From Microbacterium sp. (lineage in GTDB: Bacteria > Actinomycetota > Actinomycetes > Actinomycetales > Microbacteriaceae): DNA of 49,306 nucleotides. Every line of letters starts with the position of its first letter. Positions within the stretch are counted from its first letter, which is position 1. Position numbers and translations under genes: made by a program. Shown piece after piece: positions 1 through 49,306 of this stretch. Below the pieces are notes generated by a model, which worked only from the letters and a program-made list of their open reading frames with translations, was not told the origin of the DNA and ran no database searches. The stretch is from the NCBI GenBank assembly GCA_052092505.1, contig JBQDDT010000001.1, positions 1-49,306 of the forward strand, read 5' to 3'.

Positions 1-53
1 CCCGTGCTACCGCCGTGAAAGGGCGGCGTCCTAGGCCGCTAAACGATGGGGCC
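1..53 (-). tRNA. tRNA-Glu(TTC), 3' end truncated by window edge
   Basis: Reverse complement reads GGCCCCATCGTTTAGCGGCCTAGGACGCCGCCCTTTCACGGCGGTAGCACGGG; anticodon stem CCGCC/GGCGG with loop CT-TTC-AC. Confidence 0.93.
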
Positions 54-232
54 GGTTGCGAACCTGCAGGCTCACCGTTACCGACAACCAAGCATACGAT
101 CCGAGCCGCGAATCTCCAACTCGAGGGCGCGGCGTCCGGATCTCGGGTGTGTCGACGGGCAGGATGGGTCCGTCTCCCGCCCCAGTTCGCGGGGGAGACG
201 CCCTCTCGTCGTGCGTGACGGATGAGCAGGGC

Positions 233-274
233 TGTTGCACTTGTGAATGATGTTGCTACTGTGACATCTGTGAA
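233..274 (+). promoter_or_regulatory. Five TGT(G/T)(A/G)(A/C) direct repeats at 9-bp spacing; candidate MtrA-type binding array
   Basis: TGTTGC 233, TGTGAA 242, TGTTGC 251, TGTGAC 260, TGTGAA 269 in an AT-rich patch upstream of the M23 gene. Confidence 0.5.
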
Positions 275-293
275 AAAGGCGGTGAACCAGCAG

Positions 294-1718
294 ATGAGCA
301 CCGAACCCGAGGTCGACTGCGGCTGCGCCCCGACCGAGGCGGAGCGGCGCGCCCTGTGGGGCCCGGTCTCTCGTCGCGTGGCTCTCGCGGTCGGAGCGGT
401 GGGCGTCGCGGCGGCGAGCGTGTCATCGTTCGCGGTGCCCGCGTCCGCCTACAACCCCGATGACTACCCTTCGTGGGCCGACGTCGCCAATGCGCGCCAG
501 AGCCAGTCGGCCAAGGCCGCGCAGACGCGGCGCATCGAGGGCCTGATCGCCCAGCTCAAGGACAACGTCGCGGCCGCCAAGGCGCGCGCCCGCGCCGCGG
601 CCGACGCGTACTACGAGGCGCAGCAGGCGGCCTTCGCCGCGGCCCGCCGCCTCACGGAGCTGCAGGGTCAGGCAGACGAGGCCGCGAAGACGGCCAAGGA
701 CGCCGAGCTGTCGGCCGCCCGCCTCGCGGCGCAGCTCACGCGCACGAGCGGGAACGAGACCTCCCTCGGCGTGCTCTTCGCCGACTCGAGTGCGAGCGCC
801 GATGAGCTCCTCGCGAAGCTCGGTCAGATGGACAAGCTCTCCGAGCAGAACGAGACGATCCGCGCCGACGCGGTCGCGGCTCGCGACTCGGCGCAGTCGC
901 TGAGTGACCAGGCCGAGGTGGCGCGCAAGGAGCGCGACCGCCTGCAGGAGGTCGCGGAGCAGAAGATGAAGGAGGCGGTCGCCGCGCAGCAGGCCGCCGA
1001 GGAGGCGCTCGCCCAGCAGGAGGAGCACCTCGCCACGCTCGAGGCCCAGCTCGCCGCGCTGAAGGACAAGACGAGCAAGACCGTCGCGGAGTATCAGAAG
1101 GGCGTCAAGGCCAAGAAGGCCTATGAGGCCGAGCAGGCCCGCATCGCCGAGGAGCGTCGCCGTAAGCAGGCCGAGGAGGCCGCCAAGGCCGCGGCCGCTG
1201 CGGCCGCCGCCGGCAGCGGCGGAGGCGGCGGTGGTGGATCCTCCGGGGGTGGATCCGGTGGATCGTCCGGTGGAAGCGGCGGCAGCGGAGGTTCCTCCGG
1301 CGGCGGCAGCGGCTGGGTGCGTCCGAACAACGGCGCCCACACCTCCGGCTACGGACCGCGCATGGTCCAGTGCGGATCCGGCTACTGCGCCAGCGGCTTC
1401 CACGAAGGCGTCGACCTCGCGGCTGGCTGCGGGGCGCCGATCCACGCGGCTCACTCCGGCACGGTCGTCGTCGCCGGGTACAGCGGCGGCTACGGCAACT
1501 ACGTCAAGATCGACCACGGCTATGGGATCGGCACCGGCTACGGCCATCAGTCCTCGATCGCCGTCGGCCCAGGGCAGTACGTCAGGGCCGGCCAGGTCAT
1601 CGGGTACGAGGGCAACACGGGCAACTCGTTCGGCTGCCACGTCCACTTCGAGGTCTATCAGAACGGCTACCCGGTCAACCCGGTGCCGTTCATGGCGGCA
1701 CGCGGCATCTCGGTCTGA
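294..1718 (+). CDS. Secreted peptidoglycan endopeptidase: coiled coil, Gly/Ser linker, M23 domain
   Basis: SRRVAL plus hydrophobic stretch (TAT-like signal), long Ala/Gln/Glu coiled coil, GGSSGG linker, M23 motifs HEGVD, GYGNYV and HVHFE. ORF is open from 222; ATG 294 preferred because of SD-like AAGGCGGTGA. Confidence 0.88.
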   Translation: MSTEPEVDCGCAPTEAERRALWGPVSRRVALAVGAVGVAAASVSSFAVPASAYNPDDYPSWADVANARQSQSAKAAQTRRIEGLIAQLKDNVAAAKARARAAADAYYEAQQAAFAAARRLTELQGQADEAAKTAKDAELSAARLAAQLTRTSGNETSLGVLFADSSASADELLAKLGQMDKLSEQNETIRADAVAARDSAQSLSDQAEVARKERDRLQEVAEQKMKEAVAAQQAAEEALAQQEEHLATLEAQLAALKDKTSKTVAEYQKGVKAKKAYEAEQARIAEERRRKQAEEAAKAAAAAAAAGSGGGGGGGSSGGGSGGSSGGSGGSGGSSGGGSGWVRPNNGAHTSGYGPRMVQCGSGYCASGFHEGVDLAAGCGAPIHAAHSGTVVVAGYSGGYGNYVKIDHGYGIGTGYGHQSSIAVGPGQYVRAGQVIGYEGNTGNSFGCHVHFEVYQNGYPVNPVPFMAARGISV

Positions 1719-1731
1719 TCCGCACCGCATC

Positions 1732-1773
1732 CGGATGAGGGGGGCTCGCGCCGCAGCGAGCCCCCCTCATCCG
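1732..1773 (+). terminator. Hairpin terminator of the M23 gene
   Basis: Perfect 18-bp stem CGGATGAGGGGGGCTCGC / GCGAGCCCCCCTCATCCG with 6-nt loop, 13 nt after the stop. Confidence 0.75.
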
Positions 1774-1818
1774 CGTCAGGGGTGAGACGATCCGCGCCGC
1801 CCAGCACGATCGGACGAC

Positions 1819-1850
1819 GAAGGGGGACCCGCCGCGGCGGGTCCCCCTTC
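1819..1850 (-). terminator. Hairpin terminator of ppa
   Basis: 32-bp palindrome GAAGGGGGACCCGCCGCGGCGGGTCCCCCTTC just downstream of the ppa stop, between convergent genes. Confidence 0.7.
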
Positions 1851-1864
1851 TCGATGCGCTCGGG

Positions 1865-2356
1865 TCAGTGGCCCTGCGTCTTGGCGCGCTCGAAGGCCTC
1901 GGTCACGAGGCGCTCGGCCTCGGCGGCGTCCGCCCACGCGTCGACCTTGACCCACTTGCCGGGCTCGAGGTCCTTGTAGTGCTCGAAGAAGTGGCCGATC
2001 TCCTTCTTCGTGTACTCCGGAAGGTCGTCGACGTCCTGGATGTGATCCCAGCGCGGGTCCTTCGCGAGCACGGCCACGACCTTGTCGTCTCCGCCGGCCT
2101 CGTCGCTCATCTTGAGGACGGCCACGGGGCGCACCGTCAGGCCGACGCCGGGGTGCACGGAGTGGTCCATGACGACGAGCACGTCGAGCGGGTCGCCGTC
2201 CTCGCCGAGGGTGTTCTCGAAGAACCCGTAGTCGGTCGGGTAGCCGAAGGTCGTGTACAGCACGCGGTCGAGGAAGACCCGACCGGTCTCGTGGTCCACC
2301 TCGTACTTCACGCGGCTGCCGCGCGGGATCTCGATGACGGCGTCGTATGCGCCCAT
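1865..2356 (-). CDS. ppa: Inorganic pyrophosphatase (family I)
   Basis: [42 protein letters not shown]; SD GGAGGAG. Confidence 0.97.
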
Positions 2357-2505
2357 GCCTGTGCTCCTCCAGGGGTGATGGTCGAATGCCGCGCACCAGC
2401 CTACTCGGCGCGATCCGCGTTCTCTCCGAGAGTCGGCCTCCGGGTGAGGACCCGGGGCCGCGCCGAGGGGAGAGCAGGCGCGACGGCGCGCGCTAGCGTG
2501 AGGGC

Positions 2506-3492
2506 ATGCTCGATCCCGCCGTCGCCGCCGTCCGCCTCGCCGTCCGCGATGCGCTGGAGCCGTTCGAGGGGAGCGGGGCGAGCGTCATGGTCGCCCTGTC
2601 GGGCGGCCCCGACTCCCTCGCGCTCGCGGCCGCGACGGCGCACGAGGCGCCGAAGCTCGGGCTCACGGCCGCCTCCGCGACGGTGGACCACGGCCTCCAG
2701 GACGGGTCGGCGGAGGTCGCCGCCCGAGCCAGCGCGCAAGCCGCGGACATCGGGATCGCGGACCGGCGGGTCGTGCGCGTGCGCGTCGGATCGGACGGCG
2801 GCCCCGAGGCGGCGGCTCGCGAGGCGCGCTACGCGGCGCTCGCCGAAGCCGCATCCGACGCGGGCGCCGCTGCCGTCCTCGTCGGGCACACCCTCGACGA
2901 CCAGGCCGAGACGGTGCTCCTCGGCCTCGCGCGCGGCTCGGGCTCTGCCAGCCTGCAGGGGATGGCGCCGCGGAGGATCGACGAGCGCGGCCTCGCCTGG
3001 ATCCGCCCCCTCCTCGGCCTGCGCCGCGCCGACACGCGCGCCTTCTGCGCAGCGTCGGCGCTCGAGCCGTGGGACGACCCGCACAACCTCGACGACGGCT
3101 TCGCCCGGGTGAGAGTGCGCGAGCGAGTTCTGCCCGTGCTTGAGCGCGAGCTCGGTCCTGGTGTCGCCGACGCCCTCGTCCGCACGGCGGCGCAGCTGCG
3201 CGAGGACGAGGAGGCGTTCGCCGACATGATCGACGAGACGATCGAGGACATCGTCGACCCCGCCGAGGCCGGGATCGCGGTCTCGGCCGCCGCGCTCCTC
3301 GCGAATCCCCCGGCGATCCGGCACCGGATCATCCGCCTCGTCGCGCAGAGCGAGTTCGGCGCGAGCCTGACGCGCCGGCAGACGCTCGAGGTCGCCCGCC
3401 TCGTGACCGACTGGCACGGGCAGGGCCCGATCGACCTGCCCGGCTGCTCCGCCCTCCGTCGCGGCGGGCTCGTCGAGCTCATCGCACGCTGA
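2506..3492 (+). CDS. tilS: tRNA(Ile)-lysidine synthetase
   Basis: PP-loop [36 protein letters not shown]; tilS-hpt-ftsH synteny. Confidence 0.96.
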
Positions 3493-3512
3493 TCCGCGCC
3501 TACACTTTCCGT

Positions 3513-4064
3513 ATGCGCGCCGCGGACATCCCCGACCAGCTGACCGAGGTCCTCGTCACCGAGGAGGAGATCGACGCGAAGCTCGCCGAGATCGCCCGCC
3601 TCGTCGAGGCCGACTACGTCGGCAGGAAGCTGCTCCTCGTGGGCGTCCTGAAGGGCGCCGCCACCGTGATGGTCGACTTCTCGCGACACCTGGAGCGGGA
3701 GATCGAGATGGACTGGATGGCCGTCTCGAGCTATGGAGCCGGCACGAAGTCGAGCGGCGTCGTCCAGATCCGCAAGGACCTCGACACCGACCTCCACGGA
3801 TACGACGTGCTCATCGTCGAGGACATCATCGACTCGGGGCTGACGCTCAGCTGGCTGCTGAAGAACTTCGCCGACCGGGGCGCGGAATCGGTCGAGGTGT
3901 TCGCGCTGCTGCGCAAGCCGGAGGCGGTGAAGGTCGAGATCGACTGCCGCTACCTCGGCTTCGACATCCCGAACAAGTTCGTCGTCGGCTACGGGCTCGA
4001 CTTCGCGGAGCACTACCGCAACCTCCGCGACGTCGCCGTCCTCGCCCCGCACGTCTACGCCTGA
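3513..4064 (+). CDS. hpt: Hypoxanthine phosphoribosyltransferase
   Basis: VLKGA, VSSYG, PRPP motif VLIVEDIIDSGLTL, FVVGYGLD. Confidence 0.97.
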   Translation: MRAADIPDQLTEVLVTEEEIDAKLAEIARLVEADYVGRKLLLVGVLKGAATVMVDFSRHLEREIEMDWMAVSSYGAGTKSSGVVQIRKDLDTDLHGYDVLIVEDIIDSGLTLSWLLKNFADRGAESVEVFALLRKPEAVKVEIDCRYLGFDIPNKFVVGYGLDFAEHYRNLRDVAVLAPHVYA

Positions 4065-4079
4065 GCCCCGCCGCCCCGA

Positions 4080-4153
4080 ACGACCCGTTCCGGTGCGACG
4101 AACTGCTCCAAGACCCGGCGCGGAGAGCACTTTGTCGCACCGGAACGGGTCGT
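4080..4153. repeat. Long inverted repeat (20-bp perfect arms, extendable to ~29 bp) between hpt and ftsH
   Basis: ACGACCCGTTCCGGTGCGAC (4080-4099) pairs with GTCGCACCGGAACGGGTCGT (4134-4153); inner TGCTC/GAGCA also pairs. Confidence 0.8.
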
Positions 4154-4288
4154 CGAGCGCAGGTACGCCGTCGGCGAATCCCAGACGCGACATAACGGCG
4201 CCGCGGTAGCCTGGTCGGCAGCGCGCCCTGGCGCGCCATCGGCATCGCCGACGCATCGACCCAAGGGAGCCCGGGCACGGCCCACACC

Positions 4289-6292
<2,004 letters not shown>

Positions 6293-6310
6293 CGGATCGG
6301 AGCGGACGAC

Positions 6311-6919
6311 ATGACGGTGCCGGACGCGTCGAGGGGCGTGGACCAGGAGCGCGTGGCCGCGCTCACGCGGGAGCTGCTGATCGCGATCGGCGAGGACCCG
6401 GACCGCCCCGGCCTGACACGCACCCCGGCGCGCCTGGCCGAGATGGTCGCCGAGATGTACTCCGGCCTCGCACTCGATCCGTCAGAGCCCCTCTCGCACA
6501 CGATCAGCGTCGCCGACGGCCCGGCGCCGGAGACGCAGCCGTCCGGAGCGGTCGTCGTCCGCGACATCCGCTTCCGCTCGGTGTGCGAGCACCACCTTCT
6601 GCCGAGCGCCGGCGTCGCGCACATCGCGTACCTGCCGGGCGAGAAGGTGGTGGGACTCGGCGCGCTGCCGAAGGTCGTCGACGTGCTCGCCAACCGCCCG
6701 CAGGTCCAGGAGCGGCTCGGGGAGCAGATCGCCGACGCGATCGACGACGCCCTGGCTCCGCGCGGCGTGGTCGTCGTGCTCGACGCCGTGCACCAGTGCG
6801 TGACCATGCGCGGCGGACGCCAGCCCGACAGCTCGACGGTCACGATCGCTGCGCGCGGCGAACTCGCCGAGCCGGCCGCGCGCACCGAGATCATGGGCCT
6901 CATCCGGGGGGCGTCGTAG
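6311..6919 (+). CDS. folE: GTP cyclohydrolase I
   Basis: IGEDPDRPGL, TPAR, SVCEHHLLP, PQVQE, HQCVTMRG; position after ftsH. Confidence 0.94.
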   Translation: MTVPDASRGVDQERVAALTRELLIAIGEDPDRPGLTRTPARLAEMVAEMYSGLALDPSEPLSHTISVADGPAPETQPSGAVVVRDIRFRSVCEHHLLPSAGVAHIAYLPGEKVVGLGALPKVVDVLANRPQVQERLGEQIADAIDDALAPRGVVVVLDAVHQCVTMRGGRQPDSSTVTIAARGELAEPAARTEIMGLIRGAS

Positions 6920-8152
6920 ATGGGCGCGGACCGCGGCATGGAGATCTGGGGCGTCGTCAACGTCACCCCTGACTCCTTCAGCGACGGCGGCGAGCACTTC
7001 GCGCACGAGGACGCGATCGCGCACGGGCGCCTGCTGATCTCCCAGGGCGCGACGGTGCTCGACGTGGGCGGCGAGTCCACGCGGCCCGGATCGCTCCCGG
7101 TCGGCGCGGAGGAGGAGCTGCGACGCGTCCTCCCCGTCGTCACCGCGCTCGCCGCCGATGGCTCGATCGTGAGCGTCGACACCTATCGTTCCGAGGTCGC
7201 CGAGGCGACGATCGCCGCCGGCGCGCGGATCGTCAACGACGTCTCCGGCGGGCTCGAGGATCCGCGGATCCTCGACGTCGTCGCCGCGAGCGACGCGGAG
7301 ATCGCGATCGGGCACTGGCGCGGCCCGTCCGCCGACATGTACGCGATGGCGCAGTACGCCGACGTCGGCCGGGAGGTCGCCGCCGAGCTGTCCGCGCGCG
7401 TGGAGCGCGCCGTCGCCGCCGGCATCCCGCGCGAGCGGATCATTCTGGACCCCGGCATCGGCTTCGCCAAGACGGCGGAGCAGAGCTGGCGCGTGCTGCG
7501 CGAGCTCGAGGAGATCCTGGCGCTCGGCCTGCGCGTGCTCATCGGGGTCTCGCGCAAGCGCTTCTTCCGGACGGTGCTCGGGGAGGACCCGGACCCGGCC
7601 CGTCGGGACCTCGCGACGGCCGTGGCGAGCGTGCTGTCGGCGCAGCAGGGCGCGTACGGCGTGCGCGTGCACGACGTCGTCTCGACGGTCGATGCGCTCG
7701 CGGTGCGCGACGCATGGCGGGGCGAGGGAGCTGACCCGGACGCCGCGTCGACCGGCGAGGGCGAGCGCCGCGCCGACGAGGAGGGGCGGATCGCGCTGAC
7801 CGGGCTGCGGGTGCGCGGGCACCACGGCGTGCTCGCCTCCGAGCGGGAGAACGGCCAGGAGTTCGTGATCGACGTCGCCCTCCGCCTGCCGGTCGGCCCC
7901 GCCGCGCGCAGCGACGACCTCGCGGACACGGTTCACTACGGCGAGCTTGCCGAGACGGTCGCGGCGATCGTCGCGGGAGAGCCCGTCGACCTCATCGAGA
8001 CGCTCGGGGGGCGCATCGCCGATGCCGTCCTCGCCTTCGACACGCGGATCGCCGAGACGGAGGTCACGGTGCACAAGCCCCAGGCGCCGATCGCGCTCGC
8101 GTTCGACGACGTGTCGGTGACCGTCCGGCGCCGCAGGGGCGCGCGGCGATGA
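6920..8152 (+). CDS. folP: Fused dihydropteroate synthase / dihydroneopterin aldolase (FolP-FolB)
   Basis: N-part NVTPDSFSDGG, DVGGESTRPG, LDPGIGF, SRKRF, RVHDV; C-part IALTGLRVRGHHGV, GQEFVIDV, DDLADTVHYG, VTVHKP; no stop between the two. Confidence 0.92.
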   Translation: MGADRGMEIWGVVNVTPDSFSDGGEHFAHEDAIAHGRLLISQGATVLDVGGESTRPGSLPVGAEEELRRVLPVVTALAADGSIVSVDTYRSEVAEATIAAGARIVNDVSGGLEDPRILDVVAASDAEIAIGHWRGPSADMYAMAQYADVGREVAAELSARVERAVAAGIPRERIILDPGIGFAKTAEQSWRVLRELEEILALGLRVLIGVSRKRFFRTVLGEDPDPARRDLATAVASVLSAQQGAYGVRVHDVVSTVDALAVRDAWRGEGADPDAASTGEGERRADEEGRIALTGLRVRGHHGVLASERENGQEFVIDVALRLPVGPAARSDDLADTVHYGELAETVAAIVAGEPVDLIETLGGRIADAVLAFDTRIAETEVTVHKPQAPIALAFDDVSVTVRRRRGARR

Positions 8153-8646
8153 CGGCCGCGGTGCGCGCGGTCGTCGCCTTGGGGGCGAATCTCGGCGACC
8201 GTCGTGCCGTGCTGTGCGAGGCGGAGCGCGAGCTCGCCGCCCTCGACGGCGTGAGCGAGGTGCGCATGTCGACGCCGATCGAGTCGGTGGCGATCACGCT
8301 CGACGGCCCGGATGAGGAGCGACCGTCCTACCTCAACGCCGTCGCCCTCGTGACGACGACGCTCGCCCCAGCCGCCCTGCTCGCGGCGATGCACGGCATC
8401 GAGACCAGGAACGGGCGGGTGCGCGCCGAGCGCTGGGGAGATCGCACGCTGGATCTCGACCTGATCGCCTACGCGGACGAGCGCTCCGACGATCCGGCGC
8501 TCGTCCTTCCGCATCCGCGCGCACACGAGCGCGACTTCGTCCTCGCTCCGTGGGTCGAGCTCGACCCCGACGCCGTGCTTCCCGGGCGCGGCCCGGTGAC
8601 GGCGCTGCTGGCCGAGCTTCGCGACGGGGCAGGGGAGGACGGGTGA
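8149..8646 (+). CDS. folK: 2-amino-4-hydroxy-6-hydroxymethyldihydropteridine pyrophosphokinase
   Basis: ALGANLGDR, YLNAV, RWGDRTLDLDLI, LPHPRAHERDFVLAPW; ATGA overlap with upstream gene. Confidence 0.96.
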   Translation: MTAAVRAVVALGANLGDRRAVLCEAERELAALDGVSEVRMSTPIESVAITLDGPDEERPSYLNAVALVTTTLAPAALLAAMHGIETRNGRVRAERWGDRTLDLDLIAYADERSDDPALVLPHPRAHERDFVLAPWVELDPDAVLPGRGPVTALLAELRDGAGEDG

Positions 8647-9131
8647 AGCGCACCGACCCGCTCGCCCTCGTCGTCGCCGCCGTGCTCGGAGGCGGCGGTG
8701 GATTCGTCGTCGACCAGCTCCTCAGCGCGACGGGGCATCCGACATTCACGCCGCCGATCGGCCTGGCGATCATGCTCGTCGTCCTGGGAGGCGCCTGCCT
8801 CGCGCTCGCCTGGCCGATCCGCCGGTCGCTGCGGGACGCGCGGGCGCCGCGCGTCGATCCGTTCCGCGCCGTGAGGGTCGCCGTGCTGGCGAAGGCGTCC
8901 AGCCTGGTGGGGGCGGTGACGGGCGGCGCAGCGCTCGGCCTCCTCGTGTTCCTCACTACCCGTCCTGTCTCCCCGCCGCTAGGGTCGATGGGAGCGATCA
9001 TCGCCGCGGTCGTGGCCAGCATCCTCCTCGTCGCGGCCGCACTGGTCGCCGAGCACATGTGCACCCTGCCGAAGGACCCCGATGACCCAGAGCACCCCGA
9101 CACCGGGCCAGGAGCCGAGCCGACGGCCTGA
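8643..9131 (+). CDS. DUF3180-family membrane protein
   Basis: GTG 8643 overlaps folK stop (GTGA); four TM segments, LAKASS and AEHMCTLP motifs; usual position after folK. Confidence 0.8.
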   Translation: MKRTDPLALVVAAVLGGGGGFVVDQLLSATGHPTFTPPIGLAIMLVVLGGACLALAWPIRRSLRDARAPRVDPFRAVRVAVLAKASSLVGAVTGGAALGLLVFLTTRPVSPPLGSMGAIIAAVVASILLVAAALVAEHMCTLPKDPDDPEHPDTGPGAEPTA

Positions 9132-9750
9132 GCCGGCGACCGAGCCGACGATGCACGAGCCCCCTGCTCCCTCCGCCGGCGCGTCCGGCGAGGGGGCAGC
9201 TGCGCCCGCCGTCGCCGAGCCGGACGTCCTCGACGACGGCACGTACGCCGAGCTGCGCCGGCCCCGCGGCGAGGGGCGCCTCGACCTCGACGGGCGGTGG
9301 CACCAGATCTCGCCGAAGTACGTCGTCTCCCAGACGGTGCAGAACGCGATCTTCGTCGTGATCGTCGTCATCGCGGGCGTCGTGGCGCAGCTGATCTGGT
9401 CGCGTCCGTGGGTGTGGATCCCCGTCGGCGCCATCGTGCTCATCACGCTCATCGTCCAGATCATCCTCCCGCGGCAGGCGCGTGCGCTCGGATACATGCT
9501 CCGCGGCGACGACCTCGTCTTCCGCAAAGGCATCCTCTGGCAGCGGATGGTCGCGGTCCCGTACGGGCGGATGCAGCTGGTCGACATCACCCACGGGCCG
9601 ATGGACCGTGCGTTCGGCATCGCGAAGCTCAAGATGATCACGGCAGCGGCGACGACCGGGGTCGAGATCCCCGGGCTCTCCCAGACCGCGGCGGAGGCGC
9701 TGCGTGACACCCTGATCGAGGTCGCCGAGACGAGGCGGACCGGCCTGTGA
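9082..9750 (+). CDS. Bacterial PH-domain (YdbS-like) membrane protein
   Basis: Two TM segments then VPYGRMQLVDITHGPMDRAFG, IPGL; alternative start ATG 9151. Confidence 0.82.
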   Translation: MTQSTPTPGQEPSRRPEPATEPTMHEPPAPSAGASGEGAAAPAVAEPDVLDDGTYAELRRPRGEGRLDLDGRWHQISPKYVVSQTVQNAIFVVIVVIAGVVAQLIWSRPWVWIPVGAIVLITLIVQIILPRQARALGYMLRGDDLVFRKGILWQRMVAVPYGRMQLVDITHGPMDRAFGIAKLKMITAAATTGVEIPGLSQTAAEALRDTLIEVAETRRTGL

Positions 9751-11519
9751 CCGACCAGTCGCGAACCGCCGCGCCCGTCTCGCCCCTCTCCGGCGGCGGG
9801 TCGTCGTCGCTCGCCGACGGGAAGTGGCACCGTCTGCACCCCCTCACGCCGCTGTTCCGCGGCGGGCTCGTGCTCGTCGTCGTGATCGGCATCGTCCTCG
9901 CCAACCTGCGCGAGCGCGTCGTGTACTGGGCCATCTCGATCTTCGGCGGCGACGTCGACATCGACATCGAGGACGGCGATCCGGTCGGGTGGGCGATCGA
10001 CTGGACCGTCGGGAACAACCTGATCCTCGTCGCCGGGCTGGCGCTCCTCGCGGCGCTCCTCATCGTGTGCGGCGCGTTCTGGCTCGTGTGGCGCAAGCAC
10101 GAGTTCCGGATCACCGAGGAGCATGTCGAGGTCAGGCGGGGGATCCTCTTCCGCACGCACCGGCGCGCGCCGCTCGACCGCGTGCAGGGCGTGAACCTCA
10201 CCCGCCCGTTCATCGCGCGCCTCGTCGGGATCGCCAAGCTCGAGGTCGACGGAGCGGGCACCGACGCGAACGTGCCGCTCGAGTATCTCGCGACGAAGCG
10301 GGCCGAGGAGGTCCGCGCCGACATCCTGCGCCTGGCCTCCGGCGTGCGGACCAGGAGGGCCGAGGCGCGCGCGGGCGGCGGCTCCGACGAAGCGCACGGC
10401 GTGACGGCCACGGTGAGCCAGGGCGTCCAGGGACTGATCGACGGGGTCGACACCGATGACGTCGCCCCGGAGAGCCTCGTGCGGATCCCGACGGGGCGGA
10501 TCCTCGGGTCGCAGGCGCTGGACCTCGTCACCTGGGCGATCATCCTCGCCGTCGCGTACGGGCTGTTCATCGGCGTGCTCCTGCCGATCGCGATCACGAA
10601 CGACGACGGTCCGGAGGAGGGGTTCGCGATCCTCGGGATCACGGCGGTCGCGACGCTCGTGCCGATCGTGATCGCCCTCGTCGCGGTGCTGTGGTCGAAG
10701 GTCTCCAAGTCGCTGCGCTACGCGATCGCCGAGACGCCGGGAGGGGTGCGGATCACGCACGGCCTCCTCACCACGACGACCCAGACGATCCCGCCAGGCC
10801 GCATCCACGCGCTCGAGATCACGCAGCCGATCCTGTGGCGCCCCTTCGGATGGTGGCACATCCGGATCAACCGGGTCTCGGGCCGAAGCGCCGCGCAGCA
10901 GCAGTCGGGAGCGGCCCAGCAGTCGGCCCAGATCCTGCCGGTCGGCACGCGCGCCGACATCGAGCGGGTCCTCGCGGTCTGCCTTCCCTACCTGCCGCTG
11001 GAGGACCTTCCGCTCGTGGTCGACCACGGGATGTACGGACCGGTCGCGGACGAGCCAGACCCGTACCGCACGATGGCGCGGCGCGGCTGGTGGCGGCGAC
11101 CGGTGTCGTTCCGCCGTCACGGGTACGCGGTGAGCGCGTACGGGCTGATGATGCGTCGCGGCGTCGTCTGGCGCAAGCAGGCGATCTTCCCGCTCGCCCG
11201 GCTCCAGGGCGTCTCGCTCGCGCAGGGACCGATCGACCGCGCCCAGCGGGTCGCGTGGGCGCACGCGCACGTCGTGCAGGGCATGATCTCCGGCCAGGTC
11301 GTGGGGCTCGACCGAGCGGACGCGCTGGAGCTCCTCGAGCAGACGTCGGCGGGCGCCGTCGCGGCGGCCGCGGCCGACCAGACGCACCGCTGGGGCGAGT
11401 CCGCGCCGGCGCCCGGGACGCTCGCGGAGGCGATCCGCTCCTCGACAGGGGTGCTGCCGGGCGCCGCCGGCGTCCCGCAGGGCGGCGATCTGCCCCTGCC
11501 GCCCCGGGGCGAGGAATGA
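9747..11519 (+). CDS. Multi-PH-domain (YdbT-like) membrane protein
   Basis: WHRLHPLTPL; repeated PH motifs PLDRVQGV, PPGRIHAL, PLARLQGVSLAQGP; TM segments; GTGA coupling. Confidence 0.82.
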   Translation: MTDQSRTAAPVSPLSGGGSSSLADGKWHRLHPLTPLFRGGLVLVVVIGIVLANLRERVVYWAISIFGGDVDIDIEDGDPVGWAIDWTVGNNLILVAGLALLAALLIVCGAFWLVWRKHEFRITEEHVEVRRGILFRTHRRAPLDRVQGVNLTRPFIARLVGIAKLEVDGAGTDANVPLEYLATKRAEEVRADILRLASGVRTRRAEARAGGGSDEAHGVTATVSQGVQGLIDGVDTDDVAPESLVRIPTGRILGSQALDLVTWAIILAVAYGLFIGVLLPIAITNDDGPEEGFAILGITAVATLVPIVIALVAVLWSKVSKSLRYAIAETPGGVRITHGLLTTTTQTIPPGRIHALEITQPILWRPFGWWHIRINRVSGRSAAQQQSGAAQQSAQILPVGTRADIERVLAVCLPYLPLEDLPLVVDHGMYGPVADEPDPYRTMARRGWWRRPVSFRRHGYAVSAYGLMMRRGVVWRKQAIFPLARLQGVSLAQGPIDRAQRVAWAHAHVVQGMISGQVVGLDRADALELLEQTSAGAVAAAAADQTHRWGESAPAPGTLAEAIRSSTGVLPGAAGVPQGGDLPLPPRGEE

Positions 11520-12235
11520 ACCGCGACGGCCGTCTCGGGGTCGGGATCGTCGGATCGGGTCGCGTCGGGCCGGTGCTCGGTGCCGCCCTCGCGGGCGCTG
11601 GGCACTCCCTCACGGGGCGCACGCGCGCGTCCGACGACGACCGCCCGTCCGCCGTGCTCCCCGACGTGCCCGTCCTGGACGCGCCGGAGGTCCTGCGGCG
11701 GAGCGAGCTCGTCCTGCTGACGGTGCCGCGTGGCGACCTCGCGGCGACCGTGTCCGGCCTCGCGGAGGCGGGGCACTGGCAGATGGGGCAGCTCGTGCTG
11801 CACGCGGACGCGGCACACGGGATCGGCGTGCTCGCCCCGGCGGCGGCCTCCGGCGCGATCCCGCTCGCCGTGCACCCCGCGATGACCTTCACGGGCACGT
11901 CGGTCGACCTGCGCCAGCTCGCCGCGACCTATGCGGCGGTGACGGCGCCCGCACCGGTGCTGCCGATCGCGCAGGCGCTCGCGGTCGAGATCGGCTGCGA
12001 GCCGGTCGTCGTCGCGGAGGAGGACCGCGCGGCGTACGCGGAGGCGATCGCGACGGCCTCGGACTTCTCCCGCCAGATCGTCCAGCAGGCGACGGGGCTC
12101 CTCCGGGGGATCGGCGTCGACAACCCCGGCGGATTCCTCTCGGCGCTCGTGCGCTCCACGGTCGACCACGCGCTCGCGGAGGCGACCCCCGCGATCCCCG
12201 ATCTCCCCCCTCCTGGCCTCGACGCGCCCTCCTGA
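11516..12235 (+). CDS. Rossmann-like / DUF2520 oxidoreductase (PanG-like)
   Basis: ATG 11516 overlaps upstream stop; GIVGSGRVG, LAVHPAMTFTG, EEDRAAY. Confidence 0.82.
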   Translation: MNRDGRLGVGIVGSGRVGPVLGAALAGAGHSLTGRTRASDDDRPSAVLPDVPVLDAPEVLRRSELVLLTVPRGDLAATVSGLAEAGHWQMGQLVLHADAAHGIGVLAPAAASGAIPLAVHPAMTFTGTSVDLRQLAATYAAVTAPAPVLPIAQALAVEIGCEPVVVAEEDRAAYAEAIATASDFSRQIVQQATGLLRGIGVDNPGGFLSALVRSTVDHALAEATPAIPDLPPPGLDAPS

Positions 12236-12247
12236 TCCGCGCCCCGG

Positions 12248-12293
12248 CCCGCGAGATGCACCGAAACTCGCGAGTTTCGGTGCATCTCGCGGG
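12248..12293. repeat. 46-bp perfect palindrome, REP-like element copy 1
   Basis: CCCGCGAGATGCACCGAAACTCG|CGAGTTTCGGTGCATCTCGCGGG; near-identical copy at 22898-22939. Confidence 0.9.
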
Positions 12294-12410
12294 TGACGGC
12301 GGGCGGAGAGCCGCTCGGCGGGCGCACGGCGGCTGGCCCATAGACTGAGGGCTGGTCATCGTGGCGCTCACGCGCGCCGCACCCCCGACGCCCGCACGAG
12401 GAACACGCGC

Positions 12411-13946
12411 ATGCCTGACACGCCCGCCCCCCACGCCGAATCGCAGCCAGAGGAGGACGTCTTCGAGCAGAAGGCTGTGCGCCTGGGCAAGCGGGAGCGG
12501 CTCGTCGCCGAGCGCGACTCGGCCGCCGGAGGGGCGTACCCCGTGTCGCTGCCGATCACGACGACGATCCGCGCCCTGCGCGAGCAGTACGGCGACGGCG
12601 CCCCCGAGGCGCTCGAGGCAGGCGCCGAGTCTGGCATCACGGCGGGCGTCGCCGGGCGGATCGTGTTCAGCCGCAACACCGGGAAGCTCTGCTTCGCGTC
12701 GCTGCAGGCGGGAGACGGATCGCGGATCCAGGCGATGGTGTCGCTCGCGAAGGTGGGGGAGGACCAGCTCGCCCGCTGGAAGGAGCTCACCGACCTCGGC
12801 GACCACGTGTTCGTCTCGGGAGAGGTGATCGCCAGCCGCCGCGGCGAGCTGTCGATCATGGTCGACGAGTGGCGCATGGCGGCCAAGGCCGTGATGCCGC
12901 TGCCGAACCTGTACACGGAGCTGAACGAGGAGTCCCGCGTCCGCCAGCGCTACCTCGACCTGATCGTCCGCGATCAGGCGCGCACGACGGTCGTGGCCCG
13001 CGCGAAGACGAACCAGAGCCTGCGCGACACGTTCACCGCGCATGGGTTCACCGAGGTCGAGACGCCGATGCTCCAGGTGCAGCCCGGCGGCGCGAGCGCC
13101 CGGCCGTTCATCACGCATTCGAACGCGTTCGACACCGAGCTGTTCCTGCGGATCGCCCCCGAGCTGTACCTCAAGCGCGCCGTCGTCGGCGGCATCGACC
13201 GGGTGTTCGAGATCAACCGCAACTTCCGCAACGAGGGCGCCGACTCGACGCACAGTCCCGAGTTCGCGATGCTCGAGGCGTACCAGGCGTACAGCGACTA
13301 CAACGGCATCGCCGACCTCACGCAGGAGCTGATCCAGAACGCCGCCGTCGCGGTGGCAGGGTCGACGACCGTGACGTGGGCCGACGGGACGGAGTACGAC
13401 CTCGGCGGCGACTGGGACCGGCTCTCGATGTACCCGTCGCTGTCGGCGGCCGCCGGGGTCGAGATCACCCCGGAGACGTCGCTCGACGAGCTCGTCGCAC
13501 TGGCGGAGAAGGTCGGCGTCGACCTGCCCCCGCACGCGACGCACGGCAAGCTCGTCGAGGAGCTGTGGGAGCACTTCGTCAAGACGGGGCTCGAGCGCCC
13601 CACCTTCGTCATGGACTTCCCCGTCGACACGAGCCCCCTCGTGCGGGAGCACCGCTCCGTCGCCGGGGTCGTGGAGAAGTGGGACCTGTACGTGCGCGGC
13701 TTCGAGCTGGCGACGGGGTACTCCGAGCTGGTCGACCCCGTCATCCAGCGCGAGCGCTTCGTGGAGCAGGCGAAGCTCGCCGACCGCGGTGACGACGAGG
13801 CGATGCGCATCGACGAGGACTTCCTGCGCGCGCTCGAGCACGGCATGCCGCCGACCGGCGGCATGGGCATGGGGATCGACCGTCTCCTGATGGCGATCAC
13901 CGGCCTCGGGATCCGCGAGACCATCCTCTTCCCCCTCGTGAAGTAG
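12411..13946 (+). CDS. lysS: Lysyl-tRNA synthetase, class II
   Basis: RQRYLDL, FTEVETPML, GGASARPF, LRIAPELYLKR, FRNEG, HSPEF, YSELVDP, GMGIDRL. Confidence 0.98.
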   Translation: MPDTPAPHAESQPEEDVFEQKAVRLGKRERLVAERDSAAGGAYPVSLPITTTIRALREQYGDGAPEALEAGAESGITAGVAGRIVFSRNTGKLCFASLQAGDGSRIQAMVSLAKVGEDQLARWKELTDLGDHVFVSGEVIASRRGELSIMVDEWRMAAKAVMPLPNLYTELNEESRVRQRYLDLIVRDQARTTVVARAKTNQSLRDTFTAHGFTEVETPMLQVQPGGASARPFITHSNAFDTELFLRIAPELYLKRAVVGGIDRVFEINRNFRNEGADSTHSPEFAMLEAYQAYSDYNGIADLTQELIQNAAVAVAGSTTVTWADGTEYDLGGDWDRLSMYPSLSAAAGVEITPETSLDELVALAEKVGVDLPPHATHGKLVEELWEHFVKTGLERPTFVMDFPVDTSPLVREHRSVAGVVEKWDLYVRGFELATGYSELVDPVIQRERFVEQAKLADRGDDEAMRIDEDFLRALEHGMPPTGGMGMGIDRLLMAITGLGIRETILFPLVK

Positions 13947-13950
13947 CGCG

Positions 13951-15111
13951 TCACCCCGCGGCATCATCGTCCTCCGGCGGATCGAGGACCCACCCGGGGA
14001 GCCGGCCGCCGTCGGTGAGCGAGACGAGGATGCCCGCGAGGCCGTGCCCCGGCTCGATCTCGCGCGCCCGGTCCGCGTACGCGCCGGCGTGGGTGCCGTT
14101 GCCGAGCGCCCAGGCCAGCCACCCCGCAGCCGCGAGGGATCCGGCCCGCGCCCTGGGCGGCGCGCTCGCGGCGACGTGCCTGGCGAGATCGAGCCCGCGC
14201 ACGAGCCGCTCGGTGTCCGGGCGACGGCCTTCTCCTGCCATCCGCAGCGGCCCCTCCGGCGGCGAGGGCGGCGGCCCCGGCGACGGATCCGGTCGCCACG
14301 CGAGCTGCCACGCGAGGATCGTGCGGCCGCCGTCCAGGTCCGTGGACCACTGGGTCAGGAGCGCGTCGCGCAGGAGCGGCGTCGCGAACGACAGCGCCAG
14401 CAGGGCCGTGTCCGCCGCATCGAGCGCCCCCGCCTCGTCGGTCAGGACGCGCTCCCATGCCTCGGGGAGCCGCACGACGTCGAGCGCGGCGGGGCCGCCT
14501 GCCCCGTCTCCTGGCCCGTCGGGCGTCGGTTCCGGCCCACCCGGCGCCGCGCCGCGCAGGCCGGCGAGCTGCCGCTCGCACGAGCTCAGGCGCGTCGCGA
14601 CCCGGCGCCGGTACGCCTTCGCGACGCGGGGGAGCGCGGTGCCCGCGTGCTGGTCGGCGGAGACCTCCGCCGACGCCGCGATCCGCTCGAGCGGATGAGG
14701 GGCCGTGCGATCGCCGTACGCTCCCCATCCGTCGGCGCACACGAGGTGCGCCCCGGTGACCTCCACCCCGCAGGCGTGGGCGCGGTCGACGATCCGCTCG
14801 ATCAGGTCCTCGCGGGGGAGAGGCCCGTCCGGCGGCCATGGGGCGTCGGTGTCGTAGGCGATGACGGCGACGCGGTCGACCCGGTCCATGCGGCACAGCG
14901 ACCCGACGAGCGTCGCGGCGAGCTGCGAGAGATCGGCGGCCGGTCCCGGCAGATCGACGCGGAGCACGCCGTGCGCCCTGCGGCCCCTCATCGGGACGAG
15001 GACGAGGCTGTCGCGCGGGACGAAGCCCGCGAGGCGGGGCACCGCTCGGAGGAATGCCGTGGCGTCCCTGGCGCGGATGATGGTGGGCTCTGTCGCTGCT
15101 GCGGTCGTCAT
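13951..15111 (-). CDS. DUF4192-like protein
   Basis: VPRLAGFVPRDSLV, VLRVDLP, LRDALL, AAGWLAWALGNGTHA typical of this actinobacterial family. Confidence 0.72.
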   Translation of the reverse strand: MTTAAATEPTIIRARDATAFLRAVPRLAGFVPRDSLVLVPMRGRRAHGVLRVDLPGPAADLSQLAATLVGSLCRMDRVDRVAVIAYDTDAPWPPDGPLPREDLIERIVDRAHACGVEVTGAHLVCADGWGAYGDRTAPHPLERIAASAEVSADQHAGTALPRVAKAYRRRVATRLSSCERQLAGLRGAAPGGPEPTPDGPGDGAGGPAALDVVRLPEAWERVLTDEAGALDAADTALLALSFATPLLRDALLTQWSTDLDGGRTILAWQLAWRPDPSPGPPPSPPEGPLRMAGEGRRPDTERLVRGLDLARHVAASAPPRARAGSLAAAGWLAWALGNGTHAGAYADRAREIEPGHGLAGILVSLTDGGRLPGWVLDPPEDDDAAG

Positions 15112-15223
15112 GCCTCGATCGAACCGCGCGAGGCGTGCGAAGACGCGCTCTCCACAGGCCGGGGGTGCCGGATGCGCCCGATCGCCGGGCTGTGAGGGAG
15201 AGCGGCCCTCCCCTCGGACGTGA

Positions 15224-15736
15224 TCAGACGGAGGCGGACAGCTCCGCCGCGACGGCGGCGACGATCTCCTCGACCGGGCGTGTGCCGTCGGTGCTCAGGC
15301 CGTCCTCGTCCTCCTCGAGCTGCTCCAGCGCCGCGAGCTGGGAGTCGAGCAGGCTCGCGGGCATGAAGTGCCCCTCGCGCGCGGTCATCCGGCGGCGGAG
15401 CGCGTCGGGGTCCACGACGATCTCGACGAAGCGGACGCGATCGCGCGCCGCCGCGAGCCGCTCGCGGTAGGAGCGTCGCAGCGCGGAGCAGGCGACGACC
15501 GTCGAGAGCCCCTCGCCCGCGCGCTCGTCCATCCACGCGCGGATCGAGTCGAGCCACGGCTCCCTGTCGGCGTCGGTGAGGGGCGTCCCCGCGCTCATCT
15601 TGGCGATGTTGTCCTCGGGGTGGAAGCCGTCCCCCTCCGCGAAGGGGCGGTCGAGCTCCTCGGCGAGCAGGATGCCCACGGTCGATTTGCCGGTTCCGGC
15701 GACGCCCATGACGACGATGTGATCGACCGTGCTCAT
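15224..15736 (-). CDS. Gluconokinase (GntK/IdnK family)
   Basis: VVMGVAGTGKST, EGDGFHP, GTPLTDADREPWL, ACSALRRSYR, HFMPASLLDSQ; ATG 15736 preceded by purine-rich SD. Confidence 0.92.
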   Translation of the reverse strand: MSTVDHIVVMGVAGTGKSTVGILLAEELDRPFAEGDGFHPEDNIAKMSAGTPLTDADREPWLDSIRAWMDERAGEGLSTVVACSALRRSYRERLAAARDRVRFVEIVVDPDALRRRMTAREGHFMPASLLDSQLAALEQLEEDEDGLSTDGTRPVEEIVAAVAAELSASV

Positions 15737-15892
15737 CTCTCTCCCTCTTCCGATCGGACGCCCGCGCGGGCGATCGCGCCTCCGAGCATCCCACATCCGC
15801 GATCGGCGGCGCCTCCCGCCGCCGGAGCGTCGGCGACCCCCTGCTGGCCGGCTCCCAGGCCGCGACGAGGCCGCGCGGCTAGACTCGGCCCC

Positions 15893-16072
15893 GTGGACGA
15901 GTTCTGGGTCGCAGCGGTGTGGTCACTGGCGCCGACGGTGATCATCGCCCTCGTGTTCTGGTGGATCCTGCGCTCGATCATCCGCATGGACCGCACGGAG
16001 CGACGCGTCTACAACCGCATCGAGGCCGAGGAGCGGGCCAAGCGCGGCCTTCCGGCCGAGCCCGACGCGTAG
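15893..16072 (+). CDS. Small single-TM membrane protein (59 aa)
   Basis: VDEFWVAAVWSLAPTVIIALVFWWILRSIIRMDRTERR...; TAGACT -10 hexamer 7 nt before GTG. Confidence 0.7.
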   Translation: MDEFWVAAVWSLAPTVIIALVFWWILRSIIRMDRTERRVYNRIEAEERAKRGLPAEPDA

Positions 16073-16132
16073 GCGCGGGGCGACAGGAGCGCATCGGCGC
16101 GCGGCACGCGGCGGGATCGTGCGCGAGCTGTC

Positions 16133-17200
16133 TCAGGCCGCGGCGGTCTCCGCGTGGCGGGCGACGAGCTTCGCCTTCGCCCGCTTGCCGTGCCCGAAGT
16201 AGCGCCCCAGCACGAGGAAGACGGCCCCGGCGGCGACCCAGAGCGACAGGGCCAGCCATGCCCAGCCGGTGTCGGCCTCGGGGAAGTAGCTCAGAGACTT
16301 GATCAGCCAGTTGGAGGCGCCGGGCACCATCGCCTGTCCGATGGCGCCCCACGGCTCCGGGGTGAACTGCCACGGGGCGGATGCGCCGGAGAGCGGATTG
16401 CCGACGAACATCGTGATGAGCGCGCCGAGGCCGAATCCGGGCGGACCGATCAGCGAGTGCAGGCCGACGATCAGCGTGGTCGTCGCGCCGATCGACAGGC
16501 CCAGCGCGAGCGCGTCGATCCAGAACTCTGCCTGCAGGAACCCGAACCACGGCCCGAGGACCGCCGCGAGCACCACACCGGACGCGGCCGTGTAGGCGAC
16601 GAGGGCGACGGCCTTGCGCCCCGTGCCGCGCACGCCGAAGGCGATGAGCGACCCGCCGATCATGCCGCCCATGACCAGGGGGAGCGCCGCGGCGGCGAGG
16701 CCGCCGCCGGTCGGGTCGTCCTCGCTGAGCGCGGCGAGCTCGGTCACCGTCGCCTCGACGTCGGTCGCGTCGCCGCCCGCCGCCGAGGCGCGCTCCTTGA
16801 GCTGCGCGGTGAGCGTGCTCGCGATCGTGTTCATGATGTTCGCCGCCGCCGCATTGCCTGCGGTCGCCTTGACGACTTCCGGCGCCGTGGTCGGATCGTC
16901 GCCGAGGACGAGTGCCCCGTAGGTCTCGCGGATCTCGACCTGCTCGACGGCCTCGTCGCGGTCGCCGGCCTCGACCCACTCGATCAGGCCGTCCTGCGAC
17001 GAGTCGAACGCCTTCTGGATCTCGGAGACGGAGGCGTCGGGCCCCGAGATGCTCACCGGCAGCCCCTTCGCCTCCATCGCCTTCGTCGGCCAGAGGAAGG
17101 CGAGCACGATGAGAGCGACGACGAGCGAGCCGGCCGCGCCGATGGCGATCGCAAGCGGCCAGCGAGTGGAGATGTGGTTGCGTCCTGGGCGAGCGAACAC
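16133..17200 (-). CDS. ABC-2/YhgE-like multi-TM membrane protein
   Basis: N-terminal TM, extracytoplasmic domain (YGALV, DDPTG), five C-terminal TMs with GNPLSGA..P...PEPW and PGAS; GTG 17200 with SD GAAGGGAAG. Confidence 0.75.
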   Translation of the reverse strand: MFARPGRNHISTRWPLAIAIGAAGSLVVALIVLAFLWPTKAMEAKGLPVSISGPDASVSEIQKAFDSSQDGLIEWVEAGDRDEAVEQVEIRETYGALVLGDDPTTAPEVVKATAGNAAAANIMNTIASTLTAQLKERASAAGGDATDVEATVTELAALSEDDPTGGGLAAAALPLVMGGMIGGSLIAFGVRGTGRKAVALVAYTAASGVVLAAVLGPWFGFLQAEFWIDALALGLSIGATTTLIVGLHSLIGPPGFGLGALITMFVGNPLSGASAPWQFTPEPWGAIGQAMVPGASNWLIKSLSYFPEADTGWAWLALSLWVAAGAVFLVLGRYFGHGKRAKAKLVARHAETAAA

Positions 17201-17212
17201 GAGGCTTCCCTT

Positions 17213-17270
17213 CAAAAAGAATGATTGCTCTCGGTACGCTACACCCTAAGGAGAGCAGATATTCTGTTTG
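17213..17270. promoter_or_regulatory. Two inverted TetR operator-like sites overlapping divergent promoters
   Basis: CAAAAAGAATGATTGCTCTC (17213-17232) versus reverse complement of GAGAGCAGATATTCTGTTTG (17251-17270): 16/20 identical; -10 hexamers TAGCGT (minus, 17241-17236) and TATTCT (plus, 17260-17265). Confidence 0.65.
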
Positions 17271-17271
17271 C

Positions 17272-17832
17272 ATGCCGAGGATCACCGAAGCCTCCCGTCG
17301 TCGTCGCCGCGAGCAGATCGCCGCCGCCGCCCTGCGGCTGTTCGAGCGCGACGGGTTCGACCGCACCACCATCGCCGACATCGTCGAGGAGTCGAACCTC
17401 TCGGCCGGCGCGATCTACACCCACTTCGACGACAAGGCCGATCTGGTGCGCTTCGTCGCCGAGACGAAGTTCGCGGAGGCCTATCCGGAGCTGGGCCGCG
17501 CAGATCCCATCGTGCGCACGCCCGCCGAGGTGCTCGAGCTCGCGTTCGGGCGCGTGCGCGATCCCTCGATGGCCCCGATCGCCCTCCAGATCTTCGCCGC
17601 CGCCGCCCGCAGCGAGGAGCTCTCCGATCTGGCGCACGAACGGACCGACGCGATCCGCGAGATCCTCACCCGGCTGGTCGCGCCGTGGGCGGAGCGGCAG
17701 GGCGACGTGGCGCTCGAGGACGTCGCCGGGCTGCTCATGACGCTCCTGCAGGGACGGGTCGTCTCGCTCTCGCTCCATCCCGACTTCGATGAGCGGGTGA
17801 TCGTCCGAGCCGTCCGCGCCGCCTTCGGGTGA
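17272..17832 (+). CDS. TetR/AcrR family regulator
   Basis: HTH LFERDGFDRTTIADIVEESNLSAGAIYTHFDDK; ATG 17272 lies 6 nt after TATTCT. Confidence 0.93.
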   Translation: MPRITEASRRRRREQIAAAALRLFERDGFDRTTIADIVEESNLSAGAIYTHFDDKADLVRFVAETKFAEAYPELGRADPIVRTPAEVLELAFGRVRDPSMAPIALQIFAAAARSEELSDLAHERTDAIREILTRLVAPWAERQGDVALEDVAGLLMTLLQGRVVSLSLHPDFDERVIVRAVRAAFG

Positions 17833-17948
17833 GAGGCGCGTCCGCGGCCGGCCCTCCGGCGGCGTCGGTGTCCGTGCCCGCCGATAGGCTGATCGGAAGC
17901 ATCGCGGCAGTGCGGTGTCTGCACGGACCGCGACGGACAGGGGGGTGC

Positions 17949-19427
17949 GTGGAGTTCATACTGGCGATCTACGGGATCTTCCAGGAGTCCTGGGTGACCG
18001 CAGCCTGGTGGGTCGTCGACACGGCGATCCGGATCGCCGCGATCATCATCGTCCCGCGCAACCGCAAGCCCACCTCCGCCATGGCGTGGCTGCTCGCGAT
18101 CTTCTTCATCCCGCTCGTCGGCGTGCTGCTGTTCATCGTGATCGGCAACCCGCGCCTGCCCCGGCAGAAGCGGCGGATGCAGGCCGAGATCAACCGGTAC
18201 CTGCGCGAGGCGAACGACATCCTCGAGCGGGGCGCCCTGCGCCCGAATGAGCCGAGCTGGTTCGCGTCCCTCGTCCGGATGAACCGCGAGCTCGGCGCCC
18301 TGCCGATCTCGGGGGACAACGGCGTGCACCTGATCTCCGACTACCAGGAGAGCCTCGACGAGATGGCCAGCGCGATCCGGTCGGCGACGACCTACGTGCA
18401 CATCGAGTTCTACATCTTCAAGGCGGACGAGGCGACCGAGGGGGTCTTCCGCGCGATGGAGGAGGCCCGCGCCCGCGGCGTCGTCGTGCGCGCGCTGCTC
18501 GACCACTGGGCGAACCTCGTCAAGCCGTTCCACCGGCACACCCTCCGCCGGCTCACCGACATGGGCGTGGACTGGCACTTCGCCATGCCGCTGCAGCCGC
18601 GCAAGGGCAAGCTCCAGCGCCCCGATCTGCGCAATCACCGCAAGCTCCTCGTCGTCGACGGCACGGTCGCGTACCTCGGATCCCAGAACCTCACCGACCG
18701 CAGCTACAACCTGAAGAAGAACGTCCGGCGCGGGCTGCAGTGGGTCGACACGATGGTGCGCCTCGACGGCCCTGTCGTCTCCAGCGTCGACGCCGTGTTC
18801 CTGTCCGACTGGTACGGCGAGACCGAGGACATCCCGGAGGGCATCGACCTGCGCGAGATGGACTCCGGCTCCGGCGACCTCGACTGCCAGGTCGTGCCCT
18901 CCGGCCCCGGGTTCGAGGTCGAGAACAACCTGCGGATGTTCCTCGCGCTGATCTTCGCCGCCGAGCGCAAGTGCATCATCGTCAGCCCCTACTTCGTGCC
19001 GAACGAGGCCATGCTCCACGCCGTCGCGATCGCCTGCGAGCGCGGCGTCGAGGTCGAGCTGTTCGTCTCGGAGATCGGCGACCAGGCCATCGTCTACCAC
19101 GCGCAGCGCAGCTACTACGAGGCGCTCCTGGAGGCCGGGGTGCGGATCTGGCTGTACCGCGCGCCGTACATCCTCCACACGAAGAGCCTGTCGATCGACG
19201 ACGAGGTGGCGGTCATCGGGTCGAGCAACATGGACGAGCGCTCCTTCGGCCTCAACTTCGAGGTCTCGCTGCTCGTGCGCGGCGAGGAGTTCGTCGACGA
19301 GCTGCGTGCGGTGGAGGACGACTACCGTGAGCACAGCCGGGAGCTCACCCTGGAGGAGTGGCGAGGGCAGCCCCTGCGCTCGACCGTCCTCGACAACCTC
19401 GCGCGGCTCACCTCCGCGCTGCAGTAG
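17949..19427 (+). CDS. cls: Cardiolipin synthase
   Basis: N-terminal TMs with SAMAWLL, two HKD motifs NHRKLLVVDG and LHTKSLSIDD, SPYFVP; GTG 17949 with G-rich SD. Confidence 0.93.
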   Translation: MEFILAIYGIFQESWVTAAWWVVDTAIRIAAIIIVPRNRKPTSAMAWLLAIFFIPLVGVLLFIVIGNPRLPRQKRRMQAEINRYLREANDILERGALRPNEPSWFASLVRMNRELGALPISGDNGVHLISDYQESLDEMASAIRSATTYVHIEFYIFKADEATEGVFRAMEEARARGVVVRALLDHWANLVKPFHRHTLRRLTDMGVDWHFAMPLQPRKGKLQRPDLRNHRKLLVVDGTVAYLGSQNLTDRSYNLKKNVRRGLQWVDTMVRLDGPVVSSVDAVFLSDWYGETEDIPEGIDLREMDSGSGDLDCQVVPSGPGFEVENNLRMFLALIFAAERKCIIVSPYFVPNEAMLHAVAIACERGVEVELFVSEIGDQAIVYHAQRSYYEALLEAGVRIWLYRAPYILHTKSLSIDDEVAVIGSSNMDERSFGLNFEVSLLVRGEEFVDELRAVEDDYREHSRELTLEEWRGQPLRSTVLDNLARLTSALQ

Positions 19428-20463
19428 CGGCGCGCGTGACCTCGTGTCCATGCGGCACGGCCACGATGAGGCCGCCCGCGTGCACCGTGCAGAACATCCG
19501 CGTCGCCTCGCCCAGCTCGTCGCCGTCGAACTGGACGTGTTGGGCGTCGGGCACGGCGACCTCGATGCCCTCGTGTGCGAGGTACTGCACCGACGTGTTC
19601 CGGTGGCGCTGGACGAGCCGCCTGCCGGTGCGGAACCGGCCGAGGACGGAGTTGTCCCACCAGACCTTGCGCCACACCCCGAGCCAGCCGAGGGGGCCGG
19701 ACGGCTGGATCAGCGCCACGTCGAGCAGCCCGTCGGAGATCGACGCGTCGGGCAGGAGCGAGATCCCGGCGGGCAGCGCGCCGCAGTTGGCGACGAGGAT
19801 CGACTGCACCTTGGCCGCGTGGAGTCTCGACTGCGTCTTCGGCGGGGGAGGACTCTCGCCGTCGGGGGTGGCGCCGTCGATCAGCTGGTACACGATCCGG
19901 AACGCCTTCGCCTTCGGCAGCGATCTGGCCGCGCCGTCGACGTACGCGACCCAGCCGAGTTGGCGCTTCAGTGACGGGCTCGTGTTCGCGATCATCGCCG
20001 CGTCCAGCCCCATGCCGGCCATCACGACGAACGCGTGCTGCTCCGTCGACCCGTCGGCCCGGCGCAGGCGGGCGATTCCGACGTCGACGGACGCCTCGTC
20101 GCCGTCGAACGCCGCGCGCACCATGGTCTCCGGGTCGACGAGGGGCAGGCGCAGGTTGCGCGCGAGGAGGTTGCCCGTGCCGCTCGGCACGATCGCGAGG
20201 GGGATGCCCGTGCCGTCCATCGCCTCCGACACCGCGCGGACGGTGCCGTCGCCCCCCGCGACGAGCATGACGGAGGCGCCGTCCGCGAGCGTCTCGCGGG
20301 TGACGCCCTGGCCCGGATCGTCGATCGTCGTCTCGACGAGGAGAGGGTCGCGCCAGCCGGCCTCCGCCGAGAGCCGGGTGACCAGGGCGGTCAGGCGGCG
20401 GCCGTCGGCCTTCGCCGGGTTGAACACCAGCGCGGCTCGCCTCGTCTCCGGGTGCTGCGCCAT
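19408..20463 (-). CDS. Diacylglycerol/lipid kinase family protein (YegS/DgkB-like)
   Basis: FNPAK, VAGGDGTV, PSGTGNLLARNL, AGMGLDA, DGLLDV, QFDGD; TAGAGT 6 nt before ATG 20463. Confidence 0.9.
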   Translation of the reverse strand: MAQHPETRRAALVFNPAKADGRRLTALVTRLSAEAGWRDPLLVETTIDDPGQGVTRETLADGASVMLVAGGDGTVRAVSEAMDGTGIPLAIVPSGTGNLLARNLRLPLVDPETMVRAAFDGDEASVDVGIARLRRADGSTEQHAFVVMAGMGLDAAMIANTSPSLKRQLGWVAYVDGAARSLPKAKAFRIVYQLIDGATPDGESPPPPKTQSRLHAAKVQSILVANCGALPAGISLLPDASISDGLLDVALIQPSGPLGWLGVWRKVWWDNSVLGRFRTGRRLVQRHRNTSVQYLAHEGIEVAVPDAQHVQFDGDELGEATRMFCTVHAGGLIVAVPHGHEVTRAATAARR

Positions 20464-20550
20464 GGCCATACTCTAGGCGCGGCGGTCGGCGCCCGGTCAC
20501 CCTCGACGACCGCGGATCGCGGATGCTCGGCCAGACCATAGACTCGTCGT

Positions 20551-21834
20551 GTGATCGATCCGGCTCTTCTTCGCGACAACCCCGACCTCGTGACGCGCTC
20601 GCAGGAGTCTCGGGGGCACTCCGCCGAGACCGTGTCGGCCGCGGTCGCCGCCGAGCAGGCGCGCCGCGCCGCCCTGACCGCGTTCGAGGAGCTCCGCGCC
20701 GAGCAGAACGCGTTCGGCAAGACGGTCGCCCAGGCGCCGAAGGAGGACAAGCCCGCGCTCGTCGCCCAGGCCAAGGACCTCGCGGCCAGGGTGAAGGCCG
20801 CCCAGCAGGAGGCGGGCCGCGCCGAGGACGCGTACGCGCAGGCGATGGGTGCGATCGAGAACGTCGTGCTCGATGGCGTTCCCGCCGGGGGCGAGGAGAA
20901 CTTCGTCACGCTCCGCGAGGTGGGGCAGCCCCGGCGCTTCGACCCCGCCGAGTTCCCCGACGGCCCGCTCGACCACCTGGCGCTCGGCGAGCGGCTCGGC
21001 GCGATCGACATGGAGCGCGGGGCGAAGGTCTCCGGCGCCCGGTTCTACTTCCTGAAGGGCATCGGGGCGCGTCTCGAGATCGCGCTCATGAACTACGCGC
21101 TGAGCACGGCGCTCGAGAACGACTTCGTCCCGATGATCACCCCGACGCTCGTGCGACCGGAGGTCATGGCCGGCACCGGGTTCCTCGGCGACCACTCCGA
21201 CGAGATCTACCACCTCGAGGAGGACGACCTCTACCTCGTGGGCACGAGCGAGGTCGCGCTCGCCGGGTACCACTCGGACGAGATCATCGACCTCTCCGAC
21301 GGTCCGCGCCGGTACGCGGGCTGGTCGACGTGCTACCGGCGCGAGGCGGGATCGCACGGGAAGGACACCAGGGGGATCATCCGCGTCCACCAGTTCAACA
21401 AGCTCGAGATGTTCGCGTACACGAGGCCGGAGGAGGCCGAGGCCGAGCACGCGCGGCTCCTCGCGCTCGAGGAGCGGATGCTCACCTCGCTCGGCCTGGC
21501 GTACCGGGTGATCGACGTGGCGGCGGGTGATCTCGGATCGTCGGCGGCGCGCAAGTACGACACGGAGGCGTGGGTGCCGACGCAGGGGGCGTATCGCGAG
21601 CTCACCTCCACCTCGAACTGCACGACGTACCAGGCGCGGCGCCTCGACGTCCGCTACCGGCCGGAGGAGGGCGGGCGCACGCAGCACGTGGCGACGCTCA
21701 ACGGGACTCTCGCGACGACGCGGTGGATCGTGGCGATCCTCGAGAACGGGCAGCGCCCGGACGGCTCGGTCGTCGTGCCGGAGCCGCTGCGTCCCTACCT
21801 CGGCGGCCTCGAGCTCATGGAACCGATCGCATGA
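20551..21834 (+). CDS. serS: Seryl-tRNA synthetase
   Basis: [55 protein letters not shown]. Confidence 0.98.
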
Positions 21835-22661
21835 CGCACGCGCCGCACCTCGTCGCGCTCGACGTCGACGGGACGATCCTGCTCGAGGACGAGACGTTCA
21901 GCCCTGGCGTCCTCGACGCCGTCGCGGCTGCGGAGCGCAACGGCCACATCGTCACGATCGCGACGGGCCGCAGCTGGGAGGCGACCGCCCACATCGTGGA
22001 GGCGCTCGGGATCCGGCCCGACTACGTCGTGTGCTCCAACGGCGCGGCGATCATGAGCCGGCGCAAGGACCGCGATGGCGAGTACGAACGGCACACGACC
22101 GTGACGTTCGACCCGTCCGAGGTCCTCGACCTGCTCGTGGCGCACCTGCCCGATGCGAACTACCTCGTCGAGCTCGCCGACGGGACGCGGCTGTACCGTC
22201 ACTTCGTCGACGACTGGGGGCTGCGCGACTCCGGCGCGCGCCAGGTCACGATCGAGCAGATGAAGCAGCAGAAGGTCTCGCGCGTGGTCGTCGTCTCGCC
22301 CGAGCACAGCGAGGACGACTTCCTCGGGATGGTGGAGCAGATGGGTCTGTCTCAGGTCTCCTACGCCGTCGGCTGGACGGCGTGGCTCGACATCGCGCCG
22401 GAGGGCGTCGACAAGAGCACGGCGCTCGAGACGGTCAGGGAGCTGCTCGGCACGGCCTCGGAGCATGTGGTCGTGATCGGCGACGGCCGCAATGACATCG
22501 GCATGTTCCAGTGGGCGTCGCGGATCGGCGGACGCGCGTTCGCGATGGGGCAGGCGCCGGAGGAGGTCACCAGCATGGCGACCGACATCACCGACGACGT
22601 CGAGGACGGCGGCGTGCCCGTCGCGCTGGAGACGCTCGGGCTGGTCTCGCGGATCGGCTGA
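21831..22661 (+). CDS. Cof-type HAD-IIB hydrolase
   Basis: ATGA overlap with serS; [28 protein letters not shown]. Confidence 0.9.
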
Positions 22662-22790
22662 CCGGCTTTCCGAGCCCCGCGCGCGGGGCCTCCTGCCCCT
22701 CGGGAACCGACTCTCCCTGGTCGCGAGCGTCCGGGCCTCGTGGGCGGGGCTTCGTGCCCTAGACTCGGGTGTCCGACGGCTTCGCCGTCT

Positions 22791-22878
22791 GGAGGGTTGT
22801 CCGAGCGGCCGAAGGATCTGGTCTTGAAAACCAGTGGGCAGCGATGTCCCGTGGGTTCGAATCCCACACCCTCCGCCA
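22791..22878 (+). tRNA. tRNA-Ser(TGA)
   Basis: Acceptor GGAGGGT/ACCCTCC, anticodon stem CTGGT/ACCAG with loop CT-TGA-AA, long variable arm, GTTCGAATC, encoded CCA; TAGACT -10 at 22760. Confidence 0.96.
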
Positions 22879-22897
22879 CACACCGCTCACCCGGGTT

Positions 22898-22939
22898 CGC
22901 GAGATGCATCGAAACTCGCGAGTTTCGATGCATCTCACG
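22898..22939. repeat. REP-like palindrome copy 2 (36-bp perfect core, 22901-22936)
   Basis: GAGATGCATCGAAACTCG|CGAGTTTCGATGCATCTC. Confidence 0.9.
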
Positions 22940-22996
22940 GGCCCAGCCGGAGTCGGGGCGGGCCGATCATCGGCCTCCGCCGCAGGGGCGCAGATC

Positions 22997-23161
22997 ATGA
23001 GCATCTGGTGTGCCGCGCTCGCGATCGCGCTGGCGATGTCCACCTGGTGGTCCGGCCGCTCGCGGCGGCCGAGAGTCGCCTGGCCGTGGATCCTGCCGAT
23101 GCCGCTGATCGTGCTGGTCGCGATCGCGGTCCAGCTGACGGGCACCGCGACCGGGTCCTGA
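22997..23161 (+). CDS. Possible 54-aa two-TM small protein
   Basis: MSIWCAALAIALAMSTWW...AWPWILPMPLIVLVAIAVQL; SD-like CAGGGG upstream; high GC at third codon positions. Confidence 0.4.
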   Translation: MSIWCAALAIALAMSTWWSGRSRRPRVAWPWILPMPLIVLVAIAVQLTGTATGS

Positions 23162-23244
23162 CAGGCGCGGCACGCACGCCGCGCTGCGGCGTTTCGCGGT
23201 GCTCGGGTGAGCCGTTAGTATGGAGGGCGTGCCTACGGGCACGA

Positions 23245-23336
23245 GGAGACGTGCCGGAGCGGCCGAACGGACTTCACTGCTAATGAAGGGTCGGGTTAAA
23301 CCTCGACCGGGGGTTCAAATCCCCCCGTCTCCGCCA
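23245..23336 (+). tRNA. tRNA-Ser(GCT)
   Basis: Acceptor GGAGACG/CGTCTCC, anticodon stem CTTCA/TGAAG with loop CT-GCT-AA, long variable arm, GTTCAAATC, encoded CCA. Confidence 0.95.
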
Positions 23337-23341
23337 CCGAT

Positions 23342-23381
23342 CTGAGCCGCGATGTCGCCGTCACGGCGCGTCGCGGCTCAG
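23342..23381 (+). terminator. Hairpin after tRNA-Ser(GCT)
   Basis: CTGAGCCGCGA...CGCCG TCA CGGCG...TCGCGGCTCAG stem. Confidence 0.65.
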
Positions 23382-23536
23382 GTCCTCTCCGGCCGAATCG
23401 ACGCCGACGTTCTCGCCGCACAGCGGCTCGCGGCTGCGCTGCGGCGGGGTCGGGACAACCCCCGAACCTCCCGATCAAGACGGGACACAGGGTGTTTTCG
23501 GCGTTATCGCAGGGATGTCGTCGATATGCTGAACCG

Positions 23537-25363
23537 GTGTCGAATCGAACCGGAGTGCATCGGGCGCAGCGTCCCGCTCAGCATGTGGCTCGATCGACCG
23601 CCCGCAGGCGCCGCTGGCCGCGCATCACGGCGTGGAGCATCTGCGGCGTCTTCGTCGTCGTCATCCTCTGCGGTGTCATCTTCGCGCTTCAGGCGAAGTC
23701 GGTCGCATCCGACCTCATGGCGGCCAAGGACGAGCTGTCGGCCGTCGTCGACGACGTGCAGGCGGGCGACTCCGAGAAGATCGCCGAACGCGCCGACGAC
23801 GTGCACGAGCTGACCGAGCGCGCCAACCGGACGGTGAGCAATCCGCTCTGGTCCATCGCGTCCGCGGTGCCCGTCGTCGGCAAGAACGTCGATGCCGTCC
23901 GCCTCGCCACGCAGGCGACCTACGCCCTCGTCGACGGGGCGCTGCAGCCGGGCCTGACGATCCTCGACAGCCTCAGCCTCGATAACGCGTCCGTCACGGA
24001 GGGGGGGATCGACCTCGCCCCGCTGCGCGACGCGGAGAAGTCGCTGCCGCAGATCACCGAGGCGTTCGAGGTCGCGAACGACAAGGTCGGCGACATCGAC
24101 CGCGAGCGGATCCTGCCCGTCGTGGACGACGCCGTCGGCTCGCTCATCGAGATCATCGAGGCCAGCACCCCGACCGTCCAGGTCGTCGAGAAGTACCTGC
24201 CGACGCTGCTGAGCGTCGCCGGTGCGGACGACCCGCGCCGCTACATGCTCGTCTTCCAGAACAACGCCGAGATCCGCTCGGGCGGCGGCCTCCCCGCGGC
24301 GACCGCGATCGTCGACGTCGACAACGGCAAGGCCGATCTGGCCGAGCAGACGAGCACCTACAGCTTCCGCCGCGACACGAAGGTGATCGACCCTCCCGAC
24401 GAGATGGAGCAGCTCTACGAGGAGGACACCTTCACCGGGTTCGGCAACTTCACGCGCACGCCGAACTTCCCGACGACGGCCGAGATGTTCGACTCGCTGT
24501 GGAACCTCACCACGGATGAGCACCTCGACGGGGTCATCACGATCGACCCGGTGGTGCTCGCGCACATGCTCGAGGTCACGGGGCCCGTCACGGCGAAGGA
24601 CGGCACGGAGCTCACCGCCGACAACGCGGTGCAGACCCTCCTCTACGACACGTACATCCGCCTCTCGGGTGACGCGCAGGACGCCTTCTTCGGCGACGTC
24701 GCGTCTCGTGTGTTCGACAAGATCTCCGACGGCGGATGGGACCCGGTCGAGATGCTCGATCAGCTCGTGCGATCGGTCGACGAGCAGCGCATGCACATGT
24801 GGTTCTCGCGTGAGGACGAGCAGGCGATGGTCGTCGACCTCGGGCTCGACGGCCAGCTGACGACGACGAACGACGAGGGCACCGAGGTCGGGATCTTCCT
24901 CAACGACTACTCGGCCAGCAAGCTCACCTACTTCCTGGAGTCGGACATCCAGGTCACCTGCGACGCCGATGCCGGCACGATGACGACCTCGATCACGGTC
25001 GCGAACAACGTTCCGATCGGGGAGCTGACGAACTACCAGCTCGGCATCCGCAATCGGCGCTACGGAATCCCGCGCGAGTCGTTCATCCTCGACGTGATGT
25101 TCTTCGCGCCTCCCGGCTCGCAGATCGTCGGATCCGACCCGATCCCCGATGACGAGTCGATCACGCGCACGGGCGTCGAGGACGAGCGCAACGTCCAGAG
25201 CAACCGCTACTTCATCGCGAGCGGCGACGAGAAGACGATGTCGTTCACGAGCACGATCCCCTCGGACGAGCAGGGCCCCCTCTCGGTGCGCTACTCGCCG
25301 ACCGTGACCGACACCCCGATCCAGGTCGGTCCCAGCTGCTCGTCGGTCTTCCCCGAGAAGTAG
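23537..25363 (+). CDS. DUF4012-like membrane-anchored extracytoplasmic protein
   Basis: Basic N-terminus plus one TM, helical region, PRRYMLVFQNNAEIRSGGG, TPNFPTTA, DGVITIDPV, SKLTYFL; TATGCT 6 nt before GTG 23537. Confidence 0.8.
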   Translation: MSNRTGVHRAQRPAQHVARSTARRRRWPRITAWSICGVFVVVILCGVIFALQAKSVASDLMAAKDELSAVVDDVQAGDSEKIAERADDVHELTERANRTVSNPLWSIASAVPVVGKNVDAVRLATQATYALVDGALQPGLTILDSLSLDNASVTEGGIDLAPLRDAEKSLPQITEAFEVANDKVGDIDRERILPVVDDAVGSLIEIIEASTPTVQVVEKYLPTLLSVAGADDPRRYMLVFQNNAEIRSGGGLPAATAIVDVDNGKADLAEQTSTYSFRRDTKVIDPPDEMEQLYEEDTFTGFGNFTRTPNFPTTAEMFDSLWNLTTDEHLDGVITIDPVVLAHMLEVTGPVTAKDGTELTADNAVQTLLYDTYIRLSGDAQDAFFGDVASRVFDKISDGGWDPVEMLDQLVRSVDEQRMHMWFSREDEQAMVVDLGLDGQLTTTNDEGTEVGIFLNDYSASKLTYFLESDIQVTCDADAGTMTTSITVANNVPIGELTNYQLGIRNRRYGIPRESFILDVMFFAPPGSQIVGSDPIPDDESITRTGVEDERNVQSNRYFIASGDEKTMSFTSTIPSDEQGPLSVRYSPTVTDTPIQVGPSCSSVFPEK

Positions 25364-25406
25364 CGGCCGAGGCGCGTCTGACGCGGCGGCGCGCTCGCCG
25401 GTCGCG

Positions 25407-26636
25407 TCAGTCCGATCTCCGGCCGGGGCCTCGGCGCGGCCGGAGCACCGCAAGGCGCGCGACGATCCTCCGTCGAAGCGATGCTGCCGCCGCCTTGCGC
25501 TCTCGCACGACGGCCAGCCGCCGTCGCGTGTGCTCCGCGCCCGGCTTGAGCTCGAGGACGCGGAGCATCGCCTGCTCCGCACCCGCGTAGTCGCCGTCCG
25601 AGAGCAGCCATTCGCCGAGACGCAGGTGGTACTCCGGCCGGTGGGGATCGATGTCGACCGCTCGTCTCATCGCCGCGGCCGCTGAGCCGAAGTCCTTCCT
25701 CGCCGCGTGGACATAGCTGAGTCGGACGTGCGGATCGGCGTCGCTCGGATCGATCGCGGTCGCGGCGGTGAGGGAGTGCTCGGCATCGTCGAGCTCTCCT
25801 CCTCGCAGAAGCTGGGCCCCCAGATTCGCGTGGAGCCGCGCGATGGATGGACTCTTCTCTGCGGCGATCCTCAGCTGCGCGATCGCGCCGTCGCCGTCGC
25901 CGTTCTTCGCGAGACGGCTGGCCTCGCGCTCATAGGGGTAGTGCGTCTCCAGGGTCGCCGCATCCACCTCGCGACGAAACGCGGACTCGTCGAACGTGTC
26001 GGCGGCGATCTCGGAGATGAGCCGCTTGATCCTGTACGTCCGATTCAGATAGAACCCGACGGGGTGGTTGCCGTAGTCGAGCGGGATGAGGGTCGCTGCG
26101 GTGTTCTCGGCGATCCGCTGCGCATGCGGGCGGTCCGGCGACGACGCGCAGTAGAAGACGTATCCCTGCGATTCCCGACCGACGCCCGTCTTGATCAGGT
26201 TGTAGTCGAAGCGCGTGTGGGACCAGTCATCGGCCCAGCGTCGTTCGTCGAGCTCGTTCTCCGGCCCGACGTCGAACAGCGGCGAGACCGCGATGAACTG
26301 ATCGGCATCCAGCATGTGCGCGAAGTTCACGGCCGCAAAGGCCCCCATGCTGCTGCCGTAGGTGAGGATCCGGGTGCCGTGGGCCGCGTCGACGATGAGC
26401 TCGGCGACGCGTTCGATCTCCGGGGTCTGATACCAGTGATTGCGATTGCGGCGGATGAGGTATTCGTTCATGCGGAGCGGAGAGAAGCGTCCGCGTCCGA
26501 AGCCGGGGCCGAACAGCGCCGTGGCATCGGTCGACAGGGAGTCGTCCCTCGACTCGAACGTCACGATCGAGACGGGGTGGCCGCCGTCATGCACATCCAG
26601 CGCGAGATCCGCGCCGCTGAAGATCGTCGTGTGCAT
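25407..26636 (-). CDS. Alpha/beta-hydrolase (GxSxG) fused to C-terminal TPR repeats
   Basis: IVTFES, NHWYQ, TYGSSMGAFAA nucleophile elbow, GNHPV; four TPR-like repeats (HANLG...A...P). ORF open from 26879, but TATCAT 7 nt before ATG 26636 favours this start. Confidence 0.7.
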   Translation of the reverse strand: MHTTIFSGADLALDVHDGGHPVSIVTFESRDDSLSTDATALFGPGFGRGRFSPLRMNEYLIRRNRNHWYQTPEIERVAELIVDAAHGTRILTYGSSMGAFAAVNFAHMLDADQFIAVSPLFDVGPENELDERRWADDWSHTRFDYNLIKTGVGRESQGYVFYCASSPDRPHAQRIAENTAATLIPLDYGNHPVGFYLNRTYRIKRLISEIAADTFDESAFRREVDAATLETHYPYEREASRLAKNGDGDGAIAQLRIAAEKSPSIARLHANLGAQLLRGGELDDAEHSLTAATAIDPSDADPHVRLSYVHAARKDFGSAAAAMRRAVDIDPHRPEYHLRLGEWLLSDGDYAGAEQAMLRVLELKPGAEHTRRRLAVVRERKAAAASLRRRIVARLAVLRPRRGPGRRSD

Positions 26637-26853
26637 GGCCCAGATGATACGCGCGAGTTCGAGGAGCGCGGTGGACGCAACGCTGGCCCCGTCTCGCGAG
26701 GCCAGGCGCTCGCCGTCGAACGTCATGATGGGCGGGTCATCTCCCGCGGCCGATATGACGGAACCGAATCGCCTGTGGCAGGATGGGATGATCTCGCCCA
26801 GCAGGACGGGGTTCGTGTACTGGGTCCAATGAGGGGAGAGGGGTTCTATTCGC

Positions 26854-29800
26854 ATGGCGAAGGTCGCCGCGCGCGTCAAGCGCGCATCGGTCGCCGTGCT
26901 TTCGCGAACCTACGTGCGCCAGGGGATCGTCCCGATCGCCGCGCGTCTCCTCGTGCGGGAGAGCATCCGCGACCGCTTCGAGAAGGCCGGATCCGCTCCG
27001 GCACCCGACGAACCCGGCCTCTCCCGACGCCAGTTCTATGAGCTGCACCCGCTGAATCCCCCGCGCCGATGGCTCTCCAACCGCGTGATCGCCCGTCGCG
27101 TCGTGCCGGGCCTCGCCGACCTCATGGAGGCCGCTCACTGCGTCGTCTCGCGCGCCGCCGAGCGTGCCGACGGGGTGTCGGTCGTTCCGCTCGAGTCGTT
27201 CCCCGCCGGAGTGACGGCCGACATCGACGGCCTCGTCGATCTGATCCGGCGGCGCGGCGTGGTCCGCGTCCTGCCGCTTCGCTGGGATCGGGGGGCGGGC
27301 TTCGCGCTCTCGGCGATCGATGACGGCTTCCTCCTCGACGGACGACCGGTCTCGCTCGACGAGCTGCGCGAGGCACTGGTCGAGGTCACCTCCCGAATCC
27401 GCTGCATCGTCCTCGACGAGACCGAGCGTCTCGAGGTCCTCCCCGGCGTCGACGCCGGCTCGACCCTCGTCCGCCTGTACGTGGCCCAGCGCGACGACCA
27501 GGCGAGGGTGCTCGACGCGGAGGTCCTCGGCGGGGACGTGCTCCGCGAGACGGGGGAGCGCGACGACGACCGCCTCATCCGCCCGCGGGCGTGGCTGAGC
27601 CGTTCGCCGTTCTACTCGCTCGACCTCGTGCGGGGGCGGTTCGCCTCGCGCAGGGGAGTCGACGAGACGACCGGCGCCCTGATCGGTGCCGACCCGCCGC
27701 GATCCCTTCCCGGCTACGTGGAGATGGTCGACGACATCGAGGCGGTGCTCAGCCACCGCCGGAGCCGGTTCGCGTTCATCTCCGTCGACGTCGTGCTCGC
27801 CGCCAGCGGCGGATACCGCCTCGTCGACATCGCGTCGCGTCCGGTCCGCCCGCACGGGAGGGACTTCAGCCCCGCGGCGGTCGCGCACCTCCAGGAGATG
27901 CGGCGCGACGGGGATCGCCGCAGGGCGCAGCGGGCGCGTGCGGCGTCGGCCAGGCATCGGGTCCGTCGGGGCCTCGTGCGCGCTCGGAGCCGGGTGGCCG
28001 CCTTCTCGCTCCGCTCGGCCGGCTTCATCGGCCCGTCGGCGAAGGAATGGAACCGTCTGCGGCTGCGGGATCGTCGCAGCGGACGTCACTCCGCCGGCGC
28101 GGTCCGCAGGGCGCACGCGCTCGGGTTCCGGCCTGGCACGATGGAGCGCTTCGCGATCGGCGCCGACGGTGCGCGCTCGTTCCTCTCGGAGCGGGACTAC
28201 CTCTACGCCCAGCCGCTCAACGGCAAGTACGCCAAGTGGATCCGCGACCGCGTCTCGGTGCTGATGGTGTTCCGGCCCTTCGATCGCCTGTTCGCTCCGA
28301 CGCACTTCCAGGTCTACCGCAGGGATCGCGGCCTGCACCTCGTCCCCCTCTCCGAGGAGGCGACGGCGCTCGGAGCGGATCTCGACGCGCTCGCGCAGCT
28401 CCTGCAGAGCCGCGGCGAGCTCGTGCTCACGCCGACCCGCTGGCGGGAGCGGGTCATCGCGCGCGTCTCGCACGACGGCCGTCGCTTCCGCGTGAACGGG
28501 ATGGCCTGCACGCCGGGCGAGCTCTTCGAGCTGCTGGCGAGCTATGCGCGCCGCGCGTCCCTCCTCTTCGTCGAGCGCCGCGGCGACGGCACGGTGGCGC
28601 CGACGGAACCGGGCGAGGACCGGCGGATCGTGCGCGTGACGATGATGAACGCGACGGGCGACGACCCGCGCGCCGCCGAGGTGCTCCTGCGGATCCCCGC
28701 GACGCTGCCGGCTCCCGGGGCCGGCGGAGGCGAGGAGCCGCGGGACACGACGCCGGACCCGGACGAGGCGCCGGCGACCGGCGAGGCCGTGGAATCGGGC
28801 TCCGCCGCGGCCGCCGCCGACGCCGAGGCCGAGGATGCGGCGGAGCGTCGCGCCGCGCTGTGGGCGCTGGCCGATCCGGAGACGGGCGACTACCGCGACG
28901 CGCGCCGGGCGATCGACGGCGAGCTGCGCACCTTCGAGCGCCACCCGAACACGGGGGAGCGGATCGCGGGGCGCATCGAGGGATGGCCGGACGCGCTTCG
29001 CACCCTGCAGGAGATGTGCCGGTTCGCCCCTCAGCTGCGGTTCCTGCAGTTCACCCTCGAACTGTCAGACGGCTCGGTGCTGATCCGACGGATCGCCGAG
29101 AAGCCGCTGCTGAGCGCCGAGTTCCCCGCCTCGCCCGAGATGGTCGCCTTCATCCAGGAGCAGGTCGACGAGAAGCGGCGTCGCGCGGCTCGCCCGCGGG
29201 CCAGGATCGCCCGCGGGCTCCACAACGCCAAGCTCAAGCTCCGTCGCGAGTTCGCCAAGGCGCTCTACCCGCAGGGGCTGCTGCCGTACCAGTCGGTCCG
29301 GTGGCTCGGCGACATCCGCCGCGACCTCCTCCAGCGCAACGGCGTCCCGATCCGCACCAAGCTGTGGGCTTACCGCAACGGCTTCCTGTCCTACCGCGTG
29401 CCGCAGTACGAGATCACGCCGGCGAACCGGACTCAGTTCATCTCCGACTTCGAGTACCGCTGGCTGCGCCACATCAACACGCGCTACAAGTACTGGCTCG
29501 AGGACAAGATCAGCATCAAGTACGTCGCCGCGGAGTACAACGAGTTCCTCCCCGGCTACTACTACATGACGAGCACGAACGGCGGCCGCAACCACCTGAT
29601 CCCGATGATGGACTGTCCACCGGGCTACGAGGCGCGCTTCGACGAGGTCCTCCGCCTGGCCAGGGAGAAGGGCATCCTGGCCCTCAAGCCCGACGAGGGC
29701 TCCCACGGCGACGGCTTCTACCGCCTCGCGCACGAGGACGGCGGATTCACTCTGAACGGCGTGCCCGCCACGGAGGACGAGGTCCTCGCGATCCTGCGCG

Positions 29801-30384
29801 ATCCGGAGAACCGCTATCTCGTCACCGAGTTCATCCGGATGCACCCGCGCCTGGCCGAGATCTACCCCACGTCGGTCAACACGATCCGGATGATCGTGTT
29901 CAAGCGGGATGCGGCCACCCCGGAGCTCGGCACCTGCTACCTGCGCATCGGCTCCGAGGCATCCGGCTACGTCGACAACACCGCGGCGGGCGGGCTGCTC
30001 GCGCGGATCGACGTCGCCTCCGGTCGGTTCGGCGATGCGAAGGTCCTGGAGAACGGGCGCGTCGTCGACAGCCCCTGCCACCCCGACACGGGGGTGCTGA
30101 TCGAGGGCGTCATCCCGAACTGGGAGCTCGTCAAGGCGCAGGTGCTGGAGATGGCCGCGAGCTTCTCGCAGCTGGAATACCTTGGATTCGATGTGGCCAT
30201 CACCGAGGATGGCTTCAAGATCCCCGAGATCAACCGCTTCCCGGACTTCCCGAGGATCGAGCGACTGACACCAGCGACGATCGACTACCTGCTCATGAAG
30301 CTCGGCGAGAAGAAGAGGCAGTACGGCTACCACCGCCGCCGCCCGCGGCGGCTCATCTCCCTGCCTCGGAGGGACGGGTCATGA
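26854..30384 (+). CDS. 1176-aa protein with three tandem sugar-transfer-associated ATP-grasp units (C-terminal one intact)
   Basis: C-terminal LKPDEGSHGDG, VTEFIRMHP, SVNTIRMIV, VDNTAAGG, HPDTG, YLGFDVAITEDGFKIPEINRFP; homologous decayed segments upstream. Confidence 0.78.
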   Translation: MAKVAARVKRASVAVLSRTYVRQGIVPIAARLLVRESIRDRFEKAGSAPAPDEPGLSRRQFYELHPLNPPRRWLSNRVIARRVVPGLADLMEAAHCVVSRAAERADGVSVVPLESFPAGVTADIDGLVDLIRRRGVVRVLPLRWDRGAGFALSAIDDGFLLDGRPVSLDELREALVEVTSRIRCIVLDETERLEVLPGVDAGSTLVRLYVAQRDDQARVLDAEVLGGDVLRETGERDDDRLIRPRAWLSRSPFYSLDLVRGRFASRRGVDETTGALIGADPPRSLPGYVEMVDDIEAVLSHRRSRFAFISVDVVLAASGGYRLVDIASRPVRPHGRDFSPAAVAHLQEMRRDGDRRRAQRARAASARHRVRRGLVRARSRVAAFSLRSAGFIGPSAKEWNRLRLRDRRSGRHSAGAVRRAHALGFRPGTMERFAIGADGARSFLSERDYLYAQPLNGKYAKWIRDRVSVLMVFRPFDRLFAPTHFQVYRRDRGLHLVPLSEEATALGADLDALAQLLQSRGELVLTPTRWRERVIARVSHDGRRFRVNGMACTPGELFELLASYARRASLLFVERRGDGTVAPTEPGEDRRIVRVTMMNATGDDPRAAEVLLRIPATLPAPGAGGGEEPRDTTPDPDEAPATGEAVESGSAAAAADAEAEDAAERRAALWALADPETGDYRDARRAIDGELRTFERHPNTGERIAGRIEGWPDALRTLQEMCRFAPQLRFLQFTLELSDGSVLIRRIAEKPLLSAEFPASPEMVAFIQEQVDEKRRRAARPRARIARGLHNAKLKLRREFAKALYPQGLLPYQSVRWLGDIRRDLLQRNGVPIRTKLWAYRNGFLSYRVPQYEITPANRTQFISDFEYRWLRHINTRYKYWLEDKISIKYVAAEYNEFLPGYYYMTSTNGGRNHLIPMMDCPPGYEARFDEVLRLAREKGILALKPDEGSHGDGFYRLAHEDGGFTLNGVPATEDEVLAILRDPENRYLVTEFIRMHPRLAEIYPTSVNTIRMIVFKRDAATPELGTCYLRIGSEASGYVDNTAAGGLLARIDVASGRFGDAKVLENGRVVDSPCHPDTGVLIEGVIPNWELVKAQVLEMAASFSQLEYLGFDVAITEDGFKIPEINRFPDFPRIERLTPATIDYLLMKLGEKKRQYGYHRRRPRRLISLPRRDGS

Positions 30385-31511
30385 CGGGGTGGCGCGCCAG
30401 GAGCGTGCGCTCGCTGCTGGCGTTCGTCTACGGCATCATCAAGCTCTGCACGGCCCAGCGGAGCGACAAGGTCGTGTTCCTCGGGCGGAGGATGAACCGC
30501 CTCCCGCTCGATTTCCGCCTGCTGATCGAGGAGCTCGAGCGCCGTGAGCCCGGCATCGAGACCGTGGCGATCTCGCGCTTCGTGAAGGGCGACGACCGGG
30601 AGGCGCTGTCCTTCTTCGTCGACGTGCTGCGCAGCATGTACCACCTCGCGACGGCGAAGGTGTGCGTGCTCGACTCGTACTGGCCGACCGTGTCGATGCT
30701 CGAGCACAAGCCGGGCCTCACCGTGTATCAGCTCTGGCACTCGCTCGGGAAGATCAAGCAGTCGGGGAAGCAGGCGCTCGGCCGGGTCGGCGGGCGCTCC
30801 GTGCAGGTCGCGCGGGCCCTGCGGATGCACGAGGGCTACGACTACGTGGTCGCGGGCGCCGAGGTCTGGAACCCGCACTACTGCGCGTCGTTCGGCGTGA
30901 CCCGCGATCAGATCCTGAACGTCGGGCTCCCGCGCGCCGACTACCTCGTGAGCGAGCGCGAGGCCGTCGCCGCGCGGATCCGGGAGGCGCACCCTGAGCT
31001 CGGCCGCCGCAAGCCGGTCGTGCTGTACGTGCCGACGTTCCGCCGCTGGGGGCGCGCGGCCGGAGCGGTGAAGCTCGCTCGGGCCCTCGATCTCGACCGG
31101 TACGACCTCGTCGTCAAACAGCACGAGAGCGACCGGATGCTCCCGCCGCGCGAAGAGCACTTCACCTGCCCTGGCTTCACCGGCACCCAGCTGCTGACAG
31201 TCGCTGACTATGTCGTGACCGACTACTCGTCGATCGCCCTCGAGGCCGCGATCCTCGACGTGAAGACCCTCTACTTCGTCTACGACTACGAGCGGTACCT
31301 CGACGACAACGGCGTCAACATCGACCTCTACCGCGAGATGCCGGGGTGCGTCTTCCAGGACGCCGGCGCGCTCGCCGCGGCCATCGACGGGGAGTATCCG
31401 ATCGATGTGCTCTCGAGCTACAAGGAGCGCTTCCTGTTCCACGATCCCGGCCACTCCACGCGCGATCTCGTCGACCACATGTTCGAGGTGGGTGAGCTGT
31501 GCACCCGATGA
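30381..31511 (+). CDS. CDP-glycerol/ribitol:polymer phosphotransferase family (TagB/TagF-like)
   Basis: QLWHSLG, GLPRAD, VLYVPTFR, VVTDYSS, YDYERY; ATGA overlaps at both ends (C-terminal part of ORF 27591..31511). Confidence 0.85.
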   Translation: MTGWRARSVRSLLAFVYGIIKLCTAQRSDKVVFLGRRMNRLPLDFRLLIEELERREPGIETVAISRFVKGDDREALSFFVDVLRSMYHLATAKVCVLDSYWPTVSMLEHKPGLTVYQLWHSLGKIKQSGKQALGRVGGRSVQVARALRMHEGYDYVVAGAEVWNPHYCASFGVTRDQILNVGLPRADYLVSEREAVAARIREAHPELGRRKPVVLYVPTFRRWGRAAGAVKLARALDLDRYDLVVKQHESDRMLPPREEHFTCPGFTGTQLLTVADYVVTDYSSIALEAAILDVKTLYFVYDYERYLDDNGVNIDLYREMPGCVFQDAGALAAAIDGEYPIDVLSSYKERFLFHDPGHSTRDLVDHMFEVGELCTR

Positions 31512-32548
31512 TCCGGCGCCTCGTGCGCAAGGCGAAGCTCGCGTACCAGTGGGTCACCCGCATCCTGCTCGCCCCCAACCGCTTCGGCGTCCCCCTGCTC
31601 ACGCGCCTCCGGCTGGCGGTGTTCGGCGGGTTCATCGGCGACCAGTACGCGCTGTACGACCTGAAGCACCGCTCGAAGCGCGAGTACCTCTCGGAGTTCG
31701 ACTGGTATCGCTCCCGGTGGATCAACGAGCCCTTCGACGCGATGCTGAACAACAAGATCATCTGCAACGAGGTGCTCCAGCCGCACATCGCCGTGTCGCC
31801 GATCTTCTTCGTGAAGAACAAGGGCAGGCTCGTGCGCACCGGAGACGGGCGCGCGCGTGTCAGCGTCGACGACGTGATCGCGAGCCTGCGCGAGCACGGG
31901 TCGCTCTTCCTCAAGCCCCTCACCGCGGGCAAGGGCAAGGGCGTGCATCGCCTCGACGCGCAGGACGGGGCGCTGTTCGTCGACGAGGTCGAGCACTCGG
32001 AGACCGAGCTGACGGCGTTCCTCGATGCGCAGGTCGACTGGCTCCTCACGAAGACCGTCGCCCAGCACCCCGATCTGGCGGCGATCTTCCCGCGCGCGAC
32101 GAACACGATCCGCCTGATCACGGTGCGCACGGGCGACGGCGGCGCGAAGCCGCTGTTCGCGGTGCTGCGGATCGGCACGGTGTCGACGATCCCCGTCGAC
32201 AACGGCAGTCGCGGCGGCCTCGTCGCCCGGATCGACCTCGAGAGCGGGGTCCTCAGCGAGGCGCGCACGCTCTGGTCGCACGACGTGTTCACGCACCATC
32301 CCGACACGGACGCGCCGATCGCCGGCGCGGTGGTCCCGCGGTGGGACGAGGTCCTCGGCGACGCGCTCAGGGTGGCCGACGCGTTCCCCTTCCTGCAGCT
32401 GGTCGCCTGGGACTTCCTCGTCGGGGAGGACGGCGTGTGGGTGATCGAGGCGAACACCTCGTCCGGCGTCAACATCGTCCAGCTCTGGGGCGGGCAGCGA
32501 AACGGCGCGCTCGGCGACTTCTACCGGTCCCACGGGGTGATCCGGTAG
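31508..32548 (+). CDS. Single-domain sugar-transfer-associated ATP-grasp ligase
   Basis: MLNNK, FLKPLTAGKGKGV, QHPDL, TNTIRLIT, VDNGSRGG, HPDT, LVAWDF, IEANT; ATG 31508 overlaps upstream stop. Confidence 0.82.
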   Translation: MIRRLVRKAKLAYQWVTRILLAPNRFGVPLLTRLRLAVFGGFIGDQYALYDLKHRSKREYLSEFDWYRSRWINEPFDAMLNNKIICNEVLQPHIAVSPIFFVKNKGRLVRTGDGRARVSVDDVIASLREHGSLFLKPLTAGKGKGVHRLDAQDGALFVDEVEHSETELTAFLDAQVDWLLTKTVAQHPDLAAIFPRATNTIRLITVRTGDGGAKPLFAVLRIGTVSTIPVDNGSRGGLVARIDLESGVLSEARTLWSHDVFTHHPDTDAPIAGAVVPRWDEVLGDALRVADAFPFLQLVAWDFLVGEDGVWVIEANTSSGVNIVQLWGGQRNGALGDFYRSHGVIR

Positions 32549-32551
32549 CGC

Positions 32552-33181
32552 ATGCGGTACGTCATCATGGCGAACGGCCGCGGCACCCGCTGGAACGCGC
32601 ACCGCGGCATCACGAAGCACTTCATCGAGTTCGGGGGAGAGACGCTGCTGCGCCGGATCGTGCGCCAGGTCGCCGCGGCCGATCCGGGAAGCGACATCGT
32701 GATCTCGTCGGCCAACCCCGCGTACGAGACGCCGGGGGCTCGCCGGCATGCGCCCGTGCGCAACGAGCTCGAGATCGACCGCTTCGTGCCGGAGCTGATC
32801 GACGGCCCCGTGTGCTTCCTCTACGGCGACACGCTCTACGAGGATGCGGCGATCGAGGAGATCGTGTCCGGGCCGGTGGGAGAGCTCGAGTTCTTCGGCG
32901 AGCTGTCGGGGATCATCGCCGTGCGCTCGAGCGCGCCCGACACCTTCCACGCGCACCTCGAGCGGGTGAGGAGCCTGTACCTCGACGGTGAGATCGCCGA
33001 GTGCCGCGGATGGCAGCTGTACCAGTCGTATGAGGGCCTGCCGTTCGGGGAGATCCGGCTCGGGTCCGGCTTCCGCCGCACGACGAGCAGGTCGGTGGGA
33101 TTCAACTCCCCGACCGACCTCGAGGCCTTCGAGCAGTGGTACCGCGAGGCGCCGGCGACGCACGATCGGGGGAGCCTGTGA
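32552..33181 (+). CDS. Short NTP transferase (LicC/PntC-like cytidylyltransferase fold)
   Basis: VIMANGRGTRW, TKHFI..GETLLRR, FLYGDT, FNSPTDL. Confidence 0.72.
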   Translation: MRYVIMANGRGTRWNAHRGITKHFIEFGGETLLRRIVRQVAAADPGSDIVISSANPAYETPGARRHAPVRNELEIDRFVPELIDGPVCFLYGDTLYEDAAIEEIVSGPVGELEFFGELSGIIAVRSSAPDTFHAHLERVRSLYLDGEIAECRGWQLYQSYEGLPFGEIRLGSGFRRTTSRSVGFNSPTDLEAFEQWYREAPATHDRGSL

Positions 33182-33271
33182 TGCCCGCCGGCTTCCGCCT
33201 CGCGACGCGCGGCGCCCGCCGTCGCGCCCCCCTGCCGGTACGATCGACCAATCTCACAGAGGGGGGACTCC

Positions 33272-34105
33272 GTGCCCGGAAGGTCTGAGACGCGCAGGAG
33301 GCCGCGCCTGCGGCGCGTCGTCCTGGCCGCCGCCGTCTTCGTCGTGCTCGTGGGGGCGTGGTGGCTCATCACGGCCGTCGGGCTCGTCCCTCCTGCCTAC
33401 CTGCCGACGCCCGGAGCCGTGGTCGAGGCGTTCGTCCAGGCCAACACGTGCCGCCCGATCGCGGAGGGCAGCTCCCGCGTCGTGTGCGGCGAGTTCGACT
33501 ACTTCATGTGGCAGCACCTCGTCGCCTCCCTCGGCAGGATCGGGATCGGCGTGGGGACCGCGATCGTCCTGGGGCCGATCGTCGGCTTCCTCATGGGCAC
33601 GATCAGCTGGCTGCACGACGCGTTCGATCCGTATCTGAACTTCCTGCGCGCGCTGCCCCCGCTCGGCTACGTCGGCCTGCTGATCGTGTGGTTCGGGATC
33701 GGCGACGTGTCGAAGTACTGGCTTCTGTTCCTGGCCGCGTTCCCGCCGCTCGTCATCGCCACGATGAACGGCGTGCGGGGCGTGAAGCAGGACCACATCA
33801 GGGCGGCGCAGTCGATGGGAGCCACCCGCTTCCAGGTCGCCACCCGCGTCCTGCTGCCCAGCGTGCTGCCGGAGCTGCTCAGCGGCATCCGCATCGCGAC
33901 GGGCTTCGCCTGGACCACCGTCGTCGCCGCGGAGCTGAACAACGGCATCCCCGGCATCGGCGGTCTCGCCTATCAGTCCGGCACCCAGATCCAGACGGCG
34001 CTCACGATCGCGAGCATCATCGTGATCGGAATCGTGGCCGTGGCGCTCGACTCGCTGATCAAGGCGCTGTCGAAGATCCTGACGCCATGGCAGGGCCGTT
34101 CCTGA
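33272..34105 (+). CDS. ABC transporter permease, TauC/SsuC family
   Basis: LPTPGAV, LRALPPLGY, LIVWFGIG, AAQSMGA (EAA-like), WTTVVAAE. Confidence 0.88.
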   Translation: MPGRSETRRRPRLRRVVLAAAVFVVLVGAWWLITAVGLVPPAYLPTPGAVVEAFVQANTCRPIAEGSSRVVCGEFDYFMWQHLVASLGRIGIGVGTAIVLGPIVGFLMGTISWLHDAFDPYLNFLRALPPLGYVGLLIVWFGIGDVSKYWLLFLAAFPPLVIATMNGVRGVKQDHIRAAQSMGATRFQVATRVLLPSVLPELLSGIRIATGFAWTTVVAAELNNGIPGIGGLAYQSGTQIQTALTIASIIVIGIVAVALDSLIKALSKILTPWQGRS

Positions 34106-34125
34106 CCACCCCTCGGAGGAGAAAC

Positions 34126-35187
34126 ATGACGCGCAACAAGACACTCGCGGCGACGGTCACCGCGCTCGCGGGGATCGCGCTTCTCAGCGGATGCGTGACG
34201 CCCCAGTCCAGCGGGAACGGGGGTGCGGATGCCGAGCTCACCGAGTGCCCCGTCGACGTCGACGAGTCGATCGACACGGAGGTCGACATCGCGTACCAGC
34301 CGATCCCGAACGGCGACCTGATCGTGAAGGACCTCGGCTGGCTCGAGACGTGCATGCCGAACGCGACGATCAACTGGAGCCAGTACTCGTCGGGCGCGGA
34401 CGTCGTGCAGGCGTTCGGGGCGAACTCGGCCGACATCGGCCTCGTCGGCTCCGGGCCGGCCGTGAAGCTGCTGGCCGAGCCCCTGGCCCTCGACGTGAAG
34501 ACGATCTGGATCTTCGACGTCATCGGCGCGGCCGAGTCGCTCATCACGCAGGAGGAGCTGTCGTCGGTCGAGGACCTGAAGGGCAAGACCGTCGCCGTCC
34601 CGTTCGGGTCGACCGCGCACTACTCGCTGACCGCGGCGCTCGACGAGGCGGGGATGACGGCGAAGGACATCGACCTCATCAACCTCGAGCCCGACGCGAT
34701 GCTCGCCGCATGGGAGCGCGGGGAGATCGACGCGGCATGGGTGTGGAACCCGACGCTGGCGCAGCTCGAGAAGGAAGGGCACCTGCTCCTCACCGCCGCC
34801 GAGACCGCCGAGGCGGGCCGCGCGACGTACGACCTCGCCGGCGGCACGACGGAGTTCGTCGAGGGCAACCCGGAGTTCATGGACGTGTGGACCGCCGCGC
34901 AGAACGCGGCGAGCGACATGATCCAGAACGACACCGACACGGCGGCCGAGAGCGTCGCCATCGAGCTCGGCGTCTCGGTCGACGAGGTGAAGACGCAGTT
35001 CGAGGGGTACGAGTACCCGACCGCGTCCGAGCAGCTCGACGACGCCTACTTCGGTGGCGGACTGGGCGACACCCTGCTGTCGACCGCGGAGTTCCTCACC
35101 GACCAGGGCGAGGTCGACGGCATCGGCGACGAGAAGCGCTACGCCGAGGCGCCGTGGAGCGACGCGATCGAGAACGCGGCGCAGTGA
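34126..35187 (+). CDS. ABC substrate-binding lipoprotein, TauA-like
   Basis: Lipobox LLSGC; IAYQ, W..YSSGADV, DIGLVGSGP, AESL, VAVPFGSTAHYSL, AAWERGEIDAAWVWNP resemble TauA; SD GGAGGAG. Confidence 0.85.
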   Translation: MTRNKTLAATVTALAGIALLSGCVTPQSSGNGGADAELTECPVDVDESIDTEVDIAYQPIPNGDLIVKDLGWLETCMPNATINWSQYSSGADVVQAFGANSADIGLVGSGPAVKLLAEPLALDVKTIWIFDVIGAAESLITQEELSSVEDLKGKTVAVPFGSTAHYSLTAALDEAGMTAKDIDLINLEPDAMLAAWERGEIDAAWVWNPTLAQLEKEGHLLLTAAETAEAGRATYDLAGGTTEFVEGNPEFMDVWTAAQNAASDMIQNDTDTAAESVAIELGVSVDEVKTQFEGYEYPTASEQLDDAYFGGGLGDTLLSTAEFLTDQGEVDGIGDEKRYAEAPWSDAIENAAQ

Positions 35188-35972
35188 TGAAGCTCAGCCT
35201 GGCCGGCGTCACGCAGCAGTACGTGACGGACAAGGGGGAGAGGGTCGACGCCCTCGGCTCCACCGACCTCGACATCGAGGAGGGCCAGTTCGTGTGCGTC
35301 GTGGGGCCGTCGGGCTGCGGCAAGTCGACCCTGCTGAACATCATCGCCGGGTTCCTCGAGCCCACGACCGGCACCGTGCGGATGGACGGCGAGGAGATCA
35401 CCGGGCCGGACCGCGCCCGCGGGGTCGTGTTCCAGCAGCCGACGCTCTTCCCGTGGCTGACGGTGCGCCGCAACGTCGAGTTCGGGCTGAAGCTGAAGGG
35501 GCTCTCGGCCGACGAGCGCGGCCGCGCGGCCGCCGACGCGCTCGAGCTCGTCGGGCTGTCGGACTTCCATGAGAGCAAGCCGTACGAGCTCTCGGGCGGG
35601 ATGCAGCAGCGCACGCAGATCGCGCGCGTGCTGGCGAACGATCCGTCGGTCGTGCTCATGGACGAGCCGTTCGGGGCGCTCGACGCGATCACGAGGGAGA
35701 AGATGCAGAACGATCTCCTCGACGTGTCGCGCGAGAAGAGGAAGACGGTGTTCTTCATCACGCACAGCGTCGATGAGGCGATCGTGCTCGGGGAGCGGGT
35801 GCTCGTGATGAGCCCGCGACCCGGCCAGATCGTGCGGGACGTCCCCGTCGCGATCTCGAAGGCGTACGGTCGGCCGCTGAAGGGCGCGGAGATCCGTGAG
35901 ACCCCGGAGTTCAGTGAGATGCGCGACTCGATCGCGTCGAGCATCGGGATGTCGGCGGACGCCGCGGCGTGA
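35187..35972 (+). CDS. ABC ATPase, TauB/SsuB family
   Basis: GPSGCGKST, VVFQ, LSGGMQQR, LMDEPFGALD, ITHSVDEA; TGATG overlap. Confidence 0.92.
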   Translation: MKLSLAGVTQQYVTDKGERVDALGSTDLDIEEGQFVCVVGPSGCGKSTLLNIIAGFLEPTTGTVRMDGEEITGPDRARGVVFQQPTLFPWLTVRRNVEFGLKLKGLSADERGRAAADALELVGLSDFHESKPYELSGGMQQRTQIARVLANDPSVVLMDEPFGALDAITREKMQNDLLDVSREKRKTVFFITHSVDEAIVLGERVLVMSPRPGQIVRDVPVAISKAYGRPLKGAEIRETPEFSEMRDSIASSIGMSADAAA

Positions 35973-36002
35973 TGCTGCGACGTGGTGTGGAAGGACCGGA
36001 AC

Positions 36003-39000
36003 ATGGCTGATGGCGACATGATCCGCAGGGCACGCTCCGTCGCGCGCAAGGTGAAGCGCCGCGTGCAGGCGGCGACGAACACTCCCGATGCGGCGATGAG
36101 TGCCGCGGCGGATGGCGTGGTGAGGGTGACGGCCGGCGGCGACCGCACGGAGGCCGTGCCGAGACGACCGCGGGCGAAGATGGTCACGGAAGCCGGTGTC
36201 CTCTTCCAGATCGCCGACGGCGAGGCGAAGGTCACCGGTCTCGAAGAGGGGGTCGTCGAGGCCATGATCCCCGCGGAGGTCGCCGGAGCCGTCGTCACGA
36301 CGATCGGGCGCGAGGCGTTCCAGGACAGTGTGGACCTCATCGCGGTCCGGATCCCCGAGTCCCTCACCGTGCTCGGCGCTCGGGCGTTCGTCGGCTGCAC
36401 CTCGCTCACCGACGTCGAGCTGCCGAGCGATCTGACGGTGATTAACGCGAGTGCCTTCGAGGGGTGCACGGCGCTCGAGCGCGTCATCCTCCCTCACGAG
36501 CTGCAGCGCATCGCGCGGCGTGCGTTCGCCGGCTGCACCGCGCTGGCGGAGATGCCCCACTACGTGAAGACCGGCATCAGCATCGGCCTCACGGTGGATC
36601 GGACGATCGTCGAGGAGGCCTTCCCGACGGAGCTCCGCCACATCGGAGAGGAGGCGTTCTCCGGGTGCGGTGCGCTCCGCAAGGTGGTCATCCCGTTCCG
36701 CACGGAGAAGCTCCCCCGGGGAGTCTTCCGGGGGTGCACCGCGCTCGAGACCGTCTGGCTGCATGCGGGCATCACGGAGATCGGCGCGGGCGCCTTCGCC
36801 GCGTGCCGCGAGCTCGACCGCATCTCCGTCCCCGCCGCGACCGAGACGATCGGTGAGGGCGCCTTCCCCGCGCAGGTGACGATCGTGTGCGCCGAGGGCT
36901 CCGCCGCCCGCGCTCACGCGGAGTCCGCCGGTCTGCGCACCTCCGACGCGACGGCCGTCGGCGAGCCCATCCACTCCGCATTCGGTGCGACCGCGTCGCC
37001 GACGGTCGCGGACGTCGTCGCCTCGCCCGAGTCGACCCAGGCGTTCCTCGACCGGTACGCGCTGCGCCCGGCGGCGGAGCCCATCGCCCGCCCGGACACC
37101 GAGATGATCGACCGTCCATCGTCGCCCAGCCGGTTCCGGCTGCGGGACGGGGTGTACGAGCCGATCGCCGGCTCCGATGCGGGTGGTGAGGTGACGCTGT
37201 CGATGGTCGGCGATCTGATGTGCCGCTTCCGTCAGCAGGAGACGGCTCTCGTCGACGGCGAGTTCGACTTCTCGGAGAGCTTCCGCGACGTCAAGCCGCT
37301 CCTCGAGGATTCCGATCTGGCGATCGGCAATCTCGAGGCGATGCTCTCGACGTCGGTCCCCTACATGTTCGAGTCGAAGTACGTCGAGGATCGTCCCCAC
37401 CTGAACGCACCGCCGGCGTTCGCCGCCGCCGTGCGGGACGGGGGGTTCGACATGGTGCTCAACGCACAGAACCACATGTACGACGCGGGTGCGCAGGGCG
37501 TGCTCGAGACGCTCGACGCGCTCAACCGTGCCGAGCTGATCCACGGGGGTCTCTACGCGTCGCCGGAGGAATCGAGATTCCAGCTGTTCCGAATCAAGGG
37601 GATCACCCTCGGCGTCGTCTCGTACCTCGACGGTGCCCGTCAGAAGATGAAGCAGGCGAACTTCACGCCGGAGGGCCTCGCCGCCACCGCGAGCCCCTTC
37701 GATGCGGAGCGGGTGCGCGAGGACATCGCGGCCGCACGCGAGGCCGGGGCGGAGTTCGTTCTCGCCTACGCGCACTGGGGGCGCGAGTACACCGACCACA
37801 TCACGCAGCGGCAGCAGCGGTTCGCCCGGATGTTGGTCGACGGCGGCGTGGATTACGTCTTCGGGTCGCACTCGCATTGCCCGCAGCCGTACACGATCAT
37901 GACGGCGCAGGACGGCAAGCGGGTCCCCGTGATCTACTCCGGAGGGAACTTCGTCTCCGACATCGGGCTCGCCCGTCCGATCACACAGGACACGTTCGTC
38001 GCCCGCCTGACGCTCGGACGCGACGCAGGCGGCTCGGTGCAGATCCTCCGCGACGGCTACGTGCCGTGCCGCATCGTCGAGGGGCGCGACATCCGCGGAT
38101 TCGTCCGCGTGGTTCCCTGCGATGAGCTCATCTCCGGGACGCAGGACTACAGCCAGCTCCAGGCGGAAGAGGACGTGAGCCGCATCTCCGCGGCGCTCGG
38201 CCGACAGTACTCGCGACTCGCGGCCGACGGGTCACCGATGCCGGAGCGCGAGGATGCGGCGCGAGGGATGACGCCGGAGGACGAGCTCGTCGACGCCTAC
38301 GCGCTGCGCGAGCCGGCATTCCTTCGCCAGGAGCACGTCGTCGACGCCGGGCGCGCTCCGTCGTACCGCTTCGACGCGTCGTCCGAGGCGTGGCGGCGCG
38401 AGCACGACACGAGCGTCGGCGAGGCGATCCTCGTGTGCGCCGGATCGATCCTCTACGACAGCGCGCTCGAGCGCGCGGCCGAGGTCGGGGACCGGTACGA
38501 GTTCCGCTCGCACTTCCGTCACGTCCGCGAGGCCCTCGGTGCAGGCGACCTCGCCGTCGGCAGCCTCGGCACGATCGTCGCCGACATGTATCCGCCGATG
38601 TCGGTCATGGCGCGCGAGCTGGCCCGCGGTCACTACGCGAACGCGCGACCGGAGTACCTCGACGCGCTCCGGTTCGCCGGCTTCGACTGCCTCGCGCTCG
38701 CCAACCCGTACAACCTCGATGCCGGCGTGCGCGGGGTCGCGGCGACCGAGCGAGCCGTTCTCGAGAGCGGGATCGTCCCGAGCGGGATCGGCCGGAAGAA
38801 GACCCCGATCATCGACGTCAACGGCATCAGGATCGCGGTGTTCTCGCTCACCCTGAACGAGTACAGCATGCGCACCTACCTCACGGAGGAGGGCGCCGGA
38901 GCGATCCTCAATGTGTTCGACGAGCAACGTGCGCGTGTCGACATCGCGACAGCGCGTGAAACGGGCGCGGAGTTCGTCCTCGTCTACCTCGACTGCCGCT

Positions 39001-40850
39001 CCTCGGGTGACCAGCTGAGGTTCGCCGACCGCCTCGCGGCTGGGCGGACGGCCGCTGAGGCGGGCGCGGACTACGTCATCTGCGTCCAGCCGCACGTGCT
39101 ATCCAAGCACCGCACGCACACGACGGCCGACGGCCGCGCCGTTCCCATCGCGACTGGACTCGGGACCTTCATGGCGGGGCCGACGAATCGCGTCGACGCG
39201 TCCGGGGCGCTTCTGAAGATCGCGGTGCGGCGGCGCCCGGACGGCGGGGTGGAGATCGCGGACACGTTCCTTCCGCTGAAGCGCTGCTCGGATTACGCGG
39301 GCACGCGGAACGCGATCGTGTCGGCCGATGCCACGCACAATCCGTCGTACGACGCGAGTGAGCTCGGCCCGGCCGCGCGCGAGGCGGCCGAGAAGCTCGG
39401 GGAGGGCATCGCGCCGGAGCGCCCGCGCGAGGTCTCGGTCCGCTCGCAGTTCCGGCCGCAGGTCACTCCCGCGGAGATCGCCGAGATCCTCGGCGTCGCG
39501 TTCTCGGACGCTGACAGGCGCACGCTCGGTGACGCCATCGACCGACCGGTCGAGAACGTCGCTCTGCGCCAGGAGGACCTCCGCCGTGGCGGGGTCGCGG
39601 TCTTCGTCCGGCGTCCGGGAAAGCTCGCCGAGACCGAGCAGATCAGCCCCGCGCACGTGCACGACGTCGGGTCGCTGTTCGCGATCGCGACCGCGCCGCA
39701 GCGGGGACTTCCCACGCTGGTCGTCCCGAACGCGCTCGCCGCCTACGAGACGATCGTCACTTCGATCCGAGCGAAGTACGACCCGGTGACGGTCGCGATC
39801 ACCGGAACGGTCGGAAAGACGACCGCGAAGGAGCTCATGGCGGAGGCCTTCCACCGTCACTTCCGCACGCTCGTGGTCCGGGGCAACAACAACACTCTGG
39901 TGACCGTCGGTCAGGTCGTGCAGAAGCTCACACCCGACTACGAGGCGTACATCCAGGAGGTCCACGGCGGCTCGCCGGCGTCGGCCCACCGCATTTCGCG
40001 CGTCATCCGTCCCGACGTCGCGCTGATCACCGCGATCGGGGACGGGCATCTCGCGCAGATGGGGTCGATCGAGAAGGTCGTCGAGGGCAAGATGCAGATC
40101 ATCGACGGGCTGAAGGACGGCGGCGTCCTCGTGATCAACCACGACAACGAGCACCTCAAACACCAGGAACCACCGGTGCGGACGGTCCGCTACAGCGTGG
40201 AGGACGCCTCCTGCGACTACTTCGCCCGCGACATCCGCGACACCGGGGAGCGGCTCGAGTTCCAGATCGTTGCCCCGGACGGGGTCTTCGAGGCGAAGCT
40301 GAACTTCCAGGGCGTCCACAACGTCAGCAACGCGCTCGGGGTCTTCGCCGCCTCGCGCGAGGCGGGGATCCCGCCGCACACGATCATCGCGGGAATGTCG
40401 AGGTTCGTGCCGGACACGGTGCGCCAGAACCTCGCGGAGGTCGGCGGCTACCGCCTGCTCATCGACACCTACAGCTCCACACCGATGTCGGTGCTCTCCG
40501 CGGTGCGGACCCTCAGCGCCGTCCCCGTGGCGGAGGGGTCGCGACGGATCGCGGTGCTCGGTGACGCCCCCGACCTCGGAGTGCGGGCGAAGGACGCGCA
40601 CATCGAACTCGGCGAGCAGATCGCCGATCTCGACGTCGACCTCGTCCTCTGCTGTGGCGAGGCGTCCGTGCACCTCGTGGAGGCGGCGCGGAAGAAGGGG
40701 ATGAACGCGCACTTTTTCGCCGGACGCGCGGAGTTCAACCGCAAGATCGTCGAGGAGAGCCGGCCGGGCGACGTCCTGCTCTTCAAAGGCGGGATGCGGG
40801 TCAAGCTGCTGGAGAACACGGTCCATCCGCTCTTCGGACGGATCGTCTGA
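36003..40850 (+). CDS. Giant fusion: BspA-type LRR + CapA/PgsA metallophosphoesterase + degenerate CapA + MurF-like ligase
   Basis: LRR repeats (IG..AF.GC..L..V.LP); CapA motifs GDLM, GNLE, AQNHMYD, YAHWG, GSHSH, YSGGNF; Mur motifs AITGTVGKTTAKE, ITAIGDGH, HNVSNA, RRIAVLGD, LFKG; SD AAGGA before ATG 36003 (ORF open from 35982). Confidence 0.8.
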   Translation: MADGDMIRRARSVARKVKRRVQAATNTPDAAMSAAADGVVRVTAGGDRTEAVPRRPRAKMVTEAGVLFQIADGEAKVTGLEEGVVEAMIPAEVAGAVVTTIGREAFQDSVDLIAVRIPESLTVLGARAFVGCTSLTDVELPSDLTVINASAFEGCTALERVILPHELQRIARRAFAGCTALAEMPHYVKTGISIGLTVDRTIVEEAFPTELRHIGEEAFSGCGALRKVVIPFRTEKLPRGVFRGCTALETVWLHAGITEIGAGAFAACRELDRISVPAATETIGEGAFPAQVTIVCAEGSAARAHAESAGLRTSDATAVGEPIHSAFGATASPTVADVVASPESTQAFLDRYALRPAAEPIARPDTEMIDRPSSPSRFRLRDGVYEPIAGSDAGGEVTLSMVGDLMCRFRQQETALVDGEFDFSESFRDVKPLLEDSDLAIGNLEAMLSTSVPYMFESKYVEDRPHLNAPPAFAAAVRDGGFDMVLNAQNHMYDAGAQGVLETLDALNRAELIHGGLYASPEESRFQLFRIKGITLGVVSYLDGARQKMKQANFTPEGLAATASPFDAERVREDIAAAREAGAEFVLAYAHWGREYTDHITQRQQRFARMLVDGGVDYVFGSHSHCPQPYTIMTAQDGKRVPVIYSGGNFVSDIGLARPITQDTFVARLTLGRDAGGSVQILRDGYVPCRIVEGRDIRGFVRVVPCDELISGTQDYSQLQAEEDVSRISAALGRQYSRLAADGSPMPEREDAARGMTPEDELVDAYALREPAFLRQEHVVDAGRAPSYRFDASSEAWRREHDTSVGEAILVCAGSILYDSALERAAEVGDRYEFRSHFRHVREALGAGDLAVGSLGTIVADMYPPMSVMARELARGHYANARPEYLDALRFAGFDCLALANPYNLDAGVRGVAATERAVLESGIVPSGIGRKKTPIIDVNGIRIAVFSLTLNEYSMRTYLTEEGAGAILNVFDEQRARVDIATARETGAEFVLVYLDCRSSGDQLRFADRLAAGRTAAEAGADYVICVQPHVLSKHRTHTTADGRAVPIATGLGTFMAGPTNRVDASGALLKIAVRRRPDGGVEIADTFLPLKRCSDYAGTRNAIVSADATHNPSYDASELGPAAREAAEKLGEGIAPERPREVSVRSQFRPQVTPAEIAEILGVAFSDADRRTLGDAIDRPVENVALRQEDLRRGGVAVFVRRPGKLAETEQISPAHVHDVGSLFAIATAPQRGLPTLVVPNALAAYETIVTSIRAKYDPVTVAITGTVGKTTAKELMAEAFHRHFRTLVVRGNNNTLVTVGQVVQKLTPDYEAYIQEVHGGSPASAHRISRVIRPDVALITAIGDGHLAQMGSIEKVVEGKMQIIDGLKDGGVLVINHDNEHLKHQEPPVRTVRYSVEDASCDYFARDIRDTGERLEFQIVAPDGVFEAKLNFQGVHNVSNALGVFAASREAGIPPHTIIAGMSRFVPDTVRQNLAEVGGYRLLIDTYSSTPMSVLSAVRTLSAVPVAEGSRRIAVLGDAPDLGVRAKDAHIELGEQIADLDVDLVLCCGEASVHLVEAARKKGMNAHFFAGRAEFNRKIVEESRPGDVLLFKGGMRVKLLENTVHPLFGRIV

Positions 40851-40866
40851 CGACGAAGGAAGACGT

Positions 40867-43800
40867 ATGCGCAGGTTCGTTGCACGAGTCGCGAAGGCGC
40901 CATTGCGCGCCGTGAAGGCCGTCAACCGGCGCACCTCGAACGTCGTGTCGGAACCCATCGCCGGCGGTCTGCTGTCGACGGGCAGGACGGGAGACCTGCC
41001 CGTTCTCGCGCGACTCTGCGTCGCTCGAACGGGTGCGTCGGGCCGTGCGCTGCTCATTGCACGGGCGGCCTCACTGAACGGCGGGCGCATCGAACGCCTG
41101 CAGCGGCTGCTCCGAGACTTCCCCGAGACGTTCGGCCGCGTCCTCCTCTTCGGTGAGAATGCGACGGCATATGCCGGACGCCTCGCCCGAGTCGCGTCGT
41201 CGGTCGAGGCGATCGATGACCGCTATGCGCTGCGCGACGCGATCGCTGACTACTGGGGGACGAGTGACGCCCCGGCGATCGCGGTCGTCGGTGCGACCAA
41301 CCCCGGCATCGCCTGGGCCGTCGACGATGTGCTCGGCACCTGCACTGTCCTGTCTTCCGTCGGCGTGCGCAGGCGTGCGATGCGGGTGAAGACAGCACAC
41401 GTCGAGGTCGACCTCGTCTCCGGGGCGGGAGCGTATGTGGTCTCCAGTGGAGTCGAAGCAGGGGACCTCGTCGTGCCGAACACCGCCGCCGGCATGGGGG
41501 TCTCGACGATCGCGCCGGGGGCTTTTCGAGGGGCCTCGCTCACGTCCATTCTCGCGCCGGCGCCTCTGCGGACGATCGGCGCGGAGGCCTTTGCGGGGTG
41601 CTCCGATGTCACGCGGGTCGTCCTGCCAGGCACGCTGCGTTACGTCGGGGCGTCCGCCTTCGAAGGCGCCGCCGCGCTGGAGCGGATCCACATCCCGAAT
41701 GGCGTGCACACGATCGGTCCTTGGGCGTTCGCTGGATGCGGCGCGCTGCGGAAGGTCGTGCTGCCCGAGTCCCTCGTGACGATCGCGGACGATGCCTTCG
41801 TCGGCGCTCACCCGGAGCTCGAGTTCCACGCCCCGGAGGGGTCGGAGGCTTATCGCTGGGCGAGCGAGCGCGGACGGGTGGTCAGTGCGGAACCGGCGCC
41901 GGCCGCAGAGACGCTGGAGACCGTGCGTGTGACCCAGGATGGTGTGGAGTACGCCGTCCTCCCGGGCGGGATGGTCGAGGCGTGCCGGGTCGACGACTCG
42001 GTGTCCGGCGTTCTGGAGCTGCCCGCAGAGGTGCACGGGCACGCGGTCCGTGGGATCGGGCATGACTTCGTCGGGGGTAAGACGTCGGTCTCCGAGATCG
42101 TCCTGCCGGCGAGTGCCAGGTGGGTCTCGGCGCACGCGATCGCGAGGCCGGTCGTGAAGCGCGTGCGCGGGGCTCGAAATCTGCAGTGGCGCGGCCGTGG
42201 CACTGTGCAGAAGGCGCTGATCCGTTTCAACCCGCGCAAGCCCATCGACGCCGACTCGGTGCGTCTGACGATGCGGATGCTCGCGGAACTGGTCGACATC
42301 GACGTCCCGGCAGACTTCGCCGACGACATGGATGAGCCCTACCCGTCGCTCGCGTCGTCGGTCTTCACGTCGGGGGTGGGCAGCCTGTACTTCGCCTCCG
42401 CGCGCGAGCTGACTCCCGACGTCGTCGATCGGCTCGTGGGACGGGGCGTGCGGGCGTTCGTGAGTGACGGCGCGGTGCGAGACGGCCGTGGCGAGCCCGT
42501 CCCGCAGGCGTTCACGGACGATCCACGTCGCGCATTCGAATCGGCCTGTGCGTGGATCGCACGGCAGCACTCGGTCACGACGATCGCCATCACGGGCAGC
42601 GTCGGCAAGACCAGCACGAAGGAGATGATTCGGCACGTCTGCGAAAGCGCGCTGTCGGTGCACTACAGCACCGGCAACCAGAACGGCCCCGCTCAGGTCG
42701 CGCGCCACGCGCAGAACGTCACCGACAAGCACGACGTCTTCATCCAGGAGACAGGGGCGGCATACCCGGGCATCGTCGAACGGGGCGCGCGGATCCTCCG
42801 TGCGAACGGCTTCGTCATCACCAACATCGGGCTCAATCACGTCGGGAACTACGGCGGCAGCCAGGAGCGGCTCCTCGCTGACAAGCTGAGCCACGATCGG
42901 CACATGCCGGAGGACGGCGTGGCCTTCGTCAATCTGGACGATCCGAAGCTGCGGGAGGTCGAGCTGACCCACCGCATCATCTCGTATGCCGTCGACGCCC
43001 GAGACGCCGACTACTTCGCCGAGGACGTCGTCGAGGAAGAGGGCACGGTGCGCTTCCAGATCGTCGAGTCGTCCTCGGGCGAGCGCACGCCGGTCGTCGT
43101 CAACGCGGTCGGGCGCCACAACGTCTCGAACGCGGTCGTCGCGTTCGCGGTGGGCCGATGGCTGGACGTCCCAGTACGGAAGATCGTGGAGGGCATCGGC
43201 TCGTACGAGGGGGAGGGGCTCCGGCAGAACCTCACCGAGATCGGCGGTCGGCGCGTGCTCATCGACTGCTACAACGCGTCGGAAGTGGCCATCGGGAGCA
43301 CCGCGGACGCGCTGCAGGCGATCTCGGTTCCGGAGGGCGGTCGGCGCATCTACGTCGTCGCCGACATCGACGACAAGCTCGGCAGCATCACCGAGGAGGT
43401 GCATCGTCGCGTGGGCGTCGCGCTCGCCGAGGCCGACGGCATCGACCGCTTCTACCTCTTCGGCGCGCACGCGGCATGGATCGCGGAGGAGCTGACCGCA
43501 CTCGGTCGTGACGCGGTCGCGACGACCGATCGCGACGAGCTGACCGAGAGGCTGCGCGACGACCTGCGCGAGGACGACCTCGTCGCGTTCAAGGGCGGTC
43601 AGCAGATGGCTCTGTCGATCACGATCGACACGCTGTTCGGCACGGCGTTCGTGCTCTCCGACGGCGACGTGCTCGAGAAGCGCGGCACGAACATCTCAGA
43701 CGGAGGCATGACGTACCGGCTCATCGACGAGTACGGCGCTCAGCTGCGGAAGGTGCCCCCGGAGTTCCCCGGCACGTCGCTGGTGGTCGAGCCCGTGATC

Positions 43801-44211
43801 GACGGCGTACCCGTGTACATGGTCGGACGGTCGGCGTGCTCCAACTCTCCGCTGGTGGAGGCATCGATCCCCGAACCGGTCCGCACGATCGCGCGGGCGG
43901 CCTTCTTCCGCAACCGCGCGCTCGAGCGGATCGATCTGCCCGCCACGCTCCTCCACATCGGCCAGAGCGCGTTCAACGGGTGCTCGTCGCTGCGCGAGAT
44001 CGTCGTCCCCGAGGGAGTGACGACGATCGGACACCGCGCGTTCTTCCGCTGCACCTCGCTCGAGCGTCTGGTGCTCCCGGCATCCGTGCGGACGATCGAT
44101 CCGGAGGCGTTCCGCGGGTGCACGGCGGTGACGATCGAGTGCCCCGCCGGCTCGTACGCGGAGAGCTTCGTCCGCGAGCACTACCGCAGGCTCGCCGTCG
44201 CCTCGACCTGA
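40867..44211 (+). CDS. Fusion: BspA-type LRR + MurF-like ligase + LRR
   Basis: LRR blocks near both ends; AITGSVGKTSTKE, ITNIGLNH, HNVSNA, LIDCYNAS, HRRVG, VAFKG; SD GAAGGAAG. Confidence 0.8.
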   Translation: MRRFVARVAKAPLRAVKAVNRRTSNVVSEPIAGGLLSTGRTGDLPVLARLCVARTGASGRALLIARAASLNGGRIERLQRLLRDFPETFGRVLLFGENATAYAGRLARVASSVEAIDDRYALRDAIADYWGTSDAPAIAVVGATNPGIAWAVDDVLGTCTVLSSVGVRRRAMRVKTAHVEVDLVSGAGAYVVSSGVEAGDLVVPNTAAGMGVSTIAPGAFRGASLTSILAPAPLRTIGAEAFAGCSDVTRVVLPGTLRYVGASAFEGAAALERIHIPNGVHTIGPWAFAGCGALRKVVLPESLVTIADDAFVGAHPELEFHAPEGSEAYRWASERGRVVSAEPAPAAETLETVRVTQDGVEYAVLPGGMVEACRVDDSVSGVLELPAEVHGHAVRGIGHDFVGGKTSVSEIVLPASARWVSAHAIARPVVKRVRGARNLQWRGRGTVQKALIRFNPRKPIDADSVRLTMRMLAELVDIDVPADFADDMDEPYPSLASSVFTSGVGSLYFASARELTPDVVDRLVGRGVRAFVSDGAVRDGRGEPVPQAFTDDPRRAFESACAWIARQHSVTTIAITGSVGKTSTKEMIRHVCESALSVHYSTGNQNGPAQVARHAQNVTDKHDVFIQETGAAYPGIVERGARILRANGFVITNIGLNHVGNYGGSQERLLADKLSHDRHMPEDGVAFVNLDDPKLREVELTHRIISYAVDARDADYFAEDVVEEEGTVRFQIVESSSGERTPVVVNAVGRHNVSNAVVAFAVGRWLDVPVRKIVEGIGSYEGEGLRQNLTEIGGRRVLIDCYNASEVAIGSTADALQAISVPEGGRRIYVVADIDDKLGSITEEVHRRVGVALAEADGIDRFYLFGAHAAWIAEELTALGRDAVATTDRDELTERLRDDLREDDLVAFKGGQQMALSITIDTLFGTAFVLSDGDVLEKRGTNISDGGMTYRLIDEYGAQLRKVPPEFPGTSLVVEPVIDGVPVYMVGRSACSNSPLVEASIPEPVRTIARAAFFRNRALERIDLPATLLHIGQSAFNGCSSLREIVVPEGVTTIGHRAFFRCTSLERLVLPASVRTIDPEAFRGCTAVTIECPAGSYAESFVREHYRRLAVAST

Positions 44212-44307
44212 GGCCGTCGGCCCTTTCCGGACGTCCGAAACCCGTTGCCGTGCGATATCCCGTGCGGGAACGGGGCGTCGCCGCCCTGGCGCCTCTAGGC
44301 TGGCGGC

Positions 44308-45294
44308 ATGCGATTCGGAACCTTCATCCCGCAGGGCTGGCGCTTCGACCTCGTCGGCATCGATCCGGCCGACCACTGGGACACGATGCGCTCGCTCGCG
44401 CAGCGGGCCGATGCCGGTCCGTGGGAGTCCGTCTGGGTCTACGACCACTTCCACACCACGCCGGTCCCGAGCGACGAGGCGACGCACGAGGCGTGGTCGC
44501 TGATGTCCGCCTTCGCCGCCTCCACGAGCCGCGTCCGTCTCGGGCAGATGTGCACGTGCATGGGGTATCGGAATCCGGCCTACCTCGCCAAGGTCGCCGC
44601 GACCATCGACCACGTCTCCGGCGGGCGCGTCGAGATGGGGATCGGCGGTGGCTGGTACGAGCACGAGTGGCGTGCATACGGCTACGGCTTCCCCGAGGTC
44701 CCCGACCGACTTCGGATGCTCCGCGAGGGCGTCGACATCATGCAGCAGGCGTGGACCACGGGGTCCGCGACGCTCGACGGCCGCTACTACCAGGTCGACG
44801 GCGCGCTCGTGCGCCCGCTCCCGGTGCAGGATGGCGGGATCCCGATCTGGGTCGCGGGCGGCGGCGAGAAGGTGACGCTGAAGATCGCCGCGACCTACGC
44901 GTCGTACACGAACTTCGCCGGCGACCTCGACACGTTCCGCCACAAGAGCGCGGTCGTGCGCGTCCACGCCGAGCGGATCGGACGAGACGACGCGGAGATC
45001 ACGCGGTCGTCGAACTTCCAAGCGGTGATCGGCGAGACGGAGGCCGAGGTCGCCGAGCGCCTGCGCGCGGTCGAGGCACGACTGGCCCCGCACCTCGGCG
45101 ACCGGCTCGAGGCCGAGATGGCGAAGTACAGCGCCCCGGCCGCGCTGGTGGGCACGGTGGAGCAGGTCACCGAGAAGCTCTCGGCGTACGGCGATGCGGG
45201 CGTCGACTACGCGATCGCCTACTTCCCCGAGGCCGCGTACGACACCTCCGGCATCGACCTCTTCGCGGAGAAGGTCATCCCGGCCCTGAGCTGA
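44308..45294 (+). CDS. LLM-class (probably F420-dependent) oxidoreductase
   Basis: MRFGTFIPQGW, SVWVYDHFH, RLGQMCTC, YRNPAYLAK, SGGRVEMGIGGGW, WVAGGGEK. Confidence 0.9.
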   Translation: MRFGTFIPQGWRFDLVGIDPADHWDTMRSLAQRADAGPWESVWVYDHFHTTPVPSDEATHEAWSLMSAFAASTSRVRLGQMCTCMGYRNPAYLAKVAATIDHVSGGRVEMGIGGGWYEHEWRAYGYGFPEVPDRLRMLREGVDIMQQAWTTGSATLDGRYYQVDGALVRPLPVQDGGIPIWVAGGGEKVTLKIAATYASYTNFAGDLDTFRHKSAVVRVHAERIGRDDAEITRSSNFQAVIGETEAEVAERLRAVEARLAPHLGDRLEAEMAKYSAPAALVGTVEQVTEKLSAYGDAGVDYAIAYFPEAAYDTSGIDLFAEKVIPALS

Positions 45295-45301
45295 CCGCCC
45301 G

Positions 45302-46822
45302 CTACGCCGGGGGAGGCGTGAGGGGCAGGCCCCGCGCGACCGCCGCCGCGGCGGACAGCCACGCACGCTGGGTCGCGGGGTTCAGCGCGCGGTAGTGCAG
45401 CTGAGGGGCGCCCATGCTGGTGTCGAACGGGATCCGGACGACGTCGCGCACCAGATCGGCGTAGCCGAGCTCGATCCGGCGGATGTCCGCCTGCGTCGCC
45501 TTCTCGTCCGACTGGCTCACGACGGCGACCGCGTTCTCCGCCAGCCGGCGCGAGCGCTCGTCGCGGTCCGCGAGGGCTTCGAGGAGGAGCGCTCCGGCCT
45601 CGGCGTGCTCCGCGCGGGAGGACGTCGCGACGACGAGCTGATCGGTGCGGTCGATCATCCGCAGCCACATGGGGTCGGACTCGTCGTTGCCCGAGTCCAT
45701 GACGATCAGTCGGTAGTACTTCGCGGCGACGGCGTGGATCCGGTCGACGTCGCCGCTCGAGACGCGCTGCTGGCTCGCGAGGGCCATCGGCTGCGATCGG
45801 AGCACGTCGTAGTGGTCCCGCGACTGGTGGTGCACGTACCGGGCGAGCTCGGCGGACTGCGCGTCGGACGACAGCAGGCGCCCCGTCTCGGGCAGCAGGT
45901 CGTGGAGGGTGGCGTCGTGCGGCCCCTGCTCCGTGCGCCAGCCGAGGGTGCCTCTGGTCTGGTTGTTGTCCCAGGCGAGCACGCCGGCGCCCCCGAACCG
46001 CGCGAACACGGCGGCGAGGAGGATCGTCGTCGGCGTCTTGTTCGCACCGCCCTTGCCGTTCACGACGGCGATCGTGCGCGGCCCCGTCCACTGCTGGGCG
46101 ACCGTCGCACGGTCCTCGCGCTCCGTGCGCTCCGAGGCGCCGGGCCCGACCCGCACGCCGGCCCTGGCGAGCATGCCGCGCCAGCCGCGCGTGGCCGGAT
46201 CCTCCGTCTGGCCGCCGGCGATGAACGAGCGCCGCCCCTGCGGGGAGATCGGGCGCGCCGCGGGGATGCCGGGCTCCGGCGGCGCGGGCTGTGCGAGGGG
46301 GAGGGGTGCCGGCTCGTCGTCTGCCGGCTCCGCCGGTGCGGGTGACTCGACGGTGGCCGCGCCCGGGATGCGCGTGGGCTCCGTGTTCGCGGTGGCCTGC
46401 TCGTCGGAGACGACCGGCACATGGCTCGTCCGCCGCGGCCCGCGGGGGTCGACGTCGTCCGCGTCGGCGGGGAGGACGCCGGGGACCGCCTCGATCAGGC
46501 CGCTGGGCTCGGTGGCGACGCCGGTGGCCGCCTCGAGGCCCGACGCGGTCGGCTCCTCGCTCACACCGGGCTCCTCCGCCGAGTCGACCTTGCCGTCGGG
46601 GTGCACGATCAGCGGCCACACCGCGTCGGGCTCCTCCACCGTCACGCGGACCGGACGCTGCAGCTTCTGGGCGTTCTCGGCGCAGAATCGGACGACCTCG
46701 CGCCGCGCGTTCTCCGCGCTGTCGGCGTCGATCGGGTGGTCGGTGTCGTTGAGCGTCACGACCCCGGAACCGGACGCGTCGATCCTGGCTGAGATGACGG
46801 GCCACGTGGGCACGTATTGCAT
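45302..46822 (-). CDS. MinD/ParA-like ATPase with Pro/Glu-rich N-terminal region
   Basis: IAVVNGKGGANKT, LAWDNN..RGTL, LIVMDSGN, IPFD; low-complexity linker; TAGGCT -10 at 46879-46874. Confidence 0.78.
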   Translation of the reverse strand: MQYVPTWPVISARIDASGSGVVTLNDTDHPIDADSAENARREVVRFCAENAQKLQRPVRVTVEEPDAVWPLIVHPDGKVDSAEEPGVSEEPTASGLEAATGVATEPSGLIEAVPGVLPADADDVDPRGPRRTSHVPVVSDEQATANTEPTRIPGAATVESPAPAEPADDEPAPLPLAQPAPPEPGIPAARPISPQGRRSFIAGGQTEDPATRGWRGMLARAGVRVGPGASERTEREDRATVAQQWTGPRTIAVVNGKGGANKTPTTILLAAVFARFGGAGVLAWDNNQTRGTLGWRTEQGPHDATLHDLLPETGRLLSSDAQSAELARYVHHQSRDHYDVLRSQPMALASQQRVSSGDVDRIHAVAAKYYRLIVMDSGNDESDPMWLRMIDRTDQLVVATSSRAEHAEAGALLLEALADRDERSRRLAENAVAVVSQSDEKATQADIRRIELGYADLVRDVVRIPFDTSMGAPQLHYRALNPATQRAWLSAAAAVARGLPLTPPPA

Positions 46823-47072
46823 GGAGAAACCCCCTGAGGACGATGCCCGCGTGCGCGGGCCGATGCCGTCTCCAGCCTAGTCGCCGCGCACTGCGCGCTC
46901 GCGGAGCGGGGACACGATGCCTCGCGACGTGTCAGGGAGCCCGTTGTCATCACGCAGGCGAAAGAATCGCAACTCTTGCGACGCTGATCGGCAAGAAGCA
47001 CGGATGACGCTTTCCTAATCTGGCAATACGCGGGGTCGACACCACCCGGCCCGCGGAGAGCGAAGGAGCGCC

Positions 47073-48563
47073 ATGAACGCGTACGAGCGGAAGCAGATCG
47101 ACTGGGCGGCCCGCGAGGAGCTCGCCGAGCGGATGATCCCCCTCATCGGCCGGCTCTATCGCGAGCGCGGGATCGTCCCGTCGATCCACGGCCGTCGGCT
47201 CGTCGGGCGCTCGCCGATCGACATCCTCAAGGCCCACCGCTTCGCCCGCCTCGCGGGCGACGACGTGCTCGATCCGACGAAGACCCTCGCGGTCCTCGAG
47301 TCCCTGGCCGGCCTCGGCCTCGGTGCGGTCTCGATCGACGTCGCGCGGCTGACGGAGCGCTTCGATGCGCTGGGCGGGGAGTACGAGCCCGAGGCGCTCG
47401 CCGACTTCCTCCGCTCCGAGCTCGCGGAGGTCGTGGGGGCGGAGCCGGCGCGCCCGACCGACGTCGTCCTCTACGGCTTCGGGCGGATCGGGCGGCTCGT
47501 CGCCCGCATCCTCATCTCGCACGCGAGCATCAGCTCCGGCCTGCGGCTGCGGGCGATCGTCGTGCGCAAGGGCGGCGACACCGACCTGCGCAAGCGCGCG
47601 AGCCTCCTGCGGCGCGACTCCGTCCACGGGGCGTTCCAGGGCTCGATCGAGGTCGACGAGGAGCAGCAGACGATCCTCGCGAACGGCACCCTCATCCGCG
47701 TGATCTACTCCGACGACCCGGCATCGATCGACTACACGGCCCACGGGATCCACGACGCGATCGTCGTGGACAACACCGGCCGCTGGCGCGACGAGGCCGG
47801 GCTCGGGCAGCACCTGCGCGCGAAGGGCGTCGCCCGCGTCCTGCTCACGGCCCCCGGAACGGGCGGGATCAAGAACATCGTCCACGGGATCAACAGCGAC
47901 GCGATCGGGCAGGACGACGCGATCCTGTCGGCCGCCTCGTGCACGACGAACGCGATCACCCCGGTGCTCGCGGCGCTCGACGAGGCGTACGGGGTCGAGC
48001 GGGGGCACGTCGAGACGGTGCACTCGTTCACGAACGACCAGAACCTCATCGACAACTTCCACAAGGGCGATCGCCGAGGGCGCGCCGCCTCCCTCAACAT
48101 GGTCATCACCGAGACGGGGGCGGCGAAGGCGGTCGCGAAGGCCCTGCCGCAGCTGGCGGGGCGGCTCACGGGATCGGCGATCCGCGTGCCGACGCCCGAC
48201 GTCTCGCTCGCGATCCTGAACCTCCAGCTGAGGCGTCCGGTCACGAGAGCGGAGGTGAACGCCTTCCTGCGGGAGACGTCGCTGAACTCCCGGCTGCGCC
48301 AGCAGATCGACTACGTGGAATCGCCGGAGGTCGTCTCGACCGACTTCGTGGGGAGCAGCCGCGCGGGGATCGTCGACGGGCTGGCGACCCAGGCCGAGGG
48401 CGACGACAACGTCGTCCTCTATGTCTGGTACGACAACGAGTTCGGCTATTCGTGCCAGGTCGTCCGCGTGATCGAGAGGATGGCGGAAGCGCATCCGATC
48501 CAGCTTCCCGAGCGCGAGACGGTCGCACGCGAGGCGGAAGTCGCCCTCGCGCAGACCGTCTGA
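47073..48563 (+). CDS. gap: Glyceraldehyde-3-phosphate dehydrogenase, long form with N-terminal extension
   Basis: LYGFGRIGR, DSVHG, DNTG, SAASCTTNA, TGAAKAV, RVPTPDVS, WYDNEFGY. Confidence 0.93.
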   Translation: MNAYERKQIDWAAREELAERMIPLIGRLYRERGIVPSIHGRRLVGRSPIDILKAHRFARLAGDDVLDPTKTLAVLESLAGLGLGAVSIDVARLTERFDALGGEYEPEALADFLRSELAEVVGAEPARPTDVVLYGFGRIGRLVARILISHASISSGLRLRAIVVRKGGDTDLRKRASLLRRDSVHGAFQGSIEVDEEQQTILANGTLIRVIYSDDPASIDYTAHGIHDAIVVDNTGRWRDEAGLGQHLRAKGVARVLLTAPGTGGIKNIVHGINSDAIGQDDAILSAASCTTNAITPVLAALDEAYGVERGHVETVHSFTNDQNLIDNFHKGDRRGRAASLNMVITETGAAKAVAKALPQLAGRLTGSAIRVPTPDVSLAILNLQLRRPVTRAEVNAFLRETSLNSRLRQQIDYVESPEVVSTDFVGSSRAGIVDGLATQAEGDDNVVLYVWYDNEFGYSCQVVRVIERMAEAHPIQLPERETVAREAEVALAQTV

Positions 48564-48624
48564 CACGAGCGGATCCGCCCGCACCGCCGGCCTCGGCTAA
48601 TCTCGTATGAGGTGAGGAGGACCG

Positions 48625-49287
48625 GTGGGACGTAACGCCGACGCGATCGCAGAGGGCGAGGCCATCGCCCTGTCCGCCGCGCGTCTCGAGGTGAAGAACC
48701 GGATCCTCGTCAGCACGATCGCCGTCGGCGCGAACTTCGATCTCGATCGGTTCGTGCCGGAGGCTCGTGACGTGATCGAGCGACTGGCCGTGGAATCCGA
48801 GGAGGCCTCCGCCCAGCTCGCGAAGCTGCGCAAGCGCGCGTGGGGGCGCCACTCGCAGTCGTACGGCACGCACGACTACCGCGATCGCGACGTGCGCAAC
48901 CTCCGTCGGCGCATGCGCCAGTCCACGGGTGTCGCGAAGCGGCTGCGCGCGCTCCTCGACGACACCGACGGGCTCCGTGAGATCGTCGAGCACGCACGCG
49001 ACGCGGCCTGGCACGACGTGGAGTCGAACATCGACCGACGCCTGAACATCGAGGCGATGCGCCCGGACGAGGACCCCGACTACGGGCGGATGCGCGACGC
49101 CAGGATGCAGGCGCTGCGGCTCGTCGACCTGCAGCAGCTCGCCTCCCAGGCGCGGGCGCGCAAGAAGGTTGCCGGGCGCGGCGGGGCGGGCGATGCCGAC
49201 GAGGACGCCGCGTCCGCCTCCTGTCCCGCTCCGTCCGCGGGCTGGGCCGCGGCCGAGGGGGCGGACGGACTCCGCGCGGCGGGTTGA
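48625..49287 (+). CDS. Hypothetical alpha-helical protein
   Basis: SD GAGGAGG before GTG, TAATCT -10 upstream, host-like codon usage; no recognisable catalytic motif. Confidence 0.7.
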   Translation: MGRNADAIAEGEAIALSAARLEVKNRILVSTIAVGANFDLDRFVPEARDVIERLAVESEEASAQLAKLRKRAWGRHSQSYGTHDYRDRDVRNLRRRMRQSTGVAKRLRALLDDTDGLREIVEHARDAAWHDVESNIDRRLNIEAMRPDEDPDYGRMRDARMQALRLVDLQQLASQARARKKVAGRGGAGDADEDAASASCPAPSAGWAAAEGADGLRAAG

Positions 49288-49306
49288 GGGGGTTGGCCCG
49301 GGGCGG

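What the first reader, a model, noticed from the sequence alone, without database searches (positions are those of the whole stretch)
23537..44211. Candidate undescribed surface-polymer amide-ligation system: ATP-grasp x4 + Mur ligase x2 + CapA + TagF-like + NTP transferase + taurine-type importer
Seen: nine same-strand genes (26854-44211), joined by stop/start overlaps or gaps of 3-90 nt, flanked by a DUF4012-like gene and a divergent esterase-TPR gene, directly after tRNA-Ser(GCT). Established: ATP-grasp and Mur ligases both form amide bonds. That pairing builds cyanophycin (CphA), CapB/CapA build poly-gamma-glutamate, and TagB/F enzymes transfer CDP-activated alcohol phosphates to wall polymers. 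Inference: the operon makes or decorates an anionic peptide-like wall or capsule polymer (teichuronopeptide- or PGA-like) using an imported amino-sulfonate. I recognise no named pathway with this set of parts. No classical glycosyltransferase, Wzx/Wzy/Wzm-Wzt exporter or CapC is present, so it may be a tailoring module that acts on a polymer made elsewhere.
Basis: partly seen in the sequence, partly recalled or inferred. Interest (0 to 1): 0.85.

Follow-up and report, generated by a model that had tools for sequence, protein, structure and literature searches.

The report
Taurine-linked peptide wall-polymer operon
A nine-gene operon of a Microbacterium-like actinobacterium joins a teichoic-acid-type priming pair, amino-acid ligases and a taurine importer; it likely builds an unstudied amino-acid-bearing cell-wall polymer that may carry taurine, a decoration that related bacteria may have recruited several times.

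Summary
The nine genes are real and packed as described, but the reading needs four corrections. (1) Only 2 of the 4 ATP-grasp domains and 1 of the 2 CapA domains keep catalytic residues. (2) The operon is layered. The core is the TagB-like transferase, ATP-grasp and nucleotidyltransferase, together in 12 of 12 well-flanked distant loci and sometimes fused. Wzm/Wzt (9 of 12) and LCP (5 of 12) often adjoin it, so it likely feeds a lipid-linked, exported wall polymer. MurF-like/CapA ligases are a dedicated accessory clade. (3) The importer keeps all six taurine-binding residues of TauA. It is not core (1 of 80 metagenome loci), but 7 of 16 relatives' copies also lie in wall-polymer loci, 3 of them with amide ligases. 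(4) DUF4012 has a predicted LCP fold; the TPR gene is a private insertion. Best reading: a teichoic-acid-like, amide-extended wall polymer, possibly taurine-capped. No substrate was tested and no paper on the cassette was found. This scan found the same core (e1-3975525, e1-4176526) and the DUF4012/LCP fold before on other DNA; the taurine link is what this locus adds.

The parts
23245..23336 (+). tRNA-Ser(GCT); left landmark, not shown to be an integration site
   Evidence: no second copy of its 3' end in the window
23537..25363 (+). DUF4012 protein, 608 aa, one N-terminal membrane helix; predicted LCP-like domain at residues ~230-435; candidate polymer-to-wall ligase, link to the cassette moderate
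   Evidence: pLDDT 93.5; 8 of 8 Foldseek hits at E<=0.001 are LCP-type; Z 11.8, rmsd 3.7, 174 aligned; beside cassette genes in L013, L014, L107; DUF4012 homologues in 56 of 60 genus genomes, none of which has the cassette
25407..26726 (-). GxSxG-motif plus TPR protein, 439 aa; private insertion, probably not part of the system
   Evidence: absent between DUF4012 and G1 in L013/L014; not found in 4 of 4 cassette-bearing genomes
26854..30384 (+). G1, 1176 aa: three ATPgrasp_ST-type repeats, only the third catalytically intact; likely chain-extending amide ligase
30381..31511 (+). G2, 376 aa: single-domain TagB/TarB-like phosphotransferase with both TagF catalytic histidine equivalents (H120, H248)
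   Evidence: both His in 50 of 50 aligned family members
31499..32548 (+). G3, 349 aa: intact ATPgrasp_ST amide ligase (alternative start 31508); fused to the G2 family in L026 and L047
32552..33181 (+). G4, 209 aa: small GT-A-fold nucleotidyltransferase of an unnamed family; substrate unknown
   Evidence: PntC Z 16.5, tied with Mth528 16.1, GlmU 15.8, LicC 15.6
33272..34105 (+). G5: TauC-like ABC importer permease
34126..35187 (+). G6: TauA-like binding lipoprotein (lipobox Cys23) keeping all six taurine contacts: Q58, G90, G108, E137, T163, D236
35187..35972 (+). G7: TauB-like ATPase
36003..40850 (+). G8, 1615 aa: LRR_5 repeats, intact CapA domain (candidate peptide epimerase), degenerate CapA domain, MurF-like ligase
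40867..44211 (+). G9, 1114 aa: LRR_5, MurF-like ligase, LRR_5

Best explanation
The operon likely builds an amino-acid-extended, teichoic-acid-like wall polymer on a lipid carrier, and its imported taurine would serve as an amine that caps or decorates the chain. Shown: the parts, their intact or dead active sites, and their co-occurrence. Inferred, step by step: (1) G4 nucleotidylates a phosphorylated housekeeping metabolite. No kinase, phosphonate or transaminase gene recurs with the cassette; I favour a carboxylate-bearing one such as 3-phosphoglycerate or phosphoserine. (2) G2 transfers it as a phosphodiester onto a lipid-linked glycan, as TagB does with glycerol phosphate. (3) G3, sometimes fused to G2, adds the first amino acid, and G1 extends the chain, its dead repeats acting as binding or spacer modules. 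(4) The MurF-like domains of G8 and G9 add further residues or taurine to chain carboxylates, and the intact CapA domain epimerises L- to D-residues. (5) A Wzm/Wzt pair encoded elsewhere exports the product, and an LCP or the LCP-fold DUF4012 protein fixes it to peptidoglycan. I put about 0.8 on 'amide-bearing wall polymer through a lipid-linked ABC route', about 0.5 on taurine incorporation, and about 0.3 on the named class of G4 substrate.
For: Core linkage: TagB-like and NTP genes lie beside the G3 family in 12 of 12 dereplicated loci with >=5 kb on both sides; Wzm 9, G1-type 7, Mur 6, CapA 5, LCP 5 of those 12. TagB-ATP-grasp fusions in L026 and L047, and an ATP-grasp-LRR-CapA fusion in L054. 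Order G1-G2-G3-G4-G8 is kept in 41% GC gut loci L022-L024. The cassette's Mur domains form their own clade (24 of 30 rows, SH 100) apart from housekeeping Mur ligases. All Pfam-called enzymes lack membrane helices, so they act in the cytoplasm. Taurine: six of six TauA contacts kept, including Asp205, which separates TauA from SsuA. No TauD in the genome (80% complete). The importer stays with G8 and G1 at a second site in G757 next to Wzm/Wzt and LCP. A distant TauA/TauB adjoins the cassette in L047. 7 of 16 fetched G6 loci elsewhere in the order lie in wall-polymer loci, 3 with TupA, CphA-like or MurF-like ligases, and the tree needs at least 4 changes for that label. Precedents read as passages: taurine amide on uronic acid in S. 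aureus CP1 (PMC12043029), ATP-grasp amidation of a capsule uronate by Cj1438 (PMC11800379), CapA homologue MslH as peptide epimerase (PMC8179263).
Against: No substrate, product, transcript or mutant was tested. No TagA (PF03808) in 5 of 5 Microbacteriaceae genomes searched, two of them 100% complete, so the canonical linkage unit is missing and G2's acceptor is unknown. TauA is beside the cassette in only 1 of 80 metagenome loci and 0 of the 12 well-flanked ones. 21 of 390 order genomes have G6 and none has G4. 9 of the 16 fetched G6 loci are not wall loci: 3 beside TauD, 2 beside a class III aminotransferase with a MocR regulator, 2 beside sulfur-transport genes, 2 unclear. No exporter or Pfam LCP in the window, and no Pfam LCP in this assembly. 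Profile-profile comparison does not link DUF4012 to LCP (probability 8%). A review says ATP-grasp ligases generally activate the donor's carboxyl (PMC3815933), which would fit an amine primer instead. The background for wall genes (33 of 1261 windows) comes from one fragmented genome and is probably too low.
Confidence: 0.5

Rival explanations
1. Tailoring module: the genes amidate and phosphodiester-substitute a polysaccharide made by other loci, adding single amino acids or taurine as side groups, with no peptide main chain.
For: No TagA. In G757 and G065 the genes sit at the host's general Wzm/Wzt wall-polysaccharide locus. Taurine importers elsewhere lie with UDP-sugar dehydrogenases (L118, L119, L121), as expected for uronate amidation. 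Cj1438 and CP1 are side-chain precedents.
Against: In many distant loci the core sits directly with Wzm/Wzt and LCP with no glycosyltransferase between them (L036, L037, L043, L062). Four intact ligases plus an epimerase-like domain are more than single-residue decoration needs. No uronic-acid pathway gene in the window.
Confidence: 0.25
2. Amine-primed variant: the importer brings 2-aminoethylphosphonate or a similar amino-phosph(on)ate, G4 makes the CMP conjugate as PntC does, G2 installs it, and the ligases build on its amine.
For: PntC is the top fold match for G4 (Foldseek 2.8e-8, Z 16.5); AEP is isosteric with taurine; many ATP-grasp ligases activate the donor.
Against: The PntC match is tied with Mth528, GlmU, LicC and IspD. 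E. coli TauA binds AEP weakly (Kd 649 uM against 1.6 nM for taurine; PMC6906117). The importer separates from G4 in G757 and is absent near G4 in 79 of 80 loci. No phosphonate-synthesis family among the 78 neighbour proteins scanned.
Confidence: 0.12
3. The taurine importer is a passenger used for sulfur scavenging; the polymer is built by G1-G4 and G8-G9 without taurine.
For: The same TauA clade sits with TauD or aminotransferases in 5 of 16 loci; most cassettes lack it; its nearest relatives are other actinobacterial TauA proteins at 55-60%, unlike the ligases.
Against: It lies mid-operon without catabolic genes, stays with G8 and G1 after rearrangement in G757, and a 34%-identical TauA adjoins the cassette in L047.
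Confidence: 0.1
4. Intracellular polyamide or small metabolite (cyanophycin- or F420-tail-like) rather than a surface polymer.
For: All enzymes are cytoplasmic; nucleotidyl activation followed by phospho-transfer and glutamylation is F420 logic (recalled).
Against: Recurrent Wzm/Wzt and LCP neighbours; cyanophycin synthetase model scores 29-32 bits against a cut-off of 850.
Confidence: 0.03

Closest known systems
Wall teichoic acid pathway (TagO/A/B/D/F, TagGH, LCP) of Bacillus subtilis and Staphylococcus
   Same: TagB/F-family phosphotransferase with both catalytic His; a nucleotidyltransferase partner; ABC-2 exporter and LCP as recurrent neighbours.
   Different: No TagA found; no polyol-phosphate polymerase in the operon; amide ligases take the place of the polymerase; G4 passes no TagD, TarI or IspD cut-off.
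Teichuronopeptide of Bacillus halodurans (TupA) and Campylobacter jejuni Cj1438 amidoligase
   Same: ATP-grasp amide ligation on a surface polymer; TupA-type domains replace or fuse with the ST-type in L032 and L046.
   Different: The window's ligases are ATPgrasp_ST, not ATPgrasp_TupA; no uronic-acid pathway in the window; a TagB-like primer is present.
Staphylococcus aureus type 1 capsule, strain M (taurine amide on GalNAcA; PMC12043029)
   Same: Precedent for taurine amide-linked to a Gram-positive surface polymer.
   Different: CP1 is a polysaccharide; I did not compare its biosynthetic genes; here the acceptor is predicted to be a peptide or linker carboxylate.
Poly-gamma-glutamate synthase CapBCA/PgsBCA and the epimerase MslH
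   Same: An intact CapA-family domain beside Mur-superfamily ligases.
   Different: No CapC; ligases are MurF-like; CapA is cytoplasmic and fused to LRR and Mur domains.
PntC/LicC cytidylyltransferases (PMC6697681)
   Same: Small GT-A nucleotidyltransferase beside a polymer phosphotransferase.
   Different: 13-14% identity; fold match tied with other families; no PepM, LicA or LicD seen nearby.
LCP phosphotransferases (Cps2A, TagT/U/V, LcpA)
   Same: Predicted fold of DUF4012 residues 230-435 and a single N-terminal membrane anchor.
   Different: 8-14% identity; long helical stalk and C-terminal beta domain; different conserved residues (R234, N242, E245, R247, D331, D337, R418).

Membership tests
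Wall teichoic acid pathway | TagB/TagF-family phosphotransferase with two catalytic histidines | tested here: met
   G2 H120 and H248 align to H444 and H584 of TagF 3L7I; their catalytic role is recalled; 50 of 50 conserved
Wall teichoic acid pathway | TagA ManNAc transferase making the linkage disaccharide | tested here: not met
   PF03808 found in 0 of 5 genomes (G000, G065, G059, G756, G757); control rang in 7 of 14. Non-actinobacterial hosts could not be searched.
Wall teichoic acid pathway | CDP-polyol supply and polyol-phosphate polymerase | tested here: inconclusive
   G4 is far below IspD/TarI cut-offs; G2 is primase-sized; three other Glyphos_transf genes lie on contig C129
Wall teichoic acid pathway | ABC-2 exporter and LCP ligase | tested here: inconclusive
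   Absent from the window; Wzm/Wzt on C21; no Pfam LCP in G000, but C21 ends inside wzm and relatives have LCP two genes upstream of a wzm; beside the cassette in 9 and 5 of 12 distant loci
Poly-gamma-glutamate synthase (CapBCA) | CapA-family domain with metallophosphoesterase motifs | tested here: met
   G8 domain 1 keeps VGD, GNLE, NH..D, HWG, G.HSH; homologous to 8GQ9 at E 1.8e-5 (that this entry is MslH is recalled)
Poly-gamma-glutamate synthase (CapBCA) | CapB ligase with the membrane subunit CapC | tested here: not met
   Mur domains score best as MurF; no CapC family hit and no other membrane protein in the operon
Cyanophycin synthetase CphA | ATP-grasp and Mur domains in one CphA polypeptide | tested here: not met
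   TIGR02068 29-32 bits against cut-off 850; the domains are in separate genes
Teichuronopeptide (TupA) system | ATPgrasp_TupA ligase with a uronic-acid polymer | tested here: not met
   No PF14305 hit and no nucleotide-sugar dehydrogenase among the window proteins scanned; PF14305 does occur in L032 and L046
TauABC taurine importer | TauA contacts Gln30, Gly61, Gly79, Glu106, Thr132, Asp205 | tested here: met
   Q58, G90, G108, E137, T163, D236; Gln placed from the SsuA-type alignment; TIGR01729 score 204.6 is under its cut-off of 304.25
TauABC taurine importer | Measured taurine binding and uptake | not testable with these tools
   needs ITC and uptake assays
LCP phosphotransferases (for DUF4012) | LCP fold with a membrane anchor | tested here: met
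LCP phosphotransferases (for DUF4012) | Sequence membership (PF03816) and the catalytic Arg/Asp set | tested here: inconclusive
   No PF03816 hit, hhalign 8%; conserved Arg/Asp exist but could not be superposed on an LCP active site
PntC/LicC cytidylyltransferases | Closest fold and linkage to phosphonate or choline pathway genes | tested here: inconclusive
   Top but tied fold match; no such genes among the neighbours scanned

The most novel reading that the evidence does not exclude
A third class of Gram-positive secondary wall polymer: a non-ribosomal peptide chain with D-residues, built by ATP-grasp and MurF-like ligases on a teichoic-acid-type lipid-linked primer, capped with imported taurine to give a sulfonated surface, exported by Wzm/Wzt and fixed to peptidoglycan by an LCP or by DUF4012 as a second ligase family. 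TauABC importers would then often serve wall building rather than sulfur scavenging in Micrococcales.
Probability: 0.25. Interest if true: 0.88.

Novelty: new variant of a known kind. Interest (0 to 1): 0.68.

Why it matters
It would give a first testable job to the ATPgrasp_ST family, to an unnamed nucleotidyltransferase family and to a dedicated clade of MurF-like ligases. It points to an amino-acid-based wall polymer in gut bacteria and actinobacteria, with possible effects on surface charge, phage binding and host recognition. It also offers candidate enzymes for taurine amidation of bacterial surfaces, a modification known chemically from S. aureus CP1. Two cultured relatives (JB110, M. 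halophytorum) carry the genes, so the tests are feasible.

Tried and rejected
Recent tRNA-integrated island: no att repeat, no marked GC shift; rejected. TPR gene as a part: absent in relatives; rejected. The downstream LLM oxidoreductase (44308-45294): not beside G9 in JB110; excluded. 'No LCP in the genome, so DUF4012 replaces it': weakened, since relatives with the cassette have LCP (5 of 5) and contig C21 ends just short of its usual place. DUF4012 as cassette-specific: weakened, 56 of 60 genus genomes have one, and 5 have a 36-38% identical copy within 5 kb of tRNA-Ser(TGA) without the cassette. G498 (30% identical to G3) has no cassette neighbours; not counted. Sequence search of the PDB with the G3 alignment found nothing; no structure was predicted for G1 or G3. 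Promoter, terminator and Rfam scans gave nothing beyond two tRNAs. No RNA holder listed. Plasmid hits were only distant ATPgrasp_ST proteins (5 records). Whole records behind the metagenome loci were not held, so TagA and TauA could not be sought in those hosts. Literature searches: 'ATPgrasp_ST' 0 papers; 'sugar-transfer associated ATP-grasp' 0; ATP-grasp + teichuronopeptide 4; DUF4012 3; taurine + cell wall + teichoic + Microbacterium 0; ATP-grasp + glycerophosphotransferase 1, a spore-coat paper seen as a listing only. Iyer et al. 2009, which I recall as defining these ATP-grasp families and linking them to surface polysaccharide loci, was not held; it and its supplements may already list this neighbourhood.
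Full report
Setting. The window is contig C1 of a 2.8 Mb, 71% GC, 80% complete genome. Its nearest named relatives carrying these genes are strain JB110 and Microbacterium halophytorum, 55-87% identical per gene, so the host is a Microbacterium-like member of Microbacteriaceae (inference).

Observation. Nine + strand genes run from 26854 to 44211 with junctions between -13 and +90 nt and coding-type GC3. Pfam and NCBIfam confirm the listed domains. Co-transcription is inferred from spacing only. No att repeat or marked GC shift marks a recent island.

Which active sites are intact. G1 holds three ATP-grasp repeats. Against G3, repeats 1 and 2 lack both ATP lysines and the E-x-N motif, while repeat 3 keeps K885, K945, D1113, E1125 and N1127 in 33 of 33 long homologues. 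G3's equivalents are invariant or nearly so in 30 aligned sequences. The dead N-terminal repeat is a family trait, seen in the five two-repeat homologues I aligned. G2 keeps both TagF histidine equivalents. G8's first CapA domain keeps its motifs and matches PDB 8GQ9; the second does not. Passages of PMC8179263 show that the CapA homologue MslH is a peptide epimerase and propose the same for CapA. Both Mur domains keep the P-loop and are closest to MurF. The genome has a separate MurF-type gene on C225 at 26-27% identity, beside an MraY-family gene. G4's model (pLDDT 94.1) is a GT-A nucleotidyltransferase; PntC leads (Z 16.5, rmsd 3.0, 186 aligned) but ties with Mth528, GlmU, LicC and IspD, so the fold does not name the substrate.

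The core travels widely. A metagenome scan with the G3 alignment confirmed 225 loci and returned the best 80. Across all 80, profiles built partly from these same loci found TagB-like genes in 66, G4 in 67, G1-type in 34, Wzm in 33, LCP in 22, Mur in 16, CapA in 12, Ddl in 5, TauA in 1 and DUF4012 in 0; many contigs are short. After clustering at 85% identity (48 clusters), the 12 representatives with at least 5 kb on both sides had TagB-like 12, G4 12, Wzm 9, G1-type 7, Mur 6, CapA 5, LCP 5, Ddl 2, TauA 0. Locus GC spans 0.26-0.65, and sporulation genes flank some loci, so hosts include Bacillota (inference). TagB-ATP-grasp fusions (L026, L047) and an ATP-grasp-LRR-CapA fusion (L054) tie the parts together. 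In the host's own lineage the cassette is rare: 2 of 300 family genomes have close G3 matches, 0 of 60 genus genomes, and G4 is in 0 of 390 order genomes. G065 has Wzm/Wzt one gene upstream of G1-G4; G059 has G1-G4 with three other ATP-grasp-like genes and a CapA gene within 9 kb.

The accessory ligases. On a FastTree of 30 Mur domains, 24 cassette-linked rows form one clade (SH 100) apart from three housekeeping ones; G8's nearest non-Microbacterium relatives are L022-L024, which keep the order G1-G2-G3-G4-G8. Among 25 representatives of at least 10 kb, CapA occurs with Mur in 6 of 7 cases and Ddl in 4 of 4. That pattern fits D-amino-acid peptide building.

The importer. G6 keeps the six taurine contacts listed in PMC6906117 (passages; alignment; positions). 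It is rare in the family (0 of 300 at E<=1e-40), and no TauD was found in this assembly. In JB110 the order equals the window's. In M. halophytorum (G757) G1-G4 sit at the tRNA-Ser site, while a second site holds DUF4012, G8, the importer, a second G1, two more Mur fusions, two Wzm/Wzt pairs and LCP: the importer follows the ligases, not G4. L047 has a 34% identical TauA beside the cassette. Across the order, 21 of 390 genomes have G6; I fetched 13 kb around 16 of the 21, leaving out five from genera already sampled. Pfam places 7 in wall-polymer loci (TagF, UDP-sugar dehydrogenases, Wzm/Wzt, LCP, glycosyltransferases); L117 has a TupA ligase, L118 and L119 have CphA-like ATP-grasp and MurF-like genes. 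Against that, 3 lie with TauD, 2 with an aminotransferase and MocR regulator, 2 with sulfur-transport genes and 2 are unclear. The 7 come from three families, four from one, so they are not independent; the tree needs at least 4 changes of the wall label, which could be one gain and several losses, and the label is not clustered beyond shuffles (68 of 500 as low). Background was 33 of 1261 windows in this genome, likely an underestimate. Taurine amides on a capsule are known chemically (PMC12043029, passages).

DUF4012. I noted an LCP-like motif, then folded the protein with 140 sequences. All 8 Foldseek hits at E<=0.001 are LCP-type and VIA-align ranks one first (Z 11.8), though TM-scores are low (0.33-0.50 by target) and hhalign sees no link. 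Copies 61-67% identical border the cassette at three sites in two relatives, against at most 48% in 60 other genus genomes. These are close kin, and DUF4012 is near universal in the genus, so the link is moderate. In print I found only a capsule-locus mention (PMC5412050, PMC6744442; passages).

Mechanism. Shown: parts, active sites, linkage. Inferred: G4 activates a phosphorylated metabolite, G2 primes a lipid-linked glycan with it, G3 and G1 add amino acids, G8 and G9 extend, epimerise and cap, Wzm/Wzt exports and an LCP-fold protein attaches. I favour a carboxylate primer because Mur-type ligases activate the acceptor's carboxyl (PMC3815933), Cj1438 amidates a polymer carboxylate (PMC11800379), and no dedicated precursor gene recurs among the neighbours scanned (28 and 78 proteins). 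The same review says ATP-grasp enzymes generally activate the donor, so an amine primer stays possible. TagA is missing from 5 of 5 genomes searched, so this is not a canonical wall teichoic acid: it works like one, with another linkage unit or on an existing polysaccharide. A TagO/WecA-family candidate exists on C47.

Novelty. Each chemical step has a precedent, but no paper in the searched library describes this set. Iyer et al. 2009 could not be read and may list the neighbourhood. Earlier scan notes report the same core in two other genomes and the DUF4012/LCP fold in several; they agree with my reading but are not independent evidence. I class it as a new variant of a known kind, interest 0.68; the taurine-capped peptide polymer is the bolder case at probability 0.25.

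Noticed in passing
L116:4060-6304 (Streptomyces phage Rooney) and L111-L115: Distant G4-family genes (23-36% identity) occur in phages, in Streptomyces phages between a glycosyltransferase and a methyltransferase (9 records); several Atlas clusters near G4 are rich in viruses. Possibly a virion or DNA glycan-modification module.
   Followed up: partly
L047:10682-11854, L039:7453-8802, L052:6586-7764, L085:17776-18969: A 390-450 aa family follows the MurF-like gene in four cassette loci; no Pfam hit in the three members scanned and no NCBIfam hit at E<=1e-12 in all four.
   Followed up: partly
L018:2176-4041 and L119:9099-12296: Acylphosphatase domains fused to a CphA-like ATP-grasp (G059) and to an enolase-like plus MurF-like protein (G1070) in wall-polymer loci; could proofread acyl-phosphate intermediates.
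   Followed up: no
L118, L119, L121: Capsule-type loci in other Micrococcales with UDP-sugar dehydrogenase and a taurine importer; L118 and L119 add CphA-like ATP-grasp and MurF-like genes, L119 and L121 add Wzm/Wzt, L119 adds CapA. Candidate pathways for taurine-amidated uronic acid polymers.
   Followed up: partly
L103:1530-6768 (G000 C129) and L102:1932-10992 (G000 C21): The genome has a second locus with three Glyphos_transf genes and a GT2, and a Wzm/Wzt locus with an FkbM methyltransferase and an O-antigen-ligase-like gene; either could supply the acceptor or the export step.
   Followed up: partly
L019:6707-8746 (G000 C61): A divergent pair of more distant ATP-grasp genes (one passes ATPgrasp_ST) near a DNA polymerase III alpha gene; weak matches of this kind occur in about 50 of 300 family genomes.
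   Followed up: no
window 22890-22943: A ~45-50 bp element between the two tRNA-Ser genes matches on both strands at many sites of this genome, like a REP-type palindrome.
   Followed up: no
window 25407-26726 (-): Protein with a GxSxG elbow (residues 124-128) and C-terminal TPRs, inserted between DUF4012 and G1; not found in four related genomes.
   Followed up: partly
L095:2492-9977: G3-type and two G1-type ATP-grasp genes next to SLH-domain genes and an octopine-dehydrogenase gene, without TagB or NTP genes; maybe a variant acting on S-layer polymers.
   Followed up: no
window 45302-46822 (-): ParA/MinD-like ATPase with a long Pro/Ala-rich N-terminal part downstream of the operon; not linked to it in relatives.
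   Followed up: no

Follow-up and report, generated by a model that had tools for sequence, protein, structure and literature searches.

We analyzed a 49,306-nucleotide stretch of a Microbacterium sp. genome (the window), in which a single open reading frame at 36003..40850 encodes an LRR block, a live CapA domain (CapA-1), a dead CapA domain (CapA-2), and a MurF-like ligase in this order. The protein has 1615 amino acids from its ATG, or 1622 from an alternative in-frame GTG at 35982. Comparison of its sequence and predicted models with known proteins suggests, with a probability that we put slightly above even (about 0.55), that this fusion is a soluble ligate-then-epimerize module which builds a short peptide containing D-amino acids, the probable acceptor being a wall polymer that resembles teichoic acid. 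The fusion gene and all features given below lie on the + strand.

The domain architecture described in an earlier note on this DNA was recovered by Pfam, with matches to LRR_5, two PGA_cap, Mur_ligase_M, and Mur_ligase_C in the one frame. The PGA_cap matches lie at 37194-37961 (E 1.6e-61) and 38430-39173 (E 4.3e-29), and score 208 and 102 bits with PF09587, whose cut-off is 27. The BspA-type LRR block (residues ~95-289; 36285..36869) was found with PF13306 (E 1.5e-35) and with the family HMM. All 12 motifs quoted in the earlier note are present in the domains to which it had assigned them, at residues 403/442/490/590/621/646 of CapA-1 and 814/853/901/996/1027/1052 of CapA-2.

Fold and residue set indicate that CapA-1 (residues ~394-745; 37182..38237) is an MslH-fold domain and likely an epimerase. 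MslH (PDB 8GQ9, 8GQA, 8GQB, 8ITG, 8ITH; NF038314; PMC10406935), the lasso peptide C-terminal Trp epimerase, is a metal-dependent peptide C-alpha epimerase and the only CapA-family protein for which our structure search found a solved structure. It has a single metal, and both of its His/Asp dyads are essential (PMC10406935). Using the predicted model of CapA-1 (mean pLDDT 88.9) as a Foldseek query, we found four MslH entries at ranks 1-4, and MslH was superposed on the model with Z 30.6-31.1 and rmsd 3.1-3.5 over 302-305 aligned residues. The sole NCBIfam match of the domain was also epimerase_MslH (NF038314; E 4.5e-11), at 41.8 bits against a cut-off of 700.

The predicted active site of CapA-1 comprises the dyads D404/H625 and H491/D494 and the metal ligands E445, N490, H591, and H623. 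In the HMMER alignment, E44, N87, H88, D91, and H259 of MslH correspond to E445, N490, H491, D494, and H591, and the motif register assigns MslH D11 and H295 to D404 and H625. Both dyads and three of the four MslH metal ligands (E44, N87, and H259) are therefore kept; the fourth, H261, is replaced by G593 in 37/37 sequences, and judging from sequence H623 of the GSHSH motif may substitute for it. The catalytic set is complete in 34/36 homologues and in 28/28 further LRR-CapA proteins; in two homologues (P0035 and P0036) both CapA domains are degenerate. Like MslH, CapA-1 has no evident signal peptide or transmembrane segment. Unlike MslH, to which it is only ~22% identical, it is fused to a ligase and LRRs rather than standing alone, is accompanied by a second, dead copy, and lacks a RiPP precursor context; no lasso-peptide genes were found among the neighboring ORFs scanned. 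Within the same family, an epimerase role has been proposed, and only proposed, for PgsA (PMC8179263). Structure and literature searches gave no CapA-family phosphoesterase. For PgsA of B. subtilis, epimerase activity has reportedly been demonstrated in later work.

The earlier note had taken CapA-1 for a phosphoesterase or hydrolase. Since the catalytic motifs of CapA-1 are common to the whole of PF09587, motifs alone cannot separate an epimerase from a hydrolase. Core fold and NH..D and GHxH-type motifs are shared with calcineurin-like phosphoesterases such as YmdB (4B2O) and the 5'-nucleotidases, which are the next-best matches of the model (Z 15-17.5), and the gene neighborhood contains phosphodiester chemistry in the form of a TagB-like enzyme and a nucleotidyltransferase. 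CapA-1 could thus be a metallo-hydrolase (phosphatase, phosphodiesterase, or amidase) which acts on the product of the ligase to unmask, trim, or recycle it, for instance by taking the phosphate off an amino-alcohol phosphate once the amide has been made; capsule amidation in Campylobacter is said to employ a ligase and then a phosphatase. We regard this as unlikely. The best phosphoesterase-fold chain (Z 17.5) lies ~13 Z units under MslH, both dyads are kept, and the second-metal ligands are missing, as in the single-metal MslH: in the sequence register, position 406, where the DxH histidine of motif 1 would be expected, is Met or Leu in 36/36 CapA-1 sequences, and position 446, which corresponds to Asn40 of YmdB, is Thr, Ala, or Ser in 34/36. 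YmdB itself is not known to have the DxH histidine. The hydrolase label is probably wrong, and a ligase with an epimerase fits the fusion better than a ligase with a hydrolase.

The C-terminal part of the protein (residues ~1148-1613; 39444..40841) has the three-domain Mur fold, its model matching MurF (4QDI) with Z 37.7 and FolC-like ligases with Z ~23. Like MurF, the UDP-MurNAc-tripeptide:D-Ala-D-Ala ligase (PDB 4QDI, 3ZL8, 1GG4, 4CVK; TIGR01143), it keeps the P-loop (TGTVGKTT at residue 1267) and the catalytic residues. K1272, E1319, H1349, and D1488 are conserved in 38/38 family members, R1474 is Arg or Lys in 38/38, and K1363 is found in 31/38; we take the Glu, His, Lys, Arg, and Asp among them to have their usual catalytic roles. 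The TIGR01143 score is 226.4, below the cut-off of 288.6. In contrast to MurF, the D[ST]R and GxxxDGH motifs, which presumably form the UDP-MurNAc-peptide site, are absent from the N-domain (39444-39773). Both are missing in 36/38 family members and both are present in 81/90 canonical-like loci. The N-domain of MurF binds UDP-MurNAc-peptide (PMC10214165). Acceptor motifs are altered as well (DTYSST and GDAPDLG vs DxYNAN/S and GxMxELG in MurF), with MurF-like versions in 19/38 homologues. A FastTree phylogeny placed the ligase on a separate branch of 132/176 rows with support 100. The fusion lies outside the dcw cluster, and a canonical murF is located next to murE on another contig (C225) of the same genome. 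Because the N-domain motifs are gone, the branch is separate, and a canonical murF is found elsewhere, the ligase is not the housekeeping MurF. The gene that starts 16 nt downstream of the fusion gene encodes a paralogue from this ligase clade (LRR-MurF-like-LRR; 1114 aa; 40867..44211).

CapA-2 (residues ~805-1140; 38415..39422) was predicted to adopt the same CapA/MslH fold (Z 28.5), as the earlier note had assumed, and MslH is its closest solved fold too. It is 29% identical to CapA-1 over 303 aa (E 4e-28), with motif matched to motif. Catalytic and metal residues are lost, including the equivalents of H491, D404, and E445 and both dyad His, and the catalytic set is absent in 38/38 homologues. 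The proposed contrast between a live and a dead domain thus held, with the exception that CapA-2 keeps one motif-3 Asp (D906, in 38/38), displaced by one residue. The dead domain accompanies the ligase even in split-gene versions and belongs to the ligase module, of which it would be a pseudo-enzyme part; its membership in this module had been overlooked in the earlier note. In several relatives it is reduced to a remnant, so it may be dispensable. In a CapA tree of 40 chosen domain rows, the dead clade (100/100) sits on a long branch, nested within a 99/96 branch that also holds live domains of CapA-Mur fusions, and apart from the LRR-CapA clade (93/99). An origin of CapA-2 other than internal duplication is favored, and no more than favored, because the AU test did not reject a tree with CapA-1 and CapA-2 as a single clade (p 0.107). 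Complex prediction for the two domains as separate chains gave a score of 0.00, which we counted neither for nor against contact.

As the earlier note had observed, no transmembrane segment or signal h-region is evident from hydropathy, the highest 19-residue value in the protein being 1.49. N-terminal hydropathy, the only measure used here, is below 1.6 in 115/116 CapA+Mur proteins, and no Tat-like motif was detected in homologues P0001-P0037. The fusion shares LRR_5 repeats with BspA-type adhesins and lacks a hydrophobic export segment or surface anchor. Its N-terminus (residues 4-21; 36012..36065) is a basic amphipathic helix, whose features predict a membrane-surface anchor: the hydrophobic moment is 0.77, the net charge +7, and the helix ranks in the top 0.1% of 18-mers of the protein. 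Such a helix is found in 20/36 homologues, compared with 41/1800 internal control windows, and at the N-terminus of 5/6 cassette enzymes. The fusion protein is a soluble and probably cytoplasmic multienzyme. From the ligase-hydrolase multienzyme of the earlier note, the soluble protein, the intact Mur ligase, and the pairing of a live with a dead domain are supported; the hydrolase label is not. Counting against a cytoplasmic module, a few family members contain domains of kinds normally found outside the cell (SH3, Ig-like, or choline-binding).

Upstream of the fusion gene are a protein of three tandem ATP-grasp_ST-like repeats (26854..30384; 1176 aa; ExN motif in the last repeat only), a TagB/TarB-like CDP-polyol phosphotransferase (30381..31511; PF04464 E 9.9e-37; 114 bits with the TarB model, cut-off 500), an ATP-grasp_ST amide ligase (31499..32548; PF14397 E 3.8e-35), and a short nucleotidyltransferase-like protein (32552..33181; NTP_transf_3 E 8.5e-06, just below cut-off), which is conserved at loci L002-L004 and L006. 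This ATP-grasp/TagB-like/ATP-grasp/nucleotidyltransferase set adjoins the fusion gene at 4/6 named-genome loci. At two loci of gut relatives (L107 and L108; L106-L108 are near-copies of L002), the cassette is located between gpsA and tagF-, tagB-, tagGH-, and tagO-like genes; neither tagO nor tagGH was found beside the fusion gene in the window. On the other hand, a dead CapA-Mur protein at L005 has no cassette gene within 10 kb, and L104, L105, and L110 have none in the stretches covered. A TauC/TauA/TauB-like ABC importer (33272..35972; genes at 33272-34105, 34126-35187, and 35187-35972) lies between the set and the fusion gene. Taurine was rejected as a substrate, since the scores of these genes fall short of the taurine equivalog cut-offs and related loci do not conserve them. 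A promoter and terminator scan gave results at chance level.

The fusion gene belongs to a conserved, patchily distributed surface-polymer cassette, a context which the earlier note had missed. Its link to a polymer rests on gene neighborhood, and the polymer is probably wall teichoic-acid-like. The TagB-like gene, fixed in the cassette, and the tag-like genes of the gut relatives recall the TagB/TarB/TagF system of wall teichoic acid. Unlike that system, the cassette brings ATP-grasp and Mur ligases and a likely epimerase; known substituents of wall teichoic acid, such as D-Ala esters and sugars, are not known to need any of these.

A ligate-then-epimerize module could work as follows. At the inner face of the membrane, to which the basic amphipathic helices would tether the enzymes, the nucleotidyltransferase and the TagB-like enzyme would put a phosphodiester-linked acceptor on a lipid-bound polymer. 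Amide bonds would then be made via acyl-phosphates by the ATP-grasp and MurF-like domains, each bond leaving a new C-terminal residue with its carboxylate free. CapA-1 would bind this carboxylate on one metal ion and invert the C-alpha with H491/D494 and H625/D404. CapA-2 would support the ligase as a module that is structural or binds the acceptor, perhaps in place of the degenerate UDP-MurNAc site.

The same genes could be read in terms of polyamide synthesis. CapB is a Mur-family ligase. The fusion resembles CapA/PgsA (PF09587) with its partner CapB/PgsB in that CapA is paired with a ligase of Mur fold, and the combination follows the logic of PGA synthesis (PMC8179263). In addition, the ATP-grasp neighbors resemble the ATP-grasp region of cyanophycin synthetase (L001, 165 bits vs a cut-off of 877), and dead repeats in tandem could bind the chain as it grows. 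The product might then be a free or capsule-like polyamide of mixed D/L composition (poly-gamma-glutamate- or cyanophycin-like), the TagB-like enzyme serving only as its anchor. However, the fusion differs from CapA/PgsA in having no membrane anchor, in joining ligase and CapA in one chain, and in its teichoic-acid-type neighbors; neither it nor the scanned neighbors match CapB or CapC (43 window ORFs with Pfam, 17 ORFs with NCBIfam), and its ligase is MurF-like rather than FolC-like. Moreover, the presence of at least four different ligase domains points to a sequence that is short and defined, and the locus lacks a dedicated exporter. A polyamide is thus distinctly improbable.

We give slightly less credence to remodeling of peptidoglycan precursors, in which an alternative MurF and an epimerase would replace racemase and Ddl and yield a non-standard stem terminus or cross-bridge. 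The MurF-like fold and catalytic residues, the acceptor motifs seen in about half of the family, the precedent of existing Alr-MurF fusions, and D,D-carboxypeptidase domains in some relatives (S11 in P0108, P0117, and P0146; VanY in P0133, P0137, and P0142) would agree with such a role. Against it, the N-domain motifs for UDP-MurNAc-peptide are gone, the acceptor motifs of this ligase differ, and the conserved neighbors are of teichoic-acid type, not dcw or van.

An 80% complete assembly of 255 contigs and one degenerate domain might suggest a chimera of the assembly, or a gene in decay with no coherent function. This is very hard to credit: the same domain order recurs in 34 other 90%-identity clusters at 38-86% identity, contigs of three studies span all three domain junctions (LRR/CapA-1, CapA-1/CapA-2, and CapA-2/Mur; run X4 contributes a diverged strain, and runs X1 and X2 are possibly the source samples), and conservation is still 94% or higher in 39/296 columns of CapA-2.

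Among 150 representatives at 50% identity, 38 combine Mur with a live CapA and 44 combine Mur with only a dead or remnant CapA; CapA-ATP-grasp fusions also occur, in either order. Such amide-ligase partners of CapA favor the ligate-then-epimerize model, as do the relatives with added D,D-carboxypeptidase domains. Atlas searches gave CapA+Mur(+S11) clusters of 394 and 152 members with a score of 0.81, and nothing reached 0.9. Family members accounted for 6 among the 80 loci listed in the locus scan, the others being ordinary MurF, and 7 of 21 metagenome loci had CapA-2, the remainder being other CapA proteins. The fusion was not found in 300 genomes of the family (MurF-level matches only, best E 5.8e-41), 400 of the class, 200 of the family of G692, or 300 of the class of G691 (one Mur-only match), and no match over 80% of the query was present in 42 plasmid records. 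Carriers that are named, culturable, and harmless are known in Microbacterium, Brevibacterium, and Glutamicibacter, with M. halophytorum, B. yomogidense, and G. uratoxydans as cultured examples. We found no description of a CapA-Mur fusion or of this cassette in the searchable literature, although Iyer et al. 2009 on amidoligases and the PgsA epimerase paper may bear on it. The architecture is rare and uncharacterized; it is not unique, being one recurrent form within a larger family of CapA/MurF-like/LRR/ATP-grasp fusions.

More tentatively, the cassette as a whole may be an undescribed carrier-free line for a D-amino-acid peptide on wall teichoic acid that moves as a unit. ATP-grasp- and MurF-derived ligases might alternate with an MslH-type epimerase on a scaffold of LRRs and dead copies, and the peptide could be strain-specific, with carriers in Actinomycetia, Coriobacteriia, and gut Bacillota; this reading as a whole we hold possible, at rather less than even odds. 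If true, the peptides would form a class of surface antigen new to Gram-positive bacteria, and epimerization would be a general role of CapA proteins. CapA (PF09587) is widespread and mostly annotated just as capsule synthesis, and its one structurally characterized member is an epimerase. With a soluble, anchor-free CapA, its presumed partner ligase, and a natural dead control in one chain, the fusion permits a direct test of whether CapA proteins in general are peptide epimerases. Should the ligate-then-epimerize model hold, it would account for a clade of MurF paralogues labeled in databases as peptidoglycan enzymes, and wall polymers of Gram-positive bacteria would receive D-amino-acid peptides by a route that uses no racemases, tRNA, or NRPS carriers.

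The fusion gene (36003–40850, + strand) encodes a 1615-aa protein in which Pfam matches to LRR_5, two stretches of PGA_cap and Mur_ligase_M/C were detected, in agreement with the LRR, two CapA and MurF-like domains described in the earlier note; all motifs quoted there were also found at their positions. The two CapA domains, CapA-1 and CapA-2 (the latter also designated CapA*), share 29% identity across 303 aa. The peak 19-residue hydropathy of the protein is 1.49, and indeed no transmembrane segment or signal peptide is evident.

At E < 0.001, the only solved structures matched by CapA-1 were entries of MslH, a lasso peptide C-terminal epimerase. In the available text of the MslH study (PMC10406935), this enzyme has a calcineurin-like fold, one Ca(II) is held by E44, N87, H259, H261 and the C-terminal carboxylate of the substrate, and C-alpha is inverted by two dyads, H88/D91 and H295/D11, in which every one of the four residues is essential. 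HMMER alignment placed E44, N87, H88, D91 and H259 on E445, N490, H491, D494 and H591 of CapA-1; going by motif register, the counterparts of D11 and H295 are D404 and H625. The position of H261 is occupied by G593, and H623 may stand in for this missing ligand. The epimerase-type residue set is complete in 34/36 homologues having CapA-1 (all except protein clusters P0035 and P0036), which is consistent with the earlier view of a live domain, and in 28/28 additional LRR-CapA proteins.

The hydrolase (phosphoesterase) label previously given to CapA-1 fared less well. In an AlphaFold model of both CapA domains (pLDDT 88.9, pTM 0.81), CapA-1 matched MslH with Z scores of 30.6–31.1, whereas YmdB-type and nucleotidase chains reached at most 17.5. 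MslH has no space for the second metal of YmdB according to the same text (PMC10406935), and the second-metal ligand positions of CapA-1 are occupied by non-ligating residues in 36/36 and 34/36 sequences. On sequence and predicted structure, CapA-1 looks like an epimerase, and a hydrolase role is unlikely. An epimerase role has likewise been proposed for PGA CapA, as stated in the accessible part of another report (PMC8179263). Since the CapA-1 motifs are common to the whole family, the argument is that the characterized relative is an epimerase and that all needed groups are present, which is short of a demonstration. In a later study, PgsA was reportedly proven to be an epimerase.

CapA-2 adopts an MslH-like fold in the predicted model (Z 28.5). 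Its dyad and metal residues are gone in 38/38 sequences, bearing out its earlier description as a dead domain; 39 of its 296 columns are still at least 94% conserved, and it lies immediately N-terminal of the ligase in all 38 (CapA-2-Mur model: pLDDT 90.0, pTM 0.86). Split forms occur at four loci (named-genome loci L003, 4446–12586; L004, 8184–13108; L005, 9983–12541; metagenome locus L104, 2410–5046). In these, CapA-1 is separated from CapA-2, and CapA*-Mur is encoded by its own gene of ~850–900 aa. A live LRR-CapA joined to ATP-grasp is encoded on the opposite strand in L003. Among 150 representatives, Mur was found with live CapA in 38, with only dead, partial or remnant CapA in 44, with LRR only in 44 and alone in 22, and LRR-CapA-CapA* without Mur in two. 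A 40-row tree placed the dead clade within live CapA-Mur fusion domains (99/96), separate from LRR-CapA (93/99); internal duplication of CapA was not rejected by the AU test (p 0.107). We favour a history in which CapA activity disappeared from an originally live CapA-Mur fusion after LRR-CapA provided it, in trans or in cis.

Other domain combinations were also observed. CapA-ATP-grasp fusions occur in either order. The Mur domains of P0193 (ATP-grasp/Mur/Mur/CapA) and P0201 (Mur/Mur/CapA) fall outside the main FastTree clade, and an independent CapA-Mur fusion is possible. Four proteins of ~1500–1650 aa (P0042, P0043, P0047 and P0050) have a C-terminal LRR-live CapA preceded by ~850–980 residues with little or no Pfam match.

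The ligase was previously described as keeping its P-loop. Its predicted model is a complete MurF fold (Z 37.7), with conservation across the family of the ATP-binding and catalytic residues. The Mur N-domain binds UDP-MurNAc-peptide, as given in the available portion of a Mur chimera survey (PMC10214165) that does not name a CapA fusion there. Both N-domain motifs are missing in 36/38 family members, whereas they are present in 81/90 canonical-like loci. Acceptor-side motifs are changed in the fusion and MurF-like in 19/38 members, and the TIGR01143 score is 226 (cut-off 288.6). A FastTree phylogeny was built from 176 Mur domains (26 canonical-like loci together with a selection from the near-identical family rows). 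In it a single branch (support 100), distinct from canonical MurF, holds 132 CapA- or LRR-associated rows, among them the fusion and the paralogue downstream of it. From its sequence, the ligase is predicted to be a MurF paralogue using a different acceptor. The ligase-plus-CapA logic of the fusion is paralleled in PGA synthesis, and a long polyamide as product is improbable; by membership tests the fusion lies outside MurF, PGA CapA and MslH proper, yet plausibly works like them. Peptidoglycan remodelling is a slightly poorer prospect still. The canonical murF of the same genome adjoins murE on contig C225. S11 or VanY D,D-carboxypeptidases are added in some relatives.

The fusion belongs to a closely spaced + strand run of triple ATP-grasp_ST, TagB-like, ATP-grasp_ST, nucleotidyltransferase, Tau-like ABC importer, fusion and LRR-Mur-LRR genes. 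The first four adjoin a family gene in 4/6 named-genome loci (L002, L003, L004 and L006, the last with only LRR-CapA seen); L001 has only ATP-grasp up to the contig end, and L005 no cassette gene within 10 kb. Among seven metagenome loci with CapA-2, the set is present in three (near-copies of L002) and absent within the sequence covered in three, and one is too short. In metagenome loci L107 and L108 the cassette is flanked by gpsA and by tagF-, tagB-, tagGH- and tagO-like genes. A basic amphipathic helix is found at the N-terminus of 20/36 family members versus 41/1800 control windows, and starts five of the six cassette enzymes (gene starts 26854, 30381, 31499, 36003 and 40867), the nucleotidyltransferase being the exception; a hydrophobic N-terminus is missing in 115/116 CapA+Mur proteins. 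The triple ATP-grasp_ST protein (26854–30384) has three tandem repeats, only the last keeping the ExN motif, and the homologous proteins of L002, L004 and L006 combine an intact repeat with a degenerate one, the same dead-plus-live theme as in the CapA fusion of this operon.

Upstream lie two tRNA-Ser genes (22791–23336). DNA similarity to five congener genomes stops at this pair, and none of the five contains a long match to the cassette, which suggests a variable region adjoining tRNA; no shift in GC content was seen across it. A DUF4012 membrane protein gene (23492–25363, +) and a TPR-repeat protein gene (25407–26879, −), transcribed divergently from the cassette, lie between the tRNAs and the cassette; neither was found in related loci. 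An APC-family amino-acid permease gene lies beside the family gene in three loci (L004, 6694–8127; L005, 12610–14058; L104, 668–2212), versus the Tau-like ABC importer in the window. Possibly, an amino compound taken up from outside feeds into the pathway. Elsewhere in this genome, contig C129 has a second TagB/F-like match with glycosyltransferase-like neighbours (judged by eye), and contig C61 two further ATP-grasp_ST-like genes on opposite strands.

The product of a Mur or ATP-grasp ligase ends in a residue whose carboxylate is free. Because MslH acts on a C-terminus of this kind, ligation followed by epimerization is the most economical model. The ligase would first add an amino acid, leaving the free carboxylate, and CapA-1 would then epimerize the new residue at the cytoplasmic membrane face, the acceptor being tied to a teichoic-acid-like polymer through the nucleotidyltransferase and TagB-like pair. 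We give this reading a probability of roughly 0.55.

The chance that the fusion is an assembly artefact is negligible: contigs of three studies span all domain junctions (sequencing runs X1 and X2, possibly the source samples, and X4, a diverged strain from the third study), and among 71 protein-search matches the LRR-CapA-CapA*-Mur order recurs in 35 clusters including that of the window, with CapA-LRR-CapA*-Mur in one and two shorter at the N-terminus. Named carriers in this search were Microbacterium, Brevibacterium and Glutamicibacter, and the loci added Eggerthella, Slackia and Eubacterium; the fusion was not found in the 300 family genomes and 400 class genomes searched. Judging by the closest named matches, the host probably belongs to the Microbacteriaceae. 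It is a rare accessory trait, a distribution typical of surface-polymer loci. Among the literature listings and paper passages covered, none described a CapA-Mur fusion or the cassette. All constituent domains are already known; the fusion itself is real and uncharacterized, and is well suited to testing what CapA does.
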